Source: an uncultured Alphaproteobacteria bacterium (lineage in GTDB: Bacteria; Pseudomonadota; Alphaproteobacteria; HIMB59; GCA-002718135). From it: 64,000 bases of DNA. The first letter of the stretch is position 1; every line of letters begins with the position of its first letter. Position numbers and translations under genes: made by a program. The stretch spans positions 239,984-303,983 of the forward strand of contig CACNNQ010000002.1 in assembly GCA_902621855.1 (NCBI GenBank), written 5' to 3'. The notes under the pieces are model-generated. The model ran no database searches. It saw only the letters and a list, made by a program, of their open reading frames with translations, and was not told the DNA's origin. Positions 1 through 64,000 of the stretch are shown here, one piece after another.

Positions 1-32
1 TATATTTCATTAAATCTTAAATTTATATACTA

Positions 33-914
33 TTAGCCCTTTACTGCTCCGGCAGTTAGACCACTTATTAACTGTCTTTGGAAAAACATGATTATCATAA
101 ACAGTGGTGCAGTTGCTGATACAACGCTTGAAACCGCCCACATATAATTTCCACTGTGTTCAATTGTACCTAAATAAGCATTAATTTTAGGAACCATTGT
201 ATAATTTTGCTGATTTAAGAGAAGTGAGGTAACTGTAAAATCATTATAGGCTAACATCATACTAAATAAACCTGCTGTAACAACACCAGGCCACATAACG
301 GGCATTATAACAAAACGAAAAGCTTGGAAATATGTGCAGCCGTCAATTAGTGCACTTTCATCTAACTCTTTTGGCACTGTTTTAAAGAAAGAATAAAGTA
401 ACCATAAAGTAAAAGGTTGATTGATTGCAACTAAAACAATTATTGTAGTTGGAAGTATGCCCCAAACATTTAGTTGGAAGAAAGGAAATAGATAACCAGA
501 AACTAATGTGATGTGTGGCATTGCTCTAAAGATTAATGCAGCTATTAAAATCCAAAAGGTATATTTGTATGTTGATCTAGATAATGCATAAGCACCTAAT
601 GTACCTAAAAATAAAGAGATCGTAACAACTGAAACTGTAATAATAATTGTATTCATTGTTGCTTTCCAAAATTCACCTTCAGTCCAAGACTCTACATATG
701 CCTTAACTGTAGAAGTATCTCCTGTTTCAATCAAAGTATTAACTCCTGTGACTGCAAACATCCAATCAGCTCTAGAGAAAAAGTCAGCTTTTACTTTAAA
801 TGATCCCCAAAAGGTCCATATAAAAGGAAACACGGAAACAATTAACCAAGTAAGAATAAAAAAACTATTTATTAAAATTAGTTGTTTTGAGTATCTATTA
901 ATTTTTGATTCCAT
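33..914 (-). CDS. ABC transporter permease, carbohydrate (CUT1) type, MalG/UgpE-like
   Basis: 293-aa multi-TM ORF with an EAA-type permease loop (ELDESALIDGCTYFQAFRFVIMP). It abuts the next permease gene. Confidence 0.85.
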   Translation of the reverse strand: MESKINRYSKQLILINSFFILTWLIVSVFPFIWTFWGSFKVKADFFSRADWMFAVTGVNTLIETGDTSTVKAYVESWTEGEFWKATMNTIIITVSVVTISLFLGTLGAYALSRSTYKYTFWILIAALIFRAMPHITLVSGYLFPFFQLNVWGILPTTIIVLVAINQPFTLWLLYSFFKTVPKELDESALIDGCTYFQAFRFVIMPVMWPGVVTAGLFSMMLAYNDFTVTSLLLNQQNYTMVPKINAYLGTIEHSGNYMWAVSSVVSATAPLFMIIMFFQRQLISGLTAGAVKG

Positions 915-915
915 A

Positions 916-1944
916 TTATCTTTCTGTCCTAAATTCTCTCCATGTTCTTATGAGTACTGGTGTTAGTAGAATTGCTACACCAATGATAGTTAACATAGAT
1001 GTTGCTCCTGCAGACCCAAATAACATTTTGTTTTCACTTCTTAAGTCGTTATAAATCATCCAAGAAAGTGATTGAGCAACTCCTTCAGCAGCGAACCCAA
1101 TTATTGGCTCAAGAACCCTAAAATTATCCATTAGACAAATTAATATAATAAATGTTGCTACCGGATAAAGGTGTGGAATAACAATGTGTCTGACTCGTTC
1201 ATATCTTGAGGCGCCATCTATGATCGCTGCTTCAATTGGATCTTGAGGAACAGTTTGTAAAGCAGCATAAAAGACAACAAAAGCAAATGGTGTATTGTGC
1301 CAAATCCCATAAATAATCAGAGTAATCCAAGTCAATTGACTTGAAGACTTTAGTGATAGGTTTGGATCATCAAATAAGAATTGAATAAATGAACCTAATA
1401 TTCCCTTAGCATCTATCATCCAAAATAAAACAAGCGATCCAATCAATGGTGTTACAATCATAGGCAGTATAACACCAAAAATAGTTGGGCCTTTTAAACT
1501 TTTTGTAATTGTGTTTACACTTAAAGCAACGATGAAACCTAAAACTACAACTGGTGGTGTAACGGCAAAACAAAATGTAAGTGTAAATAAAAGTGCTTTG
1601 TAAAAAGGTAAATTTAGTAAGATATCCGTAAACTCAGCTATGGATGAGGAATTAGTCCAAGCCTCTTTAATTTCATCAAAAGCCAAATGGTTTCTATCGC
1701 CGTATGTTCCTAAACCATTGAATCTTCCAAGAGGTTGTTCTTCTTGTAATTTTGTTGTTGCTTCAATATCAACTTTTGTTTCTGTTTTACATCCAAATGG
1801 ATCACATTTTTCTACTTCCATTAAAATTTGTTCAGGCTCAATGTGAAGAGATTGAAAAAAACTAGAAATAATTGGAAGGCCAATAAATAATAGCATTGCC
1901 AATCCACTTGGAAAGAAGAACCAAAAAAATGTTCTGTGGGGCAT
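916..1944 (-). CDS. ABC transporter permease, carbohydrate (CUT1) type, MalF/UgpA-like
   Basis: 342-aa multi-TM ORF with a long loop after TM1 and an EAA-type loop (IEAAIIDGASRYERVRHIVIP). Confidence 0.85.
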   Translation of the reverse strand: MPHRTFFWFFFPSGLAMLLFIGLPIISSFFQSLHIEPEQILMEVEKCDPFGCKTETKVDIEATTKLQEEQPLGRFNGLGTYGDRNHLAFDEIKEAWTNSSSIAEFTDILLNLPFYKALLFTLTFCFAVTPPVVVLGFIVALSVNTITKSLKGPTIFGVILPMIVTPLIGSLVLFWMIDAKGILGSFIQFLFDDPNLSLKSSSQLTWITLIIYGIWHNTPFAFVVFYAALQTVPQDPIEAAIIDGASRYERVRHIVIPHLYPVATFIILICLMDNFRVLEPIIGFAAEGVAQSLSWMIYNDLRSENKMLFGSAGATSMLTIIGVAILLTPVLIRTWREFRTER

Positions 1945-1956
1945 CTATTTCTTACT

Positions 1957-1990
1957 AAAAAAAAAGTGGAACATAATAATGTTCCACTTT
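1957..1990 (-). terminator. Intrinsic terminator/attenuator between the binding-protein gene and the permease genes
   Basis: Read on the minus strand: stem GTGGAACAT/ATGTTCCAC (extendable by A:U pairs), 4-nt loop, then a run of 9 U. Confidence 0.6.
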
Positions 1991-2010
1991 ATCATAAATA
2001 TTTATACGGT

Positions 2011-3246
2011 TTATAGAAAACCTTGCTCAGTAGCTTTTGCTACATAAGCAGCTTCTACATCCGCTAATGCTTTTTCAGCAGACTCATTTCCTTGAAGGAA
2101 TTCAACAAGTTCTGTACTCAAAGCACCATGTAATAGACTCATGTATGGTAAGCTTGGGTAAGGTGTTGCACCTCTATTAGCAGCGTCAACAACTGGTCCT
2201 GCTGTATCTCCAGGCGAATAACCATCGATCAACCAAATTGTTGCATTTGGATTAGCATTTGCCATTTCTGTTGAAGTTGCTGCACCTAAAAGAGCTCTAA
2301 AAGATGCTTCTGCATTTTCATCAGAAGTGTTTGTTGCAATTCCAAATCCATCCCACCATAGAGTTGTTGCTGGTTTACTTCCGCCACCTACAGATGGAGA
2401 AGGAGCTAATCTAGTATCAGCTTTAATTGCTTGATCACCTTCATCATCTAACAATGAAGCTGCACCTGAGTTCCAGATATGCATTAATGCTACATTACCA
2501 GACTCCCATTCTTCTTTAACTGCATTTGTGTCTTGAGTTAAGAAATCAGGGTTACTTACTTCGGTTAATCTTTTAAGCATATTAAGAGCAGCTACACCTT
2601 TAGCGTTATTTACACTAACTTCAGCTGTTCCAGCTTTAAAGAAATCACCTCCATGACCTAGGTACATGTTTACAAACTCTTGACCTAAGTTCCATCCAGA
2701 TTTGAAAGCACCAGCATATGGGTTAGCCATTTTACCAGAAGCTTTAATTTTTTCTGCAGCCGCAATTACCTCTTCATATGTTGAAGGAACTGCGATACCT
2801 AAATCATTAAGAATACTTTCTCTGTACCAAAGATGTTGAGCATTAGCCATAAATGCTACTGCATAAATTTTACCATCAATCACGATTTTTTGATTGTCTT
2901 GTAATGCACTTCCGTATTTAGCAACTAAATCATCAAGTGGACGAATTAAGTTATCATTCATTAAAGTTGTAATTGAACCGTTAGTTACAAGTTTAGCAGA
3001 GAATTCAGCTGGATTAGCTGAAAGTGCTGCAACTTGTAATTTATTATGATCAACGGAATGTGTTACAGAAAAATCTGCATCAGGTCCTGCACAACTTTTT
3101 ACTTCATCCATGAAAATTCTGTATGTTGTAAATTCGTTTGCTAGAATCTTTATTGATCCATCTGTTACTCCACAAGGTGAGTGCCCACCGGCATATGCAC
3201 TTGTGCTAACAAATGTAAACAATAGAGCTATTAATAGTTTTTTCAT
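2011..3246 (-). CDS. Periplasmic solute-binding protein, family 1 (sugar-type ABC importer)
   Basis: 411 aa with signal peptide MKKLLIALLFTFVSTSAYA. Size and position upstream of two CUT1-type permeases fit this class. Confidence 0.8.
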   Translation of the reverse strand: MKKLLIALLFTFVSTSAYAGGHSPCGVTDGSIKILANEFTTYRIFMDEVKSCAGPDADFSVTHSVDHNKLQVAALSANPAEFSAKLVTNGSITTLMNDNLIRPLDDLVAKYGSALQDNQKIVIDGKIYAVAFMANAQHLWYRESILNDLGIAVPSTYEEVIAAAEKIKASGKMANPYAGAFKSGWNLGQEFVNMYLGHGGDFFKAGTAEVSVNNAKGVAALNMLKRLTEVSNPDFLTQDTNAVKEEWESGNVALMHIWNSGAASLLDDEGDQAIKADTRLAPSPSVGGGSKPATTLWWDGFGIATNTSDENAEASFRALLGAATSTEMANANPNATIWLIDGYSPGDTAGPVVDAANRGATPYPSLPYMSLLHGALSTELVEFLQGNESAEKALADVEAAYVAKATEQGFL

Positions 3247-3329
3247 ATATTTCCCCTTATTAATAAACTGTGAAATTCACATTTAAGTATAAATCCTTTA
3301 TATTGGTATTAGAAAATAATGCAATAATA

Positions 3330-3358
3330 TGAATTGATATTCAAGATTTTGAATATTG
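3330..3358. promoter_or_regulatory. Candidate LacI-type operator in the divergent promoter (binding-protein gene / lacI-like gene)
   Basis: TGAAT-tgat-ATTCA at 3330-3343 is a 5-4-5 inverted repeat with the same architecture as GalR/LacI/cre operators. An extra TGAATATTG half-site lies at 3350-3358. Confidence 0.35.
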
Positions 3359-3375
3359 AAATGGGGGTATAATTT

Positions 3376-4374
3376 ATGAGTTTTAAAAAGACTGCGACAT
3401 CACAGGACGTAGCAAAACTAGCAGGAGTATCCCAATCAGCTGTTTCTAGATGTTTTACAAAAGGTGCTAGCATTTCTAGTAGAACAAAATTGAGAGTCTT
3501 GGAAGCAGCTAGGAAATTAAAATACAAAGCACCTAATATATCTTCTAATTCAATATCTAATGACGATAGCGGATTAGTTGCTGTCATTTTACCTTACGTT
3601 ACAAGCAGATATTATCCAGAAGTTTTAATAGAGTTACATGAAGCACTCAGGAATGGGGGGTTTAGAATTTTATTAATTACAACTGATGATGGAGAGGAAT
3701 TAGATGAAAAATTAATACAGCCATACTTAAAAGAAAAACTCATTGCAATAATATCAGCAACAAAACCCACTGATAAATTTGTCGAAGATTGCAATCAAAA
3801 AAGAATACAATTTATTGCTTATAATAGAAGTTGGAATATACCAACGATAAGTTCCGTTGCATGTGATCATCGTAACGGAGGAGAATTAGTTGCAGAATAT
3901 TTTACAAAGAAAAATCATAAAAATATTGGCCTCATTGAAGGACCAAAAGGATCTTTTGTTAGCGATGAGCGATGCAAAGGTTTTAGAAATTATCTTAAAA
4001 ATAATAAAAAAATTAAATTAAATATTGAAAAAGGTTTTTTTACTTATGAAGGTGGATATCAAGCAACAGAAAAAATTTTCAATAAAAAGATAAGTGCAAT
4101 ATTTTGTGCTGATGACACAATGGCATTTGGATGTTTAGATTATATTAAAAAAAATACTTCGTTAAAAACACCTTCTCAATTAGAAATTATTGGTTATGAC
4201 GATATATCAATGTCAGCTTGGGAATCATATAACCTTACAACTGTCAGACAACCTATTAGACAAATGTCAAAAATAGCAACTCAGTTAATAAATGAATATA
4301 TTAAAGATCCAGATTTTGAAACTATAAATCATATTGTACAGGGAAGACTTATAAAAAGAAAAACTACAAAATAA
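3376..4374 (+). CDS. LacI/GalR family transcriptional regulator
   Basis: 332 aa. N-terminal HTH ATSQDVAKLAGVSQSAVSRCF followed by a sugar-binding-type effector domain. Confidence 0.9.
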   Translation: MSFKKTATSQDVAKLAGVSQSAVSRCFTKGASISSRTKLRVLEAARKLKYKAPNISSNSISNDDSGLVAVILPYVTSRYYPEVLIELHEALRNGGFRILLITTDDGEELDEKLIQPYLKEKLIAIISATKPTDKFVEDCNQKRIQFIAYNRSWNIPTISSVACDHRNGGELVAEYFTKKNHKNIGLIEGPKGSFVSDERCKGFRNYLKNNKKIKLNIEKGFFTYEGGYQATEKIFNKKISAIFCADDTMAFGCLDYIKKNTSLKTPSQLEIIGYDDISMSAWESYNLTTVRQPIRQMSKIATQLINEYIKDPDFETINHIVQGRLIKRKTTK

Positions 4375-4375
4375 T

Positions 4376-4795
4376 TTACTTAAATTTTAATCCCATCTGT
4401 TCGAAGACACCATGATTATCTACCATAACGTAATTATCTAAAAATTTTCCATCTTTAATGGTCCAAAAATCTGAAAATTGCATTTTGATAGATTTGCCTG
4501 TTGGCTCCACTCCAAGATATGTTCCACTGTGTGTGCCTGTTAGAAATCCCGTTGCACTAATCCATTCACCTTCAGCAACCACAATATCATTTTTTACATG
4601 GTAATCTGGAAATGCTTCATAAAAAGGTTTTAGAACTTTATATTTAAAATTTTCTATACCATGGATATCACCAAAACCTGGAGGACCGTGCCAAACCATA
4701 TCATCATGCCAGTACTTATGTTGTGCTTCTAGATCTTGAGCATTAAGTGCATCATACATATCAGCTAATAATTTTTTACTTTCATCTAAAGTCAT
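4376..4795 (-). CDS. SnoaL-like / ester cyclase family protein (NTF2-like fold), single domain
   Basis: 139 aa. Family-typical pattern: AFPD..., GTHSGTYLGVEPTGKSIKM, and C-terminal D..GVFEQMGL. Confidence 0.7.
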   Translation of the reverse strand: MTLDESKKLLADMYDALNAQDLEAQHKYWHDDMVWHGPPGFGDIHGIENFKYKVLKPFYEAFPDYHVKNDIVVAEGEWISATGFLTGTHSGTYLGVEPTGKSIKMQFSDFWTIKDGKFLDNYVMVDNHGVFEQMGLKFK

Positions 4796-5931
4796 TTTTT
4801 ATCTCCTAAAATTTGCATTAGAATTGCAAGTTCATTAAAACCAGTCCACTCTTTAATAATTTTATTATTTTTAATTTCCCATTGAGTGATTCCCCACAAA
4901 TACACTTCTCTATTAGTTGGTTGGCCATATGAGCCATTACCTTTGTGAGTTCCTAAAGCGCCCCAACGAACCGATACTAAGTAACCATCTTTTGTATTTC
5001 CCATCCAGTATAAATCTTCAATACTGAGTGCAAGATCAGGAAATGAAGCTAAAAGTGATATTATAAATTTTCTTAATTGCAAAACTCCTTTAAATTTACG
5101 ACCAGTTGAACCTTCAAATTCTACATTACTCGAGTATGCTTTATTTATTGCAGAAAAGTTTCGTCTATTCCAAATTGTATCATAAACTGCATGAACAAAC
5201 TCTCTTACATTTTTGATTTTATCTGGAATATCAAAACTAATTGATTTTAATTTAGTAATATTTCTTGTTGGCTTAGAGTTTTTAAAATGAGGAGCATAGG
5301 GCCCTGCGATTCCCTCATCAACAAGTTGCTTGGCAACTTGATTTAAATCTAATCCGAGTTGTTTAATTAAGCCTGCTGTATCGTAAACAACATTTTCGTA
5401 ATAAATTTCATTATTTTTTGCTACACAATTTGCAATACAAAATAATCTTACTTTTTTATTAGTTGGTTTAGAAAATTTACTAAATCCCGTATTTGTTCCG
5501 GTAATAATTGTTCTATGCGAAGTATGAAAACTTGCATTTTCATCCCCTGCCCAAATAACTTCATCCGCAAATAATCGAATATCTGGAAAAGCGTTGTTTG
5601 TATGTACAGTATCAGCTACAATTTTTTCAGATCCAGATTGTAAACCAAATTCATCCCAAACTCTGCAATCTTTACTGTAGGTGTCATAGATGTAGCCAAT
5701 ATTTTTTTCTTCCCATATTTGATACGTAATCCTTACAATATAATCGATTATATTTTTATACTGATCCTCAAACCCCTTCATTGATTGATGTTTAAGTTTT
5801 TTAGGTTTTGGATTTAATGATTTAGCTGTTCCTCCACCTCCATATGCTTTTAATGAAATATCATAACTCTTAGGCATATGATTGTCTTGAAGAGCTTCTG
5901 GTCTTTTATCTGTAATTTTATTAAATTTCAT
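4792..5931 (-). CDS. Tandem two-domain SnoaL-like / ester cyclase family protein (paralogue type A1)
   Basis: 379 aa. Motifs DYIVRITYQIWEEKNIG and SFPDLALSIEDLYWMG...GTHKGNGSYGQPTNREV. Clear paralogue of 8176-9168. Overlaps the downstream gene by 4 nt. Confidence 0.65.
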   Translation of the reverse strand: MKFNKITDKRPEALQDNHMPKSYDISLKAYGGGGTAKSLNPKPKKLKHQSMKGFEDQYKNIIDYIVRITYQIWEEKNIGYIYDTYSKDCRVWDEFGLQSGSEKIVADTVHTNNAFPDIRLFADEVIWAGDENASFHTSHRTIITGTNTGFSKFSKPTNKKVRLFCIANCVAKNNEIYYENVVYDTAGLIKQLGLDLNQVAKQLVDEGIAGPYAPHFKNSKPTRNITKLKSISFDIPDKIKNVREFVHAVYDTIWNRRNFSAINKAYSSNVEFEGSTGRKFKGVLQLRKFIISLLASFPDLALSIEDLYWMGNTKDGYLVSVRWGALGTHKGNGSYGQPTNREVYLWGITQWEIKNNKIIKEWTGFNELAILMQILGDKK

Positions 5932-5976
5932 AATTTGTATTTGTAATGAGATACATTTAAAAATATTTCAAAGCAA

Positions 5977-6005
5977 TGAAATTCTATTCAAAAAAATGAA
6001 TATTG
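5977..6005. promoter_or_regulatory. Candidate LacI-type operator in the divergent promoter (type A1 / type B1 genes)
   Basis: TGAAA-ttct-ATTCA at 5977-5990 (5-4-5 inverted repeat, 4/5 arm match) plus TGAATATTG at 5997-6005. That 9-mer is identical to the one at 3350-3358. Confidence 0.3.
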
Positions 6006-6038
6006 TCTTTTTTAGTTTATTAATATAATCAAAATGAA

Positions 6039-7043
6039 ATGACTGATCTCCAAACAGAAAAAAAAATAGTATTAGATTATTTCAATGAAATAGATAGTTG
6101 CAACATTGATGCATTATCTGAAGTTATATCCAAATACGCATCAGAAGATTTTAGTATGAAATGTACCCACCCATTCAACGAACTAGGTAGTATAGATCTT
6201 GTTGCTAAAAATCTTTGGAAACCAATTAAAGATTCATTTTCACCTATACAACGTCGATTAGATATATTTTATGCTGGGATCAATTCACTAGATAAAAATA
6301 AAGGGAAATGGATCTCCAGTATGGGTCATTTCATGGGTGTTTTCAATAAGCCATTTGTAGGCCTTAAACCAAATAATAAATCAATTTTATTAAGATTTGC
6401 AGAATTTTACAAAGTGGAAAATAACAAAATTACTGAAGGAGCTATTTTTTTAGATGTAATGAATTTAATGCAGCAACTAGGTCTTTCTATAATTCCTGAA
6501 TCTACAGGTCTCGTTTGTGTAACACCAGGACCAATGAATCATAAAGGTTTAAAATTTGATATTTCTAATCAAAGTGAAAGTCAAAAAACATTAGATTTAA
6601 TTCATAGAATGCGCGATCGACTTGTTAAAGGGTCCAAAATGCAATCTTATAAAGAAGAATTAGAATTAGATTGGCATAACAATATGATTTGGTGGGGGCC
6701 AGGGGGTATAGGAGCTTCATATACTATTGATGGTTATCAAAAAGGTCACACAAAACCATTTCAAGATGGTTTAGAGTTTGTTCGTTTCAATGGACACATA
6801 CTTAGTAGTTCTGAAGATGATCTTGGAGGTTGGTTTGGTTGGCCAAATTTAATTATGAAACCTAAAGGAGAATATTTAGGATTAACAAATGCAAGTGATA
6901 TTGAATCAGAAATGAGAGTTGTAGATTTATATCGAAGAGATGGAGATAAACTGGCTGAAAACTGGATCTTTATTGATCATTTACATTTTTTAAAAAAACT
7001 TGGAGTGGATCTTTTAGAAAGAGCAAAATTTTTAAATCAGTAA
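6039..7043 (+). CDS. Tandem two-domain SnoaL-like / ester cyclase family protein (paralogue type B1)
   Basis: 334 aa. Motif MIWWGPGGIGASYTIDGY and C-terminal ENWIFIDHLHFLKKLGVD. Paralogue of 10245-11342. Confidence 0.65.
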   Translation: MTDLQTEKKIVLDYFNEIDSCNIDALSEVISKYASEDFSMKCTHPFNELGSIDLVAKNLWKPIKDSFSPIQRRLDIFYAGINSLDKNKGKWISSMGHFMGVFNKPFVGLKPNNKSILLRFAEFYKVENNKITEGAIFLDVMNLMQQLGLSIIPESTGLVCVTPGPMNHKGLKFDISNQSESQKTLDLIHRMRDRLVKGSKMQSYKEELELDWHNNMIWWGPGGIGASYTIDGYQKGHTKPFQDGLEFVRFNGHILSSSEDDLGGWFGWPNLIMKPKGEYLGLTNASDIESEMRVVDLYRRDGDKLAENWIFIDHLHFLKKLGVDLLERAKFLNQ

Positions 7044-8171
7044 TTAGATAACTTTTGAGGCAAGTTTAGTACCCTCAACTAATGCATGAAGCTTTTCATA
7101 ACAAATTTTTTCATCAATTTTTCCAAAACCAGCAAATGTACTAAAACCACAATCTGTCCCTGCCATTAATTGATCTTTTGGAATGACTGTAGAAAACTGA
7201 ATTAATCTATCTGCAACAACTTCCGGATGTTCTACAAAATTAGAAGTTGAGTCGATTACACCAGGTACTAGGACTTTATCTTTTGGTAACTTTATATCTT
7301 GAAAAACTTTCCATTCATGTGCGTGCCTAGGATTAGAAGATTCAATGAGAAAGTATTTTATCTTTGATTTCAAAATGATAGGTAATATTTTCTCTAGAGC
7401 AATATCGTGTGTGTGGGGTCCTTCATAATTACCCCAACATATATGCATTCTAGTTTGTTCAACATCTACATTAGATAATGCTGAGTTTAAGCATTCAATT
7501 TGTAGCTCTGCACGTTTAATAAACTCATCTTCAGATAAATTTTTAAAATTCATATGTCTTGCTAAAGCAAGGTCTGGGCAATCTAATTGGACTTGAATAT
7601 CTGATTTTGTTATTAGCTCATATTCTTTAGCCATAATATTAGATAATTTATCCAAATATTCATCTTCGGTACTATAAAATTTATTTGGCATAAAAACATT
7701 TATCACGCCAGGTGATGCTGAGTTCATAAATGCATTTCGGTGATTTAATTTATCAAGTGAATTTTTAAAATTATTTATATCTTGTTGAAGAGATGTTTCA
7801 TCTTTTACTTTTAATTCGTTTGTACAACATGGTCTGGTATAAGTTGGTGTGCCACCACTTTTAGCAATCTTTTCTTTGTATTCTGGAAAATCATCAAGAT
7901 CAGCAGGTGCTCTTCTTTCGCTTTCACCTGAGAACCCATCAATTCTGTCTTTAATATATGTAGCGTAGCTAATTTTACTCATCTCTCCATCACTGACAAA
8001 ATCAATTCCAACATCAAGTTGTTTCTTAACAATGCTTTGCACGTTATTTTTTAATACTTCATCAAAACTATTTTGACTAAATTTCTCTCCTTTATCTTTT
8101 GCAAATAAGAATTCTGAAAGTTCTTTTGATCTAGGAAGGCTTCCAACATGTGTTGTCAAAATATTAGACAT
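7044..8171 (-). CDS. Cobalamin-independent methionine synthase (MetE) catalytic-domain family protein, stand-alone
   Basis: 375 aa. N-terminal THVGSLPR and putative Zn-ligand motifs HICWGNYEG and GTDCGFS. Only one barrel is present (about half the length of full MetE). Confidence 0.75.
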   Translation of the reverse strand: MSNILTTHVGSLPRSKELSEFLFAKDKGEKFSQNSFDEVLKNNVQSIVKKQLDVGIDFVSDGEMSKISYATYIKDRIDGFSGESERRAPADLDDFPEYKEKIAKSGGTPTYTRPCCTNELKVKDETSLQQDINNFKNSLDKLNHRNAFMNSASPGVINVFMPNKFYSTEDEYLDKLSNIMAKEYELITKSDIQVQLDCPDLALARHMNFKNLSEDEFIKRAELQIECLNSALSNVDVEQTRMHICWGNYEGPHTHDIALEKILPIILKSKIKYFLIESSNPRHAHEWKVFQDIKLPKDKVLVPGVIDSTSNFVEHPEVVADRLIQFSTVIPKDQLMAGTDCGFSTFAGFGKIDEKICYEKLHALVEGTKLASKVI

Positions 8172-8175
8172 TAAA

Positions 8176-9168
8176 TTAACCTGTTTTTAATAAAATCTGT
8201 TTCCAGATCATAGTTTCATCATAGAGAACCCATTCATTTTTAATACCTCTTTCTCCAAATTCAACATGATTAATACCCATTATATAAATTTTCGAATTAG
8301 AGGCCTTTCCAAAAAAGCCATCTCCTTCATGTTTACCTACCATAGACCATCGAACTGAAGCTTTTTTAGGTTCATATTTTTCTTCAGTAAAAGCAATATG
8401 CTCGACTGAGAACAATGCGTTAGGAAAAGAATCTCTTAATTGTTTCCAAAATTTTATTACCTCATCTCTACCATAGTGAGTATTTCCTCCTGGTTGAAAT
8501 TGCTGTATGGCTCTGTCATAACTATCTTTTATTGTTTTCTCTAAATTGATGTTCATAATAGAGGTTAAGATGTTTGCATATACTTCTCCGCAGTTACCAG
8601 ATGCTAATACAGGAGATTTATAAATAGATTTAACAGGTGTATTTTCATCAAAGGGTTTACTAGCTTTTTCAGGACCACCTTCATCTTTAATAAGATTGCT
8701 TGCAAATTTCTTGGGGTCAATTCCAATTTGTCTCACAATTGCTCCTTGATCTCTCACAAGCCACTCATCATAAACTTGATTATTCATGCATGCACAATCA
8801 GCGATAGTTCGATAATACAGTTTTTTTCCTGTCGCTTTCCCATACATCCCATTAACAGAATGAGTTGAGGTTGATAAAATGCGATGCGATGAAAAATATC
8901 CCTCATCATCATTTCCTGTCCAAATTACATCTTCACCTAAAAGTGTTCTGTCGGGAAATAGTTTTTTACTAGCATATGTACTTTTAATTACTGGGTCTGC
9001 ACCATAAATTACTCCAGATGGAGATCTTGTAGGTGTGGGGAGACTTACATTTGGAGTATCAGCATAATAATCTCTTATTGCTTCAACATCGTTTTTTTCC
9101 CAAATCTGATATGTGATCTTTAAAATATAATCAGGAAAATCTTTGAATTGTGCATCAAATCCTTTCAT
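8176..9168 (-). CDS. Tandem two-domain SnoaL-like / ester cyclase family protein (paralogue type A2)
   Basis: 330 aa. DYILKITYQIWEKNDVE, DVIWTGNDDEGYFSSHR and SFPNALFSVEHI...GKHEGDGFFGKASNSKI align by eye with 4792-5931. Confidence 0.65.
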   Translation of the reverse strand: MKGFDAQFKDFPDYILKITYQIWEKNDVEAIRDYYADTPNVSLPTPTRSPSGVIYGADPVIKSTYASKKLFPDRTLLGEDVIWTGNDDEGYFSSHRILSTSTHSVNGMYGKATGKKLYYRTIADCACMNNQVYDEWLVRDQGAIVRQIGIDPKKFASNLIKDEGGPEKASKPFDENTPVKSIYKSPVLASGNCGEVYANILTSIMNINLEKTIKDSYDRAIQQFQPGGNTHYGRDEVIKFWKQLRDSFPNALFSVEHIAFTEEKYEPKKASVRWSMVGKHEGDGFFGKASNSKIYIMGINHVEFGERGIKNEWVLYDETMIWKQILLKTG

Positions 9169-9179
9169 ATAATTAATAT

Positions 9180-10151
9180 TTAATTAGTTTGTCGTATTAT
9201 AAATAAATTACCATCATGATCACTTATCTGTCTTACTGAACGAAGTGTATTTTTTGGAACAGAAAAAGTATCTTTTTCTTTAATTACAACTTTGTCTCCA
9301 TCACAATCTATTTCCCATTCACCAGATAAACAATGATACACTTCTGATTTCTCCAGTTTGTATTCATGTATATGAGCACTCTTGCCGTTGAGAAGTGAAA
9401 GGCTAAAACCTGTTGCATGCGGTATATTAGGGGTAAAAGATTTATCATGAATTTGAAACTGATCAATGTAGTTGATAATTTTATTAGATTGATAGTGATC
9501 ATCGTCGACAAAATATTTATCTTTATCATTAAATCGAATAACAAACTTTTCTATGTCTTCTGAAGAGTAATGATCGAAACTCTCTAATTCATTATCTTGT
9601 AGTGGCTGAATAATTTTAGTTTCATCTGTTATTTTCTGTTTCTCTGTGTCGATTAAAGAATTATCATTCATTAATACCATTCCAGATTCTTTTGCATCTT
9701 TTAAAAGTTTAGGTGTCCAAGTTATTACCCCTGGATCATTTTCACCAAGTACAACAAACATTAAAGCTTCTTCATCACTTATATTTTGAAAACCTCTAAA
9801 CATGTTTGTAGGAAAAGAGGCAATATCTCCTTTTTTTAGTGTCACTTCTCCTTCTGTACCATCAACCCCCCAATAAAAACGCCAAGCACCTGAGTGAATT
9901 ATAAAGACCTCTGCGGTAGTGTGACTATGTAATCCAGAACCGTTCATTGGCGCAGCACTTACTGCTCCAATATTAAAACCATGTTCTTCCGCTATTTTTA
10001 CATTTTGTTTAGCATCTTCACTGACGCCAGGGCCTATAACTGAATAATTTTTCCTATCTTGATGGCCTTTTAGTTTTCCCTCAACAAATGGTATATTACT
10101 TGGAATAAGTTCATCAAATTTTGCTAATCTAGATGTAATATTAATTGACAT
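9180..10151 (-). CDS. Bicupin (two cupin barrels), probable metal-dependent enzyme
   Basis: 323 aa. Cupin motif 1 appears in both halves: GSGLHSHTTAEVFIIHSG and GKSAHIHEYKLEKSEVYHCLSG (HxH...E). Confidence 0.7.
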   Translation of the reverse strand: MSINITSRLAKFDELIPSNIPFVEGKLKGHQDRKNYSVIGPGVSEDAKQNVKIAEEHGFNIGAVSAAPMNGSGLHSHTTAEVFIIHSGAWRFYWGVDGTEGEVTLKKGDIASFPTNMFRGFQNISDEEALMFVVLGENDPGVITWTPKLLKDAKESGMVLMNDNSLIDTEKQKITDETKIIQPLQDNELESFDHYSSEDIEKFVIRFNDKDKYFVDDDHYQSNKIINYIDQFQIHDKSFTPNIPHATGFSLSLLNGKSAHIHEYKLEKSEVYHCLSGEWEIDCDGDKVVIKEKDTFSVPKNTLRSVRQISDHDGNLFIIRQTN

Positions 10152-10177
10152 ATTGTAATGATCTTTTATTCATTTTT

Positions 10178-10192
10178 TTTGAATATTATTCA
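10178..10192. promoter_or_regulatory. Candidate operator: perfect 15-bp palindrome in the divergent promoter (bicupin / type B2 genes)
   Basis: TTGAATA-T-TATTCAA is a perfect 7-1-7 palindrome. It is flanked by further ATTCA (10167-10171) and TGAAT (10198-10202) half-sites. Confidence 0.35.
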
Positions 10193-10244
10193 AAATAATG
10201 AATAAATCAATTGTTAATTATCAATACTGTTATTTAAATTAAAT

Positions 10245-11342
10245 ATGGCAAATAAGATACAAAACTTTGATACTAGTGAAAAAGATATTTCAAATATTAT
10301 TCACTTAGATCTAGATCCAAAAATAAATATTGAAAACAAAATATACTTTAAAAATTTATTAAATAAAATTGCTGAGTGCTCTATAAAAGATTTAGAAGAT
10401 AATCTTGCAAATTTATATCATACAGATGCAGAGTTTAATGGCTTTCATCCAATTAATGAAATTAAGGGAATTGAAGAAATAAAAAATAAATACTTAATAC
10501 CTTTAAAGAAGGCATTCCCCGATCTCGAAAGAAGAAATAATCTAGTTATTGGTGGTGCATTTAGAGATAAAGTTTTTGTTTCTTTTGTAAGTCATTTAAC
10601 TGGAACTTTCACAAATGAATGGTTAGGAGTAAAGCCAACAAATAAAACAATTTATCTTAGAACATGTGAAGCGCATCAGATTACAAATAATAAAATAATA
10701 AAATCCTATACATTAATTGATACAGTTGATTTTATTCGTCAGGCTGGTCATTGGCCTATTAACAAATCTCTTGGATTAGAGGGCATGTGGCCTAGTCCAA
10801 TTACAGGTGATGGAGAAAATAATCAAAACTTAGATAAGGAATTGTCTCTCAAATCTTTAAATCAAGATTTGACTATGCAAAGAAGTTTAAATATTAAACC
10901 TGAGACTGAGCCAGGTCTATCAAAAGATCAAATAAGAGAAAAATTAATTAATCATCCTCAACAAGATTATTGGCATCCAAAAATGATGTGGTATGGACCA
11001 AGTGGTATAGGTACAGCTAGAGGTTTAGATGGTTTTGTTGATCATCACCAACTCCCATTTAGACTTACATTCAAGGATAGAGATTATTGGAAAATTGGTC
11101 ATTATATTGAAATTGGAGATGGAAATTATTCGATGACTGGAGGTTGGCATAGTATCCAATGCATTCATGGTTCAAGTGATTGGCTAGGATATGAACCAAC
11201 TCATAAAAAAATAACAATGAGAGTCATGGATTTTTATTTACATCATGAAGGGTTAATTAGAGAAAATTGGGTACCAATTGATATAGCCCATATATTAGAT
11301 CAAATAGGTATTGATATTTTTAGATTAATTCATAAAAAATAA
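10245..11342 (+). CDS. Tandem two-domain SnoaL-like / ester cyclase family protein (paralogue type B2)
   Basis: 365 aa. Motif MMWYGPSGIGTARGLDGF and C-terminal ENWVPIDIAHILDQIGID. Paralogue of 6039-7043. Confidence 0.65.
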   Translation: MANKIQNFDTSEKDISNIIHLDLDPKINIENKIYFKNLLNKIAECSIKDLEDNLANLYHTDAEFNGFHPINEIKGIEEIKNKYLIPLKKAFPDLERRNNLVIGGAFRDKVFVSFVSHLTGTFTNEWLGVKPTNKTIYLRTCEAHQITNNKIIKSYTLIDTVDFIRQAGHWPINKSLGLEGMWPSPITGDGENNQNLDKELSLKSLNQDLTMQRSLNIKPETEPGLSKDQIREKLINHPQQDYWHPKMMWYGPSGIGTARGLDGFVDHHQLPFRLTFKDRDYWKIGHYIEIGDGNYSMTGGWHSIQCIHGSSDWLGYEPTHKKITMRVMDFYLHHEGLIRENWVPIDIAHILDQIGIDIFRLIHKK

Positions 11343-11344
11343 CT

Positions 11345-12667
11345 ATGGCAATCGAATATTTAAAAAAAGGTTTAGATGAAAAACAAAGAGTTGAAGATAA
11401 TGATAAAGTAAAAAAAATTGTTGAGGAAACATTAAGGAAAATAGAATCAGAAGGTGATAAACATATTAGAGAGTTATCACAAAAATTTGATAACTATTCA
11501 CCAGATAGTTTTCGACTAAGTGAAGATCAAATTAATGAATTGATTGGTGAAGTCTCTGATGATGATAAAGAAGATATTAAATTTGCTCAAAAACAAGTAA
11601 GGTCATTTGCTGAAGCACAATTAAAAACTTTAAATGAATTAGAGGTAGAAACGCATCCTGGTGTTATTCTTGGTCATAAGAATATACCTGTACAAGCAGT
11701 TGGTTGCTATGTACCTGCTGGTAAATTTCCAATGGTAGCTTCTGCACATATGTCTGTTGTTACTGCATCTGTTGCAGGAGTACCAAGAATTGTAGCCACT
11801 ACTCCACCTTTTAAAGGCAAACCAAATCCTGCAGTTGTGACAGCAATGAAAATGGGTGGTGCTCATGAAATATATGTTTTAGGAGGAATGCAAGGAGTTG
11901 GTGCAATGGCAATTGGCACGGAAACTATTAAAGCTGTTGATATGCTTGTTGGACCTGGTAATGCATTTGTTGCTGAAGCAAAAAGACAACTATTTGGCAA
12001 AGTTGGTATTGATTTATTTGCTGGTCCAACTGAAACAATGGTTATTGCAGATGAGACAGTTGATGGTGAAATATGTGCAACAGACTTACTAGGACAAGCA
12101 GAACATGGATATAATTCTCCCGCTGTGATGATAACAAACTCTAGAAAACTTGCAGAAGAGACATTGAAAGAAATTGATAGAATTTTAGAAATCTTACCTA
12201 CTAAAGAAACAGCAAGTACAAGTTGGAGAGATTATGGAGAAATGATTTTATGTGATACCTATGAGGAGATGTTATCTAAAGCAAATGAAATAGCTTCAGA
12301 GCATGTACAAGTTATGACAAAAAAAGATGATTGGTTTTTAGAAAATATGACATCTTATGGAGCTCTATTTTTGGGTGCTAGAACGAATGTTGCAAATGGT
12401 GATAAGGTAATAGGCACTAACCATACTTTACCAACAAAAAAAGCTGGTAGATACACTGGGGGTCTTTGGGTAGGTAAATATATTAAAACACATACATATC
12501 AAAAAATCACAACTGATGAGGCAGCAACAAAAATTGGTGAATATGGATCCAGGTTATCATACCTTGAAGGCTTTATTGGTCATGCTGAGCAATGTAATGT
12601 CAGAGTAAGAAGGTATGGTGGAGTTAACGTTGAGTATGGGAAACCCGCAAAAAAATTAAAAAATTAA
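11345..12667 (+). CDS. Histidinol dehydrogenase (HisD) family NAD-dependent dehydrogenase, paralogue of uncertain substrate
   Basis: 440 aa. HisD-family motifs LLGQAEHG, GTNHTLPT and EGFIGHAEQ. Starts 2 nt after the type B2 gene. No other his genes in the window. Confidence 0.8.
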   Translation: MAIEYLKKGLDEKQRVEDNDKVKKIVEETLRKIESEGDKHIRELSQKFDNYSPDSFRLSEDQINELIGEVSDDDKEDIKFAQKQVRSFAEAQLKTLNELEVETHPGVILGHKNIPVQAVGCYVPAGKFPMVASAHMSVVTASVAGVPRIVATTPPFKGKPNPAVVTAMKMGGAHEIYVLGGMQGVGAMAIGTETIKAVDMLVGPGNAFVAEAKRQLFGKVGIDLFAGPTETMVIADETVDGEICATDLLGQAEHGYNSPAVMITNSRKLAEETLKEIDRILEILPTKETASTSWRDYGEMILCDTYEEMLSKANEIASEHVQVMTKKDDWFLENMTSYGALFLGARTNVANGDKVIGTNHTLPTKKAGRYTGGLWVGKYIKTHTYQKITTDEAATKIGEYGSRLSYLEGFIGHAEQCNVRVRRYGGVNVEYGKPAKKLKN

Positions 12668-14535
12668 ATTTTGTTATTCTTTTTTAAAAAAGTTAAAACT
12701 TCATCTGCTAATTCTTCCGCCTTTTTCATTTGAGTATTCAGAATTATTTCAGGTGATTCAGGTTTTTCATAAATAGAATCAATTCCTGTAAAATTTTTTA
12801 ATTTACCTGCTCTAGCTTTCTTATATAAACCTTTCGGATCTCGCTTTTCACATTCTTCAATTGTTGTGTTGATAAAAATTTCAATAAACTCATCTTTTTC
12901 TACTAAATCACGGGCCATTTTTCTTTCTGATTTAAATGGTGAAATGAAAGATACAATTGTGATTAATCCTGCATCAATCATTAATCTAGATACTTCTGAA
13001 ATCCGTCTAATATTTTCAACACGATCTGTATCGGTGAAACCAAGATCTTTATTTAATCCGTGTCTTATATTGTCCCCGTCTAATAAATAGGTATGCTTTC
13101 CAATTTGATGAAGTTTTTGTTCAATTATATTTGCAATTGTAGATTTTCCTGAACCTGATAACCCAGTAAACCATAAAATACACGGACTTTGACCACTGAT
13201 AGAAGATCTTAATTTTTTATTTATAGACATCTTTTGCCAAGCAATATTTGAAGCTCTTCTTAATTCATGATCAATTACACCTGCTCCCAAAGTCTGTTTA
13301 GTAAATTGATCTATTATTACAAAACTACCTAATCTTTTATTTTTTTGATAAGAATTAAATACAATATTCTTATTTAAAGCTACTTTGCAGTAAGCTATTT
13401 CATTTAAATTTAATTCTTTCGAAGCTAATTTATCAAATGAATTTACGTTTATTTTATGAACAAGATCAGTAATTTTACCAATTGTTTGTGAATTGATAAA
13501 TCTAAAAATATAATTTCTTTCAGGTAACATTTTTTCTTTACTCATCCAAATTATATGAGAAGCAAATTGATCTGAGGTAAATAAATTATCTTTGTTAGTA
13601 GAACATATTAAGTTGCCTCTTGAAATATCAACCTCTTTACTCAATGTAAGGGTAACTGCTTGGTCTTTAAACGCAACTTCTTTTTGACCACTAGGAGTAA
13701 GTATTTTTTTTATTATGTTTTTTTCCCTACTAGGTAATATAAAAATTTCATCATCAATATTTATTTTTCCTGAAGAAATTGTGCCGCTATATCCTCTAAA
13801 ATTTGATGATAATCTATTGACCCATTGTACTGGCATAGAAAAAAAATCATCTTCTGGTTCAATCAAGCTTATATCCTCAAGTTCTTCAATTAAAGTTTTA
13901 CCATTATACCAAGGTATATTTTTATTTTTAGTAAATACATTTTCTCCATGTAAAGCTGAAATTGGAATAAATTTTTCTATTTTAAATTTAAATTGATTTG
14001 ATATTTCTGTGAAAGATTTGACTATTTCTTCAAATTTATTTTGATTAAAATCAATTAAATCCATTTTATTTACAGTTACAATAATATTTTCAATTCCAAG
14101 TAAAGATAAGATAAATGTGTGTCTCTTTGTTTGATCTAATATCCCTTTTGAAGCATCTATTAATATAATTGCTACATCAGAATTTGATGCTCCTGTAGCC
14201 ATATTTCTTGTGTACTCTTCGTGACCGGGCGTGTCGGCAAGAATAAACTTGCATTTTTCAGTCTCAAAATAACGATAGGCGACATCAATAGTTATTCCCT
14301 GTTCTCTTTCAGCTTGAAGTCCATCAATTAATAAAGCAAGATCAACTTTTTTTCCTTGTGTTCCATACTTCTCACTTTCTTTCTGAGTTTGGGTCAGCTG
14401 ATCACTATAAATATTTTTAGAATCATACATAAGCCTACCAAGTAATGTAGATTTACCATCATCAACTGATCCACATGTTAATATTTTCAATTGTTTTTTG
14501 TTATTTTGTTTTTCGAAAAAAGCTTTCAAATCCAT
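12664..14535 (-). CDS. cysNC: Bifunctional sulfate adenylyltransferase subunit 1 (GTPase) / adenylylsulfate (APS) kinase
   Basis: 623 aa. N-terminal GTPase (GSVDDGKSTLLGRL, DTPGHEEY, NKMD). C-terminal APS kinase P-loop (WFTGLSGSGKSTIA). Confidence 0.9.
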   Translation of the reverse strand: MDLKAFFEKQNNKKQLKILTCGSVDDGKSTLLGRLMYDSKNIYSDQLTQTQKESEKYGTQGKKVDLALLIDGLQAEREQGITIDVAYRYFETEKCKFILADTPGHEEYTRNMATGASNSDVAIILIDASKGILDQTKRHTFILSLLGIENIIVTVNKMDLIDFNQNKFEEIVKSFTEISNQFKFKIEKFIPISALHGENVFTKNKNIPWYNGKTLIEELEDISLIEPEDDFFSMPVQWVNRLSSNFRGYSGTISSGKINIDDEIFILPSREKNIIKKILTPSGQKEVAFKDQAVTLTLSKEVDISRGNLICSTNKDNLFTSDQFASHIIWMSKEKMLPERNYIFRFINSQTIGKITDLVHKINVNSFDKLASKELNLNEIAYCKVALNKNIVFNSYQKNKRLGSFVIIDQFTKQTLGAGVIDHELRRASNIAWQKMSINKKLRSSISGQSPCILWFTGLSGSGKSTIANIIEQKLHQIGKHTYLLDGDNIRHGLNKDLGFTDTDRVENIRRISEVSRLMIDAGLITIVSFISPFKSERKMARDLVEKDEFIEIFINTTIEECEKRDPKGLYKKARAGKLKNFTGIDSIYEKPESPEIILNTQMKKAEELADEVLTFLKKNNKI

Positions 14536-15434
14536 TAGAAATATCCTTCTTGTTTTTTTATTTCCATAGATCCAATTTGATCACTGTCAATCAATCTCCC
14601 TTGTCTTTCTGAGTATTTAGTTTCTAAAAGTTCAATAATGATTTCTTCTACATTAGTAGCTGCGGACTCCATAGCTGCTGTTAATGGATAACAACCTAAT
14701 GTTCTAAATCTCACATTTTTTTGTTCTATTTTTTCATTCTGTTTGATTTCTAATCGATCATCATCAACCATAATCATCATGCCATCACGTTTGATAATTG
14801 GTCGAGTTTTAGCTAAATACAAAGGAACTATTGGTATTTTTTCTTGATAAATATATTGCCATATATCTAGCTCTGTCCAGTTCGATAGTGGAAATACCCT
14901 AACACTTTCATCAGTATTAATTTTTGTGTTAAATAAATTCCAAAGCTCTGGTTTTTGATTTTTAGGATCCCATCGATGATTTTTATCACGAAAAGAAAAA
15001 ATTCTTTCTTTTGCTCTTGATTTTTCTTCATCTCGCCGTGCACCTCCAAATGCAGCATCAAATTTATATTTATCTAAAGCTTGTTTTAAAGCTTGTGTTT
15101 TCATTATATCTGTATGAATTTTTGAACCATTTTTAATTGGACTAATTTTATTACGTATTCCATCTTGATTTATATGCACTATTAAATCAAGGTTATATGT
15201 CTTAGCAATTTGATCTCTAAATAAAATCATTTCTTTAAATTTCCAAGTTGTGTCTATGTGCATTATTTTAAAAGGTATATTATTTGGTGCAAAAGCTTTT
15301 AGAGCTAGATGCAACATTACAGAAGAATCTTTACCAATTGAATAAAGCATTACTGGATTATCAAATTCAGCAACAACTTCTCTAATGATATGAATGCTTT
15401 CTGATTCTAACTTATCTATATGTGATAGTTTCAT
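14535..15434 (-). CDS. cysD: Sulfate adenylyltransferase subunit 2
   Basis: 299 aa. PAPS-reductase-fold N-terminus [34 protein letters not shown]. Overlaps the cysNC start by 1 nt. Confidence 0.9.
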
Positions 15435-15435
15435 G

Positions 15436-16239
15436 CTAATCTATTTGAGATATATTTCCATAAGCTATAAAATAGGGATTTAAAATATTTTCTTTAGTAT
15501 TGTAAAGAATTTCATCATTATCTATAGATCTTAATTTTCCCCCAGCTTCTTGTAAAATGATATGACCAGCTGCAATGTCCCATTCGGAAGTTGGTCCAAA
15601 TCTAGGATAAATATCTGCTGTTCCTTCTGCCAAATGACAAAACTTAAGTGAGCTTCCAATTTTAATTAATTCAAAATTGGTAAATTTACTTTTAACCCAT
15701 TCGTTGAATTCCGTATTTGAATGTGATCTACTACCAATTATTCTCGTAATTGAATAACTTTTTTTGACTACATTAATCTTTTCTAAATTATTTAGAGAGC
15801 TTAAATTTCTATTAGTATAAACTTTAAAAGAGCCATAATTTTTGTAGGCATAATACAAAACAGATTTTACTGGAGAATATATGATTCCAAAAACTGGTTT
15901 ATTGTTTTCTATGAGTGAAATATTAATTGTAAATTCACCATTTCTATTTATAAATTCTTTTGTCCCATCTAGTGGATCAATAAGCCAATATTTTTTCCAT
16001 TTTTTTCGAATGCCCCATGAAACTAGAGATTCTTCGCTCAATATAGGTATATTTGGTTCAAGAATTTTTAATCTAGTAACAATTAATTCATTAGAATTTA
16101 TATCAGCCTCAGTAATTGGTGAACTATCTTCTTTAGTATCTACAGTGAAACCTTTATCATAAATTTTCATAATTTCTTTTCCTGAATCAATAGCTATATT
16201 CAAAAGTTCTAGAATTACTTGGTTGTTATTTAATTCCAT
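15436..16239 (-). CDS. cysQ: 3'(2'),5'-bisphosphate nucleotidase (inositol monophosphatase family)
   Basis: 267 aa with [12 protein letters not shown] and WDIAAGH motifs. Lies in an operon with cysD and cysNC. Confidence 0.8.
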
Positions 16240-16246
16240 TTTTTAT

Positions 16247-17158
16247 TCAAATTAGAATATAATAAATATAAGAAATGTATAAAATGAAACCAACACAACC
16301 ATATGCTCTTCCTATTTTTTTAGCAAAAAACATAAAGGCTAAAATAATAAAAGTTATAAATAGCATAAAAATTAAATCTTGTTTTGCTAAAACATTTGGC
16401 ATTTCAAATGTACCAAAAAAAGAACTAATACCTAAGACTCCTAGTACATTATAAATATTCGATCCTAGTATATTTCCAAGAGCGAAATCTACCTTTTTCT
16501 TAAGTGCAGATATCACGCCTACTACTAATTCTGGAAGTGATGTACCTAATGCAATTATTGATAATCCAATTACTGTTTCTGAAACATTAAAATTGGAAGC
16601 AATATTTATTGAAGAACTTATTAGAAGATCTGAACCATATATTAAAAATATAACTCCTATTATAATTAAAAATACTGATAAAAATATGGAGTATTCACTT
16701 TTATTTATTTCTTCTAGATTTAAAGACTTTTTTTTCACTTGTGTATACATTATGAATGTCAATAAAATGACTGAGAATATTCCAAAAATAAAATTAAAAT
16801 ATAAAAAATTCATAAGAATAAGAACCAGTCCCAAAGCAATATTTATAAGAGCTTGATTGATTTGGTTTTTAGTAATGTTGGATATTGGCAAAATTATTGT
16901 AGTTGCTGCCATAACCAATATTAAGTTAGCGATGTTACTTCCAACTACTGCTCCAAGAGCTAAATCTGCATGATTGTTTAGAACTGCATTTATACTACTT
17001 GCTAATTCAGGAAGTGAGGTTCCACCAGCTACTATGACTACTCCTATTGCAAAAAGAGATATATTTAATTTACGACCAAAACTAACTGATCCTCTTATAA
17101 CAATCTCAGCTCCCAGAACTAGAATAGACAGTCCAATAATTAAAAAAAATATATCCAC
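16247..17158 (-). CDS. Ca2+/cation antiporter (CaCA) family membrane protein, YrbG-like
   Basis: 303 aa, about 10 TM segments, with two alpha-repeats GGTSLPELASSI and LGTSLPELVVGV. Confidence 0.8.
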   Translation of the reverse strand: MDIFFLIIGLSILVLGAEIVIRGSVSFGRKLNISLFAIGVVIVAGGTSLPELASSINAVLNNHADLALGAVVGSNIANLILVMAATTIILPISNITKNQINQALINIALGLVLILMNFLYFNFIFGIFSVILLTFIMYTQVKKKSLNLEEINKSEYSIFLSVFLIIIGVIFLIYGSDLLISSSINIASNFNVSETVIGLSIIALGTSLPELVVGVISALKKKVDFALGNILGSNIYNVLGVLGISSFFGTFEMPNVLAKQDLIFMLFITFIILAFMFFAKKIGRAYGCVGFILYISYIYYILI

Positions 17159-17226
17159 TAAAATTTATTAATCTTTTATGGTAGTTACATAATTATTAAA
17201 GAAATATAAACTTATTAATTTTAATT

Positions 17227-18843
17227 ATGGAAAATAGTGAAAATTTTGACTTTATTATTATAGGAGCTGGAACTGCTGGATGTATATTAGCCAATAGGTT
17301 GTCAAAAGATAAAAATATAAATGTTCTGTTAATTGAAGCAGGTGGGCCAGATCGTAACCCTTGGATACATATACCAGGCGGATATTTCAAAACCATGCAT
17401 AATCCAAAAACAGATTGGTGCTTTAACACAGAAAGTGAAAAATTTTGTAATAACAGAAAAATGCTTTTTCCAAGAGGCAAAACACTTGGTGGGAGCTCAT
17501 CTATTAATGGAATGTTATATATAAGGGGGCATGCAAGTGATTATGATTATTGGCGACAGCTTGGAAATTTTGGGTGGTCTTGGAGCGATGTTCTACCTTA
17601 TTTTAAAAAATCTGAAGATTATGAGTTAGGTGGTAACGAATTTCACGGAGCAGGGGGACCTATAAAGGTTGAACAAATTAAATGTAAATTTAAGGTACTT
17701 GATCTATTTTTAGAAGCGTCGCAAGAATTTGGTTTTAAAAAAACAGATGATTTTAACAATGGCGATAATGAAGGTATTGGATATTTTCCTTATACAACAA
17801 AAAATGGCTTTAGGTGTAGTGCTGCTGTTGGATATTTAAACCCAATTAAAAATAGAAAAAATCTAAAAATTATAACAAATGCACATGTTAAAAAAATTAT
17901 ATTTAAGAATAAAAAAGCAAAAAATGTAAATTTTTTTAAGGATAATATTTCTTATTCTTACTCAGCAAATAAAGAAATAATCTTGAGTGCTGGCTCAATT
18001 GGATCACCTCATATTTTACAAGCTTCAGGAGTAGGTCCAGGGGGGCTTTTAAAATCAAATGGGATAGAGGTTTTAAATAATCTCAATGGCGTGGGTAGTA
18101 ATTTAATAGATCATTTAATGCTCAGGCCTGTTTATAAAATAAAAAATCTTGAAACACTTAATGACATTTATCATAGTCTTCCTAAAAGAATCTTATCCGC
18201 TTTAAATTTTTTAATTTATAGAAAAGGACCTTTAACTGTTGGAGCTAGTTATTTGTGTGGTTTTATTAAAAGTGACTCCTATTTAGAATACCCGAATTTA
18301 CAATTTCATATATCTCCAGCAAGTACTGATCTACTTGGTAAAGCAAAACTCCATAAATTTCCAGCGTTTACTCCAACAATCACAAATATTAAACCAACAA
18401 GTAGAGGTTCTGTTGAATTACAATCTCAAGATACAAGAGTAAATCCAAAAATTAAAATGAATTATTTATCTACTGAAGAAGATAGGGTAATAGCAGCAAA
18501 ATCTATTAGAATTGTTAGAAAAATTATTTTAGATTCCAAAGCATACAAGAAATATGAACCTGAGGAACTAAGACCAGGTATAGAATTTAAAGATGATGAT
18601 TCGTTAGCAAGAGAAGCGGGAAAATTTGCAAATACTATATTTCATCCTGTTGGTACATGTAAAATGGGAATAGATAAAAATGCAGTTGTTGACGAAAAAC
18701 TTAAAGTTATAGGTTTAGAAAATCTAAGAATAGTAGATGCATCAATTATGCCAAGTATTACATCTGGTAATACTAATGCTCCTACAATGATGATTGCTGA
18801 AAAGGCTTCTGATATGATTCTTAAAGAAATATATAATTATTGA
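17227..18843 (+). CDS. GMC family FAD oxidoreductase (choline/alcohol dehydrogenase-like)
   Basis: 538 aa. DFIIIGAGTAGCILANRLS (FAD), GGSSSINGMLYIRG, HPVGTCKMG, and C-terminal GNTNAPTMMIAEKASD. Confidence 0.9.
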   Translation: MENSENFDFIIIGAGTAGCILANRLSKDKNINVLLIEAGGPDRNPWIHIPGGYFKTMHNPKTDWCFNTESEKFCNNRKMLFPRGKTLGGSSSINGMLYIRGHASDYDYWRQLGNFGWSWSDVLPYFKKSEDYELGGNEFHGAGGPIKVEQIKCKFKVLDLFLEASQEFGFKKTDDFNNGDNEGIGYFPYTTKNGFRCSAAVGYLNPIKNRKNLKIITNAHVKKIIFKNKKAKNVNFFKDNISYSYSANKEIILSAGSIGSPHILQASGVGPGGLLKSNGIEVLNNLNGVGSNLIDHLMLRPVYKIKNLETLNDIYHSLPKRILSALNFLIYRKGPLTVGASYLCGFIKSDSYLEYPNLQFHISPASTDLLGKAKLHKFPAFTPTITNIKPTSRGSVELQSQDTRVNPKIKMNYLSTEEDRVIAAKSIRIVRKIILDSKAYKKYEPEELRPGIEFKDDDSLAREAGKFANTIFHPVGTCKMGIDKNAVVDEKLKVIGLENLRIVDASIMPSITSGNTNAPTMMIAEKASDMILKEIYNY

Positions 18844-20606
18844 ACTACAGTATCTTCACGATTAATACCAGCTACCTCCACTGGAGATTTCATTGCATCT
18901 CTTCTGAATGGTTCTCCAAGTTCTTGGTTCAGCATTACTTCTATAAAAGTAGTGGTACCTTGCATTTGTTCTATACATGAGAGCTTAAGCGCATCAGTTA
19001 ACTCTTCTGGAGTATTCACTCTTACTCCCTTAAATCCACAAGCCTCAGCAATTTTTGCATAATTTAATTTAGGATCAAGTTCAGTGCCAACAAAATTATT
19101 ATTATACCAAAGTGTGGTGTTTCTTTTTTCTGCACCCCATTGATAATTTCTAAAAATAATCATAGTTATGTTTGGCCACCCATCTCTATTACAAGATGTC
19201 ATTTCACTCATACTAATTCCAAATGCACCATCTCCCGCGAATCCTACTACAGGAGTGTCAGGACAACCGATTTTTGCTCCAATAACTGAAGGAAAACCAT
19301 ATCCACAAGGTCCAAATAAACCAGGAGCTAAGTATTTTCTTCCATTTTCAAATGAAGGATATGCGTTTCCAATTGCGCAATTATTTCCAATATCACTTGA
19401 TATAATTGCTTCTTCAGGTAAACCAGCCTGAATAGCTCTCCATGCCATTCGCGGAGACATTTTTTCAGGCTCTCTATCTCTTGAATCTTTATTCCAAGAT
19501 GTTCCAGGGTCATCATCTTCATGATCCAAGCTAGTTAGTGTCTGCAACCAAGATGATTTAGTTTTATGTATTAATTCTTCTCTTTCTTTTCTATTATTGT
19601 TTCCTGCGTCTCTTGAAAGTTTATCAAATATTTGCTGAGCAACAAGTTTTGCATCGCCACATATACCAATACTTATTTTTTTTGTTAAACCAATTCGATC
19701 AGAATTAATATCAACTTGAATTACTTGAGCTTTTTTAGGCCAATAGTCAATGCCATAACCAGGAAGTGTTGAAAAGGGATTTAGTCTTGTACCTAGTGCT
19801 AAAACAACATCAGCTTTTGATATAATTTCCATAGCAGCCTTTGATCCATTATAGCCAAGTGGTCCAACAGCGAGTGGATGTTTACCAGGAAAACTATCAT
19901 TGTGTTGGTAACCGCAAGCTACGGGTGCACTTAATTTTTCAGCAAGGTTTTTACAATCGTTTATAGCATCTGATAAAATTACTCCTGCGCCTGACAAAAT
20001 TACTGGAAATTTAGCATTAGAAAGCAATGATGCTGCTTTTTTGATAGCATCGGATCCTCCAGATGGTTTTTCAAATGTGATTATTGGTGGAATTTCAATA
20101 TCAATTACCTGTGTCCAAAAATCTCTTGGAATATTCAATTGCGCAGGAGCCGATCCTTTTATTGCTTTAGAAATTACTCTATTTAAAACCTCTGCAACTC
20201 TTGAAGGGTCTCGCACCTCCTCTTGATAACAAACCATATCTTTAAATAAATTCATTTGCTCTACTTCTTGAAAACCACCCTGACCCATTGTTTTATTGGC
20301 AGCTTGAGGAGTAACAAGCAACATTGGAGTATGATTCCAATATGCTGTTTTAATAGGAGTTACTAAACCTGTGATACCCGGTCCATTTTGGGCAATACAC
20401 ATTGCGATTTTGCCAGTTGACCTTGTATATCCGTCAGCCATTATCCCACCATTAGACTCGTGCGCTACATCCCAAAATGTAATGCCGGCCTTAGGGAATA
20501 AGTCTGAGATAGGCATAAATGCAGACCCAATGATACCAAAGGCATTTTGTATACCATGCTTTTGTAATACTTTAACAAAAGCTTCTTCAGTTGTCATTTT
20601 TGCCAT
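18837..20606 (-). CDS. xsc: Sulfoacetaldehyde acetyltransferase (ThDP-dependent)
   Basis: 589 aa. The N-terminus MAKMTTEEAFVKVLQKHGIQNAFGIIGSAFMPISDLFPKAGITFWD... and TPQAANKTMGQGGFQEVEQM match my recollection of Xsc sequences. A ThDP motif GDGAF is present. Confidence 0.8.
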   Translation of the reverse strand: MAKMTTEEAFVKVLQKHGIQNAFGIIGSAFMPISDLFPKAGITFWDVAHESNGGIMADGYTRSTGKIAMCIAQNGPGITGLVTPIKTAYWNHTPMLLVTPQAANKTMGQGGFQEVEQMNLFKDMVCYQEEVRDPSRVAEVLNRVISKAIKGSAPAQLNIPRDFWTQVIDIEIPPIITFEKPSGGSDAIKKAASLLSNAKFPVILSGAGVILSDAINDCKNLAEKLSAPVACGYQHNDSFPGKHPLAVGPLGYNGSKAAMEIISKADVVLALGTRLNPFSTLPGYGIDYWPKKAQVIQVDINSDRIGLTKKISIGICGDAKLVAQQIFDKLSRDAGNNNRKEREELIHKTKSSWLQTLTSLDHEDDDPGTSWNKDSRDREPEKMSPRMAWRAIQAGLPEEAIISSDIGNNCAIGNAYPSFENGRKYLAPGLFGPCGYGFPSVIGAKIGCPDTPVVGFAGDGAFGISMSEMTSCNRDGWPNITMIIFRNYQWGAEKRNTTLWYNNNFVGTELDPKLNYAKIAEACGFKGVRVNTPEELTDALKLSCIEQMQGTTTFIEVMLNQELGEPFRRDAMKSPVEVAGINREDTVVQ

Positions 20607-20741
20607 ATTATTTCCCTTAAATTTTCTTAATCCCTATATTAAATTATACAATAAATAAAATAATAATGATTTCATTACTATATTAAAGTTAATATATTAA
20701 ACTGTATTTAGAGAATAATTGACTTTTTTACGACTGTTAAA

Positions 20742-22574
20742 ATGACGCTTCAGGGACAAGAAATAATTAGAACAACTTCTAAAACGTTACCAAATCAACC
20801 TGGTGTTTATCAAATGGAGGATGATAAAGGTAATATACTGTACATTGGAAAGGCAAAAAATTTATCTAATAGAGTTAAAAATTATTTATCAATTAATAAT
20901 TTGACTAGAAGAATTCAAAGAATGGTAAGTTTAACCAGTTCAATGAATTTTTATGTTACAAATACTGAGTTAGAAGCAATAATTTTAGAATGCAATTTAA
21001 TAAAAAAATATAAACCAAGGTTCAATATATTACTAAGAGATGATAAATCATTTCCATATATTTTTATTTCTTCAGAACACGACTTTCCTAGAATTGAAAA
21101 ACACAGAGGTGCACAATATAAAAAGGGAAGATATTATGGGCCATTTGCTAGTCCAGATGCCGTAAATAGAACTATAAATACTTTACAAAGAATATTTTTA
21201 CTTAGGTCTTGCACAGACAAAGAGGTCGCTTCAGGTCAAAAGCTATGTTTTAATTATTATCTCAAAAGGTGCTCTGGTCCATGTGGAGGTAAAATAACAA
21301 AAGAGGACTATGCTAAGTTGATTGAATCAGCTGATGATTTTTTAAGTAGTGGTAATTCGGAAAAAATTCAAAAAAAATTTGAAGATCAAATGTATTTTGC
21401 ATCTAAAAATAAAAACTTTGAATTAGCTGCATCGTTGAGAGACAGATTGAAAGCATTGAAACATATTGCTCAAAATAATTCTATAAAAATTAAGGATATT
21501 AAAGATGCAGATATTTTTGCTATAGACACTAGAGAAGGAAAAACTTGTATTTATGGGAGTTTTTTTAGAAATAATACCTCTTACGGTGGTAAAGCTTTTT
21601 TTCCTGATCATGATCAATTAGCTGATAAGATAGAAATTATGATAGGTTTTCTAAATATATTTTACGCTGAAAAAAAAATACCAAGAGTGATAATTACAAA
21701 TACAGATATAGATAAAACTAATAGTTTTATGATTTTAGGTAAAAATTTTGAAAATACAAAAATTGTAAATCCAAAAAAAGGGCCAAAAAAAAATCTTTTA
21801 AAATTTGCAGAAAAAAATTCTCGTATTAATTTAGATTTAAAACTAAATAAATTAAAATCTTTTGACAACTTTATTAATGAAATAAAAAAAATATTTCAAA
21901 TTAAAAAAGATATTAATAAAATAGAAGCTTTTGACAATAGTCATACTTTTGGAAAGTATCCAGTTGGAGTAATGATAGCTTATAACAATAATGGTTTTTT
22001 AAAATCAAACTATCGAAAATTTAATATAAAATTTAATTTAGAGGATAATAAAAATAAAGTTGATGACTATTATATGATGAAAGAAATGTTGATTAGAAGA
22101 TTTGGAAATAGCAAGTTCAAAAATGAAATTGATCTTCCTGATTTATTATTAATAGATGGTGGTAGAGGTCAATATAATTCTGCTAAAAAAGCTATTGAAG
22201 ATCTGCAAATAAATATTCCTATTATTGCAATGGCAAAAGGGTTAGATCGAGATTCTGGTAGAGAAATACTAATTCACGATAAATACACACATAGATTAAA
22301 TCATAACAACTTGCTACTTCATTTTTTACAAAATATTAGAGATGAAGTACATAGATTTGCTATAACAACACATAGAAGTAAAAGGTATAAAATGAGTATT
22401 AAATCTGTATTTGATGATTTAAAAGGGATTGGGCCAGAAAGGAAAAAAATCTTAAAAAAACATTTTGGTTCAGTTGAACAATTAAAACTTGCCAGTTTGA
22501 AAGAGTTAAAAGAAATTAAATCAATCCCTGAAAATATACTCAAGAGAATTTATGAATATTTTCATAGCGTTTAA
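20742..22574 (+). CDS. uvrC: Excinuclease ABC subunit C
   Basis: 610 aa. GIY-YIG N-terminus (PGVYQMEDDKGNILYIGKAKNL), a UvrBC domain and a C-terminal HhH. Confidence 0.95.
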   Translation: MTLQGQEIIRTTSKTLPNQPGVYQMEDDKGNILYIGKAKNLSNRVKNYLSINNLTRRIQRMVSLTSSMNFYVTNTELEAIILECNLIKKYKPRFNILLRDDKSFPYIFISSEHDFPRIEKHRGAQYKKGRYYGPFASPDAVNRTINTLQRIFLLRSCTDKEVASGQKLCFNYYLKRCSGPCGGKITKEDYAKLIESADDFLSSGNSEKIQKKFEDQMYFASKNKNFELAASLRDRLKALKHIAQNNSIKIKDIKDADIFAIDTREGKTCIYGSFFRNNTSYGGKAFFPDHDQLADKIEIMIGFLNIFYAEKKIPRVIITNTDIDKTNSFMILGKNFENTKIVNPKKGPKKNLLKFAEKNSRINLDLKLNKLKSFDNFINEIKKIFQIKKDINKIEAFDNSHTFGKYPVGVMIAYNNNGFLKSNYRKFNIKFNLEDNKNKVDDYYMMKEMLIRRFGNSKFKNEIDLPDLLLIDGGRGQYNSAKKAIEDLQINIPIIAMAKGLDRDSGREILIHDKYTHRLNHNNLLLHFLQNIRDEVHRFAITTHRSKRYKMSIKSVFDDLKGIGPERKKILKKHFGSVEQLKLASLKELKEIKSIPENILKRIYEYFHSV

Positions 22575-22603
22575 AAAATACTTAATTTAGATATATAAAT
22601 ACA

Positions 22604-23146
22604 ATGAATCTATCAAATGTATTAACTTTAATTAGGATCGCTGTAATTCCAATAATTGTTATTTGTATATATCTTAAGAGCCCTTTTTTTGGTTGGATAG
22701 CATTTGTATTATTCTGCTTAGCAAGTATTACAGATTATTTTGATGGGTATTTAGCTAGGTTAAGAAATGAAGTGACAAATTTTGGAACCTTTTTAGATCC
22801 AATAGCTGATAAACTTTTGGTTGCTTCAGTGATACTAATTTTAACATCAAAAGGTATTATTGCTAATTGGGAAACTATACCTGCTTTAATAATTCTTCTA
22901 AGGGAGATTACAGTATCTGGTTTAAGAGAATATTTAGCAGGAATAAAAATAAGCATACCAGTTTCAAGAATTGCAAAATTAAAAACACTATTACAATTAT
23001 TTGCTCTTGCCATTTTAATATTATCTGAAAGCATCTATAATATTTCTCTTATAATATTTATTGGAAAATTATTTTTATGGATTGCTGGATTATTAACACT
23101 GTATACCGCATATGATTATATAAAGGCTTCAATAAAACATTTCTAA
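22604..23146 (+). CDS. pgsA: CDP-diacylglycerol--glycerol-3-phosphate 3-phosphatidyltransferase
   Basis: 180 aa. CDP-alcohol phosphatidyltransferase motif DYFDGYLAR...GTFLDPIADK. uvrC-pgsA synteny. Confidence 0.85.
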   Translation: MNLSNVLTLIRIAVIPIIVICIYLKSPFFGWIAFVLFCLASITDYFDGYLARLRNEVTNFGTFLDPIADKLLVASVILILTSKGIIANWETIPALIILLREITVSGLREYLAGIKISIPVSRIAKLKTLLQLFALAILILSESIYNISLIIFIGKLFLWIAGLLTLYTAYDYIKASIKHF

Positions 23147-23147
23147 A

Positions 23148-23393
23148 ATGAAAATAAAATATTTTGCTTGGATTAAAGATATAACAAAAAAAGATGTCGA
23201 GATACTGAATTCAAATTATCCAAAAAATATAGAAGAATTAAAAAAATATTTAACTTTGATGTATCCATCTTTAGAAAAACATATTTCCAAAGATATTTTA
23301 CGCTATGCTATAAATATGGAATACAATTCTAAAAACCCATCTTTACAAGAAAATGATGAAATTGCGGTTTTTCCACCAGTGAGTGGAGGGTGA
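23148..23393 (+). CDS. moaD: Molybdopterin synthase sulfur-carrier subunit
   Basis: 81 aa ending in the C-terminal Gly-Gly (PPVSGG). Overlaps moaE. Confidence 0.75.
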   Translation: MKIKYFAWIKDITKKDVEILNSNYPKNIEELKKYLTLMYPSLEKHISKDILRYAINMEYNSKNPSLQENDEIAVFPPVSGG

Positions 23394-23797
23394 TGATTAA
23401 AATACAGAAAAAAGATTTTAATGTAGAAAATGAGATAAAGACAATAAAAGATAAGTATTCTAGCATAGGTGCAGTAAATGTATTTATTGGCTTTGTTAGA
23501 GATTATAATGACAAAAGGGATGTTAAGTTTTTAGAGTTAGAAGTATATGAGCAAATGGCTATCAAAGAATTATCGAAAATACAACAAAGAGCAATAAAAA
23601 AATTCAAATTAATAGATAGTTTAATTATTCATCGATATGGTAAATTATATGTAAACGATAAAATTGTTTTGGTTGTATGCTTTTCAGTTAATAGAAAAAA
23701 TAGTTTTGAAGCAACAAAATTTATTATGGATTATTTAAAAAAAGATGCTCCATTTTGGAAAAAAGAAACATATGATTTTGGATCAAATTGGATTTAA
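23390..23797 (+). CDS. moaE: Molybdopterin synthase catalytic subunit
   Basis: 135 aa of MoaE-like sequence (GAVNVFIGFVRD..., PFWKKE), translationally coupled to moaD. Confidence 0.8.
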   Translation: MMIKIQKKDFNVENEIKTIKDKYSSIGAVNVFIGFVRDYNDKRDVKFLELEVYEQMAIKELSKIQQRAIKKFKLIDSLIIHRYGKLYVNDKIVLVVCFSVNRKNSFEATKFIMDYLKKDAPFWKKETYDFGSNWI

Positions 23798-23801
23798 AAT
23801 A

Positions 23802-24686
23802 TTAGTTAGAGTTAGTAACTAAAGCTCTATAATCTTTCATGAATTGATATGTGGTTGTATTATCACCTGTTTTAAAATTCAGATTATCAATTGATTTTAC
23901 TGGTGTTATCTCTGCAGCAGTTCCAGTTAAAAATACTTCATCATAGTTTTTCAATTCATCTGGTTTTATATGACGTTCAATTAAATTAAACCCTTGGTCT
24001 TTAACCATACTTATTACTGTCTGACGCGTGATTCCATTGAGAAAGCAGTCCGGAATTGGAGTATGAATTTCTTTTCCTTTTATTAAAAAAATATTTGAGC
24101 TTGTTGCTTCTGCAACGTAACCTCTATAATCAAGCATTAAGGCTTCATTAAAACCTTTCTCTTCTGCAAAAGATTTAGAAAGAGTACATATTAAATAAGG
24201 TCCAGATGCTTTAGCTTCAAAAGGTATAGATTCTGGTGAAGGTCTTTTCCAAGGTGATGTAATTAATGTCAAGCCATGCTTTATATCTTCTAGTTTGTAA
24301 TAAGTGGTCCAATCATCCCAAACTGCAATAGAAACATGAACATCAGAATTTGATGTTGATAAGCCCATTAATTTTCCACCTCTCCATGCGAATGGTCTTA
24401 CATAACAATCTTTGAAATTCATTTTTAATATTAATTCATTTTTCGCAATATTAATTTCGTTATGAGTATAGGGAATTTTGATTCCTATAGTTTCTGCTGA
24501 TTTAAACAGTCTTTTTGTGTGTTCATCGCTCTTAAATATTTTACCATTATATGCTCTTTCACCCTCAAAAACAGCACTTGCATAATGAAGTCCTTGACCA
24601 ATTACATGTGTTTTAGCTTTTTTCCATTCGACAAGTTTCCCATCATACCAAATCCAACCGTCTCTATCTTCAAATGTTTTAAGCAT
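23802..24686 (-). CDS. ilvE: Branched-chain amino acid aminotransferase (class IV)
   Basis: 294 aa with motifs LHYASAVFEGERAY and FLTGTAAEITPV. Confidence 0.85.
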   Translation of the reverse strand: MLKTFEDRDGWIWYDGKLVEWKKAKTHVIGQGLHYASAVFEGERAYNGKIFKSDEHTKRLFKSAETIGIKIPYTHNEINIAKNELILKMNFKDCYVRPFAWRGGKLMGLSTSNSDVHVSIAVWDDWTTYYKLEDIKHGLTLITSPWKRPSPESIPFEAKASGPYLICTLSKSFAEEKGFNEALMLDYRGYVAEATSSNIFLIKGKEIHTPIPDCFLNGITRQTVISMVKDQGFNLIERHIKPDELKNYDEVFLTGTAAEITPVKSIDNLNFKTGDNTTTYQFMKDYRALVTNSN

Positions 24687-24748
24687 AAATTAATTATTTA
24701 TATTTTTTAAATGACAATTGACTATCAGTGATGCATAATTAAGTCAAT

Positions 24749-25231
24749 ATGACTGACCTAAAAAAATTGTTAACTCCTCTATTTTTAAATGAAAATGAGA
24801 TTAGAAAAATAATAGAATTAATGTTTTTTTCCTACAGAGATTTTACATCCGGGCCTGATAAAGTACTTGAAAAAATAAACTTTGGAAGAGCTCACCATCG
24901 AGTAATCTACTTTGTTAAAAAAAGTAATAATCTAACAATTAAGGAATTACTATCAATTTTGCAAATTACAAAGCAAAGTTTATCAAGAGTACTTAATCAA
25001 TTAGTAAAAGAAGGTTATATAGTTTTATCAACTGGTGAGGATAAAAGAACAAAAAAACTATCACTTTCAAAAAAAGGTGAGCAATTAGAAAAAAAACTTT
25101 CTGAGATACAAATATTAAAAATATATAATGTTATTAAAAATTTTGATGAAAATGATATTAACGGTTTTAAAAAAGTTTTATTTCAAATGGTGGATATTAA
25201 AAATCAAAAAAAATTTAATGAAATAAATTAA
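24749..25231 (+). CDS. MarR family transcriptional regulator (PetP-like position upstream of a response regulator)
   Basis: 160 aa. Winged-helix segment LTIKELLSILQITKQSLSRVLNQLVKEGYI. Confidence 0.7.
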   Translation: MTDLKKLLTPLFLNENEIRKIIELMFFSYRDFTSGPDKVLEKINFGRAHHRVIYFVKKSNNLTIKELLSILQITKQSLSRVLNQLVKEGYIVLSTGEDKRTKKLSLSKKGEQLEKKLSEIQILKIYNVIKNFDENDINGFKKVLFQMVDIKNQKKFNEIN

Positions 25232-25912
25232 TTGATGAAAAAAAATATACTGTTTGTAGATGACGATCAAAGATTAAGAGAGTTATTAAAAGATTATTTA
25301 GAAGAAAAAAAATTCGAAGTTTATCTTTGTGAAGATTTTTTAGAAGCCAAAGAAATTTTAACCTTTATATTTTTTGACTTGGTAATTCTTGATAGAATGA
25401 TGCCTTCGGGAGATGGTATAAATTTAATTAAATTTGTAAAAGATATCTCTAACTCACCTGTGATTATGTTAACAGCTATGGGGGAGAATCAAAATAAAAT
25501 AGAAGGATTAAAAATTGGAGCAGATGATTATTTAGCAAAACCCTTTGAACCTGAAGAACTATACTTACGAGTTCTTAAATTACTAAATTTATACAATACT
25601 AAACTGAAAGGAAAACAAAACATAAAATTTGGTGGATTTGAATTTGACACAACTGTATTAGAACTAAAAAGGAATAATAATATTATTTATCTTACGGAAA
25701 GTGAAAATGATTTATTATTAAAATTAATTAATAAGAGAAATGAAATTGTTCTAAGGGAAGAATTAGCAGAGCAAGAATTTGACGAGTCAGAATTAAGAAA
25801 AATAGATGTAAGAATTACTAGATTAAGACAAAAAATTGAACAAAATCCTAAACAACCTCAGTTCATTAAAACAATTAGAGGTAAAGGCTATAAACTAGTT
25901 TGTGATGTTTAA
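25232..25912 (+). CDS. OmpR family two-component response regulator
   Basis: Receiver domain (ILFVDDD..., DLVILDRMMP, LTAMG, KPF) plus winged-helix output (RGKGYKL). The ATG at 25235 is the more likely start. Confidence 0.9.
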   Translation: MMKKNILFVDDDQRLRELLKDYLEEKKFEVYLCEDFLEAKEILTFIFFDLVILDRMMPSGDGINLIKFVKDISNSPVIMLTAMGENQNKIEGLKIGADDYLAKPFEPEELYLRVLKLLNLYNTKLKGKQNIKFGGFEFDTTVLELKRNNNIIYLTESENDLLLKLINKRNEIVLREELAEQEFDESELRKIDVRITRLRQKIEQNPKQPQFIKTIRGKGYKLVCDV

Positions 25913-27197
25913 AAGAATTGTTCCTTCAACTTTAATTGGTCGTTCTATTATAATTATTTTTTTACCTATTATAATATTAGTTTTAATTACTAGTTTAATT
26001 TTTTATCAGACTTCATGGAATATTATTTCTAAAAGATTAGCTGAGTCTGTGGTAGCGGATATTAATGTTTTAGTAAAACTTATAGAAGATGATTTAGGTC
26101 AATATGCACAGCAAATTTCAAAAGAAGATTTTAAAATGATCATTAATATTACTAAAGAAAAAAGTATTGATAATTTACCTGCAGAAAAAAATAGGGGTAT
26201 TTTGTCTGAAAGATTAGAACAATCACTCAAAAATTTGAATCGACCATTTGTTTATGACTTAAACAATTTAGAAAAAGGTGCTTTGATTATAATACAGCTT
26301 GATAAAGATTTGCTGACTATAAATGTAAATAAAGATAGGCTGATAAGTGAAAGTGCTTTTGTATTTTTACTTTGGATGATTTTTGCTTCAATAATTCTAT
26401 TTTTTACTTCTTATTTTTTTATGAATAGACAACTAAAACCTCTAAAAAGACTGGCAATAATTGCAGAAACTTTTGGAAGAGGATTAAACGCTCCTGAATT
26501 AAAAAGTGTAGGAGCCTATGAGATTAGACAAACATCTCAGGCATTTAATCGAATGAGAACTAGAATAAAAAGATTTTTAAATCAAAGAACTGAAATGCTT
26601 GCAGGTGTAAGTCATGATTTAAGAACACCCTTAACAAGAATGAAATTACAAATTTCTTTTTTAAAAGATAAAAAAGCTAAGTCAGAATTAGAAATAGATA
26701 TAAATGAAATGACTGCAATGTTGGATAGTTATGTCAGCTTTGTAAAAACAGAATCTCCGGAGACAATTGAAAACATAAATGTTAATGAATTAATTAAAGA
26801 TTGTGTTAAAAATATTGATAAATCGACTTACAAAATTAAAATTTTTGAAAAAAATTTTATTCGCACATCCGGAAGACCAATTCAATTAAAAAGAGCTTTT
26901 CAGAATATAATTGATAATTCAAAAAGATATGGAGATAAAATTCATATTAATATTTATTTAAATGATGTTGACTGTATTGTTGAAATTAATGATAACGGGA
27001 TGGGTATTCCCAAAGATAAGTATGAGGATGTATTTAAACCTTTCTTTACACTTGATCCATCTAGAAATAAGTTAAAAGGTGAAAGTGGTTTAGGACTTAC
27101 AATAACAAGAGACATAATAAGATCACATGGTGGTGAAATTAAATTGGATGAGTCTGTATTAGGTGGATTAAAATTAACTGTTATATTGCCTTTATAA
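25902..27197 (+). CDS. Two-component sensor histidine kinase (EnvZ-like)
   Basis: 431 aa with two TM segments, a HAMP-like linker, the H-box GVSHDLRTPLT and an ATPase domain (NDNGMGIP, GESGLGLTI). Overlaps the regulator gene. Confidence 0.85.
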   Translation: MMFKRIVPSTLIGRSIIIIFLPIIILVLITSLIFYQTSWNIISKRLAESVVADINVLVKLIEDDLGQYAQQISKEDFKMIINITKEKSIDNLPAEKNRGILSERLEQSLKNLNRPFVYDLNNLEKGALIIIQLDKDLLTINVNKDRLISESAFVFLLWMIFASIILFFTSYFFMNRQLKPLKRLAIIAETFGRGLNAPELKSVGAYEIRQTSQAFNRMRTRIKRFLNQRTEMLAGVSHDLRTPLTRMKLQISFLKDKKAKSELEIDINEMTAMLDSYVSFVKTESPETIENINVNELIKDCVKNIDKSTYKIKIFEKNFIRTSGRPIQLKRAFQNIIDNSKRYGDKIHINIYLNDVDCIVEINDNGMGIPKDKYEDVFKPFFTLDPSRNKLKGESGLGLTITRDIIRSHGGEIKLDESVLGGLKLTVILPL

Positions 27198-27545
27198 TTA
27201 ATATAATTTTATTCCGTTTTTTAATTTTTTCTCTGGGAATACTAAAATTGGTTCATTTTGATTATCAGGAACACCTAGAACAAGCACTTCTGATGTAATT
27301 TTCCCAATTTGCTTTGGTTGAAAATTGACAACCGCTATTACTTGTTTGTTAATTAAATCATTACATGTATAGTTGGATCTTAGTTGTGCAGAACTTTTTT
27401 TAATACCTATTTCATTACCAAAATTAATTTTTAATATTATTGATGGTTTTTTTAATTGATCATATTCATATGCTTCAACTATAGTACCAAGTCTGATATC
27501 AACTTTTTCAAACTCTTTGTAATGTATAAAATTTTGAGAGCTCAT
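27198..27545 (-). CDS. csaA: tRNA-binding domain protein (CsaA-like)
   Basis: 115 aa. Motifs VDIRLGTIVEA, ...KINFG.EIG.KKSSAQL and VVNFQPKQIGKITSEVLVLG. Confidence 0.7.
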   Translation of the reverse strand: MSSQNFIHYKEFEKVDIRLGTIVEAYEYDQLKKPSIILKINFGNEIGIKKSSAQLRSNYTCNDLINKQVIAVVNFQPKQIGKITSEVLVLGVPDNQNEPILVFPEKKLKNGIKLY

Positions 27546-28078
27546 TAAAATTTTACAAATTTTTCAATATTGTTTAAATATTTATCTAAAACACTCATTG
27601 TTTTTTCTAAACTTTCATTTTCATCATTAAACCAAGTAAATAGGGTTATATAATAAAGCGCAAAAATAATTTTAATTTTTAAAACACCCTGAATACCACT
27701 AGGATTAATATTTGCAAAAGTAGCAATTAAAATTTTGCTTTCAATTAATTTAGGAATAAGTTTTAATACTCCTTGTGGTCTATACATAAAATGATTAATA
27801 ATATTTTTTACAGAAGTTCTATATATATTTAATATATCATAACGTGCCATCATAATTTCAAATAACATATCTCTCTGTGATGACTTTTCTATATTAACAA
27901 GGTTTTTTTTTAATTGAAAATCAAAGAAGTCATTTATATTTAAGATTAAATCAATTTTGTTATTCATATTTGGCATTTTACTATTAGATAAAAAATTTTT
28001 AAGATTTATGTCTCTTAATTTTTTTTTCTCTAAATATTGTAAAGTTTTTTTTGCTAGAGATATTTTATTTTGATTCAC
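27545..28078 (-). CDS. Hypothetical protein, possibly COQ9-like / RpsU-divergently-transcribed family
   Basis: 177 aa, helical-looking. The assignment rests only on weak resemblance and alphaproteobacterial context. Confidence 0.3.
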   Translation of the reverse strand: MNQNKISLAKKTLQYLEKKKLRDINLKNFLSNSKMPNMNNKIDLILNINDFFDFQLKKNLVNIEKSSQRDMLFEIMMARYDILNIYRTSVKNIINHFMYRPQGVLKLIPKLIESKILIATFANINPSGIQGVLKIKIIFALYYITLFTWFNDENESLEKTMSVLDKYLNNIEKFVKF

Positions 28079-28890
28079 TTACCTTCACCTTGTTGTTTTG
28101 CTCTTGTGTATGCTGCCTTAAAAACTTGATTAAAGATATTATCAACCTTATTTATTTTCATTTTCTTGATTCCTGCTTCGGTTGTACCTCCTTTAGTTGC
28201 AACAGTTTGAACCATTTTTTCAGCAGAAATATTATTAGAGTTTAGTAAATTCAAAGAACCTCTAAAAGTTTCATTAATTAAAATTTTAGCTATGTTTTTT
28301 GGAAAACCTAAATTAATTGCAGATTTTTCCATAATATCTATTAGTTGAAATATGAAACCGGGACCACTCCCTGATACTGCTGTTGCTTTGTCTATAAAAG
28401 TTTCACTATTAAAAAAAATAGTTTTGCCACTCAAAGAGAACAATTTATCAATCTCTTTAATTTCTTTTTTTTTAATATATTTGTTCGTATAAATGCAATG
28501 AACGCCCTCTCCTATTAACGCAGGCATGTTTGGCATTACTCTTACAATTTTGTTAATATTTAATAAATTTTTTTTATAAATTTCTGTTTTTTTGCCAGCT
28601 ATTACACTTATTGCTATAGATTTTTTATTAAAATTTTCATTTTTTAATTCTTTAAAAACATTTGTTAAGTCAAGAGGTCGAGTTGCAAATATTATATAAT
28701 CAAGATTGTTTTTATTATCTATATCATTAATTGATTTAAAAAATTTTATCTTCTTATTTCTATTTCTTTTTTTAAGAATTGAATATTTTTTTTTATCTAT
28801 AACGCTGATGGTATAATTCTTAGAGTTAGACCATCCAGACATTAAAGAGCCTCCCATATGACCGCATCCAATTAATAAGATATTTTTCAT
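28075..28890 (-). CDS. proC: Pyrroline-5-carboxylate reductase
   Basis: 271 aa. NAD(P)-binding LLIGCGHMGGSL and C-terminal ATKGGTTEAG. Confidence 0.85.
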   Translation of the reverse strand: MKNILLIGCGHMGGSLMSGWSNSKNYTISVIDKKKYSILKKRNRNKKIKFFKSINDIDNKNNLDYIIFATRPLDLTNVFKELKNENFNKKSIAISVIAGKKTEIYKKNLLNINKIVRVMPNMPALIGEGVHCIYTNKYIKKKEIKEIDKLFSLSGKTIFFNSETFIDKATAVSGSGPGFIFQLIDIMEKSAINLGFPKNIAKILINETFRGSLNLLNSNNISAEKMVQTVATKGGTTEAGIKKMKINKVDNIFNQVFKAAYTRAKQQGEGK

Positions 28891-28922
28891 ATATCTATAA
28901 TATAGCAGTTTTATTATAAAAA

Positions 28923-29411
28923 TTAAGCTCTACCAATAACTTCAAAATTAGAAAATTTTATAGCTTCTTTAGGAGGAATATCATCAAAGAGAACTTGCTG
29001 AAAGCTTGGATAAAATTTTTCACATTCATAAATTCCAATATCAACAAGATCTTCAAATTTTTTGTGCAATGTTTCTGTTGAGTTATTTGATAATAAAGTA
29101 TGTCTGAAAGCTGGAATACCATTTTTACTTGTTATATCGAAATGCCCAATCCATAAGTTCTCATTTATAAGTCCTAGTAGTTCATACGCTTTATTGAGTT
29201 TAGTTTCAGGAAACTTAATATCAAAAGTTATTGAAAAACTTAGTGCATTGATATTTTCAGACCATGTAAAATATAATCTGTAAGCGCACCAATGGGATGC
29301 TATCTCAGCAACCAATTCATGATCAGCAGCTCTACTAAAATTCCATTTTTTTTGATGAATAACATCTTCAACGATATCTATGGGATTTAACAATATATTC
29401 TCATTTTCCAT
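28923..29411 (-). CDS. YbjN-domain protein
   Basis: 162 aa with the pattern ...LINENLWIGHFDI....IPAFRHTLL. Adjacency to proC is common in alphaproteobacteria. Confidence 0.55.
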   Translation of the reverse strand: MENENILLNPIDIVEDVIHQKKWNFSRAADHELVAEIASHWCAYRLYFTWSENINALSFSITFDIKFPETKLNKAYELLGLINENLWIGHFDITSKNGIPAFRHTLLSNNSTETLHKKFEDLVDIGIYECEKFYPSFQQVLFDDIPPKEAIKFSNFEVIGRA

Positions 29412-29519
29412 ACACTATGTAGTCATGGCACATAAAATTAGTACTATATATTGATTACTAGATTGGACTCGTATTTTGCAAGGCAAAATCTATAAAAAAT
29501 GTGAATTAATTGAGGATTC

Positions 29520-29810
29520 CTACCTTTTTGATTTCTTTTTAATAGTTTTTTTCTTTTTGACTGTCTTTTTCTTAGATTTTATTGATCTTGCAGATGTTTT
29601 TTTTAATTTTTCATTTTCCATCATAACTTTTTGCACCATTTTTTTCAGTGCCTCAAATTCATCTTTTTTAACGAGGTTCATTTTTTTTATTATTTTGTTA
29701 ACCCGTAAAGATACAATTGTTTCAATCTCCTCTTTGATACCTGAAAAAGTGCTCATAGCATCAACTGCAAATTTTGATAAATCGGAAAGTATTTTGTTTC
29801 TATCAACCAT
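29520..29810 (-). CDS. ubiK: UbiK/YqiC (BMFP) family accessory protein with a Lys-rich tail
   Basis: 96 aa. Coiled-coil core ...NLVKKDEFEALKKMVQKVMMENEKLKK. Preferred over the low-complexity opposite-strand ORF 29476-29817. Confidence 0.6.
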   Translation of the reverse strand: MVDRNKILSDLSKFAVDAMSTFSGIKEEIETIVSLRVNKIIKKMNLVKKDEFEALKKMVQKVMMENEKLKKTSARSIKSKKKTVKKKKTIKKKSKR

Positions 29811-29833
29811 GCTATAATATTAAATATAGATAA

Positions 29834-30624
29834 ATGAATTTTATTCAACCATCAATAGATCCTGCCATCTTTTCTATCGGTTTCATTGAGATAAGATGGT
29901 ACAGTTTAGCATATATCTTAGGTTTTCTATTAGGGATTTATATTATTAAAAGATTAAATGCAATTTATGGTAATCAATACAGTAATAAAAATCTAGATAG
30001 CTTTCTTATTTGGGCAGTATTCGGTGTAATTATAGGAGGACGAACAGGTTATGTTATTTTTTATCAATTTAATAAATTTTTAACTAATCCTTTTTACCTG
30101 TTTGAAATTTGGAATGGAGGTATGTCATTTCATGGTGGATTGACCGGTATAATCATAAGTACCTTAATATTTGCAAAAATTAATGGAAAAAGTTTTTTCT
30201 ACCTATCTGATTTAGTTTCAATTGTTGCTCCTATTGGATTATTCTTAGGAAGAATTGCAAACTTTATTAATACAGAGCTTATAGGTAGACCAACCGATTT
30301 TTATATATCAGTTATTTATCCATCAATAGATAATATACCAAGACATCCTTCACAAATATATGAAGCTATTCTTGAGGGAATTATTTTGTTTCTAATATTA
30401 TTAATCTATTTTTATAGGATAAAAAATACAAAATTTATGGTGTAATTAGCGGTCTATTTTTAGTATTTTACTCCATATTTAGATTTTTAATTGAATACAT
30501 CAGAGAACCAGATTTGCACCTAGGATTATTTTTTAATTTTATTTCAATGGGTCAAATACTATGTATACCTTTTTTTATTTTTGGAATATTGATAATTCAA
30601 AATGTTAAGCAAAAGAAAAATTAA
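29834..30624 (+). pseudogene. lgt: Prolipoprotein diacylglyceryl transferase, reading frame broken by an apparent 1-nt deletion in an A-run
   Basis: The N-terminal 203 codons (29834-30445) stop at ...RIKNTKFMV*. The conserved C-terminus GVISGLFLVFYSIFRFLIEYIREPD...SMGQILCIP continues in another frame, 30418-30624. One extra A in the run 30421-30426 restores a protein of about 263 aa. Confidence 0.85.
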
Positions 30625-31654
30625 TAAAATAAAACTTCTTAACAATAAAAAAGATTTTCGTTTGGATAAATTTATAGAATTGGCTCTTTTCTCACGTAAT
30701 GGTTATTACTTAAGAAAAAAACCCATAGGGAGAAAATTTGACTTTATTACATCTCCAGAGATTTCACAAATGTTTGGAGAAATTATAGGTGTGTATTTAC
30801 TTTATAATTGGAAAGAAAAAATTAACTCAAAATTTAATTTAATTGAATTAGGTCCAGGGAATGGAACCTTGTTTAAAGATATAGAGAGAACAGCACAGAT
30901 ATTTCCTAACTTTTTTAAAAATGCTGATGTTAATTTTATAGAAATTAATAAAGAATTAAGAGAAATACAAAAAAAGAATTTAAAATATTTTAGACAATCA
31001 AAAATTAAATGGTCTAAAACTTTAAATTTCAGATCCAAATTGCCTTCAATAATATATTCAAATGAATTTTTTGACTGTTTTCCAGTTAGGCAATTTTTGA
31101 ATGTTAATAATCATTGGTTTGAAAGATATGTAAAATTTAATGAAATTGAAAATAAATATTATTCTATAAATAAACGAGTAATTAGTAAAAAAATATTAGA
31201 CTATTTAAATAAATTAAAAAAACAAAATATTTATGAAGTTTCTTATTCAAGGAATAAATACTTTGAGCAAATTTGTAAATATCTAAAAAAAAATAGAGGT
31301 ATTTGTATTTTAATCGATTATGGATATTATAAAAAATTAAAAAACTTTACATTACAAGCAATATATAATCATAAAAAAACCAGTATATTTGAAAATATAG
31401 GCCAACAAGACATTTCAAGTCATGTAAATTTCAATGAATTAATTGAAATAGCAAAACAAAATAAATTACAAATCAACGAATTTGTTACACAAAGAGATTT
31501 TTTAATAAAATATGGAATACTAGAACGAAAGAAAAAATTGCTAACTAAAAATTCAAATTTAAATAAAAATTTATTAGATGAAGAAGTGGATAGATTAATT
31601 AATAGTGAAAGGATGGGAAACTTATTTAAATGTCTTATTGTTTCTAACTTATGA
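30602..31654 (+). CDS. SAM-dependent methyltransferase, MidA/NDUFAF7 (DUF185) family
   Basis: 350 aa. SAM motif LIELGPGNGTL and the family-typical FFDCFPVRQF. Confidence 0.7.
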   Translation: MLSKRKINKIKLLNNKKDFRLDKFIELALFSRNGYYLRKKPIGRKFDFITSPEISQMFGEIIGVYLLYNWKEKINSKFNLIELGPGNGTLFKDIERTAQIFPNFFKNADVNFIEINKELREIQKKNLKYFRQSKIKWSKTLNFRSKLPSIIYSNEFFDCFPVRQFLNVNNHWFERYVKFNEIENKYYSINKRVISKKILDYLNKLKKQNIYEVSYSRNKYFEQICKYLKKNRGICILIDYGYYKKLKNFTLQAIYNHKKTSIFENIGQQDISSHVNFNELIEIAKQNKLQINEFVTQRDFLIKYGILERKKKLLTKNSNLNKNLLDEEVDRLINSERMGNLFKCLIVSNL

Positions 31655-32416
31655 TTTCTAAAAATTATTTTACACATGCAAACATTAAATCTTTTGTTAA
31701 AGCTGGTTTTTTTACTAGAAAAGGTGGAGTATCAAAAAAAGAAAACTATTCATTGAACTGTAGTTTAAACAGCAAAGATACTAAAGTAAATGTAAATAAA
31801 AATATTGATATTTGTCTAAAAAATTTAAATATCAAAAAGAAAATTAAATTTATTAGCCAAATACACTCCAACAAGATTGTAGAAATTAATAAAAAAAATA
31901 TAGATAAAAAATATTCTGGAGATGGGTTAATTACAAGCAATAAGCAAATAGCTTTAGGAGTTTTAACTGCAGATTGTTGTCCGATTTTTATTTTTGATAA
32001 AAATAGAAAATATATTTGCGCTCTTCATTCAGGTTGGAAAGGGGCATTAAAAAATATAGCTGCTAAAGGTATAGGATATTTTGTTAAACAAAAAATAATT
32101 AAAAAAAATATTGTGGTTCTTATTGGTCCTTGTTTGAGCTTTAAAAACTTTGAAGTATCAAAAGACTTTAAAAGTAAGTTTATAAGCAAAAATAAAAAAT
32201 ACTCTATTTTCTTCAAACACAAAAATAAAGACAAAGATTTATTTAATTTAAGAAGATTGATTAACTATCAATTTAAGGAATTGGGTATTAAAAATATATA
32301 TAATATTAACAAAGATACCTTCACAAATAAGAGAGTTTTTTTTTAGCCATCGAAGGGAGTCACAAAAATTTAGAGATACTGGAAGAATGCTCAATATCAT
32401 TGCATTTAATGATTAA
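31651..32416 (+). pseudogene. pgeF: YfiH/PgeF family (purine nucleoside phosphorylase / peptidoglycan editing factor), frame broken at a T9 run
   Basis: The ORF 31651-32346 ends ...KRVFF*. The conserved C-terminus SHRRESQKFRDTGRMLNIIAFND follows in the next frame, 32345-32416. Removing one T from the run 32336-32344 fuses the two parts (FFSHRR motif). Confidence 0.75.
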
Positions 32417-32463
32417 TTTTGGTTGATCTATTATTATTCTAATGTAGTAATTAATTTGATTAT

Positions 32464-33399
32464 ATGAAAATAATCGCCTGTAATAGTAGCAAATCCCTAT
32501 CAGAAAAAATTTCTAAACATATTAATGTGCCGTTAGCAGATGCCTCTGTTAGAACTTTTAATGATAGAGAAATATTTGTAGAAATAAATGAAAATATTAG
32601 AGGTGAAGATGTGTTTATTATACAATCTACATCACATCCGGCTAATGACCATTTAATGGAACTTTTAATTACAATAGATGCTGCAAGAAGGGGGTCAGCA
32701 AAAAGGATTACTGCTGTTATCCCATATTATGGATATGCAAGACAAGATAGAAAGACAGGACCTAGAACACCAATCACTGCTAAACTTGTAGCAAATTTAA
32801 TTACATCTTCGGGCGCTGATAGAGTTTTAACAATGGATTTACATGCTGGTCAAATTCAAGGTTTTTTTGACATTCCTTTAGATAATATTTTTTCTGTAAG
32901 ACCGATAATCGATGATGTTAAAGAAAAATTTTATGGAAACAAAGATTTAGTTGTTACTTCTCCTGATGTTGGTGGTGTTGTTAGAGCTAGAGCTTTTGCT
33001 AAAAGATTAGAGGCTGGACTGGCAATTGCCGACAAAAGAAGGGAAAAAGCTGGTGAGTCTGAAGTAATGAATATCATCGGGGATGTAAAAGATAAAACTT
33101 GTATCTTACTAGATGATATAGCTGATTCTGCAGGCACGTTATGCAACGCTGCAGAGGCTCTGAGTAAAAATGGAGCTAAAGAAATTTATTCTTATATCGT
33201 TCATGGTGTACTATCTGGGGATGCGCTAAAAAAGATTGAAAATTCAAGCATAAAAGAATTGGTTTTAACAGATACAATAGAGCCTTCTAAAGAGGTAAAA
33301 AGCACAAAAAACATTAGACATATTAGTATTGCTCCTTTAATGGGTGATGCGATTAAAAGGATTAACACTGATACTTCAGTGTCCGCCCTTTTCGATTAA
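32464..33399 (+). CDS. prs: Ribose-phosphate pyrophosphokinase
   Basis: 311 aa with motifs [21 protein letters not shown] and [12 protein letters not shown]. Confidence 0.95.
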
Positions 33400-33411
33400 A
33401 ACATTTATTTT

Positions 33412-34089
33412 ATGAGTGATTTTAAAGCAATTGAAAGAAATAAAGATATTGGTTCAAACCACAGTCTTTTAACAAGAGGATTAGTTCCTGGTATTATATA
33501 TGGTAAAGGAACTGAGCCTAAGAAAATTGCTCTAGAAGATAAAATACTAAAAAAATTAATGGGTACTGGTTCTTTTTATTCAACAATTATCGATCTTGAT
33601 GTCGATGGAAAGAAAGAAAAAATACTTCCCAAACAATTACAATATCATCCTGTAAGTGATCAACTTATACATTTTGATTTTCTAAGAGTACAAGAAAATA
33701 CAAAAGTAAACGTTGAAGTTCCTGTTGAATTTTTAAATCAAGATAAATGTCCTGGTTTGAAAAAAGGTGGAGTTTTAAATACTGTTAGAAGACTTGTTGA
33801 ACTAACGTGTAATGCAAATAATATACCTAACAAACTAGAATTTGATTTAATTGAAAGTGAAATAGGTGATGCAGTAAAGATTAGTAATATTCAACTACCT
33901 GAGGGAGTTGCTCCTACTATATCAGATAGAGATTTTGTAATAGCTACTCTAGTACCTCCAACTGTAGAGGTTGAAACTAAAACAGAAGAAGCAGCCGAAG
34001 AAGGTGCTGCGGAAGGTGGTGAAGAGAAATCAGAAGAAAAGAAGGAAGGATCTTCTGATAATAAAGAAGAAAATAAAGAATCTAAGTAA
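33412..34089 (+). CDS. rplY: 50S ribosomal protein L25 / general stress protein Ctc
   Basis: 225 aa with an L25/Ctc core (GLVPGIIYGKG..., HPVSDQLIHFDF) and an acidic C-terminal tail. Followed by pth as usual. Confidence 0.85.
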   Translation: MSDFKAIERNKDIGSNHSLLTRGLVPGIIYGKGTEPKKIALEDKILKKLMGTGSFYSTIIDLDVDGKKEKILPKQLQYHPVSDQLIHFDFLRVQENTKVNVEVPVEFLNQDKCPGLKKGGVLNTVRRLVELTCNANNIPNKLEFDLIESEIGDAVKISNIQLPEGVAPTISDRDFVIATLVPPTVEVETKTEEAAEEGAAEGGEEKSEEKKEGSSDNKEENKESK

Positions 34090-34110
34090 TTTTACTTTAT
34101 ATTTCATTTT

Positions 34111-34671
34111 ATGTATTTAATTTGTGGACTTGGGAACCCAGGTATAAATTATAAAAATACCAGACATAACGTAGGTTTCCTTTTGGCTGACAAAATAATC
34201 ACGCATTTTAATTTAGATAAAATCAAAGAAGATAAAAAAAAAGAATTATATTCAGGGGTAATAAATGACCACAAACTCTTTGTAATAAAACCGCTTACAT
34301 TCATGAATTTATCTGGGAAAGCTATTTCAGAAATTGTAAATTTTTATAAAATAAAATTAGATAATATCTTTGTTATCCATGATGATCTTGACTTAGATAT
34401 ATCAAAAGTAAAAATAAAACAAGGTGGTGGAAATGGAGGTCATAATGGTTTGGAAAGTATTGATCAATTTATAGGTGAAAATTATTATAGAATACGTATT
34501 GGAATTGATCATCCTGGACATAAAGATTTAGTTTCAAGTTATGTTTTAAATAAATTTTCAAAATCAGAAGAAGAAATAATAAATAAAAAAATTGATAAAA
34601 TAGTAAAAAATATAGAATTAATATTTTCAGATATTCCTCTATTTTTAACAAAAATAAGTGAGCAAAATTAA
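34111..34671 (+). CDS. pth: Peptidyl-tRNA hydrolase
   Basis: 186 aa with motifs GLGNPGINYKNTRHNVGF and GGHNGL. Confidence 0.9.
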   Translation: MYLICGLGNPGINYKNTRHNVGFLLADKIITHFNLDKIKEDKKKELYSGVINDHKLFVIKPLTFMNLSGKAISEIVNFYKIKLDNIFVIHDDLDLDISKVKIKQGGGNGGHNGLESIDQFIGENYYRIRIGIDHPGHKDLVSSYVLNKFSKSEEEIINKKIDKIVKNIELIFSDIPLFLTKISEQN

Positions 34672-34673
34672 TT

Positions 34674-35774
34674 ATGGGATTTAAATGTGGGATAGTTGGA
34701 TTACCAAATGTTGGTAAATCTACTTTATTTAATGCTCTTACCCAATCAAATAAAGCAGAAGCTGCAAATTATCCATTTGCAACTATAGAACCAAATATAG
34801 GAAGAGTGGCAGTACCTGATGATAGATTAGACAAACTTGCAATCATTGGAAATAGTGAAAAAATAATCCCTTCTTTCATGGATTTTGTTGATATTGCAGG
34901 ATTAGTAAAAGGAGCCTCACAAGGAGAAGGTTTAGGAAATAAATTTTTAGGGCACGTTAGGGAAGTTGATGCAATAGCACATGTTGTTAGATGCTTTGAA
35001 GATACTAACATTACTCACGTATCATCAAAAATTGATCCACTAGATGATATTGAAACAATAAATTTAGAATTACAATTGGCTGATCTTGAAAGCTTAAATA
35101 ATAAAAAAACTAGTTTAGAAAAAAAATTAAAAGCAAATGATAAAGAAGCTAAACATCAATTTGAGATAATAAATAAAATCTTACAAATGCTAGATGCTAA
35201 TAGTATCTTAAAAATTGAGGAATTCGCTAGTAATGAAATTGACTTTGTAAATAGTCTAAACTTAATTAGTCTAAAGCCTACTATGTACATATGTAATGTA
35301 GATGAAGAATCTATTCATACTGGAAACGAATTATCAAAAAAAGTCATCGAGTTTGCCAAAAAAAATAATCATTCTGTAGTTTTAATCTCTGCATCAATAG
35401 AAGCACAAATAGCAGAATTAGATAATGAAGAAGAAAAATTTGAATTTCTAAAAGAACTTAATTTAGATCAAACAACATTGAATAAGGTTATAAAATCCGG
35501 ATATGAACTTTTAGGTTTGATAAACTATTTTACATGTGGTCCAAAAGAAACAAGATCATGGACAATAAAAAAAGAAACACTTGCACCTCAAGCTGCTGGA
35601 AAAATTCACACTGATTTTGAAAAAGGGTTTATTAGAGCAGAGACTGTCTCTTATGAAGACTATGTAGAAAATAATGGCGATGCTGGAAGTAGAGATTCGG
35701 GAAGGCTAAGACAAGAAGGTAAAGATTATATCGTCAAAGATGGCGATGTAATGAACTTTTTATTTAATGTCTAA
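34674..35774 (+). CDS. ychF: Redox-regulated ATPase YchF
   Basis: 366 aa. GIVGLPNVGKSTLFNALT, ...ANYPFATIEPN, and a C-terminal TGS-like domain. Confidence 0.95.
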   Translation: MGFKCGIVGLPNVGKSTLFNALTQSNKAEAANYPFATIEPNIGRVAVPDDRLDKLAIIGNSEKIIPSFMDFVDIAGLVKGASQGEGLGNKFLGHVREVDAIAHVVRCFEDTNITHVSSKIDPLDDIETINLELQLADLESLNNKKTSLEKKLKANDKEAKHQFEIINKILQMLDANSILKIEEFASNEIDFVNSLNLISLKPTMYICNVDEESIHTGNELSKKVIEFAKKNNHSVVLISASIEAQIAELDNEEEKFEFLKELNLDQTTLNKVIKSGYELLGLINYFTCGPKETRSWTIKKETLAPQAAGKIHTDFEKGFIRAETVSYEDYVENNGDAGSRDSGRLRQEGKDYIVKDGDVMNFLFNV

Positions 35775-36520
35775 GTGACGTCTCGCCAAAGTCTGTTTTT
35801 TGCTAAGTACACAATTGTTCCTAGAATAATAAAGAATAATATTACTTTGATTCCTAAATTTTTTCTTTCTTCCATTTCTGGTTCTGCAGCCCAGTGAAGA
35901 AAATGCGTTACATCAGCCGATAACTGTTCTGCATTATTATCAGTGCCATCATCATAATCTACACTTCCATCGGCTATAGGTGCTGGCATAGCTATTTGAT
36001 TTCCAGCCATCCATTTATTGTACCACATTCCATTACCGACCTCCATTCCCTTTGGAGGTTCAACATAACCTAGAAGTAAGTTGTAAATATAATCAACTCC
36101 ATATTTTCTAGCTTTTGTAATTACACTTAAGTCTGGAGGATATGCTCCATTATTATTTGCTCTTGCTTCGTTATCATTGGCATATGGATTAACAAATCTG
36201 TCTGCTGGTCTAGCCGGTCTTTCAAACATTTCACCATCATCATTTGGCCCGTCTAATACAGTATATTCAGAAGCAATTACTTTTACTTGAGCTTCGGAGA
36301 AACCAACATCAATAAGATCTCTGTAATACAGAAGTTTCATTGAATGACACCCCGCACATACTTCTCTATAAACTTTATAACCCCTTTGAATTGCAGCTCT
36401 ATCAAAAGTTCCCGTTACACCTTTAAAAGACCAATCATGTTTTGGCATTTTTTCGGTACTCATTTCCGCAGCAAATATATTTGAAGAGAATAATAAAAAA
36501 ATTATAAGTAATAGACGCAT
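35771..36520 (-). CDS. petC: Cytochrome c1 (bc1 complex)
   Basis: 249 aa with a signal peptide, heme motif CAGCHSM and a C-terminal TM anchor. Confidence 0.85.
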   Translation of the reverse strand: MRLLLIIFLLFSSNIFAAEMSTEKMPKHDWSFKGVTGTFDRAAIQRGYKVYREVCAGCHSMKLLYYRDLIDVGFSEAQVKVIASEYTVLDGPNDDGEMFERPARPADRFVNPYANDNEARANNNGAYPPDLSVITKARKYGVDYIYNLLLGYVEPPKGMEVGNGMWYNKWMAGNQIAMPAPIADGSVDYDDGTDNNAEQLSADVTHFLHWAAEPEMEERKNLGIKVILFFIILGTIVYLAKNRLWRDVT

Positions 36521-37812
36521 TATAGATTTGTATCTTTTTGCATTGCTGGTGAAGGAATTCCTTTTTCTCCTCCGCCAATATTAGGAGCTATATTTTTAGC
36601 ATAAACATCACTAATACTGAGAGGTAACTTACTTGGCTTCTCTATCCAACCAACAAAAGGTGTAATGATAAAGAAAAAACCAAAGTAGTAAAGTAAACCC
36701 ACTCTTGCAATTAAAAGATATAAACCTTCAGCAGGAAGCATACCAACATAACCTAATGCGAAAAAATTAACAAAAAAGCCCATCATAAACCACTTATATA
36801 TTGGTCTATAATTACAGCTTCTCACTTTTGATCTATCAAGCCAGGGTAGAACAAAAAGAATTACTATTGCACCAAACATTAGGAGAACTCCTCCTAATTT
36901 ATCAGGTACTGCTCTTAAAATTGCATAAAAAGGTGCAAGATACCAGTTTGGAACAATGTGAGCTGGAGTAACAAGTGGATCTGCTGGAATATAATTATCA
37001 ACTTCAGCCATAAGATTTGGTCCAAAGAATATTACTGCAGAAATAGCGACACCAAAAGCACACATAGCTACTGTATCTTTAATTAACATATATGGAAAAA
37101 AGTTTACTGAGTCATTGTTAGTTTTAATATCAATCCCATCAGGATTATTTGAACCATGAACATGAACTGCAGCAACATGTAAACCTACAACACCAAAAAT
37201 AACAAATGGTAAAACATAATGAAGAGCAAAGAAACGGTTTAAAGTAGCATTTCCAACATTGTAATCACCAAGCAGCCATGTCTTTAGTCCCTCACCAATA
37301 AATGGAATTGCACTAAATAAATTTGTTATAACTGTAGCTCCCCAATAAGACATTTGTCCCCACGGTAATGTGTAACCAAGAAAAGAAGTTGCCATCATTA
37401 ATAAAAATATGAATACACCTAAAATCCAATTAAGCTCTCTTGGATATTTGTAAGAACCAAAATACATTGCTCTTACTATATGAATGTAAACTATGATGAA
37501 GAAAAAGGCTGCACCATTGGAATGGATGTATCTCATTAACCAACCGTAATTGACATCTCGCATTATTCTTTCAACACTATCAAATGCCATATCAGTATGT
37601 GGCGTGTAATTCATCGCAAGAAAAATTCCGCTTACTATCATTGTAACAAGTGTAATTGTTGCCAATGCACCAAAACTCCAAAAATAATTACAATTTTTAG
37701 GCATCGGATAATCACCGTATTCTTTTTTGAAATAAGAAATAATTGGTAAACGAAACTCTATCCAATTGAGGACAGGGTTTTTAAACTGATGAACTTTTCT
37801 ATTCTTATCCAT
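36520..37812 (-). CDS. petB: Cytochrome b (bc1 complex)
   Basis: 430 aa, multi-TM. Motifs WSFGAL, RYIHSNGAAFFF and PEWYLAPFY-like PNWYLAPFYAILR. Confidence 0.95.
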   Translation of the reverse strand: MDKNRKVHQFKNPVLNWIEFRLPIISYFKKEYGDYPMPKNCNYFWSFGALATITLVTMIVSGIFLAMNYTPHTDMAFDSVERIMRDVNYGWLMRYIHSNGAAFFFIIVYIHIVRAMYFGSYKYPRELNWILGVFIFLLMMATSFLGYTLPWGQMSYWGATVITNLFSAIPFIGEGLKTWLLGDYNVGNATLNRFFALHYVLPFVIFGVVGLHVAAVHVHGSNNPDGIDIKTNNDSVNFFPYMLIKDTVAMCAFGVAISAVIFFGPNLMAEVDNYIPADPLVTPAHIVPNWYLAPFYAILRAVPDKLGGVLLMFGAIVILFVLPWLDRSKVRSCNYRPIYKWFMMGFFVNFFALGYVGMLPAEGLYLLIARVGLLYYFGFFFIITPFVGWIEKPSKLPLSISDVYAKNIAPNIGGGEKGIPSPAMQKDTNL

Positions 37813-37813
37813 G

Positions 37814-38341
37814 TTATCCTATCTTTATAGTATTATCATTTAAAAAGGTATAGGGCGGAACGTCCAAGTTTTTTGGTGCTGGTCCTTTTCTTATCCTACC
37901 TGATGTATCGTAATGTGAACCATGACATGGGCAGTACCAACCATCGTACTCACCTTTCATATCTGAAACCTTCTGACCAAGTGGAACACAACCTAAGTGT
38001 GTACATACTCCCACTAAAACTAACCATTCTTCTTTTTGTACTCTATCTGCATCATCTTGTGGATCTCTCAAGTCAGAAGCTTGAACCATTTTAGCTGCAT
38101 CAATCTCATCTTTTGTTCTTTTTTTAATGAAAACAGGTTTTCCACGCCACTTTATTGTTATGCTTTGACCTTCTTCAATAGCACTAATATCTACTTCAGT
38201 TGATCCTGCAGCTAATGTGTCTTCTGCTGGACTCATACTTTTTAGAAAAGGCCATATAAAAGCAGCTGTTCCAACAGCACCAAGCGTTACAGTGCTAAGT
38301 TGTAGGAAATCTCTTCTCTTATTTTTGGGTTTTTTAGCCAT
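37814..38341 (-). CDS. petA: Ubiquinol-cytochrome c reductase Rieske iron-sulfur subunit
   Basis: 175 aa. Tat-like N-terminus (RRDFL) and Rieske boxes CTHLGC and CPCHGS. Confidence 0.9.
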
Positions 38342-38436
38342 TTATTTTGATTTTCTTATATCTTAATTACTCAAAAAAATACTTTTTAAATATGTGCCAG
38401 CGTGACGCAAGTAAGAAAATAATATAGTAAAAAAAC

Positions 38437-38883
38437 ATGAGAATTGCTCTATTTGAACCCGACATACCACAGAATGCAGGAAACATATTTAGATTAGGTG
38501 CCTGTCTTGGAATACCAATAGATATAATAGAGCCAGCTGGCTTTGTGATTGATGATAAAAGATTAAAAAGAGCATCAATGGATTATTATGATTATCTAGA
38601 ATTAAAAAAACATTTGAGCTGGGAAAAATTTTATGAGTGGTCAAAAGATAATTCATATCGACTTGTTCTTCTAACGACAAAAAGTAAAAAAAATTATTTC
38701 GATTATAAATTTCAATCAAATGATATTATTTTATTTGGCAGAGAAAGTGCAGGAGCACCTGATTTTGTTCATAGCTCTGTCGATGAAAGATTGACAATAC
38801 CAATGGTAAAAGGGCCTAGATCGATTAATCTTAGTAGTTCAGTTGCTATTGTAGCTGGTGAAATGTTACGCCAATTAGCTTAA
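38437..38883 (+). CDS. trmL: tRNA (cytidine/uridine-2'-O-)-methyltransferase, SpoU/TrmL family
   Basis: 148 aa. EPDIPQNAGNIFRLGA, ...LFGRESAGAP and SLNLSSSVAIV. Confidence 0.8.
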   Translation: MRIALFEPDIPQNAGNIFRLGACLGIPIDIIEPAGFVIDDKRLKRASMDYYDYLELKKHLSWEKFYEWSKDNSYRLVLLTTKSKKNYFDYKFQSNDIILFGRESAGAPDFVHSSVDERLTIPMVKGPRSINLSSSVAIVAGEMLRQLA

Positions 38884-39737
38884 GCTAAGCTTCCCATCTT
38901 TCCTTCTTGATAGTCCATCATTGCTTGCTTGATTTCACCTTCAGAATTAGCCACAAAAGGACCATAACGTGCAACAGGTTCTTTAAGTGGCTTACCTGCT
39001 AAAACTAGGTAGGATCCTTTTTCTGATATTGATGTAAGTTGAATCTCATCACTTGACTGATCAAAGTAAATCATATCACCTTTATTAGCGATTTTATCTT
39101 CCTCATTAAATTGTAATTGACCATCGATAATATAGATCATAAGATTTTGTTCTTTATCAACATTAAACTTTGTCATATCTGGTTTTGAAAATTGAATATC
39201 AAATATTGATACAGGTGAATATGTTTGAACTTTGGATTTGGTTCCATTTATTTCTCCCACAAGAACTTTAATTTCTATATTTGCATTTTCAGATACTGTT
39301 GGAATAGTGTTTCTTTTAATATGTTGGTACCAAGGTTTAACTTTTTTATTTTTTTTTGGAAGGTTAACCCAGATTTGTAAACCTTGCATGATACCACCAC
39401 TCTTCTTAAATTTTTCTGTTACTAACTCAGAATGGATTAAACCTGACCCAGTTGTCATCCATTGTACATCACCAGTTTCAATTTCTGCTTGTCCGCCAAA
39501 TGAGTCTCTATGCTCTACTTCACCACCAAGCATATAAGTAATTGCCTCAAATCCACAATGAGGATGTGCTGGTACACCAGTTGCACCTCCCGGTTCATAA
39601 TTAATTGGGCCGAAATGATCAAAAAGAAGAAATGGATCATTTTCTCTCATTCCGGGGACAGGGAAAGCTCTCGTTACAGGTATCCCGTCACCCTCGAAAG
39701 TCTTCATACACTCTTTAATTTCTAATGCTTTTCTCAT
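38880..39737 (-). CDS. Pirin family protein
   Basis: 285 aa with the pirin metal motif HPHCGFEAITYMLGGEVEHRDSFG. Confidence 0.9.
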   Translation of the reverse strand: MRKALEIKECMKTFEGDGIPVTRAFPVPGMRENDPFLLFDHFGPINYEPGGATGVPAHPHCGFEAITYMLGGEVEHRDSFGGQAEIETGDVQWMTTGSGLIHSELVTEKFKKSGGIMQGLQIWVNLPKKNKKVKPWYQHIKRNTIPTVSENANIEIKVLVGEINGTKSKVQTYSPVSIFDIQFSKPDMTKFNVDKEQNLMIYIIDGQLQFNEEDKIANKGDMIYFDQSSDEIQLTSISEKGSYLVLAGKPLKEPVARYGPFVANSEGEIKQAMMDYQEGKMGSLA

Positions 39738-39776
39738 TTGTATTTTAAATTATATAAAAAATATATAGGTATGATT

Positions 39777-39860
39777 ATGAAAAATCAAAATCCAAACCCA
39801 CCAAAGTGTGGTTGCAGCTGCAGCTGTTGTTGCACTTGTGAAGGTGGAGATTGCTGTTAA
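39777..39860 (+). CDS. Unannotated cysteine-rich mini-protein (metallothionein-like), 27 aa (29 aa if started at 39771)
   Basis: MKNQNPNPPKCGCSCSCCCTCEGGDCC has 9 Cys, no aromatic residues and no His. AGG lies 7 nt upstream of the ATG at 39777. It ends in a TAA TAA double stop. The segment is clearly more GC-rich than its flanks. It is below the ORF-track length cutoff. Confidence 0.5.
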   Translation: MKNQNPNPPKCGCSCSCCCTCEGGDCC

Positions 39861-39927
39861 TAATACATTCTAAATTAAACAAAATTCAGAAATAAATAAT
39901 TATAATTTAATTTTTTTTAAAATTTTA

Positions 39928-40335
39928 CTATTTTAAATTAATAATAATATCTGACTTACTATTTATTGGAGGAAATCTACCAACGATATTAGATCTATAT
40001 ATTTCAGGTCTATGTCTACGTCTCAAAAAACCATCATCAGATTTGCTATAGGATAATAGCAGTTCCTCTATTGAATCAATATAAGCAGAATTTTCAGGAT
40101 CTATATCTCCAAACACATAGGTAAAACAATTTTCTGCGGTAAAGGATACAATACATGAACGTTTACAATTACTCATGCAATTTACACCTCTTAAAGTTAC
40201 ATTTTTTGTATTTTTAAATTTATCAATTAATTTTTGTGCAAGTTTTTCTCCTGCAAGTTTATTATTATTTTGAGCTTTATTAAGGGTACATGTGAGACAA
40301 ACAGATAATATTATTTCTTTTTGTTTTTTTGACAT
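39928..40335 (-). CDS. DUF1636-like predicted metal-binding (thioredoxin-like ferredoxin fold) protein
   Basis: 135 aa. Cys motifs SVCLTCT and CMSNCKRSCIVSF, then YVFGDIDP and RPEIYRSNIVGRFPP, as in DUF1636 proteins found beside cobW-type genes. Confidence 0.55.
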   Translation of the reverse strand: MSKKQKEIILSVCLTCTLNKAQNNNKLAGEKLAQKLIDKFKNTKNVTLRGVNCMSNCKRSCIVSFTAENCFTYVFGDIDPENSAYIDSIEELLLSYSKSDDGFLRRRHRPEIYRSNIVGRFPPINSKSDIIINLK

Positions 40336-40356
40336 TTTTATTCTAAATTTAATAAT

Positions 40357-40611
40357 CTAATGGGTGTGGTTTGTTAGATTATTAATATCTGACTCCTCTA
40401 TTTCTTCTATTGATTTTGCAACTCGCCAATTTTTCATTGATCCGTCTTCATTTCTTGCAGTAATTACAGTTTCGATTGGTGGACAATCAGGCTCATGACA
40501 ACTGAGCTCAGCAATACTTATTATAGTATTTTCTGGTAATTTATATTTCTTGGAAATTAAATGTTTAAGATTTCTTATTTTTTCAACATTTTGAGTTTTA
40601 CGATTAAACAT
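40357..40611 (-). CDS. Small hypothetical protein with a CHEPDCPP motif
   Basis: 84 aa. A single Cys pair (SCHEPDCPPIETV) and a C-terminus ending HTH. Tightly packed between the WD40 and DUF1636 genes. Confidence 0.5.
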   Translation of the reverse strand: MFNRKTQNVEKIRNLKHLISKKYKLPENTIISIAELSCHEPDCPPIETVITARNEDGSMKNWRVAKSIEEIEESDINNLTNHTH

Positions 40612-40621
40612 ATTTTCTCCT

Positions 40622-41659
40622 TTAATTGTCTGCCCATAAAGATGATAAAAGAATAGAACCTTTCATATCCCCAATTAATATTTGTGAATTATCACTAGAT
40701 ATCGCTATTGTTGAAACTTCCGAACCTGTTGAACTTCTAATCATAATTGGTTTTTTACTTTCATCAATTTCTGCTAATAAAACTGACCCATCTGTAAAAC
40801 CGGTGAAAACAGCTTTTTCTCCATTAAGTGCTTTAACAAATGTTGCAAGTTCTTTACCACCGTTTGCAACAACAATTGGCTTTCTCCCCATTGGTCCTTC
40901 TTTGCCATCAAATGGCCAGCAAACTGCATCACTTGATCCAGATGTTACCAAATATGGTGTATCACCAACCCAAGTAAAACTTTTAATTTTTGATGGGTAA
41001 CCTCTCATTGCTAAATCAGCTTTGTCGTTTAAGCGCCAACCATGAATTTGATTTTCTTGCATCGCTGTAACAATATATTTTGTATCTGGGCTAAACGTTA
41101 CAGTTCCATGCGATCCTTTCCATGTAAAATTTGATGATGTCCATTTATTATTATTTAGTTTCCATAATGTTACTCCACCGTATCTTGAGACCGCAAGGCG
41201 CTTACCTTTATTATCAAATGCTAATCCAGCAACAGTGCTTTGATGCTCTAAAGTTAGTGGTTTATCTTTGTTTTTTGTCCAAATATAAACATTTTTACCT
41301 GATGAACAAACTTTAGTATCTTTGTGGGAAGCTACACAGTCAACCCACTTTGAACCAAAATTAAAAATTTCATCAATATTTCCATCAGATGATATTTTTA
41401 AAAAACGTCCATCTTCTCCTCCCGTTAACACATGATCTTCATAATTTGTCATACTCAACACTACACCCTTATGTGCTTTAACAGTTTTAGGATCAGATCC
41501 AGATTGAAAAAATCTTACAGTACCGTCTCCAAATCCTACAGCTATTTGATCACGAATTGTAACCGCTTCTGTAGCTGGGGCTCCAATATTAAAAATTGAA
41601 CCTCTTCTTTCAAGTTCAGTTTTATTTGATTCTTGAAGTGTTTCTAAATCAGCGTTCAT
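40622..41659 (-). CDS. WD40/beta-propeller repeat protein, no signal peptide seen
   Basis: 345 aa with repeated units such as HKGVVLSMTNYEDHVLTGGEDGRFLKI and STVAGLAFDNKGKRLAVSRYGGVTLW. Overlaps the GTPase gene by 4 nt. Confidence 0.75.
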   Translation of the reverse strand: MNADLETLQESNKTELERRGSIFNIGAPATEAVTIRDQIAVGFGDGTVRFFQSGSDPKTVKAHKGVVLSMTNYEDHVLTGGEDGRFLKISSDGNIDEIFNFGSKWVDCVASHKDTKVCSSGKNVYIWTKNKDKPLTLEHQSTVAGLAFDNKGKRLAVSRYGGVTLWKLNNNKWTSSNFTWKGSHGTVTFSPDTKYIVTAMQENQIHGWRLNDKADLAMRGYPSKIKSFTWVGDTPYLVTSGSSDAVCWPFDGKEGPMGRKPIVVANGGKELATFVKALNGEKAVFTGFTDGSVLLAEIDESKKPIMIRSSTGSEVSTIAISSDNSQILIGDMKGSILLSSLWADN

Positions 41660-42627
41660 GCTGATTTACAATTATCAAAGCCTTCCTTAAGATTCATATT
41701 ATCAAGATCACGACCAATAAATACTACTCGAGAACTTCTATCTTTTCCTTTAGGCCAAGGTCCCATTGGTGAAGCATCCATGAGCATGTGTACTCCTTGA
41801 AATACATATCGCTCTTCTTCACCTTTAAAGTTCAAAATTCCTTTTGATCGAAGTATGTCCTGACCCTTTGTCCTGAGTAAATTTCCAAACCAATCTTGGA
41901 ACTTATCCATATCTAATGGTGTATCAGATACAAAGGATAGACTAGTAACATCATCATCATGTTCATGATCATGATCTGATTCAAGAAAGTCAGGTTCAAT
42001 ATCTAATACTCTATCTAGACTAAATGCATTTAAGCCTACGATTTCATCAAGAGGTGCATCACAACGTGTTGTTTTAATAATCTTAGCAAAAGGATTAATT
42101 TTTCTAATACGATCATTAACTTTTACAATGTCATTATCTCCAACAAGTTCAACTTTATTTAACAAAATTACATCAGCAAAAGCAATTTGTTCTTCTGCTT
42201 CATGATGATCGACTAATTGAGAACTTAGATGAACAGCATCGGCAACTGTAACAATTGCATCTAATTTTGTACGATCAGCAACATCTTGATCAACAAAGAA
42301 GGTTTGTGCTACTGGTGCTGGATCTGCTAAACCAGTTGTCTCAACAATAATTGCATCAAGCTTATCAGCACGTTTCATTAAGCCACTTAGAATTCTAATT
42401 AAATCACCTCTAACAGTGCAACAAATGCACCCGTTGTTCATTTCAAATACTTCTTCATCAGCATCAACAACAAGATCATTGTCGATACCTTGTTCACCAA
42501 ATTCATTAACTATGACAGCATATTTCCGTCCATGCTGTTCAGTTAATATTCGATTTAAAAGAGTTGTTTTTCCAGCTCCAAGAAACCCTGTTAAAACAGT
42601 AACTGGAACCTGAGAAGTATTTTCCAT
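41656..42627 (-). CDS. COG0523 / CobW-family G3E GTPase (putative zinc metallochaperone)
   Basis: 323 aa. Walker A GFLGAGKTTL, metal motif GCICCT and a His/Asp stretch ESDHDHEHDDD. Confidence 0.9.
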   Translation of the reverse strand: MENTSQVPVTVLTGFLGAGKTTLLNRILTEQHGRKYAVIVNEFGEQGIDNDLVVDADEEVFEMNNGCICCTVRGDLIRILSGLMKRADKLDAIIVETTGLADPAPVAQTFFVDQDVADRTKLDAIVTVADAVHLSSQLVDHHEAEEQIAFADVILLNKVELVGDNDIVKVNDRIRKINPFAKIIKTTRCDAPLDEIVGLNAFSLDRVLDIEPDFLESDHDHEHDDDVTSLSFVSDTPLDMDKFQDWFGNLLRTKGQDILRSKGILNFKGEEERYVFQGVHMLMDASPMGPWPKGKDRSSRVVFIGRDLDNMNLKEGFDNCKSA

Positions 42628-42653
42628 ATCAATTTCCTTATAATTAGTTTTAT

Positions 42654-42682
42654 AAATTCCACCTTAATACAAGGTGGAATTT
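42654..42682 (-). terminator. Intercistronic stem-loop between znuA and the COG0523 gene (weak terminator or RNA-stability element)
   Basis: Perfect 12-bp inverted repeat AAATTCCACCTT / AAGGTGGAATTT with a 5-nt loop. Only a short U tract follows on the minus strand. Confidence 0.45.
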
Positions 42683-42698
42683 ATTTAAATATTAAAAT

Positions 42699-43826
42699 TT
42701 AACAGCCTTTAAGCTCGTCCCCGAGATTACTTATCAACGTAAAGTAAAGTGACTTACTAGCATCAATGTTAGCACCTAAAGGATCAAAAACTCCTGTTTT
42801 GATATTCATGTCCTCAGCTATTGTTGTAATAATCTTTGGATTAAATTGAGGTTCAGAGAAAATACATTTTATTCCCTTATCCTTAATAACATCCTGAATA
42901 TCAGCTATTTGCTTTGCACCAGGTAAAACATCAGTATTCAATGTTAAAGCTCCTGCAGCTCTTACACCAAATCTTTCTTCAAAGTATTGGTAGGCGTCAT
43001 GGAACACAACAAATTTTGCATCAGAATTAATATCTGTACCAACATCACTAATAAGCTGATCTAAAGCTTTAATTGTTGCTTCAGAATTTGCTTCATATTT
43101 CTCTTTATTGGCAGGATCTAAATCACCTAACTCATGAGCTATTTCATGAACCATTTTTTTAGCATTCATTGGATCTAGCCAAATGTGAGCATCAAATTCA
43201 CCGTGTGCATGGCCGTGATCGTCATGGTCATCATGATCATCGTGATCGTCGTGGTCATCATGATCATCGTGATCGTCATGATCGTCATGATCATCGTGGT
43301 CGTCGTGGTCATCATGGTCATCATGATCATCGTGATCATCATGGTCATCATGATCATCGTGGTCGTCATGATCATCGTGGTCGTCATGATCGTCGTGATC
43401 ATCATGGTCATCGTGATCATCATGGTCATCGTGATCATCATGGTCGCCAAAAATTGATTCTTCTCTAAATTTTAATTTAGCAATTGAATCAAGTTCCATA
43501 AATTCAATAACTTCTGCATCTTTTGCAATTGAGTCTAGAGGTTCTTCCATTGATGTTTCAATACCCTCTCCAATCCAAAAAATAACATCTGCTTCCTCAA
43601 GCATTTTCGCATGAGAAGGTTTCATTGTAAAACTATGTGGTGAAATACCTCCATCAATTATAAGTCCAGGTTCACCTACTCCATCCATAACATTGGATAT
43701 CAATGAATGTAGTGGTTTAATTGTGGTAACAACTTTTAGCTCTGCTCTAGCAGATGCAGTTGCAGCAAGAATTCCCGAAAATAACATAATCTTAAATATA
43801 TGTAGAAAAAAATTCGTTTGTTTCAT
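42699..43826 (-). CDS. znuA: Periplasmic zinc-binding protein of an ABC importer, with a giant His/Asp-rich insert
   Basis: 375 aa with a signal peptide. Cluster-9 binding-protein core (SPHSFTMKPS, DAHIWLDP, FHDAYQYF). Divergent from znuCB-zur. Confidence 0.85.
   Translation of the reverse strand: MKQTNFFLHIFKIMLFSGILAATASARAELKVVTTIKPLHSLISNVMDGVGEPGLIIDGGISPHSFTMKPSHAKMLEEADVIFWIGEGIETSMEEPLDSIAKDAEVIEFMELDSIAKLKFREESIFGDHDDHDDHDDHDDHDDHDDHDDHDDHDDHDDHDDHDDHDDHDDHDDHDDHDDHDDHDDHDDHDDHDDHDDHDDHDDHGHAHGEFDAHIWLDPMNAKKMVHEIAHELGDLDPANKEKYEANSEATIKALDQLISDVGTDINSDAKFVVFHDAYQYFEERFGVRAAGALTLNTDVLPGAKQIADIQDVIKDKGIKCIFSEPQFNPKIITTIAEDMNIKTGVFDPLGANIDASKSLYFTLISNLGDELKGC
43215..43445 (-). repeat. 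In-frame coding repeat encoding D-(HDD)x25-H inside znuA
   Basis: 231 nt of CAY-GAY-GAY codons with mixed synonymous usage. 18-nt units (CAT GAT GAT CAC GAT GAC) are visible at the 5' end. This is the most GC-rich patch in the neighbourhood. Confidence 0.95.
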
Positions 43827-43863
43827 AAAAGTATTCCTATAAAAATTAAGTGTGTTAAATAAC

Positions 43864-43881
43864 GTAATGTTATAATATTAC
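43864..43881. promoter_or_regulatory. Zur-box-like palindrome in the znuA / znuC divergent promoter
   Basis: GTAATGTTA-TAATATTAC has 8 of 9 positions palindromic. It lies 22 nt upstream of the znuC ATG and 38 nt upstream of the znuA ATG. Confidence 0.55.
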
Positions 43882-43903
43882 ATTTTGTTTTGTAAATAGA
43901 AAA

Positions 43904-44647
43904 ATGAGTAGTAAAAATAATTTATTAGTAAATTTGGAAAACGCAGGTGTTTATAAGTCTCCAAAATGGCTGATAAGAGGTGTATCTCTTGAAGTAAAGA
44001 GTGGTCAAATAGTTACGCTAATAGGGCCTAATGGTTCTGGGAAGACAACAACAGCTAAAATGGTGCTAAGTATTCTCGAACCAGATGAAGGTTCAATGAA
44101 AAGGTATACAGATAAAATCGCATATGTTCCTCAAAAAATTAATATCGATTGGACAATGCCATTACGTGTTGTAGATTTCATGCGATTAACCAATTACCTC
44201 AGTGATAATGAAGTTATTGAATCCTTAAATCAAACTGGTGTAGAAAACCTTTTCAATGAACAAATTCATGGTCTATCAGGTGGAGAATTTCAACGTGTTC
44301 TTCTAGCAAGAGCTATTGCAAAAAAACCAGAATTATTAGTCTTAGATGAACCTGTTCAAGGAGTTGATTTTAATGGGGAAATTGATCTTTATAATATTAT
44401 TAAAAATATTTCTACAAACCTAAATTGTGGAATTTTATTAGTCTCCCATGACTTGCATTTTGTTATGTCTGCTACAGATCATGTAGTCTGTTTAAATGGA
44501 CATATCTGTTGTTCAGGAAAACCAAGTGCAATTATAAAAGATAAAGCCTATATAGAATTATTTGGTGAACATAGATCAAAAACATTGACATATTATCAGC
44601 ACGATCATGATCACACACATAATTCTGACGGAAGTGTGTCTAATTAA
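43904..44647 (+). CDS. znuC: Zinc ABC transporter ATP-binding protein
   Basis: 247 aa. Walker A GPNGSGKTT, signature LSGGEFQRV, and a His-rich tail HDHDHTH. Confidence 0.85.
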   Translation: MSSKNNLLVNLENAGVYKSPKWLIRGVSLEVKSGQIVTLIGPNGSGKTTTAKMVLSILEPDEGSMKRYTDKIAYVPQKINIDWTMPLRVVDFMRLTNYLSDNEVIESLNQTGVENLFNEQIHGLSGGEFQRVLLARAIAKKPELLVLDEPVQGVDFNGEIDLYNIIKNISTNLNCGILLVSHDLHFVMSATDHVVCLNGHICCSGKPSAIIKDKAYIELFGEHRSKTLTYYQHDHDHTHNSDGSVSN

Positions 44648-45450
44648 TGTTTGATGATTTTTTTACTAGAGCATTAGTTACTGGTATTGGTATTGCTATA
44701 ATAACAGGACCGTTAGGTTGCTTAGTAATTTGGAGACGATTATCTTATTTTGGTGATACCTTAGCACACTCTGCCTTATTAGGAGTAACTTTAGCCTATG
44801 CCTTTAGTTTAAATATTGCCTTTTCCGTGTTTGTAATATCTGCGGTCATTGCTCTACTTCTTCTCAACCTTCAAAAAAGGACTAGATTAGCCGGGGACTC
44901 ATTACTTGGATTATTAGCTCACTCTACTCTTGCGATTGGTTTGGTTTTAATTGGTTTTTTATCGAGTATTCGTTTTGATATTATGGGATTACTATTTGGG
45001 GATATTTTATCAGTAACTGTAGAAGACATCGCTCTAGTATGGATTGGTGGTTTTATAATTTTGGTAATTTTATATTTTATTTGGAAATCATTATTTTCAG
45101 CAACAGTTAATTTTGACCTTGCTTTCGCAGAGGGGATGCAACCTAACGTATATAATATGATTTTTACCCTTCTACTTGCTGGAGTTATTGCATTATCTAT
45201 AAAAATGATTGGTACTCTTTTAATTACAGGATTACTAATAATACCGGCAGCGGCATCGAGAAATATCACTAACAATCCAAAACAAATGGTATTTGTAGCT
45301 ATATTAATTGGCATTTTATCTGTTACAATTGGTTTATTTACTTCTTTAGAATTAAACACCTCTTCAGGGCCATCAATTATTGTTATAGCGATAATATTAT
45401 TTATTATTTCACTTATACCACTAGAGTTAAGAGGTAAGTTGCAAAAATGA
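44647..45450 (+). CDS. znuB: Zinc ABC transporter permease
   Basis: 267 aa, multi-TM, ABC-3 family-like. Overlaps the znuC stop. Confidence 0.85.
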   Translation: MFDDFFTRALVTGIGIAIITGPLGCLVIWRRLSYFGDTLAHSALLGVTLAYAFSLNIAFSVFVISAVIALLLLNLQKRTRLAGDSLLGLLAHSTLAIGLVLIGFLSSIRFDIMGLLFGDILSVTVEDIALVWIGGFIILVILYFIWKSLFSATVNFDLAFAEGMQPNVYNMIFTLLLAGVIALSIKMIGTLLITGLLIIPAAASRNITNNPKQMVFVAILIGILSVTIGLFTSLELNTSSGPSIIVIAIILFIISLIPLELRGKLQK

Positions 45451-45464
45451 AAACAATTTGGTAA

Positions 45465-45878
45465 TTGAGTTTTATGGCATTAGCATCAGAAAATTTAACC
45501 AAAAACCAGCAAACAGTTCTCAACGTCCTAGAAAACTCATCTGAGCCCATGAAGGCATATACGATTCTTTATGATATACAAAAAAAGGGAATAAAATCTC
45601 CTCTTCAAGTTTACAGAGCTCTCGATAAATTAATAGAAATTGGAAAAGTACACAAAATAGAAAGCAGAAATTCATATGTTGCTTGTAAGCATGAAGGCTG
45701 TAATGCAAAAACTTCTACATCTTTTTTGATATGTGAAAATTGTGATAGTGTTACTGAGTTAATCGGAAATAATTTGTTTTCTTATTTTTCAAAACAAGCA
45801 GAAAAGAATAACTTTAATTATAAAAAACATAATTTAGAAATAATTGGTCTGTGCGAAAATTGTAAATTAAAAAACTAA
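45465..45878 (+). CDS. zur: Fur family zinc uptake regulator
   Basis: About 135 aa. Winged helix plus CxxC pairs (CENCDSV and CENCK). The ATG at 45474 is the more likely start than the TTG at 45465. Confidence 0.75.
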   Translation: MSFMALASENLTKNQQTVLNVLENSSEPMKAYTILYDIQKKGIKSPLQVYRALDKLIEIGKVHKIESRNSYVACKHEGCNAKTSTSFLICENCDSVTELIGNNLFSYFSKQAEKNNFNYKKHNLEIIGLCENCKLKN

Positions 45879-46669
45879 TTTATTAAATTATCAATCTTAT
45901 TGAGACATTTATTTAATCCAAGATCGTATTTTGTTCGTATAAAATGCTCTTGTACTATTTCAACCCATTTAAATTTTTGTAGCGTTTGATGAGATATGTA
46001 AAAACAATTTAATGGAAAAGACATATTAAACATTTTTAATATTTCTTGTCTTATTACATCGTTGGTCAACACTGCCAAAGATTCATGAATATATTTTTCT
46101 ACAATTTTTTGATCACTTAAAGATGTTTTAGGTAAACTAAATAAACCTCTAAATCTAAAGTATCGATAAATTCTTAAGTAATCTTCTTTAATTCTATCCT
46201 CTATTTCACCAATAAAACAAATTTTACTTTCATTTAAATCTGATTGACCATTGTAATAATCATGTAGTTTATTATTGTTTCCAACATATAAAGCATTGAA
46301 AGTAAAATCTCTTCTGGCTGAATCTTTTTTCCAGCTGTTGGTGTAAATTACATTTGTATGTCTTCCCATTTGATTAATATCTTCACGTAAAGTTGTAATT
46401 TGTATTTTTTGATTATGAGGATAAGCAATTATAGATCCATATTGAATAGCAAAATCATCATATTCAATATTGTTCTCTTTTAGTAATGACAAAACATCCT
46501 GAGGCTCCAAAGTTGTTGCTGTATCAATATCTTTGATTTCTCTTTCAAGAAGAGCATCTCGTATACATCCTCCTACTAATCGAATTTCAATATTATTTTC
46601 TTTAAAGATAGATATTAAAAACTTAACATGCTCCAGATTCAATAAATTTGTAATTTTATTTATTTCCAT
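45875..46669 (-). CDS. tRNA nucleotidyltransferase / poly(A) polymerase family protein, unusually short
   Basis: 264 aa with head-domain motifs LVGGCIRDALL, ...DIDTAT and RRDFTFNALY. It lacks the usual C-terminal body/tail length. Confidence 0.7.
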   Translation of the reverse strand: MEINKITNLLNLEHVKFLISIFKENNIEIRLVGGCIRDALLEREIKDIDTATTLEPQDVLSLLKENNIEYDDFAIQYGSIIAYPHNQKIQITTLREDINQMGRHTNVIYTNSWKKDSARRDFTFNALYVGNNNKLHDYYNGQSDLNESKICFIGEIEDRIKEDYLRIYRYFRFRGLFSLPKTSLSDQKIVEKYIHESLAVLTNDVIRQEILKMFNMSFPLNCFYISHQTLQKFKWVEIVQEHFIRTKYDLGLNKCLNKIDNLIN

Positions 46670-46710
46670 TATCTAGCTATTTCCTCAAAACAATTTATAT
46701 TACAATAACA

Positions 46711-47319
46711 ATGTCGACTTCTTCAAAAGAAAATGCAGCAGAAATATTTGAGGATATAAAGAAAAATTTAACTAGAGGAGTTAAAGATAGAAAACACGCA
46801 TTTCATACACCAGTCTTTAGTAATATTGATAGTGAGGGTGGAATAGATTCTAGAGTTGTAGTCTTAAGAAAATTTGATCCCAGTAGCATGACACTAAATT
46901 TTCACACAGACTTTAGATCTCCCAAAGTACCTAATTTAAAAAAAAATAGTAGTTCTCAATTTGTTTTTTATGATCATAAATTAAAAATTCAAATGCGAAT
47001 CAAAACAACGTCTTTAGTTAATAATCAAAATGATAAAGCTAAAGAAATGTGGGACAAAACAAGATTGTTTAGTAGAAAATGTTACTTAACATTAAAAAAT
47101 CCAAGTTCAATCACTGAGATTCCAGAAGATGGTATCCCTGAACATCTGATTGGCAAGGAACCCAGTCATGATGAAAGTGAAAAAGGATATAAAAATTTTA
47201 CAGTAGTTGAAAATAAAATTAATGAAATTGATTGGCTTTATTTAGAAATTTCAGGTCATCGTAGATTAAAATTAAAATTTAAAAATAATGAACCAGAGTA
47301 TAATTGGTTAATACCTTAA
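46711..47319 (+). CDS. Pyridoxamine 5'-phosphate oxidase-like FMN-binding family protein
   Basis: 202 aa. Motif SRVVVLRKFD and a C-terminal pattern (IDWLYLEISGHRRLKLKF...W) resembling PNPOx-family ends. Confidence 0.5.
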   Translation: MSTSSKENAAEIFEDIKKNLTRGVKDRKHAFHTPVFSNIDSEGGIDSRVVVLRKFDPSSMTLNFHTDFRSPKVPNLKKNSSSQFVFYDHKLKIQMRIKTTSLVNNQNDKAKEMWDKTRLFSRKCYLTLKNPSSITEIPEDGIPEHLIGKEPSHDESEKGYKNFTVVENKINEIDWLYLEISGHRRLKLKFKNNEPEYNWLIP

Positions 47320-48149
47320 TATAGCTTAAAATTATCAATAATTCTTATATCACCAATATATAAAGCAATAAATAATCTAGCTTCAGAATAATTTTTTATT
47401 ATTTCTAAATTATTTTCATTTCTTATCTCTAAATAGTCAATTTTATTTATATTATTTTGAAGAAGCTCTATTTTTAATTGATCTAAATTATTAATATCAT
47501 TTTGTGTTAATAGATTAATATGTTCTTTAATTTTATTTCCTAATACATTGAAAATTTTTAATTGATCATTAGAAAATTTAGAGTTCCTTGAAGATAAACT
47601 CATACCCATTTTATCTCGTACAGATGGACATTGAATTATTTTAATATTGTGATGGTTAATTTTTACTAAATCTTGTATTATTTTTACTTGCTGAAAATCC
47701 TTCTCACCAAAATAACTATTCGTTGGTTTAATCATATTAAAAAAAAGATCCACAACAGTAGTAACTCCATCAAAATGGCCAGGTCGAAATTTATCACATA
47801 AAATATTTCTAAAATTGTTTACAATTTTTTTCTTTACCAATCCTTTAGGGTATATCTCTTGAACTTCAGGTAAGAAGAGTAAATCACAACCAATATTTTC
47901 TAATTTAGAAATATCTTCATCAATTGTCTTTGGATAAGAATTGAAATCATTGTCATTGTTAAATTGAGTAGGATTAATAAATATTGAGCAGATCACAAAT
48001 TCGTTATGTAATTGTGCTTCTCTGATGAGAGATAAATGTCCATCGTGTAAGTTTCCCATTGTTAAAACTAAACCAATAGATTGGCCCTTGTCTTTGATTG
48101 AGACTAAATTTGGCTCTAATTCACTAACTTTTCTGAAAATTTTCATCAA
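47316..48149 (-). CDS. panC: Pantoate--beta-alanine ligase
   Basis: 277 aa with motifs TMGNLHDGHLSLI and FGEKDFQQ. Confidence 0.9.
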   Translation of the reverse strand: MMKIFRKVSELEPNLVSIKDKGQSIGLVLTMGNLHDGHLSLIREAQLHNEFVICSIFINPTQFNNDNDFNSYPKTIDEDISKLENIGCDLLFLPEVQEIYPKGLVKKKIVNNFRNILCDKFRPGHFDGVTTVVDLFFNMIKPTNSYFGEKDFQQVKIIQDLVKINHHNIKIIQCPSVRDKMGMSLSSRNSKFSNDQLKIFNVLGNKIKEHINLLTQNDINNLDQLKIELLQNNINKIDYLEIRNENNLEIIKNYSEARLFIALYIGDIRIIDNFKLY

Positions 48150-48208
48150 TTACATAAGTAAATATTTGACTTATATATAATGAATTCGTATTAGGCCCAA
48201 AGACTATT

Positions 48209-48343
48209 ATGAAAAGAACCTATCAACCTAGTAGAATAATAAGAAAAAGAAGACACGGCTTTAGAGCTAGAATGGCAACTAAAGCTGGTCGGCAAATTAT
48301 AAATAGAAGACGTGCAAAAGGTAGAGCTCAACTAAGTGCTTAA
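48209..48343 (+). CDS. rpmH: 50S ribosomal protein L34
   Basis: 44 aa, [44 protein letters not shown]. Not in the ORF track because it is too short. Precedes rnpA. Confidence 0.95.
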
Positions 48344-48351
48344 ATGGCCTA

Positions 48352-48684
48352 ATGGCCCAAAAATTATTTACGATAAAAAAAAGATCGACCTTTGTTTTAA
48401 TCCGAGACAAAGGAAATTTTGTAAAAGGAAAAAATATGAATATCCAAATATTGCGTAATCAAGAGCTAAGTAATTCTATTGGTGTAGGTTACACAGCTTC
48501 AAAAAAAATTGGGAATGCAGTAAAAAGAAATAAGGCCAAAAGAATAATGAGGGAATTATCTAGAAAAATAATTATTAATTGTAAAACAAATACTTATTTT
48601 GTGTTAATAGCTAAAGCTTCTTTATTGAAAGAAAAATTTGGCATACTATTAAAAGAATTGGAGACGAATTTAAATGATAATTAA
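48352..48684 (+). CDS. rnpA: Ribonuclease P protein component
   Basis: 110 aa with motif GYTASKKIGNAVKRNKAKRIMRE. rpmH-rnpA synteny. Confidence 0.85.
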   Translation: MAQKLFTIKKRSTFVLIRDKGNFVKGKNMNIQILRNQELSNSIGVGYTASKKIGNAVKRNKAKRIMRELSRKIIINCKTNTYFVLIAKASLLKEKFGILLKELETNLNDN

Positions 48685-48916
48685 GATTATTACATTTTTT
48701 CTACTTTCAACAATTAAATTTTACCAATTTTTTATTTCACCAATACTTGGACAAAATTGTAGATATTTACCAACATGTTCTGAATATACAATACAAGCAA
48801 TTAAAAAATTTGGGCTAATTAAAGGAACCACTTTATCTTTGAATAGAATTTCAAAATGTCATCCTTGGGGAAATCATGGTTATGATCCAGTGCCAAAAAA
48901 AGTAGAGGATAAATAA
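48674..48916 (+). CDS. yidD: Membrane protein insertion efficiency factor
   Basis: 80 aa. FYQFFISPILGQNCRYLPTCSEY and ...CHPWGNHGYDPVP. Confidence 0.9.
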   Translation: MIIKIITFFLLSTIKFYQFFISPILGQNCRYLPTCSEYTIQAIKKFGLIKGTTLSLNRISKCHPWGNHGYDPVPKKVEDK

Positions 48917-50640
48917 TGAACGAACAAAGAAATTTGTACTTGGCAATAGGGATTTCCATAGCAATAATAATTTTCTTCCAAATGTTAATCCCTACTCAAC
49001 CAATTAATCCACCAACTTCAATAGATGATGAGACAATTGAACCAGCTAAATCAATTAGTGATTCAAATCAAGATATCAATGAAATAAAATCACGTGATGA
49101 CGTTATCAGTGCAAATAATAGAGTAACTTTTAAAACAAATTCTATTCAAGGTTCAATTAATTTAAAAGGTGGTGTTCTTGATGACTTAACATTGTCAAAA
49201 TATAAAGAAAGTTTAGATATAAATTCTGAAAATATTCACTTACTATCCCCTAATGGGACATTAAACCCATATTTTATTGAAACTGGATGGATTAACAATA
49301 ATGAAATTGAAGTTCCAAATCAAAACACTATTTGGAAATCAAATTCTTCTTCGTTAAGTCCTTCTAATCCAGTTACCCTTGAGTGGACTAATAGCAAAAA
49401 TATTACTTTTAAGAAAATTTTTACAATAGATGATAATTACATGTTTAGCATTACTCAAGAAATAGAAAACAAAAGCAATGAAGAGATTGAAATATATCCA
49501 TACCGTGTAATAAAAAGAATTAACACACCAGATACAATTGGTTTTTTTATTTTACATGAAGGATTAATTAGTCTTGTTGATGATGAATTACTTGAGAAAA
49601 ATTATGATGACCTTGCAGAAGATTGCACAAAGTCTCTTCAAAACTTAAAAAAATCATTTTGTGATAAAAATTCTACTAATGGTGGTTGGTTAGGTTTTAC
49701 AGATAAGTATTGGATGTCTGCCTTGATACCTGAAGCTGATCAATCAATTAGAGTTGAACATAGACATTCAAATAAAGGAAGAGATAATTATAGTAGTGGT
49801 TACATAGGTCAAAAATATTTAGTTAATAAAAATGATAGTCTAGTCTACAATGGTAAATTATTTGTAGGTGCTAAAAAATTAGATATTTTAAGCGAGTATG
49901 ATGAAAATTTATCAATACCTCGATTTACAGACGCTATAGATTGGGGATGGTTTAGTTTCCTTACAAAACCTGTATCATATGCAATCAATTGGTTTTATGG
50001 TTATGCCGGAAATTTCGGCTTAGCAATCATTGCTTTTACAATTCTAATGAGACTTTTACTTTTCCCACTAGCTCAGGCTTCGTTCAAGTCGATGGCCAAG
50101 ATGAAAAAATTACAACCAGATATGCAAAGATTAAAAGAAACCTATCCAAATGATAGACAAAAAATGCAACAGGAATTAATGGCTTTGTACAAGAGAGAGG
50201 GAGCTAATCCAGTTGCTGGTTGTTTACCTATTTTAGTTCAAATACCTATTTTCTTTTCATTATATAAGGTTTTATTTGTAACTATTGAAATGTACCACGC
50301 ACCTTTTTATGGGTGGATCCATGATTTATCTGCTCCAGATCCACTAGGATTAATGACATTATTTGGGTTAATACCATGGAATGTTCCTCCTCTGTTATCA
50401 ATAATAGATATTGGAATTTTACCAATAATTATGGGATTTACTATGTGGCTGCAACAAAAACTAAATCCTGCACCCGCTGATCCAACACAAGCGAGGATTT
50501 TTGCACTTTTACCTTTTATCTTCACATTTGTTTTAGCTGGGTTTGCCGCTGGACTTGTCCTTTATTGGTCAGTTAATAATATTCTATCAATAGCTCAACA
50601 ATGGTTCATCCAGAGAAGAATCTTAGCCAAAAATGGCTAG
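48916..50640 (+). CDS. yidC: Membrane protein insertase YidC
   Basis: 574 aa with a large periplasmic domain and a conserved 60-kDa insertase core (LLFPLAQASFKSMAKMKKLQP..., GCLPILVQIPIFF). Confidence 0.9.
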   Translation: MNEQRNLYLAIGISIAIIIFFQMLIPTQPINPPTSIDDETIEPAKSISDSNQDINEIKSRDDVISANNRVTFKTNSIQGSINLKGGVLDDLTLSKYKESLDINSENIHLLSPNGTLNPYFIETGWINNNEIEVPNQNTIWKSNSSSLSPSNPVTLEWTNSKNITFKKIFTIDDNYMFSITQEIENKSNEEIEIYPYRVIKRINTPDTIGFFILHEGLISLVDDELLEKNYDDLAEDCTKSLQNLKKSFCDKNSTNGGWLGFTDKYWMSALIPEADQSIRVEHRHSNKGRDNYSSGYIGQKYLVNKNDSLVYNGKLFVGAKKLDILSEYDENLSIPRFTDAIDWGWFSFLTKPVSYAINWFYGYAGNFGLAIIAFTILMRLLLFPLAQASFKSMAKMKKLQPDMQRLKETYPNDRQKMQQELMALYKREGANPVAGCLPILVQIPIFFSLYKVLFVTIEMYHAPFYGWIHDLSAPDPLGLMTLFGLIPWNVPPLLSIIDIGILPIIMGFTMWLQQKLNPAPADPTQARIFALLPFIFTFVLAGFAAGLVLYWSVNNILSIAQQWFIQRRILAKNG

Positions 50641-51253
50641 TTCAAATAAAAATTTAAATAATTTCTTTCTAAAAAATAAATTTTTGGGATCTTATGAATC
50701 TACAGCGTATATTCCAGAATTAGTTGTCAAAAAAGAATGCTGTTTTATTGGCAGATCAAATGTTGGAAAGTCAAGTTTAATTAATGCAATAACTAAAACA
50801 AAGAAACTTGCAAAAACAAGTAAAACACCTGGTAGAACACAATCAATCAATATATTTGAAATAGATAATAAAATTAATTTAGTAGATTTACCTGGATATG
50901 GTTTTGCAAAAGTTTCAAAAATAAAAAGAGAGAATCTTATGCTGCTAATTGAAGATTATATAAAAAAAAGAAATAATTTAAGTCATATATATTTATTGAT
51001 TGATTCAAAAATCGGTTTAAAAAACTCTGATATTGATATGATAGATTACATAAATTATTGTAAAAAAATATTTTCAATCATTTTAACAAAAATAGATAAG
51101 GTATCAAAAAATCATATAAATTTACAAAATAAATCAGTTATAAGTTTAATGAAAAACTATAAAAAAACTTTTAAAAATATATATTTTTCAGAAACGAAAA
51201 AAAATAATGGTATTATTGATATTCAAAAATCAATATACAAATTGACAGAATAA
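50633..51253 (+). CDS. engB: Ribosome biogenesis GTP-binding protein YihA/YsxC
   Basis: 206 aa. G1 GRSNVGKSSLINA and G3 DLPGYGFA. Confidence 0.85.
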   Translation: MASSNKNLNNFFLKNKFLGSYESTAYIPELVVKKECCFIGRSNVGKSSLINAITKTKKLAKTSKTPGRTQSINIFEIDNKINLVDLPGYGFAKVSKIKRENLMLLIEDYIKKRNNLSHIYLLIDSKIGLKNSDIDMIDYINYCKKIFSIILTKIDKVSKNHINLQNKSVISLMKNYKKTFKNIYFSETKKNNGIIDIQKSIYKLTE

Positions 51254-51255
51254 TA

Positions 51256-52170
51256 ATGAAATTTGATCTTTTATCTGAAAGTGATCAGGCTTACTTTATC
51301 CATAAAGCTTCAACACTAGTTGAGGCCCTCCCTTACATACGTGAACACAATGGAGATATCATAGTTATAAAATATGGTGGTCACGCAATGGGTGATATAA
51401 AATTATCAAAGAGTTTTGCTAAAGACGTGAGCTTGCTTAAAGAGATAGGCATATTTCCTATTATTGTACATGGTGGAGGTCCACAGATTGGAGAGAGATT
51501 AAAAAATAAAAATATAAAATCAAAATTTGTTAAAGGCTTAAGAGTTACAGATCGAGAGACTATAAAAATAGTTGAAGAAGTACTTTCTAAAGATATTAAT
51601 TCAGAAATTGTAAAATCTATCTCCTCTTCAGGTGGAAAGGCAATTGGAATTTCAGGAAACGTAGATAAACTGATTGAAGCGTCTAAACTAAAAATTGAAG
51701 TAAAAGATAGTGATTCTAATATCGAAAAAATTATTGATGTTGGTTTCGTAGGTGAACCAAAAAAACTTAATAAAAAAATTATCTTAGATCTTATAGAACA
51801 GGGAATAATACCTGTGATTGCTCCTTTAGGTATTGATATTGATAATTCTTCATATAACATAAATGCTGATACAGCAGCAGGATTTATAGCTGGGGAGCTT
51901 AAAGCAAGCAAATTACTTCTATTAACTGACGTAGCAGGAATAAGGGATAGCAATAATAAATTAATTTCCACATTAAATATAAGTGAGGCTAAAAAAATTA
52001 TGAATGAAAGTTTCATATTTGGAGGAATGGTCCCAAAAATTCAAACGTGTATTAATGCTATGGAAAAAGGAGTTAACAAATCTACAATATTAGATGGAAG
52101 AATACCCCACTCTGTTATATTAGAATTATTTACAGAACACGGTATTGGAACTCAATTAGTGTCTAATTAA
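51256..52170 (+). CDS. argB: Acetylglutamate kinase
   Basis: 304 aa with motifs IVIKYGGHAM, VHGGGPQI and NINADTAAG. Confidence 0.9.
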   Translation: MKFDLLSESDQAYFIHKASTLVEALPYIREHNGDIIVIKYGGHAMGDIKLSKSFAKDVSLLKEIGIFPIIVHGGGPQIGERLKNKNIKSKFVKGLRVTDRETIKIVEEVLSKDINSEIVKSISSSGGKAIGISGNVDKLIEASKLKIEVKDSDSNIEKIIDVGFVGEPKKLNKKIILDLIEQGIIPVIAPLGIDIDNSSYNINADTAAGFIAGELKASKLLLLTDVAGIRDSNNKLISTLNISEAKKIMNESFIFGGMVPKIQTCINAMEKGVNKSTILDGRIPHSVILELFTEHGIGTQLVSN

Positions 52171-52845
52171 ATGAAATTTAAAGAGAAAATAAATACTTGG
52201 ATTTTTGATTTAGACAATACTTTGTATTCAGCCGATAGTGGAATTTTTCAACAAGTGCATAAATTGATGGGTGAGTTTATTTCTAAAAATTTAAAGATGG
52301 ATATGGTAGAAGCTAAAAAACTTCAATCAAAATACTATAAACAACATGGAACTACACTAAGAGGTTTGATGGACAACCATGGAATTGAACCTGATTATTT
52401 CTTAGATGAAGTGCATAAATTAGATTATTCTATTGTTGGCCCTGATGAAATATTAAAAAAAGAGTTAGAAAAAATTCAAGGTAGAAAAATAATATATACA
52501 AATGCAAATAAAAAGCATGTTGTTGACGTACTTGAAAGAATAAATCTAGCTAATTTTTTTGATGAAATATTTGATATTAAAATGGCTAACTATATCCCTA
52601 AACCAGAAATTAGACCTTATGAACAAATTATTGATATATTCAATATTAACCCAAGCTCTTCAGCAATGTTTGATGATATAGCAAAAAACTTAGTTCCAGC
52701 AAAAAAAGTTGGTTTTACTCCAGTATGGGTAGATGCTGGTTATGAAAATTTTAGTGATGACATTCAAGCCTCAAAGGATTATTTAGATTATAGCACTAGA
52801 AATTTAAGTTCATTTTTAAAAGATATAAATGAGGAAATAATATGA
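52171..52845 (+). CDS. HAD-superfamily hydrolase, pyrimidine 5'-nucleotidase-like
   Basis: 224 aa with HAD motif [11 protein letters not shown]. The argB-HAD-dapD arrangement is typical of alphaproteobacteria. Confidence 0.65.
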
Positions 52846-53666
52846 GTGATCTTGAAAGCATTATTAACAAAGCTTTTGAAAATAGAGAAAAAATTAATAT
52901 TAATACTACTGGTGATATTAGAAATGCAGTAGATGAAACATTGAATAATCTGGACAGTGGCATCATAAGAGTATGTGAAAAAATTAACAATGAATGGCTG
53001 GTAAATCAATGGATTAAAAAAGCGATCCTGTTAAGTTTCAGATTATATGATAATGAAATAATAAAAGCATCACATGCTACTTGGTTTGACAAAGTAGAAA
53101 GTAAAACTTTAAATTGGTCAAAAGATGATCATCTTAAAGCTGGATTTAGATATGTCCCAGATGCTGTAGTAAGAAAATCTGCATTTATTGCCAAAGGGGT
53201 TGTATTGATGCCTTCATTTGTAAATCTTGGAGCATATGTTGATGAGGGAACAATGATAGATACTTGGGCGACAGTTGGCTCTTGTGCTCAGATAGGAAAG
53301 AACTGCCATATATCAGGAGGAGCAGGAATTGGTGGCGTACTTGAACCTCTCCAAGCAAATCCAGTAATAATTGAAGACAATTGTTTTATAGGAGCCAGGA
53401 GTGAAGTAGCTGAAGGTGTAATTGTTGGTGAAGGTGCAGTTTTATCAATGGGCGTATTTATTGGAGCATCGACAAAAATTGTTGATCGATCAACTGGAGA
53501 AATTCATATGGGAAAAGTTCCAGCTTATTCTGTTGTTGTACCAGGTACCTTGCCAGGAAAAAAAGAGGGGGGTGTTAATCCTTCTTTATACTGCGCAGTT
53601 ATTGTTAAAAAAGTTGATGAAAAAACTAGAAGCAAAACATCCATTAATGATCTTTTAAGAGATTAA
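52842..53666 (+). CDS. dapD: 2,3,4,5-tetrahydropyridine-2,6-dicarboxylate N-succinyltransferase
   Basis: 274 aa. Hexapeptide-repeat region ([40 protein letters not shown]). Confidence 0.9.
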
Positions 53667-54844
53667 TGTCAGAAGTAAATTTTGATCCAGTAAATCTTAC
53701 ACAATCATTAGTTAAGTGTGCAAGTGTAACTCCGAAAGATGAAGGGGCCTTAACAGTAGTTGAAAATCATCTTAAGGCTATTGGATGTGATTGTCATTCA
53801 TTAACTTTCTCTGGAAACAATTCTTACGAGGTTAAAAATTTATTTGCAACAATAGGCAATGAAGGAAAACATTTTGCTTATGCTGGTCATACAGATGTAG
53901 TTCCAGTAGGAAATGAAAGTTCATGGAAATATCCTCCTTTCTCTGGAAAAATAGATGGAGGTAAACTTTATGGCAGAGGAAGTGAAGATATGAAAAGTAG
54001 TGTAGCTTGTTTCATCAGTGCTTCTAAAAGATTTGTTGATAAGTATAAAAATCTTCCTGGTAAAATTTCATTTATTATTACAGGTGATGAAGAAAGAGAT
54101 TCTGTTAATGGGACGCCAAAGATTCTAGAATGGGCAAGTAAACAAAATTATAAGTTTGATCATTGTCTTGTTGGTGAACCAACTTCAAAAAATGAAGTCG
54201 GCGACAAAGTAAAAATTGGTAGAAGAGGATCAGTAAGTTTCTTTTTTCAGGTTAAAGGCATTCAAGGACATACAGCAAATTCTCATTTAGCTGAAAATTC
54301 ATCGCATCATTTAGTAAGCTTATTAAATAGTATATTGGAAAAACCTTTAGATGAAGGTAACGAAAACTTTTTGCCAACATCAATTCAAATTGCTACTATT
54401 GATATTGGCAATCCTGTTCAAAATGTAATTCCAGAACTGGCTAAAGCAACTGTTAACATTAGATTTAATGACATGCACTCATCCGACTCACTTATAGAAT
54501 GGATCGATAACAAAATACAAAAGATTTTCTCTAAATTAAAAAATGCTAGTTGTACTTATACTTATGATGCAACTGCCGAGTCCTTTCTTAATAAAGCAGG
54601 AGATTTATATAATATTATTTCGCAATCGATTTCTGATGTAACAGGAAGAAATAGTCCACCTGAAAAAGCGACTGATGGTGGCACATCTGATGCAAGATAC
54701 ATAAAAAACTATTGTGAAGTAGTAGAATTAGGGCTTAGAAATCAAACATTACATAAAGTAGATGAATATGTCTTTGTGGAAGATATCATCAAATTAGAAA
54801 GTATTTATTTTAGAATTTTAGAAAATTATTTTGAAGTAAATTAA
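53666..54844 (+). CDS. dapE: Succinyl-diaminopimelate desuccinylase (M20 family)
   Basis: 392 aa with motifs AGHTDVVP, GRGSEDMK and ITGDEE. Follows dapD. Confidence 0.85.
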   Translation: MSEVNFDPVNLTQSLVKCASVTPKDEGALTVVENHLKAIGCDCHSLTFSGNNSYEVKNLFATIGNEGKHFAYAGHTDVVPVGNESSWKYPPFSGKIDGGKLYGRGSEDMKSSVACFISASKRFVDKYKNLPGKISFIITGDEERDSVNGTPKILEWASKQNYKFDHCLVGEPTSKNEVGDKVKIGRRGSVSFFFQVKGIQGHTANSHLAENSSHHLVSLLNSILEKPLDEGNENFLPTSIQIATIDIGNPVQNVIPELAKATVNIRFNDMHSSDSLIEWIDNKIQKIFSKLKNASCTYTYDATAESFLNKAGDLYNIISQSISDVTGRNSPPEKATDGGTSDARYIKNYCEVVELGLRNQTLHKVDEYVFVEDIIKLESIYFRILENYFEVN

Positions 54845-55773
54845 TATCCATTTGATAGATTTACATCCGACTTAACTTTTTTATTCTTTTTAAATTTTTT
54901 ATGTATTGAGTACATATATTTAACTGATGATTCTATAGCAGTAACACCTGCTACATGTGGTGTAATTGTTACATTTGGAAGTTTCCAAAATTGGCTACTT
55001 GATTTTAAAGGTTCATTTTTAAATACATCCAGATAAGCAAAAAAATTTTTATTTTTCTTTAGATGATTTAGAAGGTCTTTCTCTTCAATAGTATCACCTC
55101 TTCCAATATTTATTAAACATGAATTTTTTTTCATCATCATTAAAAAATTTTTATCTATCATATTGTATGTATGAGGTGTTGATGGTAGAATAGAAATGAT
55201 AACATCAGAGTTTTTAATAAAACTTATAATATTTTTACCAGTGTATACTTTAATATTTTTAAAACTTTTTTGAGACTTTTTATAGCCAATTACATTGTAA
55301 TCTAATTTATTCAGCAATCTTGCAATATAATGACCAAGAAAGCCTAAACCAAGAATACCCACTGTTAAGTTTTTATTATCAACTGGCATTCTTTCACCAG
55401 ACCAGTAATTTATATTTTGAGAATTTTGAAAAATTTTAAAATTTAATTGATAATTTAGGAGTTGAGCCAAAGAATAATTGGCAATCCTTTCACCCATGAT
55501 TGCATCTTTTATTCTAATTATAGGAATATTCTTATTATAATTTTTAAGTTTTAAAATATGATCTACTCCAGCTCCCATAGAAAAAATAATTTTAAGATTT
55601 TTTAACTTCGGAAGAATCTGATCTGGCAAATTCCATATAATTGCAAAATTTACATCATGAAATTTTTTGTAATCTTTTATAGAAATTATTTCTTCATTTT
55701 TAAAATATTGTTTTATTGTTTTTTTCCAAACATTAATTTTATCAAAAGTTGTATTATGAAATAATATGGTCAT
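54841..55773 (-). CDS. D-isomer-specific 2-hydroxyacid dehydrogenase (glyoxylate/hydroxypyruvate reductase A-like)
   Basis: 310 aa. NAD motif GILGLGFLGHYIA and catalytic-region motifs NIGRGD and TPHVAG. Confidence 0.8.
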   Translation of the reverse strand: MTILFHNTTFDKINVWKKTIKQYFKNEEIISIKDYKKFHDVNFAIIWNLPDQILPKLKNLKIIFSMGAGVDHILKLKNYNKNIPIIRIKDAIMGERIANYSLAQLLNYQLNFKIFQNSQNINYWSGERMPVDNKNLTVGILGLGFLGHYIARLLNKLDYNVIGYKKSQKSFKNIKVYTGKNIISFIKNSDVIISILPSTPHTYNMIDKNFLMMMKKNSCLINIGRGDTIEEKDLLNHLKKNKNFFAYLDVFKNEPLKSSSQFWKLPNVTITPHVAGVTAIESSVKYMYSIHKKFKKNKKVKSDVNLSNGY

Positions 55774-56873
55774 TGGAGATCATCTATTAACTTATTGTAT
55801 TTTAATATTTGATTTTTCCAATTTAATTCATTTTCTGCTCTAGTTTTTGCATTTTGTCCCAATTGATTCCTAAGTTGTTTATTATCTACAAGTTTCTTAA
55901 TTGTTTCATCTAACTTATTTATATTATTAATTATCAAACCTGTTTTGTTATCTAATACTGCTTCTGGTGTACCTCCTACATTTGAGGCAATTGAAGGTAT
56001 GCCATATTGCGATGCTTCAATATATGCGATTCCAAAACCTTCAATAGAATTTGAATGCGTTTCATCTAATGTTGGCATAATCATTATATCTGTTTTACTA
56101 AATATGAATTTTTTTTGACTTTCATTAATTGTACCAACTAAATTTACATTTGTATCAAGATTATATTTTTTTATTTGTTTCTTTATGTTTTCTAACTGTT
56201 CTCCATTACCAGCAATAATATATTGAATATCTGGATATATTCTTTTTAGATTAAATACAGATTTAAGTATTAATGAATGTCCTTTTCTTTTTTCGAGTCT
56301 AGCTAGAGTAAGTAAAGTTGGGTAACCATTTTTTAAATCTATATTTTGTTTTGTTATTGTATTAGTTGAATTAACACCTGGATGGATAACTTCAATTTTT
56401 TTTAAGTTCTTACTTATTTTAGTAAGCAAGTTTTTTGTGTATGTTGAATTAACTACTACTGCATTTGTTAGCTCCAATATTGTCTTAATTCTATTTTGAT
56501 GAATATCATTTTTGGTTATTATTTCATTGCCATGAACTAAACTAATTACTGGTATTTTCTTTTCTTTTAAAAAATTAATAGGTATTTCAAGACTTTTCCA
56601 GCTATCTGCTATAACAACCTCAATTTTATTAACAGAACAAATTTTTTTCAATTGAATAAATTTTTTTCTTTTTCTAAAAAATTTTAAACCCTTAAATCTA
56701 AATATTGAAAAATTTGTATTGTTTTTATCGAATTCTAAATCTTTGTAAGGATCTTGTTGATCAGCTAATACTTTTACATCATTTTTAATGCTTAAGTTTG
56801 ATGCTACATCATACATTAATGTTTCAATTCCCCCTACTTTAGTCGGAAAGCATTGTGTTAAAATGATTATCAT
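55770..56873 (-). CDS. Glycosyltransferase, GT4 (group 1) family
   Basis: 367 aa with an EX7E-type C-terminal motif region (EGFGIAYIEASQYGIPSIASNVGGTPEAV). Confidence 0.8.
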   Translation of the reverse strand: MIIILTQCFPTKVGGIETLMYDVASNLSIKNDVKVLADQQDPYKDLEFDKNNTNFSIFRFKGLKFFRKRKKFIQLKKICSVNKIEVVIADSWKSLEIPINFLKEKKIPVISLVHGNEIITKNDIHQNRIKTILELTNAVVVNSTYTKNLLTKISKNLKKIEVIHPGVNSTNTITKQNIDLKNGYPTLLTLARLEKRKGHSLILKSVFNLKRIYPDIQYIIAGNGEQLENIKKQIKKYNLDTNVNLVGTINESQKKFIFSKTDIMIMPTLDETHSNSIEGFGIAYIEASQYGIPSIASNVGGTPEAVLDNKTGLIINNINKLDETIKKLVDNKQLRNQLGQNAKTRAENELNWKNQILKYNKLIDDLQ

Positions 56874-57041
56874 TGGAGGCTATATTATTACAAATTTATT
56901 AAGTATTAATATACAAAATCAATCGGAACTATCTTATTTTTATATTTGTTTTTTATATATTGTTATATATGCATTTATTACATATCAATATTAGTATTTT
57001 TATACTTTAATAGCATATATAAATTATTAATTAACTATTAA

Positions 57042-57218
57042 ATGGATAAATTATTTAATATTTTTAACAGATTTTATGACTTTTCAAGAAATCATAATTT
57101 AAACAAAGACAAAGATCTAATAAAATACTTTAAAGCTGAATTTGGAAATGAATGGAAAATTGAATTAGATAAACATCTTATTAGAACTGAGTCTAATAAT
57201 ATAAATAAAGCTTCCTAA
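57042..57218 (+). CDS. Small hypothetical protein (58 aa), unannotated
   Basis: MDKLFNIFNRFYDFSRNHNLNKDKDLIKYFKAEFGNEWKIELDKHLIRTESNNINKAS. It is the only open frame in an unusually long 340-bp spacer and lies just below the ORF-track cutoff. I recognise no family. Confidence 0.3.
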   Translation: MDKLFNIFNRFYDFSRNHNLNKDKDLIKYFKAEFGNEWKIELDKHLIRTESNNINKAS

Positions 57219-58981
57219 ATAGCCATGGTTACTTTTTTCAACCAAATTCTTTCTTCTTTTTCTAGATAGCCCTCCAATTTTTCGTACACATTTTCATGGT
57301 ATTTATTTAACCACTGTTTTTCAATTTTATCAAGCATACTAACCTCAATAAGATCTAATTCTATTGGGCACCAGGATATATTTTCAAAGTATAATTTCTT
57401 TTCATGATTTTCTTTTACAACAAGTAAATTTTCAGTTCTTATTCCATATTCATTTTGCTTATAGTATCCAGGTTCATTGGATAAAATCATTCCTGGAAAC
57501 AATTCAACACTTTCAAACATCGATTTTTTCGCAATTCGCTGTGGAGGTTCATGAACACTTAAAAAACTTCCAATACCGTGCCCAGTGCCATGATCATAGT
57601 CTAAATTAATTTCTTGCAAACTTTTTCTTGCCAAATGATCAATATCAGTTCCTTTTGTTCCTTTTACAAAAACATGATTTGATAATGCAATATGACCTTT
57701 GAGAACTCTAGTAAATCTATCTTTTTGTTCTTTTGTTGCTTCTCCTAAAATTATAGTTCTTGTTATATCAGTAGTACCATCAAAATATTGCGCACCTGAA
57801 TCAACAAGGTAAATATTATTATCTGAGAAAGATGATTTACTTTCTTCAGTAACCCGGTAATGAGGTAAGGCTGCATTTTTATCAATTGCTGATATTGTAT
57901 CAAATGATAGAGAATGAAATAATTTATTTTTTCTTCGAAGATTTTCTAAATAATTTGCAACACTAATTTCATTATTTAATTTAGGATCCATTATATTTTT
58001 TAACCAATAAATATATTTTGTAATACTAACCCCATCTCTAATATGTGCTTTTTTTGCTCCAACTAGTTCAGTTTCATTTTTGATAGCTTTTAACAGAATA
58101 CATGGATTAGGTAAATTTTTTGGATTTATTTTTTGTTTTTTTAAAAGATATAAAAAATAATATGTTGTAGAATTAAAATCTAAACCAACAATTTCAGATG
58201 AATTAATATTGTTAAAAATTGAGTCGATGTTTTCAATATTGTTTATTTTTATTAGAGTTTGGATTTCCTTTGTTAGATTTTCTGACATTGAAGACTCATT
58301 AATATACAAAGAATGTTTATTATTTTTTGAAATTAGAAAATAAGAATAAAGCAGTGGTGTATATTTAATATCATCTGCTCTTAAATTTAATAACCAAGCG
58401 ATATTATCAAGCCCAGAAACAAAGTAGTGATCAATTTTATTTTGATCTAAAAATTTATTTAAAATATCTAATTTTTCACGTCTGCCCTGACCAGCAAAAC
58501 TTGTTGGGTGGTCAAATATATCTGTATACTGAATTTTTGGTTGATTTTCCCATAATAAATCAACAAAATTTTTATCTATCAGTTGGAGTTGAGATGTTGA
58601 ATTCTCTAATATTTTAAGTACTTTTTCAATTTCTACAATTGAATGAAGAGTTGGATCTAATGCAATTTTTAATTCTTTTTCTAATAAAATTTTTTCTAAA
58701 TCTGTCCAAAAACTATTTAAGTGTTTTGCTTGTATCTCTTTAGCATTAATTTGAGTATTTGCTTGAAAAGTATATCTTCCATCAACATACAAGAATGCAT
58801 CTATTGGTGTTATAATTGCTCTTCCTGCTGAACCAGAAAAGTTTGTTATAAAATTTAATCTTTCAGCATTTGGAGAAATATACTCATTTAAATATTCATC
58901 ACTTCTGTTTATAACAAAGATATCAGTATCTTTTTCTTTTAATAGATTTTGTAATTTTTTTAAATTTGATTGCCTTATCAT
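57215..58981 (-). CDS. pepP: Xaa-Pro aminopeptidase (aminopeptidase P, M24B)
   Basis: 588 aa. Creatinase-like N-domains plus the M24 motif DYDHGTGHGIGSFLSVHE and ...SNEPGYY. Confidence 0.85.
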   Translation of the reverse strand: MIRQSNLKKLQNLLKEKDTDIFVINRSDEYLNEYISPNAERLNFITNFSGSAGRAIITPIDAFLYVDGRYTFQANTQINAKEIQAKHLNSFWTDLEKILLEKELKIALDPTLHSIVEIEKVLKILENSTSQLQLIDKNFVDLLWENQPKIQYTDIFDHPTSFAGQGRREKLDILNKFLDQNKIDHYFVSGLDNIAWLLNLRADDIKYTPLLYSYFLISKNNKHSLYINESSMSENLTKEIQTLIKINNIENIDSIFNNINSSEIVGLDFNSTTYYFLYLLKKQKINPKNLPNPCILLKAIKNETELVGAKKAHIRDGVSITKYIYWLKNIMDPKLNNEISVANYLENLRRKNKLFHSLSFDTISAIDKNAALPHYRVTEESKSSFSDNNIYLVDSGAQYFDGTTDITRTIILGEATKEQKDRFTRVLKGHIALSNHVFVKGTKGTDIDHLARKSLQEINLDYDHGTGHGIGSFLSVHEPPQRIAKKSMFESVELFPGMILSNEPGYYKQNEYGIRTENLLVVKENHEKKLYFENISWCPIELDLIEVSMLDKIEKQWLNKYHENVYEKLEGYLEKEERIWLKKVTMAI

Positions 58982-59943
58982 AACTTATTAAATAAACTTA
59001 AATCGATATTACCACCTGAAATCATAACTATAATTTTTTTATTTTTTATATCAATTTTATTATTTAATACTGCGGCTGCTGCAACTGCTCCACCCGGTTC
59101 CACTACTATTTTAAGTTGTTCAGCTAATAAAATTATGGCCTTTGTTACTTCTTTATCAGAAACACTTAGTCCTCCTTCAAGATTCTTTGAATTAATTTGA
59201 AAGGTTATATTTCCAGGTTGAGGTGCTAATAGTGCATCACAAAACGATTTAGAATTTTTTTTATTTTCTATAATTTTGCCAGCTTCTAAAGATTTTTTTG
59301 TATCATCAAATTCATCAGGCTCTACAGAATATGATTTAATATTTGGATAAATATGCTTTAGGTATGTTGATGTTCCTGCAATAAGCCCTCCACCTCCACA
59401 ACAACATAAATACAGATCAGGTTTAATTGACTGTTCTTTCAAATCATTTACAATTTCGATAGCTGCAGTACCCTGACCAGCAATTATATCTTCATCATCA
59501 TAAGGTTTAACTAGAGCTCTATTATCCTTCTTTTGAATTTCATTTCCTATCTCTTCTCTGCTTTGAAAGTAACTATCATATAATATTACCTCTGCTCCAT
59601 ATTTTTTTGTATTTTCAATTTTTATTTGAGGTGCAGTTTTGGGCATTATTATTTTTGCACTAATGCTATTAATCATAGATGCATAGGCAACAGCTTGTGC
59701 ATGATTCCCTGATGAATATGCTACTACGCCTGAGTCTTTTACAGTTTCTATTAATTTAGTAATTTTATGTGTAGCTCCACGTAGTTTAAATGATCCAGTA
59801 TTTTGTAAATTTTCAAGTTTAAAATAAATTTCAGCTTCTAAAAGATTATTTATGTAATCATTAGTTACCAAAGGAGTTTTTGTTACCTTTTGGTTGATTA
59901 ATTTGTAAGCATTATCAACATTAAAATAGCTAAAATCAGTCAT
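58978..59943 (-). CDS. PLP-dependent threonine/serine dehydratase family protein (fold type II)
   Basis: 321 aa. PLP-lysine motif NTGSFKLRGA, SSGNHAQA and the Gly-rich loop CCCGGGGLIAG. Confidence 0.8.
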   Translation of the reverse strand: MTDFSYFNVDNAYKLINQKVTKTPLVTNDYINNLLEAEIYFKLENLQNTGSFKLRGATHKITKLIETVKDSGVVAYSSGNHAQAVAYASMINSISAKIIMPKTAPQIKIENTKKYGAEVILYDSYFQSREEIGNEIQKKDNRALVKPYDDEDIIAGQGTAAIEIVNDLKEQSIKPDLYLCCCGGGGLIAGTSTYLKHIYPNIKSYSVEPDEFDDTKKSLEAGKIIENKKNSKSFCDALLAPQPGNITFQINSKNLEGGLSVSDKEVTKAIILLAEQLKIVVEPGGAVAAAAVLNNKIDIKNKKIIVMISGGNIDLSLFNKL

Positions 59944-59992
59944 AATTTTAAAGTTTTACATCGTTTTAATGGAATAAACTAAAAAAAAATAT

Positions 59993-60277
59993 ATGTATAT
60001 TAACATGGAACAGAACAAAGTAACTTCGCCTTGCATTAGCGTATGTAAAACTGACCCAATCTCAGGGTATTGCTACGGTTGTGGAAGAACTAATGAGGAA
60101 AAAGATATTTGGAAAGATGAAAATACTTCAAATGAATGGAAACAAAGTAATTTATCTGAACTAAAATCTAGATTTTCAGATTGGCAGTTAAAGGCATTTG
60201 AAGAATCATATAAATCCAAAGTTGAAACGGGCTTATCTCTTATTAAAAAAAAATTAGCAGAAAATCGTAAAAATTGA
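59993..60277 (+). CDS. DUF1289 family Cys-rich protein
   Basis: Motif SPCISVCKTDPISGYCYGCGRTNEEKDIW. The ATG at 60006 may be the true start. Confidence 0.65.
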   Translation: MYINMEQNKVTSPCISVCKTDPISGYCYGCGRTNEEKDIWKDENTSNEWKQSNLSELKSRFSDWQLKAFEESYKSKVETGLSLIKKKLAENRKN

Positions 60278-60837
60278 AAAGTTTAATAATTTTTGTTTTT
60301 ATTTCATTTTTTTCACTCAATCTTCAATCTCAGAATAAAATGATACTTGATAACTTAGTAACACCCGGAATTTCTTCTCAAGGTCAAAACTGGACCTTTT
60401 TTACTGATGGAGTAATGGGTGGATTATCACAGGGTAAAGCGATCATATCAAAAGTTAGTGATGTTAATTGTTATCATATGACAGGAGATGTAACGACTGA
60501 AAATAACGGTGGCTTTATACAAATAAGAAATCAATTAAAACCTTCAATATCAACAGAGGAGTTTGAGGGTGTTTATTTTAAAGTATTTGGTAATAATGAA
60601 GAATACTCAATACATGTAAGAACTGCTTTAACAATGGCTCCATGGCAATATTATAAATATAGCTTTAAAACTAATTCAGAGTGGACATTAATAAAAGCTC
60701 CATTTAGTGAATTTAAAAAATCAAATGCATATCAACCAAAAAAGTTAGTTGGTCAGAACATTAAGACAGTAGGACTGGTTGCTGGTTTTAAAGATTTTCA
60801 AGCAGATATTTGTTTGTCAGAAATTGGGTTTTATTAA
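60274..60837 (+). CDS. CIA30 (complex I intermediate-associated protein 30) domain protein with an N-terminal signal-like segment
   Basis: 187 aa with motifs FTDGVMGGLSQG and TTENNGGFIQIR. The TTG start overlaps the upstream stop. Confidence 0.6.
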   Translation: MKSLIIFVFISFFSLNLQSQNKMILDNLVTPGISSQGQNWTFFTDGVMGGLSQGKAIISKVSDVNCYHMTGDVTTENNGGFIQIRNQLKPSISTEEFEGVYFKVFGNNEEYSIHVRTALTMAPWQYYKYSFKTNSEWTLIKAPFSEFKKSNAYQPKKLVGQNIKTVGLVAGFKDFQADICLSEIGFY

Positions 60838-61568
60838 TAATCTATTTTAATTAAATATAATCCTTCTGGTGGTGCAGTAACTCCTGCATGCTTTCTTTTT
60901 TTTGATTTGATAATTTCTGAAATAGATTTTTCTATTTTATTTAACCCTATATCTACAAGTGTACCAACCATGATTCTAACTTGAGAATGTAAAAAAGATT
61001 TAGCCGATATTAAAAAGTTTATTTCATCTTTATTACAGTTTATTTCTATTGAATTAATTGATTTAATTGGTGATTTTGATTGGCAATTTATTGATCTAAA
61101 AGCAGACAAGTCAAATTTGCCTATAAATTGCTGCGATTGTTTTATTAATTTCTCTGTGTCAATTTTTTTATGTACACACCAAACTTTGTTTTGCTCTAAT
61201 GTAATTGGCGATCTTCTATTTATAATTTTGTACTCATACCATCTTAATTTAGCTGAAAATCTAGAATTAAAATCTTTATCAATTTCCTCAGCATTTAAAA
61301 TAGATATTGGTTGGGGTCTTAGATAATGATTTATACCATCCCTAATAGTATCACTATCAAAATGCTGTTGTAATTCAAAATTAGCAACTTGTCCTCTTGC
61401 ATGAACGCCTGCATCTGTTCTACCAGCCCCAAATAATATTATTTTCTGTTTTGTTAGTTTTTCTATTGCCTCTTCTACCAATTGCTGAATAGAAAGCCCA
61501 TTTTCTTGACGTTGCCACCCAACATAATTAGTCCCATCATATTCTAATGTTATCCTGTAGTTAGGCAT
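60834..61568 (-). CDS. truA: tRNA pseudouridine(38-40) synthase
   Basis: 244 aa with motifs YDGTNYVGWQRQ and GAGRTDAGVHA. Confidence 0.9.
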   Translation of the reverse strand: MPNYRITLEYDGTNYVGWQRQENGLSIQQLVEEAIEKLTKQKIILFGAGRTDAGVHARGQVANFELQQHFDSDTIRDGINHYLRPQPISILNAEEIDKDFNSRFSAKLRWYEYKIINRRSPITLEQNKVWCVHKKIDTEKLIKQSQQFIGKFDLSAFRSINCQSKSPIKSINSIEINCNKDEINFLISAKSFLHSQVRIMVGTLVDIGLNKIEKSISEIIKSKKRKHAGVTAPPEGLYLIKIDY

Positions 61569-62484
61569 TTACTATATCATTAATGTTAAAGCTATATCCT
61601 CGAAGAAAATCATCTTTAGAGATAATATTTTTACCTTCTTTTTGTAAAATTAGTGGCTCTATACTTCCATCATTACAACCAATATTAAAACTCTTATCAA
61701 TAATAGTTGATGCATTACCAGTGTAATTTGATTTTCGTGCTTTTATAATTTTAATTCTTTCATTTTTAATGGTGAACCATGCCCCGGGTTTAGGTGAGTG
61801 AGCTCTTATAAGATTTAAAACCTCTTTTACTGATTTATTAAAATTAATTTTTCTATCTTCTGAAGAAATTTTTCTTGTATAACTTGCATAATTTTCATCC
61901 TGCACAGAATAAGTTATTTTTTTATTAAAAATTAGCGGGATAGTTTCAATTAATAATTTTATTCCAACTTTTGTTAATTTTTCACTTAACTCTTTTTTAT
62001 TACAATTATCTTCTATAACAACTTTTTTTTGAGTAATAATTGGTCCAGCATCTAATTTGTCAGTAAGTTGTATTATTGATATACCAGTTTCTTTGTCTCC
62101 ATTGATTAAAGAATACTCTATGGGTGCAGCACCTCTCCACCTAGGTAGTAAAGAAACGTGAATATTAATACAACCAAATACTGGTAGATCTAAAATCTCT
62201 TTTGGTAAAATTTTACCATATGCCATCACAATAATAAGATCAGGATTTAAGTTTTTCACAGTCTCAATAGTATTTCTATCAAATATATTTGGGCAAAAAA
62301 CTTCAATATTGTTTTTACTTGCAAGTTGATGAACTTCAGATTCAATTATTTTCATTCCTCTCGATTTTTTTTTGGGAGGTTGAGATAAAACAGCAGAAAT
62401 AAGAAAATTATTTTTTATTAATTCTTTCAGATAATCTGATGCTATTCTGGGAGATCCCATAAAAATTATTTTTTTATTATTCAT
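61561..62484 (-). CDS. fmt: Methionyl-tRNA formyltransferase
   Basis: 307 aa. IIFMGSP and ...NIHVSLLPRWRGAAPI. Confidence 0.9.
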   Translation of the reverse strand: MNNKKIIFMGSPRIASDYLKELIKNNFLISAVLSQPPKKKSRGMKIIESEVHQLASKNNIEVFCPNIFDRNTIETVKNLNPDLIIVMAYGKILPKEILDLPVFGCINIHVSLLPRWRGAAPIEYSLINGDKETGISIIQLTDKLDAGPIITQKKVVIEDNCNKKELSEKLTKVGIKLLIETIPLIFNKKITYSVQDENYASYTRKISSEDRKINFNKSVKEVLNLIRAHSPKPGAWFTIKNERIKIIKARKSNYTGNASTIIDKSFNIGCNDGSIEPLILQKEGKNIISKDDFLRGYSFNINDIVNA

Positions 62485-62993
62485 TATTTTTTATTTTTTA
62501 AAAATTTTTGTACTTTTTTAATTATTATGTTCCTTTTTAAAGAGGAAAGATAATCAACAAATAATTTTCCTGATAGATGATCAATTTCATGTTGTAATAT
62601 TCTTGCCTCAATTCCATTAGCTTGTTTTTTTACTAGTGAATTTTTTTCATCCAAGTATTCCAAAGTAATTTTTTCAGATCTTTCTATTTCAGCAAATTGA
62701 TTTGGTAGAGATAAGCATCCCTCCTCCATCACTACTTTTTCTTTTGAATATGAAATAATATTTGGATTAAATAGACTGTATTCAATTTGATTTTTAGTAT
62801 TTTGATCTACAAAACTAACTGTAACAATTTCTTTTAAAATACCTATCTGATTAGCAGCTAATCCAACTCCTGGTGCTTTATTCATAATATCTCTCATTTT
62901 TTTAGCTATCAATATTTCATTATTGGTCACTTTTTTAATTTTATTTGCTTTTTGGCGTAGAAGTGGATTTGGAACAAAAAGTATTTTATCCAT
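62484..62993 (-). CDS. def: Peptide deformylase
   Basis: 169 aa with motifs GVGLAANQIG, EGCLS and HEIDHL. Confidence 0.9.
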   Translation of the reverse strand: MDKILFVPNPLLRQKANKIKKVTNNEILIAKKMRDIMNKAPGVGLAANQIGILKEIVTVSFVDQNTKNQIEYSLFNPNIISYSKEKVVMEEGCLSLPNQFAEIERSEKITLEYLDEKNSLVKKQANGIEARILQHEIDHLSGKLFVDYLSSLKRNIIIKKVQKFLKNKK

Positions 62994-62998
62994 TAATT

Positions 62999-63598
62999 TT
63001 AAGTGAATTTTTTTCTAGATTGAAAAGCAGTACTTAAGGTATTTTCATCAAGATAGTGCAACTCACCACCCATGGGAATACCCTGAGCTAAGCGAGTAAC
63101 ATTCAACTCTTGAAATTTTTCTAATTTATCAGCCAAAACAAATGAAGTTGTTTGCCCTTCCATGGTAGTACTCAAGGCTAAAATAATCTCCTTAATATTA
63201 TTTGCTTCTATTCTTTTTAATAGGTTGTTTAATCTTAATTCATCAGTCCCGATTCCCTGAATTGCTGATAATGAACCTCCTAATACATGATATAATCCCC
63301 TATAGAAACCAACTTTTTCAAAAGTCCATAAATCAGAGACATCCTCTACTACGCAAATACTATTCTTATCTCTGGAGTTATTAGAACAAATATTACATGG
63401 ATTTTGTAAATCTATATTTCCACAATGATCACACTCTATAATTTTTTCATAAGATGTATTTAAACTTTGTATCAAAGATAGTAGATTCTTATCTTTATTC
63501 TTTAACAAAAAAAGAGCTATTCTCTGTGCAGAACGTCTACCTAATCCCGGAAGTTTAGATATGTCACTAATTAATTGATTGATTGGTGATTGCTCCAT
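62999..63598 (-). CDS. recR: Recombination protein RecR
   Basis: 199 aa. HhH LPGLGRRSAQR, a C4 zinc finger (CDHCGN...CNIC) and a Toprim domain. Confidence 0.95.
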   Translation of the reverse strand: MEQSPINQLISDISKLPGLGRRSAQRIALFLLKNKDKNLLSLIQSLNTSYEKIIECDHCGNIDLQNPCNICSNNSRDKNSICVVEDVSDLWTFEKVGFYRGLYHVLGGSLSAIQGIGTDELRLNNLLKRIEANNIKEIILALSTTMEGQTTSFVLADKLEKFQELNVTRLAQGIPMGGELHYLDENTLSTAFQSRKKFT

Positions 63599-63599
63599 T

Positions 63600-63923
63600 T
63601 TAAAAAGGTAACTTCATCCCTGGTGGCAGTGAAAGCCCTCCAGTTAACGATTTCATTTCTTCTTGAGCTGCAATTTCACCTTTTTGTTTTGCATCATTAA
63701 TTGCTGCAATTACTAAATCTTCTAATATTTCTTTTTCATCATTCTTTAACAAACTTTCATCAATTGATATTCTTTTAAAAGTTCCTTTAGCTGTTGATAT
63801 GACTTTTACTAGACCACCACCTGATGTGCCTTCAACTTCAATGTCATTCAGTTTGTCTTGTGCTTCTGCCATTTTTTTCTGAAGTTGTTGGGCTTGTTTC
63901 ATCATATTTCCAAAATTAACCAT
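63600..63923 (-). CDS. ybaB: Nucleoid-associated protein YbaB/EbfC
   Basis: 107 aa with motifs MMKQAQQLQKKM and ...GGGLVKV. ybaB-recR synteny. Confidence 0.9.
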   Translation of the reverse strand: MVNFGNMMKQAQQLQKKMAEAQDKLNDIEVEGTSGGGLVKVISTAKGTFKRISIDESLLKNDEKEILEDLVIAAINDAKQKGEIAAQEEMKSLTGGLSLPPGMKLPF

Positions 63924-64000
63924 TATTTCTCCTTCTTTATATTAAAATAAACTTTTTCTTCATTAGAATTAACATCTGTTAAATCAGATATAGAATGTAT
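63923..64000 (-). CDS. 3' end of a gene running off the window (dnaX suspected from synteny only)
   Basis: All 25 remaining codons are open on the minus strand (...NSNEEKVYFNIKKEK*). The stop overlaps the ybaB ATG (TAATG). Confidence 0.35.
   Translation of the reverse strand: MHSISDLTDVNSNEEKVYFNIKKEK

Follow-up and report, generated by a model that had tools for sequence, protein, structure and literature searches.

The closest solved relative of the dehydrogenase at the edge of the locus described here is HpsN, the DHPS dehydrogenase, which carries the motif G-R-Y-A/S-H with the sulfonate-binding His126 and in which Lys353 makes a sulfonate contact (PMC11382572). HisD enzymes carry the motif G-S-A-P-L. 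For the mycosporine-like amino acids (MAAs), bacterial hydrolysis of shinorine and porphyra-334 to mycosporine-glycine and 4-deoxygadusol has been described with no enzyme assigned (PMC3083659), and our literature search returned no MAA catabolic genes. Literature and profile searches likewise returned no published description of the present gene cluster or characterized pathway with its enzyme set, a result that does not in itself prove absence but that, within the reach of such searches, agrees with an earlier note proposing one selected catabolic unit without a characterized match.

An ORF check of the 64-kb stretch of DNA analyzed here (the window), which comes from a SAR11-type marine bacterium, found all twelve ORFs of the earlier note at their proposed coordinates, between positions 33 and 12667. 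Genes on the reverse strand encode a MalG-type CUT1 ABC importer permease (33..914; 53% identity to a Ruegeria carbohydrate ABC permease and 60% to an Octadecabacter one, with synteny in SAR11 loci), a MalF-type CUT1 permease (916..1944), and a periplasmic solute-binding protein (SBP) of the SBP_bac_1 (CUT1) family (2011..3246; Pfam E = 2.8e-19). The two permeases share 39 to 62% identity with annotated sugar ABC permeases, a range that also holds for the MalF-type protein alone. The SBP is 48 to 54% identical to SBPs of Roseobacter-type clusters, and its matches to solved sugar/glycoside SBPs are distant only (best, 46 bits). Between the SBP and permease genes lies a terminator-like hairpin (1963..1990, reverse strand; a 12-bp stem followed by a T-run), possibly an attenuator that raises the SBP:permease ratio. 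The LacI-family repressor (3376..4374, forward strand; Pfam LacI plus Peripla_BP_1/3/4) is matched by RbsR/CytR/CcpA-like NCBIfam models, all under their cutoffs. Pfam and NCBIfam, together with the permease identities, bear out the earlier assignments of a CUT1 importer, a LacI protein, a single-barrel MetE-like protein, and a bicupin. Spacers had been described as shorter than 110 bp, which is correct for two of the divergent ones (107 and 93 bp) and incorrect for that between the SBP and LacI genes (129 bp).

One exact TATTCA-N6-TGAATA palindrome, a candidate LacI operator, lies in each of the three divergent promoter/intergenic regions of the cluster: O1 (TATTCAAGATTTTGAATA, 3338..3355), O2 (TATTCAAAAAAATGAATA, 5985..6002), and O3 (TATTCAAAATAATGAATA, 10187..10204). 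These three matches in 64 kb compare with 0.02 expected, a figure to be read with the fact that the three regions counted had also supplied the pattern. The positions of the candidate operators are conserved across SAR11 loci, and O3 is found in all SAR11 variants with sequence over this region. In SAG L002, whose cluster proteins are 95 to 100% identical to those of the window, the cluster runs on left of position 1, and thus beyond the window, with genes for an HAD hydrolase, an SDR, and an EamA exporter. The ABC ATPase that had been presumed to lie there was not found in the L002 flank; elsewhere among the SAR11 variants, a gene for a ugpC-like ATPase lies downstream of the HisD-like gene. 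The SAR11 HAD gene is sugar-phosphatase-like. Judged from the candidate operators, these three flanking genes and those at 33 to 12667 together form one regulon under LacI.

Pfam SnoaL was found in all five of the NTF2/SnoaL proteins (Sno1 to Sno5), with only one stretch recognized in Sno3, and an iterative profile search resolved nine domains, one in Sno1 and two in each of Sno2 to Sno5 (every i-E <= 1e-33), as the earlier note had counted them. Their genes sum to 4,656 bp, in line with its figure of about 4.6 kb spent on one fold. Sno1 (4376..4795, reverse strand; single-domain, class B; Pfam SnoaL, 88.6 bits) is an orthologue of Roseobacter EC176 (34%), and its PDB matches are ester cyclases, IdmH, and AclR. 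The tandem class A protein Sno2 (4792..5931, reverse strand; Pfam and iterative profile) is a paralogue of Sno4 (32%) and accompanies the window-type ABC system; Sno2-like genes (43 to 55%) stand beside the same ABC type in Octadecabacter and Ensifer. Sno3 (6039..7043, forward strand; tandem, class B; i-E of 1e-43 and 2.5e-40 for its two domains) is orthologous to Roseobacter EC337 (42%), with homology to the Ruegeria EC337. Sno4 (8176..9168, reverse strand; tandem, class A; Pfam and iterative profile) is orthologous to Roseobacter EC329 (48%), invariably adjoins the bicupin gene, and has 7,182 homologue clusters in the protein database. Its AlphaFold model (pLDDT 89) consists of two NTF2 barrels, with Foldseek matches to SnoaL-like, limonene epoxide hydrolase, and Lsd19 structures, in agreement with the profiles on the NTF2 fold. 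Sno5 (10245..11342, forward strand; tandem, class B; Pfam and iterative profile) is orthologous to Roseobacter EC350 (33%). No close characterized relatives of the NTF2 domains were found.

Interleaved with these genes is that of a predicted single-barrel MetE-like zinc alkyl-transferase (7044..8171, reverse strand; Pfam Meth_synt_2, 50 bits vs a cutoff of 21), annotated as "cobalamin-independent methionine synthase II family" and similar over its full length to the archaeal core methionine synthase profile NF003317 (E = 2e-30, under the cutoff). Its zinc motifs (H-x-C, E, and D-C-G) and N-terminal GS(L/M)PR and DGE motifs are invariant from SAR11 to haloarchaea, and it is 50 to 54% identical to the Roseobacter cluster gene product. 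In Croceicoccus, a MetE-like gene and an NTF2 gene lie amid metF, folD, purU, a LigM-type demethylase gene, and ligK. The bicupin (9180..10151, reverse strand; Cupin_2 twice) is probably a metal-dependent oxygenase. Its N-terminal domain has an invariant H75-x-H77-x3-E81 site, and invariant Arg119 and Arg304 stand where the motif-2 histidine would be expected. The best Foldseek matches to its structure model (pTM 0.77) are oxalate decarboxylase, quercetin 2,3-dioxygenase, and salicylate/gentisate dioxygenase; its closest neighbors in fold are bicupins that cleave C-C bonds with O2.

The last gene of the cluster encodes a predicted NAD-dependent four-electron alcohol dehydrogenase of the HisD/HpsN family (11345..12667, forward strand; Pfam Histidinol_dh), which was earlier termed HisD-like. 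The family placement stands; the protein is, however, closer to HpsN (8V35, 398 bits) than to HisD (256 bits). It retains the Zn ligands, the catalytic Glu-His pair, and Lys353, whereas the HpsN motif reads G-K-F-P-M, with Met at the position of His126. An identity as HisD was rejected on the far higher HpsN score and the missing G-S-A-P-L motif, and one as canonical HpsN was rejected because the sulfonate-binding histidine is absent and the subfamily is separate. On these sequence features, we regard the enzyme as a member of a distinct subfamily. It is 74 to 77% identical to the products of cluster-borne genes of Ruegeria, Octadecabacter, and Ensifer, the subfamily holds together at ~75% identity from SAR11 through rhizobia, and 120 plasmid records fall in the 60 to 80% identity band. 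In some SAR11 genomes the same position is taken by a second type of HpsN-like enzyme, which shares 55% identity with CpHpsN and has Asn in place of His126.

The cluster is syntenic in 80 SAR11-type genome loci (57 to 99% identity), has gene-for-gene orthologues on Ruegeria, Octadecabacter, and Ensifer plasmids, and recurs, as far as each contig reaches, on ~38 non-SAR11 marine metagenome contigs retrieved with the HisD-like protein as the only seed. Co-occurrence of the gene set, which the earlier note had proposed as a check, thus extends over SAR11, Rhodobacterales, Hyphomicrobiales, Vibrionales, and, in part, Halobacteria. Since synteny in the 80 loci is combined with a shared operator, the observation is far above chance, and since the palindrome at three divergent promoters and SAR11 synteny are joined by recurrence on Roseobacter/rhizobial plasmids and metagenome contigs, we consider the genes to be one functional unit. 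Vibrio pelagius has only an ABC system and four tandem NTF2 genes, Halobellus has five NTF2 genes and the MetE-like gene, Ensifer has the full set minus the MetE-like gene, and ~14 contigs carry the pair of HisD-like and SDR genes alone; because of these partial sets, and because two ABC types exchange jointly with particular NTF2 genes, the cluster appears modular and funnel-like. Accessory enzymes of cluster variants have esterase and lactonase character. Neither the esterase nor the RraA-like gene is present in the window variant, so the later steps differ among variants or depend on genes elsewhere.

We give an even chance to the explanation that, taken as a whole, best fits these data: a LacI regulon with a funnel mechanism and, as a much less certain part, MAAs or gadusol as the leading candidate substrate. 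With each chemical step read from the family to which the protein belongs, the CUT1 importer would take up a polar algal or plant metabolite, and induction would free the three TATTCA-N6-TGAATA operators from LacI. Cofactor-free, transporter-linked tandem NTF2 enzymes, each with its own orthologue across orders, may then trim several related imports to one common intermediate through hydrolysis, tautomerization, or (retro-)aldol-type chemistry. The MetE-like zinc enzyme would move a methyl group to a homocysteine-like thiol; cluster versions that do not have it carry an esterase, and some versions have both. Oxidative cleavage of an ene-diol(one) or reductone could fall to the quercetinase-like bicupin, and for the opened chain, other variants would draw on an enol-lactonase/BioH-like esterase, an Amidohydro_2 lactonase, and an enzyme of RraA type (aldolase or decarboxylase). 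The HpsN-like dehydrogenase and the SDR would convert a fragment with C(OH)-CH2OH and an anionic tail, perhaps of a 3,4-dihydroxybutanoate-type skeleton (a carboxylate isostere of DHPS), to a hydroxy-acid entering central metabolism (TCA-type). Context suggests that this pair is the terminal module, and the earlier placement of the HisD-like step first in order is probably wrong. As the leading candidates for the substrate, though somewhat improbable when judged on their own, we tentatively name MAAs, 4-deoxygadusol, or gadusol: NTF2 enzymes would hydrolyze the amino-acid C-N bonds, the O-methyl group would pass to the MetE-like protein, ring opening would be the task of the bicupin, and oxidation would take the hydroxymethyl-bearing acid to citrate or malate. 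Against this choice, OtnI/K/C acid-sugar genes in two loci point to tetronate (C4 acid-sugar) intermediates that the MAA route does not predict, and it leaves unexplained the rhizobial/soil occurrence, the SAR11 HAD gene, and an amidase in S. medicae.

Those Otn genes follow the HisD-like gene in one locus (L156) and the HisD-like and SDR genes in another (L115), and would suit a core of bicupin, esterase/lactonase, RraA-like protein, HisD-like enzyme, and SDR that degrades L-ascorbate, dehydroascorbate, 2,3-diketogulonate, or a similar reductone lactone derived from a sugar. This would yield a C2 and a C4 unit (threonate or erythrulose), with the final steps left to the HisD-like enzyme and SDR and, where present, to OtnI/K/C. 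We consider this reading improbable. The Otn genes accompany only 2 of ~170 loci, the lifetime of ascorbate in seawater is very short, the methyl-transferring MetE-like protein and nine NTF2 domains are left without a role, and a different aerobic ascorbate pathway has reportedly been characterized in Cupriavidus. In its favor are an MBL-fold hydrolase and a 3HCDH-type dehydrogenase in L115 and an MBL hydrolase in Halobellus, UlaG, the ascorbate-6-P lactonase, having the MBL fold as well; in the Ruegeria cluster, an Amidohydro_2 protein resembling sugar lactonases and a hydrolase resembling enol-lactonases; ene-diol(one)-cleaving oxygenases as the nearest relatives of the bicupin; and a phototroph-associated and rhizobial distribution that suits a ubiquitous plant/algal metabolite. 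Still more doubtful is that the HpsN-like enzyme is a true DHPS or sulfolactaldehyde dehydrogenase, acting on sulfoquinovose, sulfoquinovosyl-glycerol, DHPS, or a relative to give sulfolactate that nearby Xsc-type machinery desulfonates. The SAR11 cluster does adjoin sulfur genes that would suit a sulfonate substrate, with cysDNC and cysQ abutting the HisD-like gene and xsc 6 kb away beside a GMC oxidoreductase gene. The score to HpsN, the retained Lys353, the second HpsN-like type, and a weak match of the SBP to the sulfoquinovosyl-glycerol binding protein SmoF point the same way; DHPS catabolism has been reported for SAR11, with hpsN transcripts in gyres being SAR11-dominated (PMC11131964). 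However, the HpsN-defining His126 is replaced in both SAR11 types, none of the defining enzymes of known sulfoglycolysis routes is present, and suyAB, xsc, cuyA, comDE, and a sulfite exporter are absent within ~14 kb of the Roseobacter/rhizobial clusters. DHPS uptake in HTCC1062 uses the TRAP-type binding protein SAR11_0864 (PMC13335735), and an assayed SAR11 "HpsN," which may not be the orthologue of the window protein, had a Km of ~106 mM for R-DHPS.

A very improbable alternative to any joint pathway is fortuitous adjacency, with the HisD-like gene being either the housekeeping hisD or one that is independent and simply borders a variable island, and with the SnoaL genes being unrelated or part of a small biosynthetic (polyketide-type "ester cyclase") cluster. 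The gene begins 2 bp after Sno5, behind a shared candidate operator; Sno5 immediately precedes it in all SAR11-type contigs with upstream sequence (retrieved with the HisD-like protein as seed); and it lies inside the Roseobacter and rhizobial clusters, all of which sustains its earlier inclusion in the unit. The cluster encodes an importer and a repressor but has neither a polyketide synthase gene nor any other core gene of biosynthesis. The protein nevertheless passes the TIGR00069 hisD cutoff (428 vs 244 bits), although its HpsN score is far above its HisD score and it does not have G-S-A-P-L; it keeps 95 to 96% identity where adjoining cluster genes drop to 57 to 78%, its gene forms the cluster edge beside the indel-polymorphic cysDNC block, and in pRL8 and Tritonibacter the subfamily is encoded with no accompanying SnoaL or cupin genes.

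Returning to the LacI regulon, we conclude from gene content and arrangement that the block is, as predicted, a real and jointly regulated uptake-and-breakdown pathway for a polar compound. Its distribution indicates an ancient, modular, putatively catabolic unit common to SAR11, Roseobacters, rhizobia, Vibrio, and, in part, haloarchaea, whose HisD-like subfamily gene is routinely mislabeled as a histidine-biosynthesis or DHPS gene.

All twelve open reading frames that the earlier note had described at window positions 33 to 12667 were recovered at the same coordinates, and their family assignments were borne out by Pfam and NCBIfam profile searches. These matched an SBP_bac_1 binding protein (2011 to 3246), a LacI-family regulator (3376 to 4374), five SnoaL/NTF2 proteins (Sno1 to Sno5, at 4376 to 4795, 4792 to 5931, 6039 to 7043, 8176 to 9168, and 10245 to 11342), a Meth_synt_2 protein (MetE-like; 7044 to 8171), a double Cupin_2 protein (bicupin; 9180 to 10151), and a Histidinol_dh protein (HisD-like; 11345 to 12667). 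Both permeases are 39 to 62% identical to annotated sugar ABC permeases, and the locus combines SBP_bac_1, two MalF/G-type permeases, a LacI regulator, and a palindromic operator, the makeup of a LacI-regulated CUT1 uptake system. A strong hairpin followed by a T-run (1963 to 1990) separates the binding-protein gene from the permease genes, a position usual for making excess binding protein. Inference of a ligand from the binding protein was dropped, as it has only distant matches (≤46 bits) to many glycoside binders; its match to the characterized SAR11 glucose binder SAR11_0769 (8HQQ) is only 26 bits.

The exact palindrome TATTCA-N6-TGAATA occurs once in each of the three divergent intergenic regions (3338 to 3355, 5985 to 6002, and 10187 to 10204) and nowhere else in the 64-kb window. 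Shuffled sequence gave 0.02 matches on average against 3 in the window, a comparison to be read knowing that the pattern was derived from these same three regions. The sites are kept at equivalent positions in related SAR11 loci, and the one between bicupin and Sno5 is present in every SAR11 variant whose locus covers the region; together the three look like a LacI-family operator set. Two of the divergent spacers are as short as previously proposed (107 and 93 bp, under the suggested 110 bp), but the one between the binding-protein and LacI genes measures 129 bp. Rfam and tRNA scans of the window found nothing, and a sigma-70 promoter scan was uninformative, with fewer matches in the window than in shuffled sequence.

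Three independent lines of evidence (these operators, synteny within SAR11, and synteny across orders) say that the cluster is one functional unit. A genome scan that used the MetE-like protein as its seed gave 80 loci, of which nearly all come from GORG single-cell Pelagibacterales genomes. In these loci the Sno5, bicupin, Sno4, and MetE-like genes are contiguous wherever the contig reaches, at protein identities of 57 to 99%. In SAR11 loci this block always lies beside a LacI gene and a CUT1 importer, and Sno5 directly precedes the HisD-like gene in every SAR11-type contig with upstream sequence. When further contexts were sought, the exact HisD-like protein turned up in only one contig, with an identical layout. 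Three SAR11-type cluster contigs (L058, L066, and L077; MetE-like at 75 to 86%) sit in MAGs labeled Neomarinimicrobiota, Flavobacteriaceae, and "Methanobacteriota archaeon" and are probably mis-binned SAR11. In one single-cell genome (L002), whose cluster proteins are 95 to 100% identical to those of the window, the region corresponding to the left of window position 1 holds a HAD hydrolase resembling beta-phosphoglucomutase/hexitol-phosphatase, an SDR, and a divergent EamA exporter (positions 18158 to 21067 of that contig). The window therefore cuts the cluster, which extends past the left boundary first drawn for it. A 194-amino-acid PTA_PTB (phosphate acetyltransferase-like) open reading frame comes after these genes. 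The ABC ATPase that the earlier note had presumed to lie left of position 1 was not found in this flank, and the single ugpC-like match in the window is weak and stands beside a znuA-like gene.

The earlier note had made its reading depend on recurrence of the gene set in other genomes, and the set does recur, in SAR11, Roseobacter plasmids, Ensifer, and marine metagenomes. Plasmids of Ruegeria sp. AD91A and Octadecabacter arcticus 238 both carry the cluster as a ugpC-like ATPase, a binding protein, two permeases, a single NTF2 protein, "hisD," a tandem NTF2 protein, an SDR, LacI, another tandem NTF2 protein, a cupin, the MetE-like protein, an alpha/beta-hydrolase, and an RraA-family protein. 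The Ruegeria cluster adds a SAM methyltransferase and, on a divergent arm, an Amidohydro_2 protein and a further tandem NTF2 protein. The records of Ensifer adhaerens and S. medicae are unannotated, and their contexts were obtained by tblastn and Pfam; E. adhaerens has the same type of set minus the MetE-like gene. A marine metagenome scan with the HisD-like protein alone found ~38 non-SAR11 contigs with the cluster as far as each contig extends. A haloarchaeal plasmid of Halobellus limi (4747 to 11140 of the locus) carries a row of five "ester cyclase" genes, of which four are tandem, then a MetE-like gene, as well as ABC permeases, an MBL hydrolase, and dehydrogenases, so the NTF2 and MetE-like module spans Bacteria and Archaea.

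The composition of these loci varies in blocks. The HAD and SDR genes recur in most SAR11 variants, some of which lack Sno1 to Sno3 and have a different ABC system, with binding proteins only 40 to 48% identical. Other variants are extended by an alpha/beta-hydrolase, by an RraA-like protein, or by one more tandem NTF2 gene, or have a ugpC-like ATPase and an SDR after the HisD-like gene, and given NTF2 genes travel with given transporter types. Among these accessory proteins, the hydrolase has the look of an esterase or enol-lactonase (BioH/PcaD-like), the Amidohydro_2 protein is sugar-lactonase-like, and the RraA-family protein is divergent and of the aldolase or decarboxylase type; a search of the SAR11 RraA-like protein against the PDB for a 4-carboxy-4-hydroxy-2-oxoadipate (CHA) aldolase relationship returned no match at an E value of <1e-5. 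In the S. medicae cluster (7543 to 8967 of the locus), an amidase-signature enzyme lies between the RraA-like and alpha/beta-hydrolase genes, a hint that the rhizobial substrate contains a C-N bond. Parts of the cluster also occur separately. Vibrio pelagius has only an ABC system and four tandem NTF2 genes, adjoining sarcosine oxidase, and ~14 metagenome contigs hold the HisD-like and SDR pair without the rest. In Tritonibacter (7766 to 14186 of the locus) the HisD-like gene is found with an SDR, LacI, and a TAXI-TRAP transporter, and on pRL8 of Rhizobium johnstonii 3841 (10930 to 18602) with a LacI-type regulator, pntAB, and acs and no adjacent SDR; neither locus has NTF2 or cupin genes, and both HisD-like proteins are of the G-K-F-P-M type described below and ~75% identical to that of SAR11. 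Phaeobacter inhibens DOK1-1 retains only a degenerate cluster remnant beside IS elements. The cluster is thus a LacI-controlled regulon of importer and enzymes, ancient and modular, and its modularity is the pattern of a funnel, in which substrate-specific uptake and trimming modules lead into a shared core.

The nine SnoaL domains counted in the earlier note were correct. Pfam detects a single SnoaL stretch in Sno3, but an iterative profile seeded with the single-domain Sno1 resolved a pair of domains in every one of Sno2 to Sno5 (i-E ≤ 1e-33 for each domain). The NTF2-like fold was confirmed by PF07366/PF12680 matches and by the alpha+beta cone in an AlphaFold model of Sno4 (pLDDT 89, pTM 0.87), which comprises two such cones. 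Per domain, the model matches SnoaL-like proteins, AclR, IdmH, and limonene epoxide hydrolases at TM scores of 0.65 to 0.8, and over its full length it matches the tandem NTF2 enzymes Lsd19 and MonBI-MonBII. Two fused NTF2 barrels are shared with these polyether epoxide hydrolases and the SnoaL/AknH aldol cyclases, yet identity to them is 7 to 16%, and the cluster proteins, unlike those enzymes, lack a polyketide context and are catabolic, importer linked, and represented by four or five distinct conserved paralogs per cluster. SnoaL catalytic residues were judged by eye only, from the C-terminal strand; by analogy to the SnoaL/Lsd19-type relatives, cofactor-free acid-base chemistry would be expected. 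Four of the five Sno proteins have orthologs among the NTF2 proteins of the Roseobacter cluster (Sno4-EC329, 48%; Sno3-EC337, 42%; Sno1-EC176, 34%; Sno5-EC350, 33%), and Sno2-like genes are present in Octadecabacter and Ensifer. Since each Sno protein has its own cross-order ortholog, the paralogs are old, each presumably with its own job. In a metagenome-derived protein database, the tandem NTF2 protein has 7182 homolog clusters.

The MetE-like protein is a single barrel of 375 amino acids (Meth_synt_2, 50.3 bits against a cutoff of 21), in place of the two-barrel, ~750-amino-acid architecture of MetE, and falls far below the cutoffs of NCBIfam methionine synthase models (e.g., 106 versus 406). 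It aligns over its full length with the profile of archaeal core methionine synthase (E = 2e-30), below cutoff. Its H-x-C, E, and D-C-G motifs, which we take to be the His-Cys-Glu-Cys zinc ligands of MetE, are invariant across eight homologs from three phyla, and its GS(L/M)PR and DGE motifs, which presumably contribute to the homocysteine site as in MetE, are invariant from SAR11 to haloarchaea. This pattern points to an unusual donor whose methyl group is passed to a homocysteine-like thiol. Folate-independent "core" methionine synthases, single-barrel relatives of MetE including the archaeal MetE/MesA type, have reportedly been classified by Price et al. The MetE-like protein resembles them in its single (beta/alpha)8 barrel of ~375 amino acids, its zinc site (H-x-C, E, C), its GSxPR and DGE motifs, and a methyl donor that is probably not methyl-tetrahydrofolate-polyglutamate. 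It differs in falling below every NCBIfam equivalog cutoff, in belonging to a catabolic, LacI-regulated cluster, and in its recurrent partners, which are NTF2 proteins rather than corrinoid proteins or DUF1852. On plasmid pCME4A9I of Croceicoccus marinus (6966 to 11517 of the locus), a MetE-like gene and a single NTF2 gene directly follow metF-purU-folD and dihydroneopterin aldolase and lie beside ligK, ligAB, and the gene for a LigM-type aminomethyltransferase (demethylase). This context fits a demethylation role, and the two genes may form an unrecognized unit for methyl handling within O-demethylation clusters of the lignin type.

The bicupin (model pTM 0.77) has as its nearest Foldseek matches the oxalate decarboxylase OxdC, the quercetin 2,3-dioxygenase YxaG, and salicylate/gentisate dioxygenases (E, ~1e-14; TM, ~0.5). 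It shares the bicupin architecture and the H-x-H-x3-E motif with cupin oxygenases such as quercetin 2,3-dioxygenase, acireductone dioxygenase, and gentisate/salicylate 1,2-dioxygenase, but at identities of only 10 to 16%. In place of the canonical 3-His (+Glu) site, H75-x-H77-x3-E81 of the N-terminal domain is invariant and the third metal-binding position, the motif 2 His, is an invariant Arg119 (Arg304 in domain 2). The C-terminal site is not conserved, H260 and H262 being kept in <90% of homologs. Given the invariant N-terminal site, the Arg in place of the third His, and the poorly kept C-terminal H-x-H, the bicupin likely has one active site, of a 2-His-1-Glu type with a nearby Arg. An esterase gene is found near the bicupin in Roseobacter, rhizobial, and some SAR11 versions, much as a depside esterase follows quercetinase.

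The HisD-like protein matches PF00815 (443.6 bits) and passes TIGR00069 (428.5 bits against a cutoff of 243.8), as does its Ruegeria homolog, which indicates that the model does not separate subfamilies. Its closest solved relative is HpsN, the 3-dehydrogenase for (R)-2,3-dihydroxypropanesulfonate (DHPS) of the HpsNOP pathway (PDB 8V35; 398 bits, 47% identity), with solved histidinol dehydrogenases (HisD, EC 1.1.1.23) at ≤256 bits. The discriminating loop reads G-R-Y-A/S-H in HpsN, where the last His binds sulfonate, and G-S-A-P-L in HisD (PMC11382572). In the window, Ruegeria, and Octadecabacter proteins it reads G-K-F-P-M, so that the sulfonate-binding His126 of HpsN is replaced by Met; the Ensifer open reading frame call lacks the start of the loop. 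Alignment to 8V35 shows conservation of the Zn ligands (Gln248, His251, Asp352, and His411), the catalytic Glu318/His319 pair, and Lys353. The Ruegeria, Octadecabacter, and Ensifer proteins are 74 to 77% identical to that of the window, and 120 plasmid records have matches at 60 to 80% identity. Judged by sequence, the protein is best classed as a third, tightly constrained subfamily, neither HisD nor HpsN. It shares with HpsN of Cupriavidus pinatubonensis the fold, the PF00815 match, the Zn, catalytic, and Lys353 residues, a pairing with an SDR like that of HpsN with HpsO, and presumably four-electron oxidation. Unlike HpsN, it has no hpsOP, suyAB, or hpsKLM neighbors, is embedded in an NTF2/cupin/MetE-like cluster, and forms its own orthologous group, ~75% identical from SAR11 to rhizobia. 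With HisD it shares the Pfam family and the TIGR00069 match but not G-S-A-P-L or a his-operon context, and unlike hisD its gene is plasmid borne in many bacteria that have a chromosomal hisD.

Two simpler assignments of this protein were considered and rejected. Its 95 to 96% conservation raised the possibility of a housekeeping hisD flanking a variable island, but HpsN is its closer relative, its motif differs, and in other orders the cluster encloses it; canonical HpsN fails on the absence of the defining His126. No histidine biosynthesis context was found, the neighbors in the window being Sno5 and cysNC and the orthologs being plasmid borne in catabolic clusters. Many plasmid orthologs (e.g., L081, 7058 to 8389; hits H51 to H95; Ruegeria and Rhizobium) are nevertheless labeled "hisD: histidinol dehydrogenase" by PGAP, with a histidine biosynthesis GO term, probably a systematic misannotation that arises because TIGR00069 does not separate the subfamilies. 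A second HisD-family type occurs in some SAR11 (428 amino acids; motif G-R-Y-N-N; identity of 55% with CpHpsN but 47% with the window protein). It fills the slot after Sno5 (~5530 to 6820 of each locus) in seven loci (L020, L059, L060, L062, L069, L070, and L074), a paralog replacement at a fixed position. Mechanistically, the HisD-like protein would catalyze four-electron oxidation of a C(OH)-CH2OH group with an anionic tail held by Lys353, and the simplest isostere of DHPS would be a 3,4-dihydroxybutanoate-type skeleton. The earlier note had placed this oxidation first after import; we put its likely position at the final oxidation.

In outline, the importer would take up the substrate, which cofactor-free NTF2 enzymes would trim to a common intermediate; after demethylation by the MetE-like protein, or ester hydrolysis where an esterase is present, the bicupin would open an ene-diol(one) oxidatively, and the HisD-like protein and SDR would carry out the final oxidation to a TCA-type hydroxy-acid. 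We consider this general mechanism an evenly balanced proposition. That the cluster is a selected unit matching no characterized pathway, as first claimed, is supported, no match having been found in the literature or by profile searches. Literature searches on the enzyme combination and on SnoaL in SAR11 returned nothing relevant, and Pfam and NCBIfam detected in the window cluster none of the defining enzymes of the sulfoquinovose, DHPS, ascorbate, inositol, and threonate pathways (e.g., YihS/V/T, SuyAB, UlaD-F, IolD/E, and OtnK/C/I). The protocatechuate 4,5-cleavage/gallate end (LigI/LigJ and the LigK/GalC RraA-type CHA aldolase) offers a partial likeness, since other versions of the cluster likewise have RraA-family and Amidohydro_2 proteins and a ring-cleaving oxygenase and the Croceicoccus MetE-like and NTF2 pair lies within a lig cluster. 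However, a LigAB-type extradiol dioxygenase and an aromatic-acid transporter are absent, with a sugar-type importer and LacI instead.

Chance adjacency, or a biosynthetic cluster, is effectively excluded; Pfam and open reading frame content revealed no PKS in the cluster, where an importer and repressor are present instead. A sulfosugar or DHPS route has more to recommend it, given the kinship of the HisD-like protein to HpsN and the SAR11 neighborhood. A cysNC fusion, cysD, and cysQ (PAPS synthesis/recycling; 12664 to 16239) directly follow the HisD-like gene, and xsc, encoding sulfoacetaldehyde acetyltransferase (TIGR03457, 940 bits against a cutoff of 676), and an adjoining GMC oxidoreductase gene (17227 to 20606) form a sulfonate mini-island 6 kb away. 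To our knowledge, SAR11 are usually described as lacking assimilatory sulfate reduction; cysNC and cysD are present in some SAR11 single-cell genomes and absent from others, where cysQ directly follows the HisD-like gene. The GMC oxidoreductase is choline-dehydrogenase-like, below the betA cutoff, and is a possible isethionate dehydrogenase. Against a sulfonate substrate, the sulfonate-binding His is missing, Roseobacter and rhizobial clusters have no desulfonation genes, and an assayed SAR11 HpsN homolog, possibly a different paralog from that of the window, has a Km near 106 mM for R-DHPS (PMC11131964). We consider this route quite unlikely.

An ascorbate-type reductone route draws on the Otn, MBL hydrolase, and lactonase contexts of some loci. 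In two marine metagenome contigs (L115, 4889 to 11914; L156, 558 to 12235), the HisD-like gene is followed by OtnI, a DUF1537 kinase (OtnK), and an OtnC-like decarboxylase, and only in L115 does an SDR intervene; L115 also carries an MBL hydrolase, a 3HCDH-type dehydrogenase, and a CUT2 ABC system. By gene content, these operons tie the HisD-like module to C4 acid-sugar chemistry in those organisms, perhaps as a separate pathway of the tetritol, tetronate, or ascorbate-like kind. The likeness to the L-threonate/D-erythronate pathway (OtnI, OtnK, and OtnC) is confined to these two loci, however, as Otn genes are absent from the window and nearly all other cluster versions, and canonical LtnD/DenD was not identified. 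Since such a route leaves the MetE-like protein and the nine NTF2 domains unexplained, it seems doubtful to us.

Every part would find a use with one compound class only, mycosporine-like amino acids (MAAs) along with (deoxy)gadusol, which we put forward tentatively, as a substrate with a modest chance of being correct. MAAs and gadusol are the ocean's main UV-sunscreen metabolites. Their structures join an O-methyl enol ether and a cyclic reductone to a C(OH)(CH2OH) center and bear Gly, Ser, or Thr through enaminone or imine bonds. On the MAA route, the tandem NTF2 proteins would represent a novel type of hydrolase, acting on enaminone/imine C-N bonds to free glycine, serine, or threonine; the core-MetE protein would make methionine from the sunscreen O-methyl group; the quercetinase-like bicupin would open the reductone ring; and the HpsN-like subfamily would turn the resulting hydroxymethyl-bearing acid into citrate or malate. 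Citrate would result from quercetinase-type cleavage with loss of the central carbon, followed by hydroxymethyl oxidation; an alternative 2-oxo-acid route would require an RraA-type aldolase to give pyruvate and a C4 acid. Vibrio harveyi is reported to hydrolyze shinorine and porphyra-334 to mycosporine-glycine and 4-deoxygadusol by an unassigned enzyme (PMC3083659). We found no MAA or gadusol catabolic genes in the literature. Conceivably, if rather improbably, the cluster is a previously undescribed bacterial pathway that mineralizes MAAs and gadusol in SAR11, Roseobacters, and Vibrio, in which case a large share of marine SAR11 and Roseobacter "hisD" and "hpsN" reads would report this pathway.

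All parts of the cluster belong to known superfamilies, and its repressor-importer-enzyme logic is ordinary. What is new is an enzyme set for which we found no characterized counterpart, widespread in the most abundant marine heterotrophs, that includes three groups without assigned chemistry: importer-linked tandem NTF2 proteins, NTF2-partnered single-barrel MetE proteins, and a conserved HpsN-like dehydrogenase subfamily. Since the last of these clears the hisD cutoff and has HpsN as its nearest relative, surveys of genomes and meta-omic data are likely to tally it under histidine biosynthesis or DHPS catabolism. The presence of the cluster in genetically tractable hosts (Ruegeria, Ensifer, Sinorhizobium, and Octadecabacter) makes the question directly testable. 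SAR11 genomes are among the most streamlined known, and this clade keeps ~12 to 15 kb for the pathway. Given this retention, the orthologous clusters common in Roseobacters and other marine bacteria, and the many homolog clusters of the tandem NTF2 protein, the substrate is likely to make up a quantitatively important part of labile dissolved organic matter, one for which present carbon-flux models do not account.

Follow-up and report, generated by a model that had tools for sequence, protein, structure and literature searches.

The locus described here raises the question of why a bacterium should activate sulfate to PAPS when it appears to have no means of reducing the product. Within the window, by which is meant the whole 64,000-nucleotide stretch of DNA that was analysed, four close-packed minus-strand genes encode a CaCA-family antiporter, CysQ, CysD and a fusion of CysN with CysC (Table 1). 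The intergenic gaps are 7 nt (CaCA/cysQ) and 1 nt (cysQ/cysD), while the reading frames of cysD and cysNC share 1 nt, and the four genes are probably co-transcribed as one unit; a promoter and terminator scan of the operon, in this AT-rich DNA, gave counts equal to the shuffled expectation. The source genome falls in the HIMB59/AEGEAN-169 order (once called 'SAR11 subclade V'), and the organism is therefore not, as a preliminary description of this DNA had taken it to be, a member of SAR11 (Pelagibacterales) in the strict sense. Bacteria of the HIMB59/AEGEAN-169 group are abundant in oligotrophic surface oceans.

Table 1. The sulfate activation operon and its flanking genes (positions in the window)
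Gene and product	Position	Strand	Remarks
HisD-family dehydrogenase	11345..12667	+	PF00815, 444 bits; convergent with cysNC, 4 nt overlap; not part of the module
cysNC, CysN GTPase (1 to ~430) and APS kinase (~440-623) fusion	12664..14535	-	623 aa
cysD, ATP sulfurylase small subunit	14535..15434	-	299 aa
cysQ, 3'(2'),5'-bisphosphate nucleotidase (PAP to AMP)	15436..16239	-	267 aa
CaCA (YrbG-like) Na+/Ca2+ antiporter	16247..17158	-	303 aa; heads the gene run
GMC oxidoreductase	17227..18843	+	PF00732 and PF05199; divergent from CaCA; not part of the module
xsc, sulfoacetaldehyde acetyltransferase (sulfite-releasing)	18837..20606	-	NF005713, 1018 bits; not part of the module

Family assignments were made by comparing profile scores with curated cut-offs, which all four operon products exceed. 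CysNC scores 898 bits against the NCBIfam bifunctional model NF004035 (cut-off 715), with a match to PF01583 at residues 451-599. CysD and CysQ exceed the cut-offs of the equivalog models NF009214 (511 bits, cut-off 413) and TIGR01331 (288 bits, cut-off 229), respectively, CysQ falling under the cut-off of the E. coli-type model NF008182 (253 vs 379). Motifs are kept throughout, namely G1 GSVDDGKST, G3 DTPGH and G4 NKMD in the CysN GTPase, the P-loop GLSGSGKST together with DGDNIR and FISP in the CysC domain, the PP-loop SIGKDS at residue 32 of CysD, and the metal-site motifs DPLDGT and WDIAAG, of the inositol-monophosphatase type, in CysQ. The antiporter scores 195 bits against TIGR00367 (cut-off 180), matches PF01699 in two stretches and carries the GTSLPE signature in duplicate in its alpha-repeats; it remains well under the cut-off of the YrbG equivalog NF008005 (145 vs 432). 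The gene content and order first proposed for the operon are thus confirmed, and its leading gene is indeed of the CaCA family, but on sequence criteria the protein classes as a family member and not as a YrbG orthologue. From what is known of these families, CysD and the CysN GTPase would convert sulfate and ATP to APS in a reaction powered by the hydrolysis of GTP. The CysC domain of the fusion would then phosphorylate APS to PAPS, and CysQ would hydrolyse the PAP left by sulfotransfer, giving AMP.

The lack of any sulfate reduction gene near the operon, which the preliminary description had pointed out, extends to the whole source genome (88.5% complete, in 21 contigs), where cysD is the sole match to PF01507 and PF01077 (sulfite/nitrite reductase) has no match. 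A complete cysH/cysI(J) set, which would have pointed to ordinary assimilation, was also sought across 151 genomes of the HIMB59 order, one of them a closed genome of 1.41 Mb. NIR_SIR was matched in 0/151, and in 0/22 of those that are at least 90% complete, and there was no cysH-type match to PF01507 in any of the 151; the same NIR_SIR and PF01507 searches matched 11/14 and 14/14 control genomes. Assimilatory sulfate reduction, defined by CysH and a sulfite reductase in the same genome, is accordingly not encoded in the source genome as assembled, nor is the dissimilatory or oxidative Sat-AprBA pathway of APS metabolism, as there is no match for sat, aprA or aprB (TIGR02061, PF01747, PF12139). 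The genome does contain dmdA, a candidate route to reduced sulfur, and, on another contig, a SulP-family transporter that is a candidate sulfate importer.

Because neither the genome nor the order has an APS/PAPS reductase or a sulfite reductase, PAPS cannot feed cysteine synthesis. The proposal that it serves sulfotransferases instead would sit badly with a genome devoid of such enzymes, but four are present, comprising two Sulfotransfer_1 proteins, one Sulfotransfer_5 protein and one TPR-Sulfotransfer_3 protein, all with 5'-PSB and 3'-PB-like (PAPS-binding) motifs, and the proposal is supported. Most likely these four enzymes would consume the PAPS to form sulfated small molecules or surface polymers. 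They are encoded on other contigs or ~185 kb from the operon, which is linked to neither sulfotransferase nor acceptor genes, and no sulfotransferase was found beside cysDNC in the source genome or in the 10 relatives examined. The four are without characterised relatives, and NCBIfam models provided no equivalog for any of them, the TPR protein showing only a weak resemblance to NoeE. Phosphopantetheinyl transfer also produces PAP, and CysQ alone is consequently no evidence of PAPS use.

Judged by synteny, cysD-cysNC is a swappable cassette within an otherwise stable locus. In 70 genomes of the genus, the slot that follows CaCA-cysQ holds cysD-cysNC in 34 (a count that includes the source genome, G000), a different gene pair, here termed the mini pair, in 30, both in none and neither in six, which are incomplete. 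The two cassettes occupy the identical position, flanked by xsc-GMC-CaCA-cysQ and, at the opposite end, by the HisD-like gene. The GMC oxidoreductase is a conserved left-hand neighbour, syntenic with both cassette types, as is xsc (~91% identical), and the HisD-like gene, which forms the right-hand border, is 90-96% identical among congeners with either type. On the tree of this flanking gene, the cassette type switches at least four times. The fixed anchor of the slot is cysQ, which sits beside both cassettes. The antiporter gene follows it: CaCA adjoins cysQ in 34 mini-type and four cys-type loci, the two remain adjacent in species that have no cysD-cysNC, and the pair is missing from several species that have them. 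A functional partnership between the antiporter and sulfate activation was therefore rejected, and the linkage to PAPS-making genes that had seemed unusual is in fact a linkage to cysQ.

The mini pair, which was not found in the source genome, consists of a 137-aa APS-kinase-like protein and a 131-aa HxGH nucleotidyltransferase, a total of 268 aa vs 922 aa for cysD-cysNC, and has neither a GTPase nor a PP-loop subunit. Its kinase exceeds the Pfam APS_kinase cut-off (30.8 bits vs 21.1) and can be aligned with the operon's CysC domain. The predicted structure of the 131-aa protein is of modest confidence (pLDDT 68.7) and does not tell ATP sulfurylase from NMN adenylyltransferase, Foldseek and a PDB profile search leading only to the HxGH superfamily (PPAT, NMNAT, pantothenate synthetase/PanC). 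The mini pair adjoins aprBA in other genera of the family, in five congeners and in 27 Pelagibacteraceae loci. The idea that cysD-cysNC and the mini pair are interchangeable PAPS/APS modules, repeatedly swapped at one slot, is about as likely to be right as wrong; the 131-aa protein would then represent an ATP sulfurylase of a new and minimal kind and would supply the 'missing sat' next to aprBA in SAR11, and the operon described here would be its conventional, GTP-driven replacement, limited to genomes without aprBA.

This alternation bears directly on the fate of PAPS. Among 69 congeners, queries with the Sulfotransfer_1 family and three orthologue-level queries revealed no dependence of sulfotransferases on cysDNC; sulfotransferases are found in cysDNC-plus and cysDNC-minus species alike, and thus with both cassette types. 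The lack of dependence at first counted against sulfation, an objection that eased once the minus species proved to carry the mini pair, and it fits the sulfation reading only if the mini pair, whose activity is putative, also makes PAPS. The best reading, and probably the correct one, is that PAPS is made for sulfation, to which both the exclusion of other fates and the gene content point.

Other readings of the operon have to be set against this one. That it is the first half of an ordinary assimilation pathway, with cysH and sulfite reductase lying in the unassembled 11% of the source genome, is barely credible. The fragmented state of the assembly leaves room for such genes and enterobacteria classically begin assimilation with CysDNC, but the order-wide searches, with their positive controls, speak against it, and dmdA suggests the use of reduced sulfur. 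Moreover, alphaproteobacteria usually reduce APS directly, so that CysC would be unneeded for assimilation. It had alternatively been suggested that the sulfurylase may relate to the handling of sulfite released by Xsc; the route would be one of oxidation or detoxification by way of APS. The xsc gene is only two genes off in a conserved neighbourhood, and the presence of aprBA beside the mini pair in relatives makes it probable that sulfite was once linked to APS at this node. However, the source genome has no enzymatic link from sulfite to APS, being without aprBA, sat and SorA, and the sole Oxidored_molyb match to emerge as a possible sulfite dehydrogenase is MsrPQ (MsrP molybdoenzyme). Furthermore, aprB occurs in 0/34 cysDNC-type congeners and 0/71 sister-family genomes, three TauE/SafE-type exporters offer another exit for sulfite, and CysDN, which is GTP-coupled, drives APS synthesis and not APS breakdown. 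A role in sulfite disposal is thus very unlikely.

Somewhat less improbable, though still unlikely, is that APS or PAPS serves a route outside the recognised sulfotransferases, either in some other biosynthesis or with PAPS/PAP as a regulatory metabolite. The want of a sulfotransferase linked to the operon would be in keeping with this, as would the Ca2+ antiporter at its head, given that in Vibrio vulnificus an intracellular PAPS signal connects calcium and sulfur status (PMC6113621). Against it, the antiporter gene tracks cysQ and not cysDNC and is absent from the sister-family locus, the four sulfotransferases have all kept their PAPS-binding motifs, and no candidate for an alternative PAPS consumer was identified. 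The cassette might also be a passenger, recently transferred and for the most part neutral, at a hot spot for recombination, with no fixed role. Within the genus, CysNC alleles are only 65-78% identical, compared with the much higher identity of the flanking HisD-like gene, and the repeated switches on the flank tree are of the kind that such a passenger would leave. The odds of this being so are very slim, as the catalytic motifs are all intact, the GC content of the operon is that of its surroundings, and cysQ-cysD-cysNC is near-universal in the sister family, where 56/71 genomes keep it. Indeed, the finding that 64/70 genomes of the genus have one cassette and none has both argues for selection that keeps exactly one.

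The synthesis of PAPS without sulfite reductase is not rare in itself, since 22% of the APS-kinase-bearing alphaproteobacterial species sampled have an APS kinase and no sulfite reductase. The main genomic study of the HIMB59/AEGEAN-169 clade makes no mention of sulfur (PMC10308909), and none of the papers retrieved from the library searched takes up cysDNC in genomes of the HIMB59 group. If PAPS is indeed made for sulfation, its significance is that this lineage, like SAR11, is unable to assimilate sulfate yet would spend both ATP and GTP on PAPS, which implies that surface glycans, lipids or metabolites of these cells carry sulfate esters. These products would enter the marine pool of organosulfur compounds and might influence recognition by phage or grazers. 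The alternation of cysDNC with the mini pair provides a natural experiment in which the operon can serve as a positive control for the putative ATP sulfurylase and APS kinase activity of the mini pair; such an activity would be relevant to the way in which SAR11 removes the APS made by AprBA.

Known systems share parts of this arrangement. The operon proteins belong to the same enzyme families as CysD, CysN, CysC and CysQ of E. coli and have the same catalytic motifs. In E. coli, however, CysN and CysC are separate proteins, cysQ is located elsewhere and PAPS passes to CysH and CysIJ, whereas the present operon encodes CysN and CysC as one polypeptide and includes cysQ, in a genome that has neither CysH nor CysIJ. 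Mycobacterium tuberculosis likewise has a fused CysNC together with sulfotransferases and CysQ; its PAPS goes solely into sulfated metabolites (through Stf), and CysQ clears PAP. Mycobacteria nevertheless reduce APS through CysH for cysteine, which the HIMB59 lineage cannot do. In Sinorhizobium, NodP and NodQ supply PAPS to NodH, and in Xanthomonas oryzae RaxP and RaxQ supply it to RaxST. The likeness to these systems lies in the pairing of a CysD homologue with a CysN-CysC fusion and, as would apparently be the case here, in the making of PAPS for sulfation and not for assimilation. Their hosts possess a full reductive pathway and have the PAPS genes beside sulfotransferase and acceptor genes, neither of which is true of the present operon, and it differs further from NodPQ and RaxPQ in carrying cysQ inside the unit.

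The four genes of the operon are tightly packed on the minus strand, as the preliminary description had it, and the open reading frame listing, the family cut-offs and the conserved motifs all bear this out. The gap is 7 nt between CaCA and cysQ and 1 nt between cysQ and cysD, and cysD overlaps cysNC by 1 nt. The CysNC fusion has intact G1, G3 and G4 motifs of the GTPase together with the P-loop, DGDNIR and FISP motifs of APS kinase, and the PP-loop of CysD, the metal-site motifs of CysQ and the two alpha-repeats of CaCA are likewise intact. A HisD-family gene is convergent with the operon at one flank, and a divergent GMC oxidoreductase gene followed by xsc lies at the other. The operon does not differ in GC content from its surroundings, and promoter and terminator scans of it gave no distinguishable signal. 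The GMC oxidoreductase gene and xsc are syntenic across most congeners, but at least two (L047, L048) have no GMC gene separating CaCA from xsc.

Features of the operon, the alternative cassette and the sulfotransferase genes (G, genome, G000 being the source genome; C, contig; L, fetched locus in its own coordinates)
Feature	Location	Strand	Details
CaCA	window 16247-17158	-	TIGR00367, 195 bits (cut-off 180)
cysQ	window 15436-16239	-	TIGR01331, 288 bits (cut-off 229)
cysD	window 14535-15434	-	NF009214, 511 bits (cut-off 413)
cysNC	window 12664-14535	-	NF004035, 898 bits (cut-off 715); CysN-CysC fusion
HisD-like gene	window 11345-12667
GMC oxidoreductase	window 17227-18843		convergent with xsc, 7-nt overlap
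xsc	window 18837-20606		NF005713, 1018 bits
Mini pair, congener	L036:10979-11780	+	137-aa and 131-aa genes, 8-nt overlap, immediately past cysQ
131-aa transferase, two other genera of the family	L040:7948-9167; L041:6035-7214		directly after cysQ
aprBA-mini pair region	L039/L097:6066-10610
Stand-alone APS kinases	G105:C15:1480-1923; G133:C7:35365-35805; G165:C7:7904-8344
Extended CysD, sister family	L026:7086-8546	+	likewise in L033, L034, L035
Sulfotransfer_1, 279 aa	G000		adjoins binding-protein gene of Liv-type ABC importer
Sulfotransfer_1, 300 aa, and Sulfotransfer_5, 237 aa	G000		mutually adjacent, after class IV aminotransferase
TPR-Sulfotransfer_3 protein, 547 aa	G000
Sulfotransferase-bearing gene run	L009:4146-11954; L009:14248-15369	-; +	G000 contig C1
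Sulfotransfer_1 islands, congeners	G073:C52:59409-72823; G147:C1:107613-121498; G127:C27:1353-15392

The lack of any reductase gene near the operon extends to the whole source genome (1.48 Mb in 21 contigs, 88.5% complete), in which a six-frame search found no cysH (cysD being the sole gene of the PAPS_reduct family), no sulfite/nitrite reductase domain, no Sat-type ATP sulfurylase and neither aprA nor aprB. The organism is a member of the HIMB59/AEGEAN-169 group, once SAR11 subclade V and nowadays usually placed outside Pelagibacterales (PMC10308909, a paper that makes no mention of sulfur). Across 151 genomes from the two families of this order, 22 being 90% complete or better and one in the sister family a closed genome of 1,410,127 bp, neither the sulfite reductase domain NIR_SIR nor a cysH-type gene was found, every strong PF01507 match being CysD. 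Since control genomes gave the expected result in every search, sulfate assimilation is excluded by the whole clade and not by the incomplete source genome alone. The cysD gene and fused cysNC are present in 34 of the 70 genomes of the source genus (G000 counted) and in 56 of 71 from the sister family; the cultured strain HIMB59 is of the cysDNC type. PAPS synthesis without sulfite reductase is in fact fairly common in Alphaproteobacteria, as 54 of the 243 species with an APS kinase (22%) lack a NIR_SIR match in a sample of 396 high-quality species genomes from outside the order; the sample includes an unpublished genome, G371, which carries both and hence falls outside the 54.

The absence of cysH and sulfite reductase, together with four sulfotransferase-domain genes in G000, supports the earlier proposal that the operon feeds sulfotransferases. 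All four retain motifs resembling the loops by which PAPS-dependent enzymes bind the 5'-phosphosulfate and the 3'-phosphate, none matches a characterised equivalog, and Sulfotransfer_1 genes occur in 125 of the 151 order genomes. By exclusion and gene content, therefore, the PAPS probably serves sulfation rather than assimilation. The other suggestion, that the sulfurylase handles sulfite released by the neighbouring Xsc, finds no support in G000, which has neither aprA/aprB nor Sat and whose single molybdoenzyme match is no sulfite dehydrogenase but MsrP, with MsrQ adjoining. One SulP transporter, three TauE/SafE-type exporters and the DMSP demethylase DmdA are also encoded. A run of genes on contig C1 comprises, in order, a class IV aminotransferase, Sulfotransfer_5, Sulfotransfer_1, an HpaH-like hydratase, a DCC1-like oxidoreductase, PsiE, a photolyase-related protein, an ABC-2 exporter and a PhyH dioxygenase, with dmdA immediately alongside, and may be a sulfated-metabolite cluster.

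Were cysDNC the supplier of the sulfotransferases, these would be expected to be missing from species that lack it. Within the genus, however, Sulfotransfer_1 is found in 26 of 36 cysDNC-minus and in 32 of 34 cysDNC-plus genomes, orthologues of three of the G000 sulfotransferases occur in both groups, and Sat is absent from five high-quality cysDNC-minus genomes. This distribution at first spoke against sulfation, and the resolution offered is a pair of small genes in the cysDNC-minus species (the mini pair). Sulfotransfer_1 in the congeners is a diverged multigene family, with 35-57% identity across species and as many as six copies in a genome, clustered in islands; these islands are reminiscent of SAR11 hypervariable surface-glycan regions.

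In cysDNC-minus congeners the order xsc-GMC-CaCA-cysQ is followed by the two small overlapping genes and the HisD-like gene, such that the pair occupies the slot of cysD-cysNC (window 12664-15434). The first encodes 137 or 164 aa, scores 30.8 bits against the Pfam APS_kinase model (cut-off 21.1), has an APS kinase as its closest solved relative and can be aligned to the CysC domain of the window. The second encodes a 131-aa HxGH/ISxTxxR nucleotidyltransferase, which has at least 8000 database clusters and no recorded Pfam domain, the few source-named matches all being 'hypothetical'. Neither gene was found in G000. Besides the 34 genomes of the genus with cysDNC, 30 have the mini pair, none has both and six, all incomplete, have neither. 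The transferase was found in 30 of the 69 congeners, in eight of ten genomes from the family's other genera and nowhere among the 71 from the sister family; in two genera the pair is fused as one protein of about 260 aa. A tree built from 50 distinct sequences of the HisD-like flank gene (a gene tree, not a species tree) requires at least four changes of cassette type, two of them forced by well-supported branches, and the mutual exclusivity thus does not reflect a single inherited event. Within the genus, identity to the window alleles is 65-78% for CysNC and 55-69% for CysQ but 90-96% for the adjacent HisD-like gene; this much greater divergence of the cassette (window 12664-16239) than of its flank suggests old alleles relocated by recombination. 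The L040 and L041 loci yielded no miniature kinase. In the HIMB59 genus of the sister family, CysD is lengthened at its N-terminus by a conserved stretch of about 190 aa (52-83% identity between species), which has no Pfam match and is not present in G000.

The mini pair keeps company with APS metabolism. The aprB gene is present in five congeners and nine of the ten genomes from other genera of the family, and in no cysDNC-type genome, and in several of these family genomes, including MarineAlpha5_Bin5, aprBA sits between cysQ and the mini pair. The genes with which the pair converges in all 27 loci retrieved from Pelagibacteraceae (true SAR11 SAGs and MAGs, L103-L129) are an aprM-like gene, aprB, aprA and a 116-aa open reading frame. 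This context fits a putative APS-forming or APS-cleaving enzyme with an APS kinase. SAR11 has aprBA and lacks sat and cysDNCHIJ (PMC5069961), sat being reported only in strain HTCC9565 (PMC3448164). The ATP sulfurylase reportedly missing from SAR11 may be supplied by the pair. The transferase has only weak NMNAT-like matches, and its predicted structure (pLDDT 68.7), matched by fold search at superfamily level only, did not confirm the APS reading. The rival reading is that these are NadR-like enzymes of NAD salvage; the cysQ and aprBA neighbourhoods and the mutual exclusivity with cysDNC disfavour it. Three mini-pair genomes additionally encode a canonical APS kinase (about 175 aa) as a separate protein, which raises the question of the miniature kinase's role there.

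The linkage of a CaCA antiporter with the module stands in so far as CaCA adjoins cysQ, but CaCA tracks cysQ rather than cysD-cysNC. The two are adjacent in 34 mini-type and four cys-type loci; in the sister family, cysQ and cysD-cysNC are divergently oriented and the locus has no CaCA. Because adjacency is kept in mini-type loci and lost in several cys-type congeners, CaCA is linked to cysQ and unlinked to sulfate activation. Speculatively, the rationale could be that CysQ-family enzymes are sensitive to metals, or it could lie in PAPS-calcium signalling as reported in Vibrio vulnificus (PMC6113621).

The most interesting property of the operon is its alternation with the uncharacterised mini pair at one slot, and the operon is thereby the obvious standard against which to test the pair. 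In itself it represents the same kind of PAPS supply as NodPQ and RaxPQ, with the addition of CysQ.

Follow-up and report, generated by a model that had tools for sequence, protein, structure and literature searches.

A conserved 27-codon cysteine-rich gene at the 3′ end of the znuA operon as a candidate minimal bacterial metallothionein

A small gene of 27 codons, one-third of which encode cysteine, lies directly beside the 3′ end of a zinc-uptake (znuA) operon and is under purifying selection at the protein level. We found this gene in a 64,000-nucleotide stretch of DNA from an uncultured alphaproteobacterium (hereafter the window), where it occupies the spacer between a pirin gene and a DUF1636 gene, 190 bp long as an earlier note on this DNA had stated (39738-39927). 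The features of the locus are collected in Table 1. The selection acting on the protein, its one-third Cys content and its fixed site at the end of the zinc-uptake operon lead us to lean, on balance, towards reading the product as a metal-thiolate peptide similar to the metallothioneins. The identity of the bound metal and the way in which the gene would be regulated are proposed with less confidence.

Table 1. Coordinates, in the window, of the peptide gene and of the features around it.
Feature	Coordinates	Strand	Remarks
Pirin (bicupin)	38880..39737	-	Pfam Pirin and Pirin_C; divergent left neighbour in the window
Divergent spacer, pirin ATG to peptide ATG	39738..39776	.	39 nt
Upstream in-frame ATG-ATT	39771..39776	+	outside the conserved gene
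Peptide gene	39777..39860	+	27 codons and TAA; product, from translation, MKNQNPNPPKCGCSCSCCCTCEGGDCC
Second in-frame stop TAA	39861..39863	+	window type only; single TAG or TAA in other types
DUF1636 gene	39928..40335	-	Pfam PF07845; last gene of the znuA operon in the window; convergent, 67-nt gap
p84 (84-aa operon member)	40357..40611	-	CHEPDCPP motif; conserved in the operon
WD40 beta-propeller protein	40622..41659	-	
COG0523 (CobW/ZigA-like) GTPase	41656..42627	-	Pfam cobW and CobW_C
ZnuA	42699..43826	-	Pfam ZnuA; first gene of the operon that ends beside the peptide gene
Zur box GTAATGTTATAATATTAC	43864..43881	.	znuA/znuC divergent promoter region; the sole one in the window
znuC, znuB, zur	43904..45878	+	Pfam ABC_tran, ABC-3, FUR

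The DNA of 39771-39863 reads ATGATTATGAAAAAT...TGCTGTTAATAA and translates as MIMKNQNPNPPKCGCSCSCCCTCEGGDCC followed by two stop codons. The peptide begins with a polar head rich in Pro (MKNQNPNPPK), which is followed by a tail of 17 residues that contains nine Cys (CGCSCSCCCTCEGG[D/G]CC). The translation confirms the nine Cys and the lack of His and aromatic residues that the earlier note had described: Cys accounts for 9 of 27 residues (33%) in CxC, CC and CCC motifs with the layout CxCxCxCCCxC...CC, and the only aromatics among the 121 copies listed are one Tyr singleton and one Phe singleton. By comparison, Cys makes up 0.98% of the residues in the long ORFs of the window, and the Cys density of the peptide ORF ranks at the top of the 1750 six-frame stop-to-stop segments. 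The DNA pattern of the Cys core occurs a single time in the window, with 0 occurrences expected in shuffles. The GC content is raised over the flanks, as had been noticed (43% in the ORF core vs 8-23%), in a window that has 29.5% GC overall and is at least 93% coding. Metallothioneins are recognized at the sequence level by a size below about 10 kDa, a high proportion of Cys in CxC, CC or CxxC arrangements, and few or no aromatic and His residues; judged by its composition, the 27-residue peptide has all of these hallmarks, in agreement with the earlier note. The product would be a cytoplasmic peptide and has no signal sequence.

We recovered at least 121 copies of the gene, namely 59 from single-cell or metagenome-assembled genomes, about 60 from metagenome contigs, and the window itself. 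The genome copies derive from a set of 80 genomes that we retrieved by way of the adjacent pirin gene; this set is unbiased because it was not selected on the peptide. The 59 genomes of this set that carry the ORF are all those with a pirin at least 91% identical and with the upstream DNA on the contig; two more close pirin loci end at a contig edge. At loci with a pirin at most 86% identical, the neighbours are different and the Cys-rich ORF was not found at the site upstream of pirin. The metagenome copies come from a scan with a degenerate pattern of the DNA that encodes CGC[S]C[S]CCCxCE, which yielded about 60 true copies among the matches listed, all on marine contigs of 28-38% GC, the other matches being junk.

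Comparison of these copies places the start of the gene at the second ATG (39777), because the first ATG of the window is not conserved and its codon is replaced in relatives by ATA, ATC, ATT, GTG, GAA or AAG. Of the range of 27 to 29 codons given in the earlier note, the 27-codon version therefore stands and the 29-codon version does not. The sequence upstream of the gene is wholly different between genomic contexts. Two extended versions, a 40-residue one starting at TTG and the 29-residue one starting at the first ATG, were set aside for lack of conservation in the added codons; searching proteins with the 40-residue ORF returned just eight mis-called longer ORFs, some of them beside a different upstream gene. 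All 30 nucleotide haplotypes of the genome set have 27 codons from the second ATG, and the length and the positions of start and stop are fixed across the copies listed, two of the 121 being disrupted (1 nt is deleted in L051, and codon 4 is a stop in L290). Nearly all copies listed start with ATG, a few with GTG or TTG, and one with ATA. The double stop described earlier is present in the window as two successive TAA codons.

Variation within the gene is concentrated where it leaves the protein unchanged. In the genome set, codon positions 1, 2 and 3 contain 6, 4 and 19 variable sites, and the 20 synonymous and 13 non-synonymous changes are distributed over 13.3 synonymous and 67.7 non-synonymous sites, yielding a dN/dS of about 0.1-0.13. 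When the changes were permuted with the types of base change kept, 20 or more synonymous changes arose by chance in 0.03% of trials (P = 0.0003). Pairwise diversity is 0.135 at position 3, 0.014 at positions 1 and 2, and 0.187 in the adjacent spacer; third-position diversity is thus near the level of the spacer, indicating almost free drift there while the amino acids are held. TGT/TGC variants are seen at 8 of the 9 Cys codons in the genome set, and the lone loss of a Cys is one Cys-to-Phe singleton. Combining genomes and metagenomes, the 116 full-length copies listed represent 58 haplotypes with a pS of 0.45 and a pN/pS of 0.07, and the nine Cys are all conserved among the copies listed, with synonymous variation in their codons. 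The conservation of residues 11-22 is partly circular in the metagenome subset because the search pattern itself fixes these residues. The head MKN[Q/E/K]NPN[P/S]PK and the tail G[G/E][G/D]CC lie outside the pattern and are likewise conserved with synonymous variation, as are C26 and C27, which lie beyond it. The earlier note had claimed a real but unannotated coding ORF and had proposed to check it by comparing synonymous with non-synonymous change in related genomes; that check bears the claim out, with frame, length, start and stop kept in the 121 listed copies. We conclude that the gene is under purifying selection at the protein level and that 39777-39860 is, with high confidence on this comparative evidence, a translated gene.

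The same pattern bears on whether the open frame might be incidental to an untranslated element, such as a promoter or operator for pirin, a terminator or spacer of the znuA operon, or a small RNA. Such an element would fit with the pirin promoter, which necessarily reaches into the ORF at its 5′ end, and with codons 23-25, which serve as a terminator arm in the variants with Gly at residue 25. However, three-base periodicity in which third positions vary about as much as the spacer is unexpected for a DNA or RNA element, and start, stop and length stay fixed in contexts that have no pirin. In addition, the GCAGCTGCAGCTGC palindrome of the window haplotype is broken in other haplotypes, the window type is without any hairpin, and the ORF has no Rfam match. 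We therefore consider an untranslated element very unlikely. The five other reading frames are closed or have a poorer synonymous/non-synonymous score than the peptide frame. An antisense ORF at 39775-39882 was rejected, because it starts, with TTG, in DNA that is not conserved and shows 5 synonymous against 28 non-synonymous changes, and an antisense frame of comparable ratio was also rejected as a 23-codon stop-to-stop stretch without a credible start.

Mapping of the gene order showed that the surroundings of the gene vary on both sides while one neighbour is kept. The upstream gene is divergent in all loci mapped; among the copies listed, 74 have pirin at this place and 20 have MurJ. On the downstream side, the znuA operon converges on the peptide gene with its 3′ end in 116 of the 116 loci whose contig includes the downstream gene (121 loci listed), and this end comes in three versions. 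In 54 listed loci the operon consists of znuA alone, and ZnuA faces the peptide gene across a gap of 37-42 nt with two exceptions. In 42 listed loci the operon is znuA-COG0523-WD40-p84, with p84 facing the peptide gene (gap 23 nt in 37 of them), and in 18 listed loci it is znuA-COG0523-WD40-p84-DUF1636, the version of the window, with DUF1636 facing the peptide gene across 60-67 nt. The WD40 gene is the nearest large downstream ORF in 3 further loci listed. Across two left contexts and three operon versions, the znuA operon is thus the sole constant neighbour, and gene order is the strongest clue to function. The earlier note had tied the ORF to the zinc locus through the COG0523, WD40, DUF1636 and znuABC-zur genes of the window, which are all present there, and the tie proves to extend beyond what was claimed. 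The peptide gene is independent of COG0523, WD40, p84 and DUF1636, since it is kept where those genes are absent. On the other side, an early reading that took pirin as the conserved partner, based on differing downstream DNA, was reversed by the full gene-order mapping, because the differing DNA turned out to belong to one and the same znuA operon, whose 3′ end varies, and because MurJ replaces pirin.

Among the accessory genes of the operon, the COG0523 GTPase is matched by the NCBIfam ZigA and YjiA-like models below their cut-offs, and p84 has no Pfam or NCBIfam match. COG0523 proteins of subfamily 5 cluster with WD40 genes and znuABC (PMC2770081). The peptide gene itself is dispensable, being present or absent among relatives: two loci with the same znuA and murJ neighbours (L325 and L327) have no Cys-rich ORF and contain a perfect bidirectional terminator there instead, and the gene was not found in a MarineAlpha5 genome or in another relative. 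The steady adjacency to znuA is seen among fairly close relatives and could reflect inherited synteny instead of functional coupling.

Gene order also decides against a role as a leader peptide that would sense the charging of Cys-tRNA and attenuate a downstream gene. The his, phe and trp leader peptides contain runs of their cognate codons, which the nine Cys codons in seventeen resemble. An attenuation leader is followed on the same strand by the gene that it regulates, whereas here the next gene is convergent in all 116 listed loci with a downstream gene on the contig, leaving nothing to control and thereby refuting this reading. Many variants also have their own terminator directly 3′ of the ORF, and residues other than Cys are under selection too. 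The chance of a leader peptide, which the earlier note had already held to be unlikely, appears close to nil.

With a divergent gene upstream, a convergent gene downstream, promoter-like hexamers in front and hairpins behind it in the Gly-25 variants, the peptide gene appears to form its own transcription unit. The divergent spacer contains TTGTAT (39738-43), an 18-nt gap, TATATA (39762-67) and AGG (39767-69). We infer that TTGTAT-18-TATATA could be the promoter of the gene, although the hexamers are weak and a promoter scan did not flag them. The corresponding motif of the MurJ types is TTGAAA-16-TAATAA, and -35/-10-like hexamers are located 6-13 nt 5′ of the ATG in all upstream types, which suggests that the leader would be very short or absent. 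The AGG located 7 nt before the second ATG, to which the earlier note had pointed, is present; however, it is conserved only in relatives with pirin upstream, so that a Shine-Dalgarno argument does not hold across the family. A promoter-like site for pirin on the - strand (39788→39760) overlaps codons 1-4 of the peptide gene.

At the 3′ end, codons 23-25 of the Gly-25 variants (GGT GGA GGG) contribute the 5′ arm to a strong hairpin (-24.1 kcal/mol, z -4.4; -16.6 kcal/mol, z -2.6), behind which the peptide strand has a T-run. The Asp-25 variant of the window has no such hairpin (z +1.0), and the window type has no terminator-like hairpin between the converging genes. The D/G polymorphism at residue 25 thus appears to be partly tied to RNA structure, as the hairpin is confined to the Gly-25 variants. 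On the znuA strand the Gly-25 hairpin is not followed by a T-run, and transcripts of the znuA operon may therefore run antisense into the peptide gene. We found no Zur-box-like site (at most 4 mismatches in 18) between -400 and +300 of the gene in the 121 loci listed, and the gene accordingly lacks the Zur box at its own promoter that would mark it as a member of the Zur regulon. The Zur box between znuA and znuC is conserved in every locus listed that includes that region.

The lack of an own Zur box, the lack of a hairpin in the window type and the presence of the Gly-25 T-run on the peptide strand alone lead us to favour convergent transcription as the means by which the gene could be coupled to the znuA operon. 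Under zinc starvation, Zur would release the znuA operon, and read-through into the peptide gene would generate antisense RNA there or make polymerases collide. With sufficient zinc, the znuA operon would be silent and the peptide would be made. We put this coupling forward tentatively and think it more doubtful than probable that it operates.

The density of thiols in the product can be accounted for in several ways, of which binding and storage of metal is the one we favour. As a minimal metallothionein, the peptide would wrap a small metal-thiolate cluster with its nine thiolates and would buffer or bank metal. Known metallothioneins suggest how many ions it would take up: about three Zn(II)/Cd(II), the number held by the mammalian beta-domain with its nine Cys, or four to six Cu(I), the number held by the Neurospora Cu-metallothionein of 25 residues. 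Because of the locus we read the metal as zinc, with Cu and Cd as further candidates; that zinc is the physiological metal is plausible, at somewhat less than even confidence. The CCC and CC runs are unusually dense for tetrahedral Zn(II) sites, and therefore Cu(I), or a role of the thiols without metal, is also conceivable.

A translated micro-protein could use its thiols other than for storage, as a redox or electrophile buffer, as a reserve of cysteine (reduced sulfur), as a scaffold for another cofactor, or as a small partner or regulator of a protein of the zinc locus with the NPNPPK head as a docking motif. Such roles would explain why the ten N-terminal residues are conserved like the Cys core, for which a pure metal sponge has no obvious need, and they are in line with the absence of a Zur box at the gene and with its position in the window, divergent from the redox-linked bicupin pirin with overlapping promoter regions. 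However, pirin is not constant, as it is replaced by MurJ in 20 loci listed, and COG0523, WD40, p84 and DUF1636 are missing from 54 listed loci that carry the peptide gene. Since none of these five is constant, only ZnuABC and Zur qualify as possible constant partners. Moreover, nine Cys in 17 residues without His or aromatics are the classical signature of a metal-thiolate peptide. We regard the non-storage roles, the redox or electrophile buffer, cysteine reserve and scaffold as well as the docking partner, as rather improbable.

The peptide might also be the precursor of a RiPP, either lanthipeptide-like or of the thioamide/oxazolone copper-binding kind, that is modified by enzymes encoded elsewhere. 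The core has Ser/Thr interleaved with Cys, and marine picocyanobacteria offer a precedent in their small Cys-rich precursors with distant modifying enzymes. RiPP precursors are recognized by a modifying enzyme, protease or exporter nearby, and neither this locus nor the other gene contexts contain one: within about 11 kb on each side of the gene there is no radical-SAM, LanB/C/M, YcaO or DUF692 protein, no leader peptidase and no exporter, in agreement with the earlier note, which had seen no RiPP maturase in the vicinity. The genes found in this interval are those for cytochrome bc1, SpoU, pirin, the zinc proteins, CCA-adding enzyme, PanC, RnpA, YidC and similar housekeeping functions. The alternative contexts are likewise without a modifying enzyme, a head of ten residues is shorter than leader peptides typically are, and the genome is highly streamlined, to judge from the coding density of the window. 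We give a RiPP precursor only a slim chance.

Returning to the metallothionein-like reading, we compared the peptide with known metallothioneins. It is similar in size to the fungal family-8 Cu-metallothioneins of Neurospora crassa and Agaricus bisporus (25-26 residues, 7 Cys), each of which forms one small thiolate cluster, and shares with them a CxC-rich Cys/Ser/Gly composition, CGCS and GCSCS strings, and the lack of His and aromatics. Unlike these proteins, it has 9 Cys including a CCC and a terminal CC, has a Pro-rich head, and is encoded by a bacterium in a zinc rather than a copper locus. The likeness to fungal Cu-metallothioneins put forward in the earlier note thus stands as one of composition, as far as the sequences indicate, and does not extend to homology: there is no family match, and BLASTP against the N. 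crassa protein gives E = 0.12 in a single pairwise comparison. With the beta-domain of vertebrate metallothionein (about 30 residues, M(II)3Cys9) the peptide has an equal number of Cys and a similar length, which suggests by analogy that a stoichiometry of three metals is plausible. The vertebrate domain differs in being part of a two-domain protein, its Cys spacing is quite different, and there is no homology.

Among bacterial systems, the nearest functional precedent is the Zur-metallothionein system of Synechococcus WH8102. In this oligotrophic marine bacterium, Zur represses znuABC and activates the metallothionein gene bmtA for zinc banking, and the bmtA promoter carries Zur boxes (PMC9337993). 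Unlike bmtA, the peptide gene is without a Zur box at its promoter and is physically inside the znu locus; the ecological logic, zinc banking in an oligotrophic marine bacterium, would be comparable. BmtA has about 55 residues, a zinc-finger-like fold and both Cys and His ligands. In contrast to SmtA/BmtA, whose Pfam profile (PF02069) gave no match at E≤10, the peptide is half the size and lacks His. MymT, a 53-residue mycobacterial Cu(I) metallothionein, is copper-induced, lineage-restricted and was long missed by annotation. The peptide resembles it as a small, lineage-restricted, Cys-rich bacterial product missed by annotation, and differs in that MymT is twice as long, unrelated in sequence and not known to be linked to a zinc locus.

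Database searches returned no known family for the peptide. The exact 27-mer and 29-mer were not found in a collection of 15 billion proteins, and the peptide has no match in Pfam, NCBIfam or PDB even at E≤10, a threshold at which none of the eukaryotic metallothionein families of Pfam and no PDB chain was matched. Rfam gave no family at the gathering threshold in the whole window and chance-level matches only around the ORF. A loose DNA pattern for the Cys core matched only off-frame or low-complexity junk in viral contigs, with no phage copy among them, and annotated phages and plasmids yielded no match to the peptide in tblastn, a search where the low-complexity filter may have masked the query. 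In a literature search, the Cys motif CGCSCSCCC was found in no paper, and no paper was found that links SAR11 to a metallothionein. The gene is uncalled in every assembly examined despite the strong selection on its 84 nt, and we suspect that it was missed because it is below the length limits of gene callers. The peptide would add a new family, defined by sequence, to the metallothionein-like peptides; it would be the shortest bacterial candidate and have a new genomic layout.

The exact cytochrome b sequence of the window is present on about 1000 contigs, and sequences that cluster with its cytochrome b and pirin at 90% identity or more are named Pelagibacteraceae by NCBI. On these grounds we read the host lineage as SAR11 and as abundant. 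SAR11-type bacteria are the ocean's most abundant heterotrophs and live in surface seawater in which Zn, Cu and Cd are at picomolar free concentrations. The full picture, a SAR11-type family of minimal metallothioneins in the zinc-uptake locus that is set in opposition to the znuA operon by convergent transcription and banks zinc or traps Cu/Cd, is one that we propose with more doubt than belief. If it holds, this would be the shortest bacterial metallothionein, with a new regulatory layout for metal storage that needs no dedicated sensor. The presence or absence of the gene between close relatives provides a natural experiment that can be set against the metal fields of the ocean, and a dedicated thiolate peptide in the zinc locus would, if true, offer a molecular handle on the trace-metal quotas of ocean heterotrophs.

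The start codons of the pirin gene and the divergent, cysteine-rich peptide gene lie only 39 nt apart, and the promoters of the two genes must therefore each overlap the 5′ end of the other gene. A promoter-like site falls within the first four codons of the peptide gene. In two more distant relatives (L059 and L060), the position divergent from pirin is occupied not by the peptide gene but by a gene for a small protein with a CDGSH-type iron-sulfur domain.

Three copies of the peptide gene look damaged or relaxed. One has lost 1 nt, so that a 22-residue extension stands in place of the peptide's terminal CC (L051), one has TAA as codon 4 (L290), and one combines Cys11Phe with Glu22Lys (L053). 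Either pseudogenization or errors in single-cell sequencing could account for these copies.

The gene content of the convergent znuA operon differs among close Pelagibacteraceae relatives (the window and loci L001-L322). We observe three versions: znuA alone, znuA-COG0523-WD40-p84, and this latter set with DUF1636. Mapping of gene order across the loci placed p84 always after WD40. Its product has no Pfam or NCBIfam match in profile searches, and p84 is an uncharacterised member of this Zur-linked operon. The ZnuA proteins of this group contain very long Asp/His repeat loops, with a (DH)n loop of ~90 residues in the L250 relative. The length of this loop is strongly variable and dominates the identity values between relatives.

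Coordinates of features in the window and in one related locus
Feature	Sequence	Position	Strand	Description
Start region of pirin and peptide gene	window	39738-39790
Promoter-like site	window	39788->39760	-	TTGATT-17-TATATT, within peptide codons 1-4
znuA operon	window	39928-43826	-
p84	window	40357-40611	-	84-93-aa protein, conserved CHEPDCPP motif
ZnuA	window	42699-43826	-	Asp/His repeat loops
Terminator	L325	about 7050-7110		znuA/murJ gap

Two related loci without the peptide gene, L325 and L327, have a perfect bidirectional terminator between znuA and murJ at equivalent positions, with the sequence TTCCACC-TTTTAAAAAA-GGTGGAA. Loci that carry the peptide gene retain TTCCACCTTTTT, which pairs instead with GGTGGA in peptide codons 23-24, at the 3′ end of the gene (L293/L311). 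This arrangement suggests that the terminator was rebuilt when the peptide gene was gained or lost.
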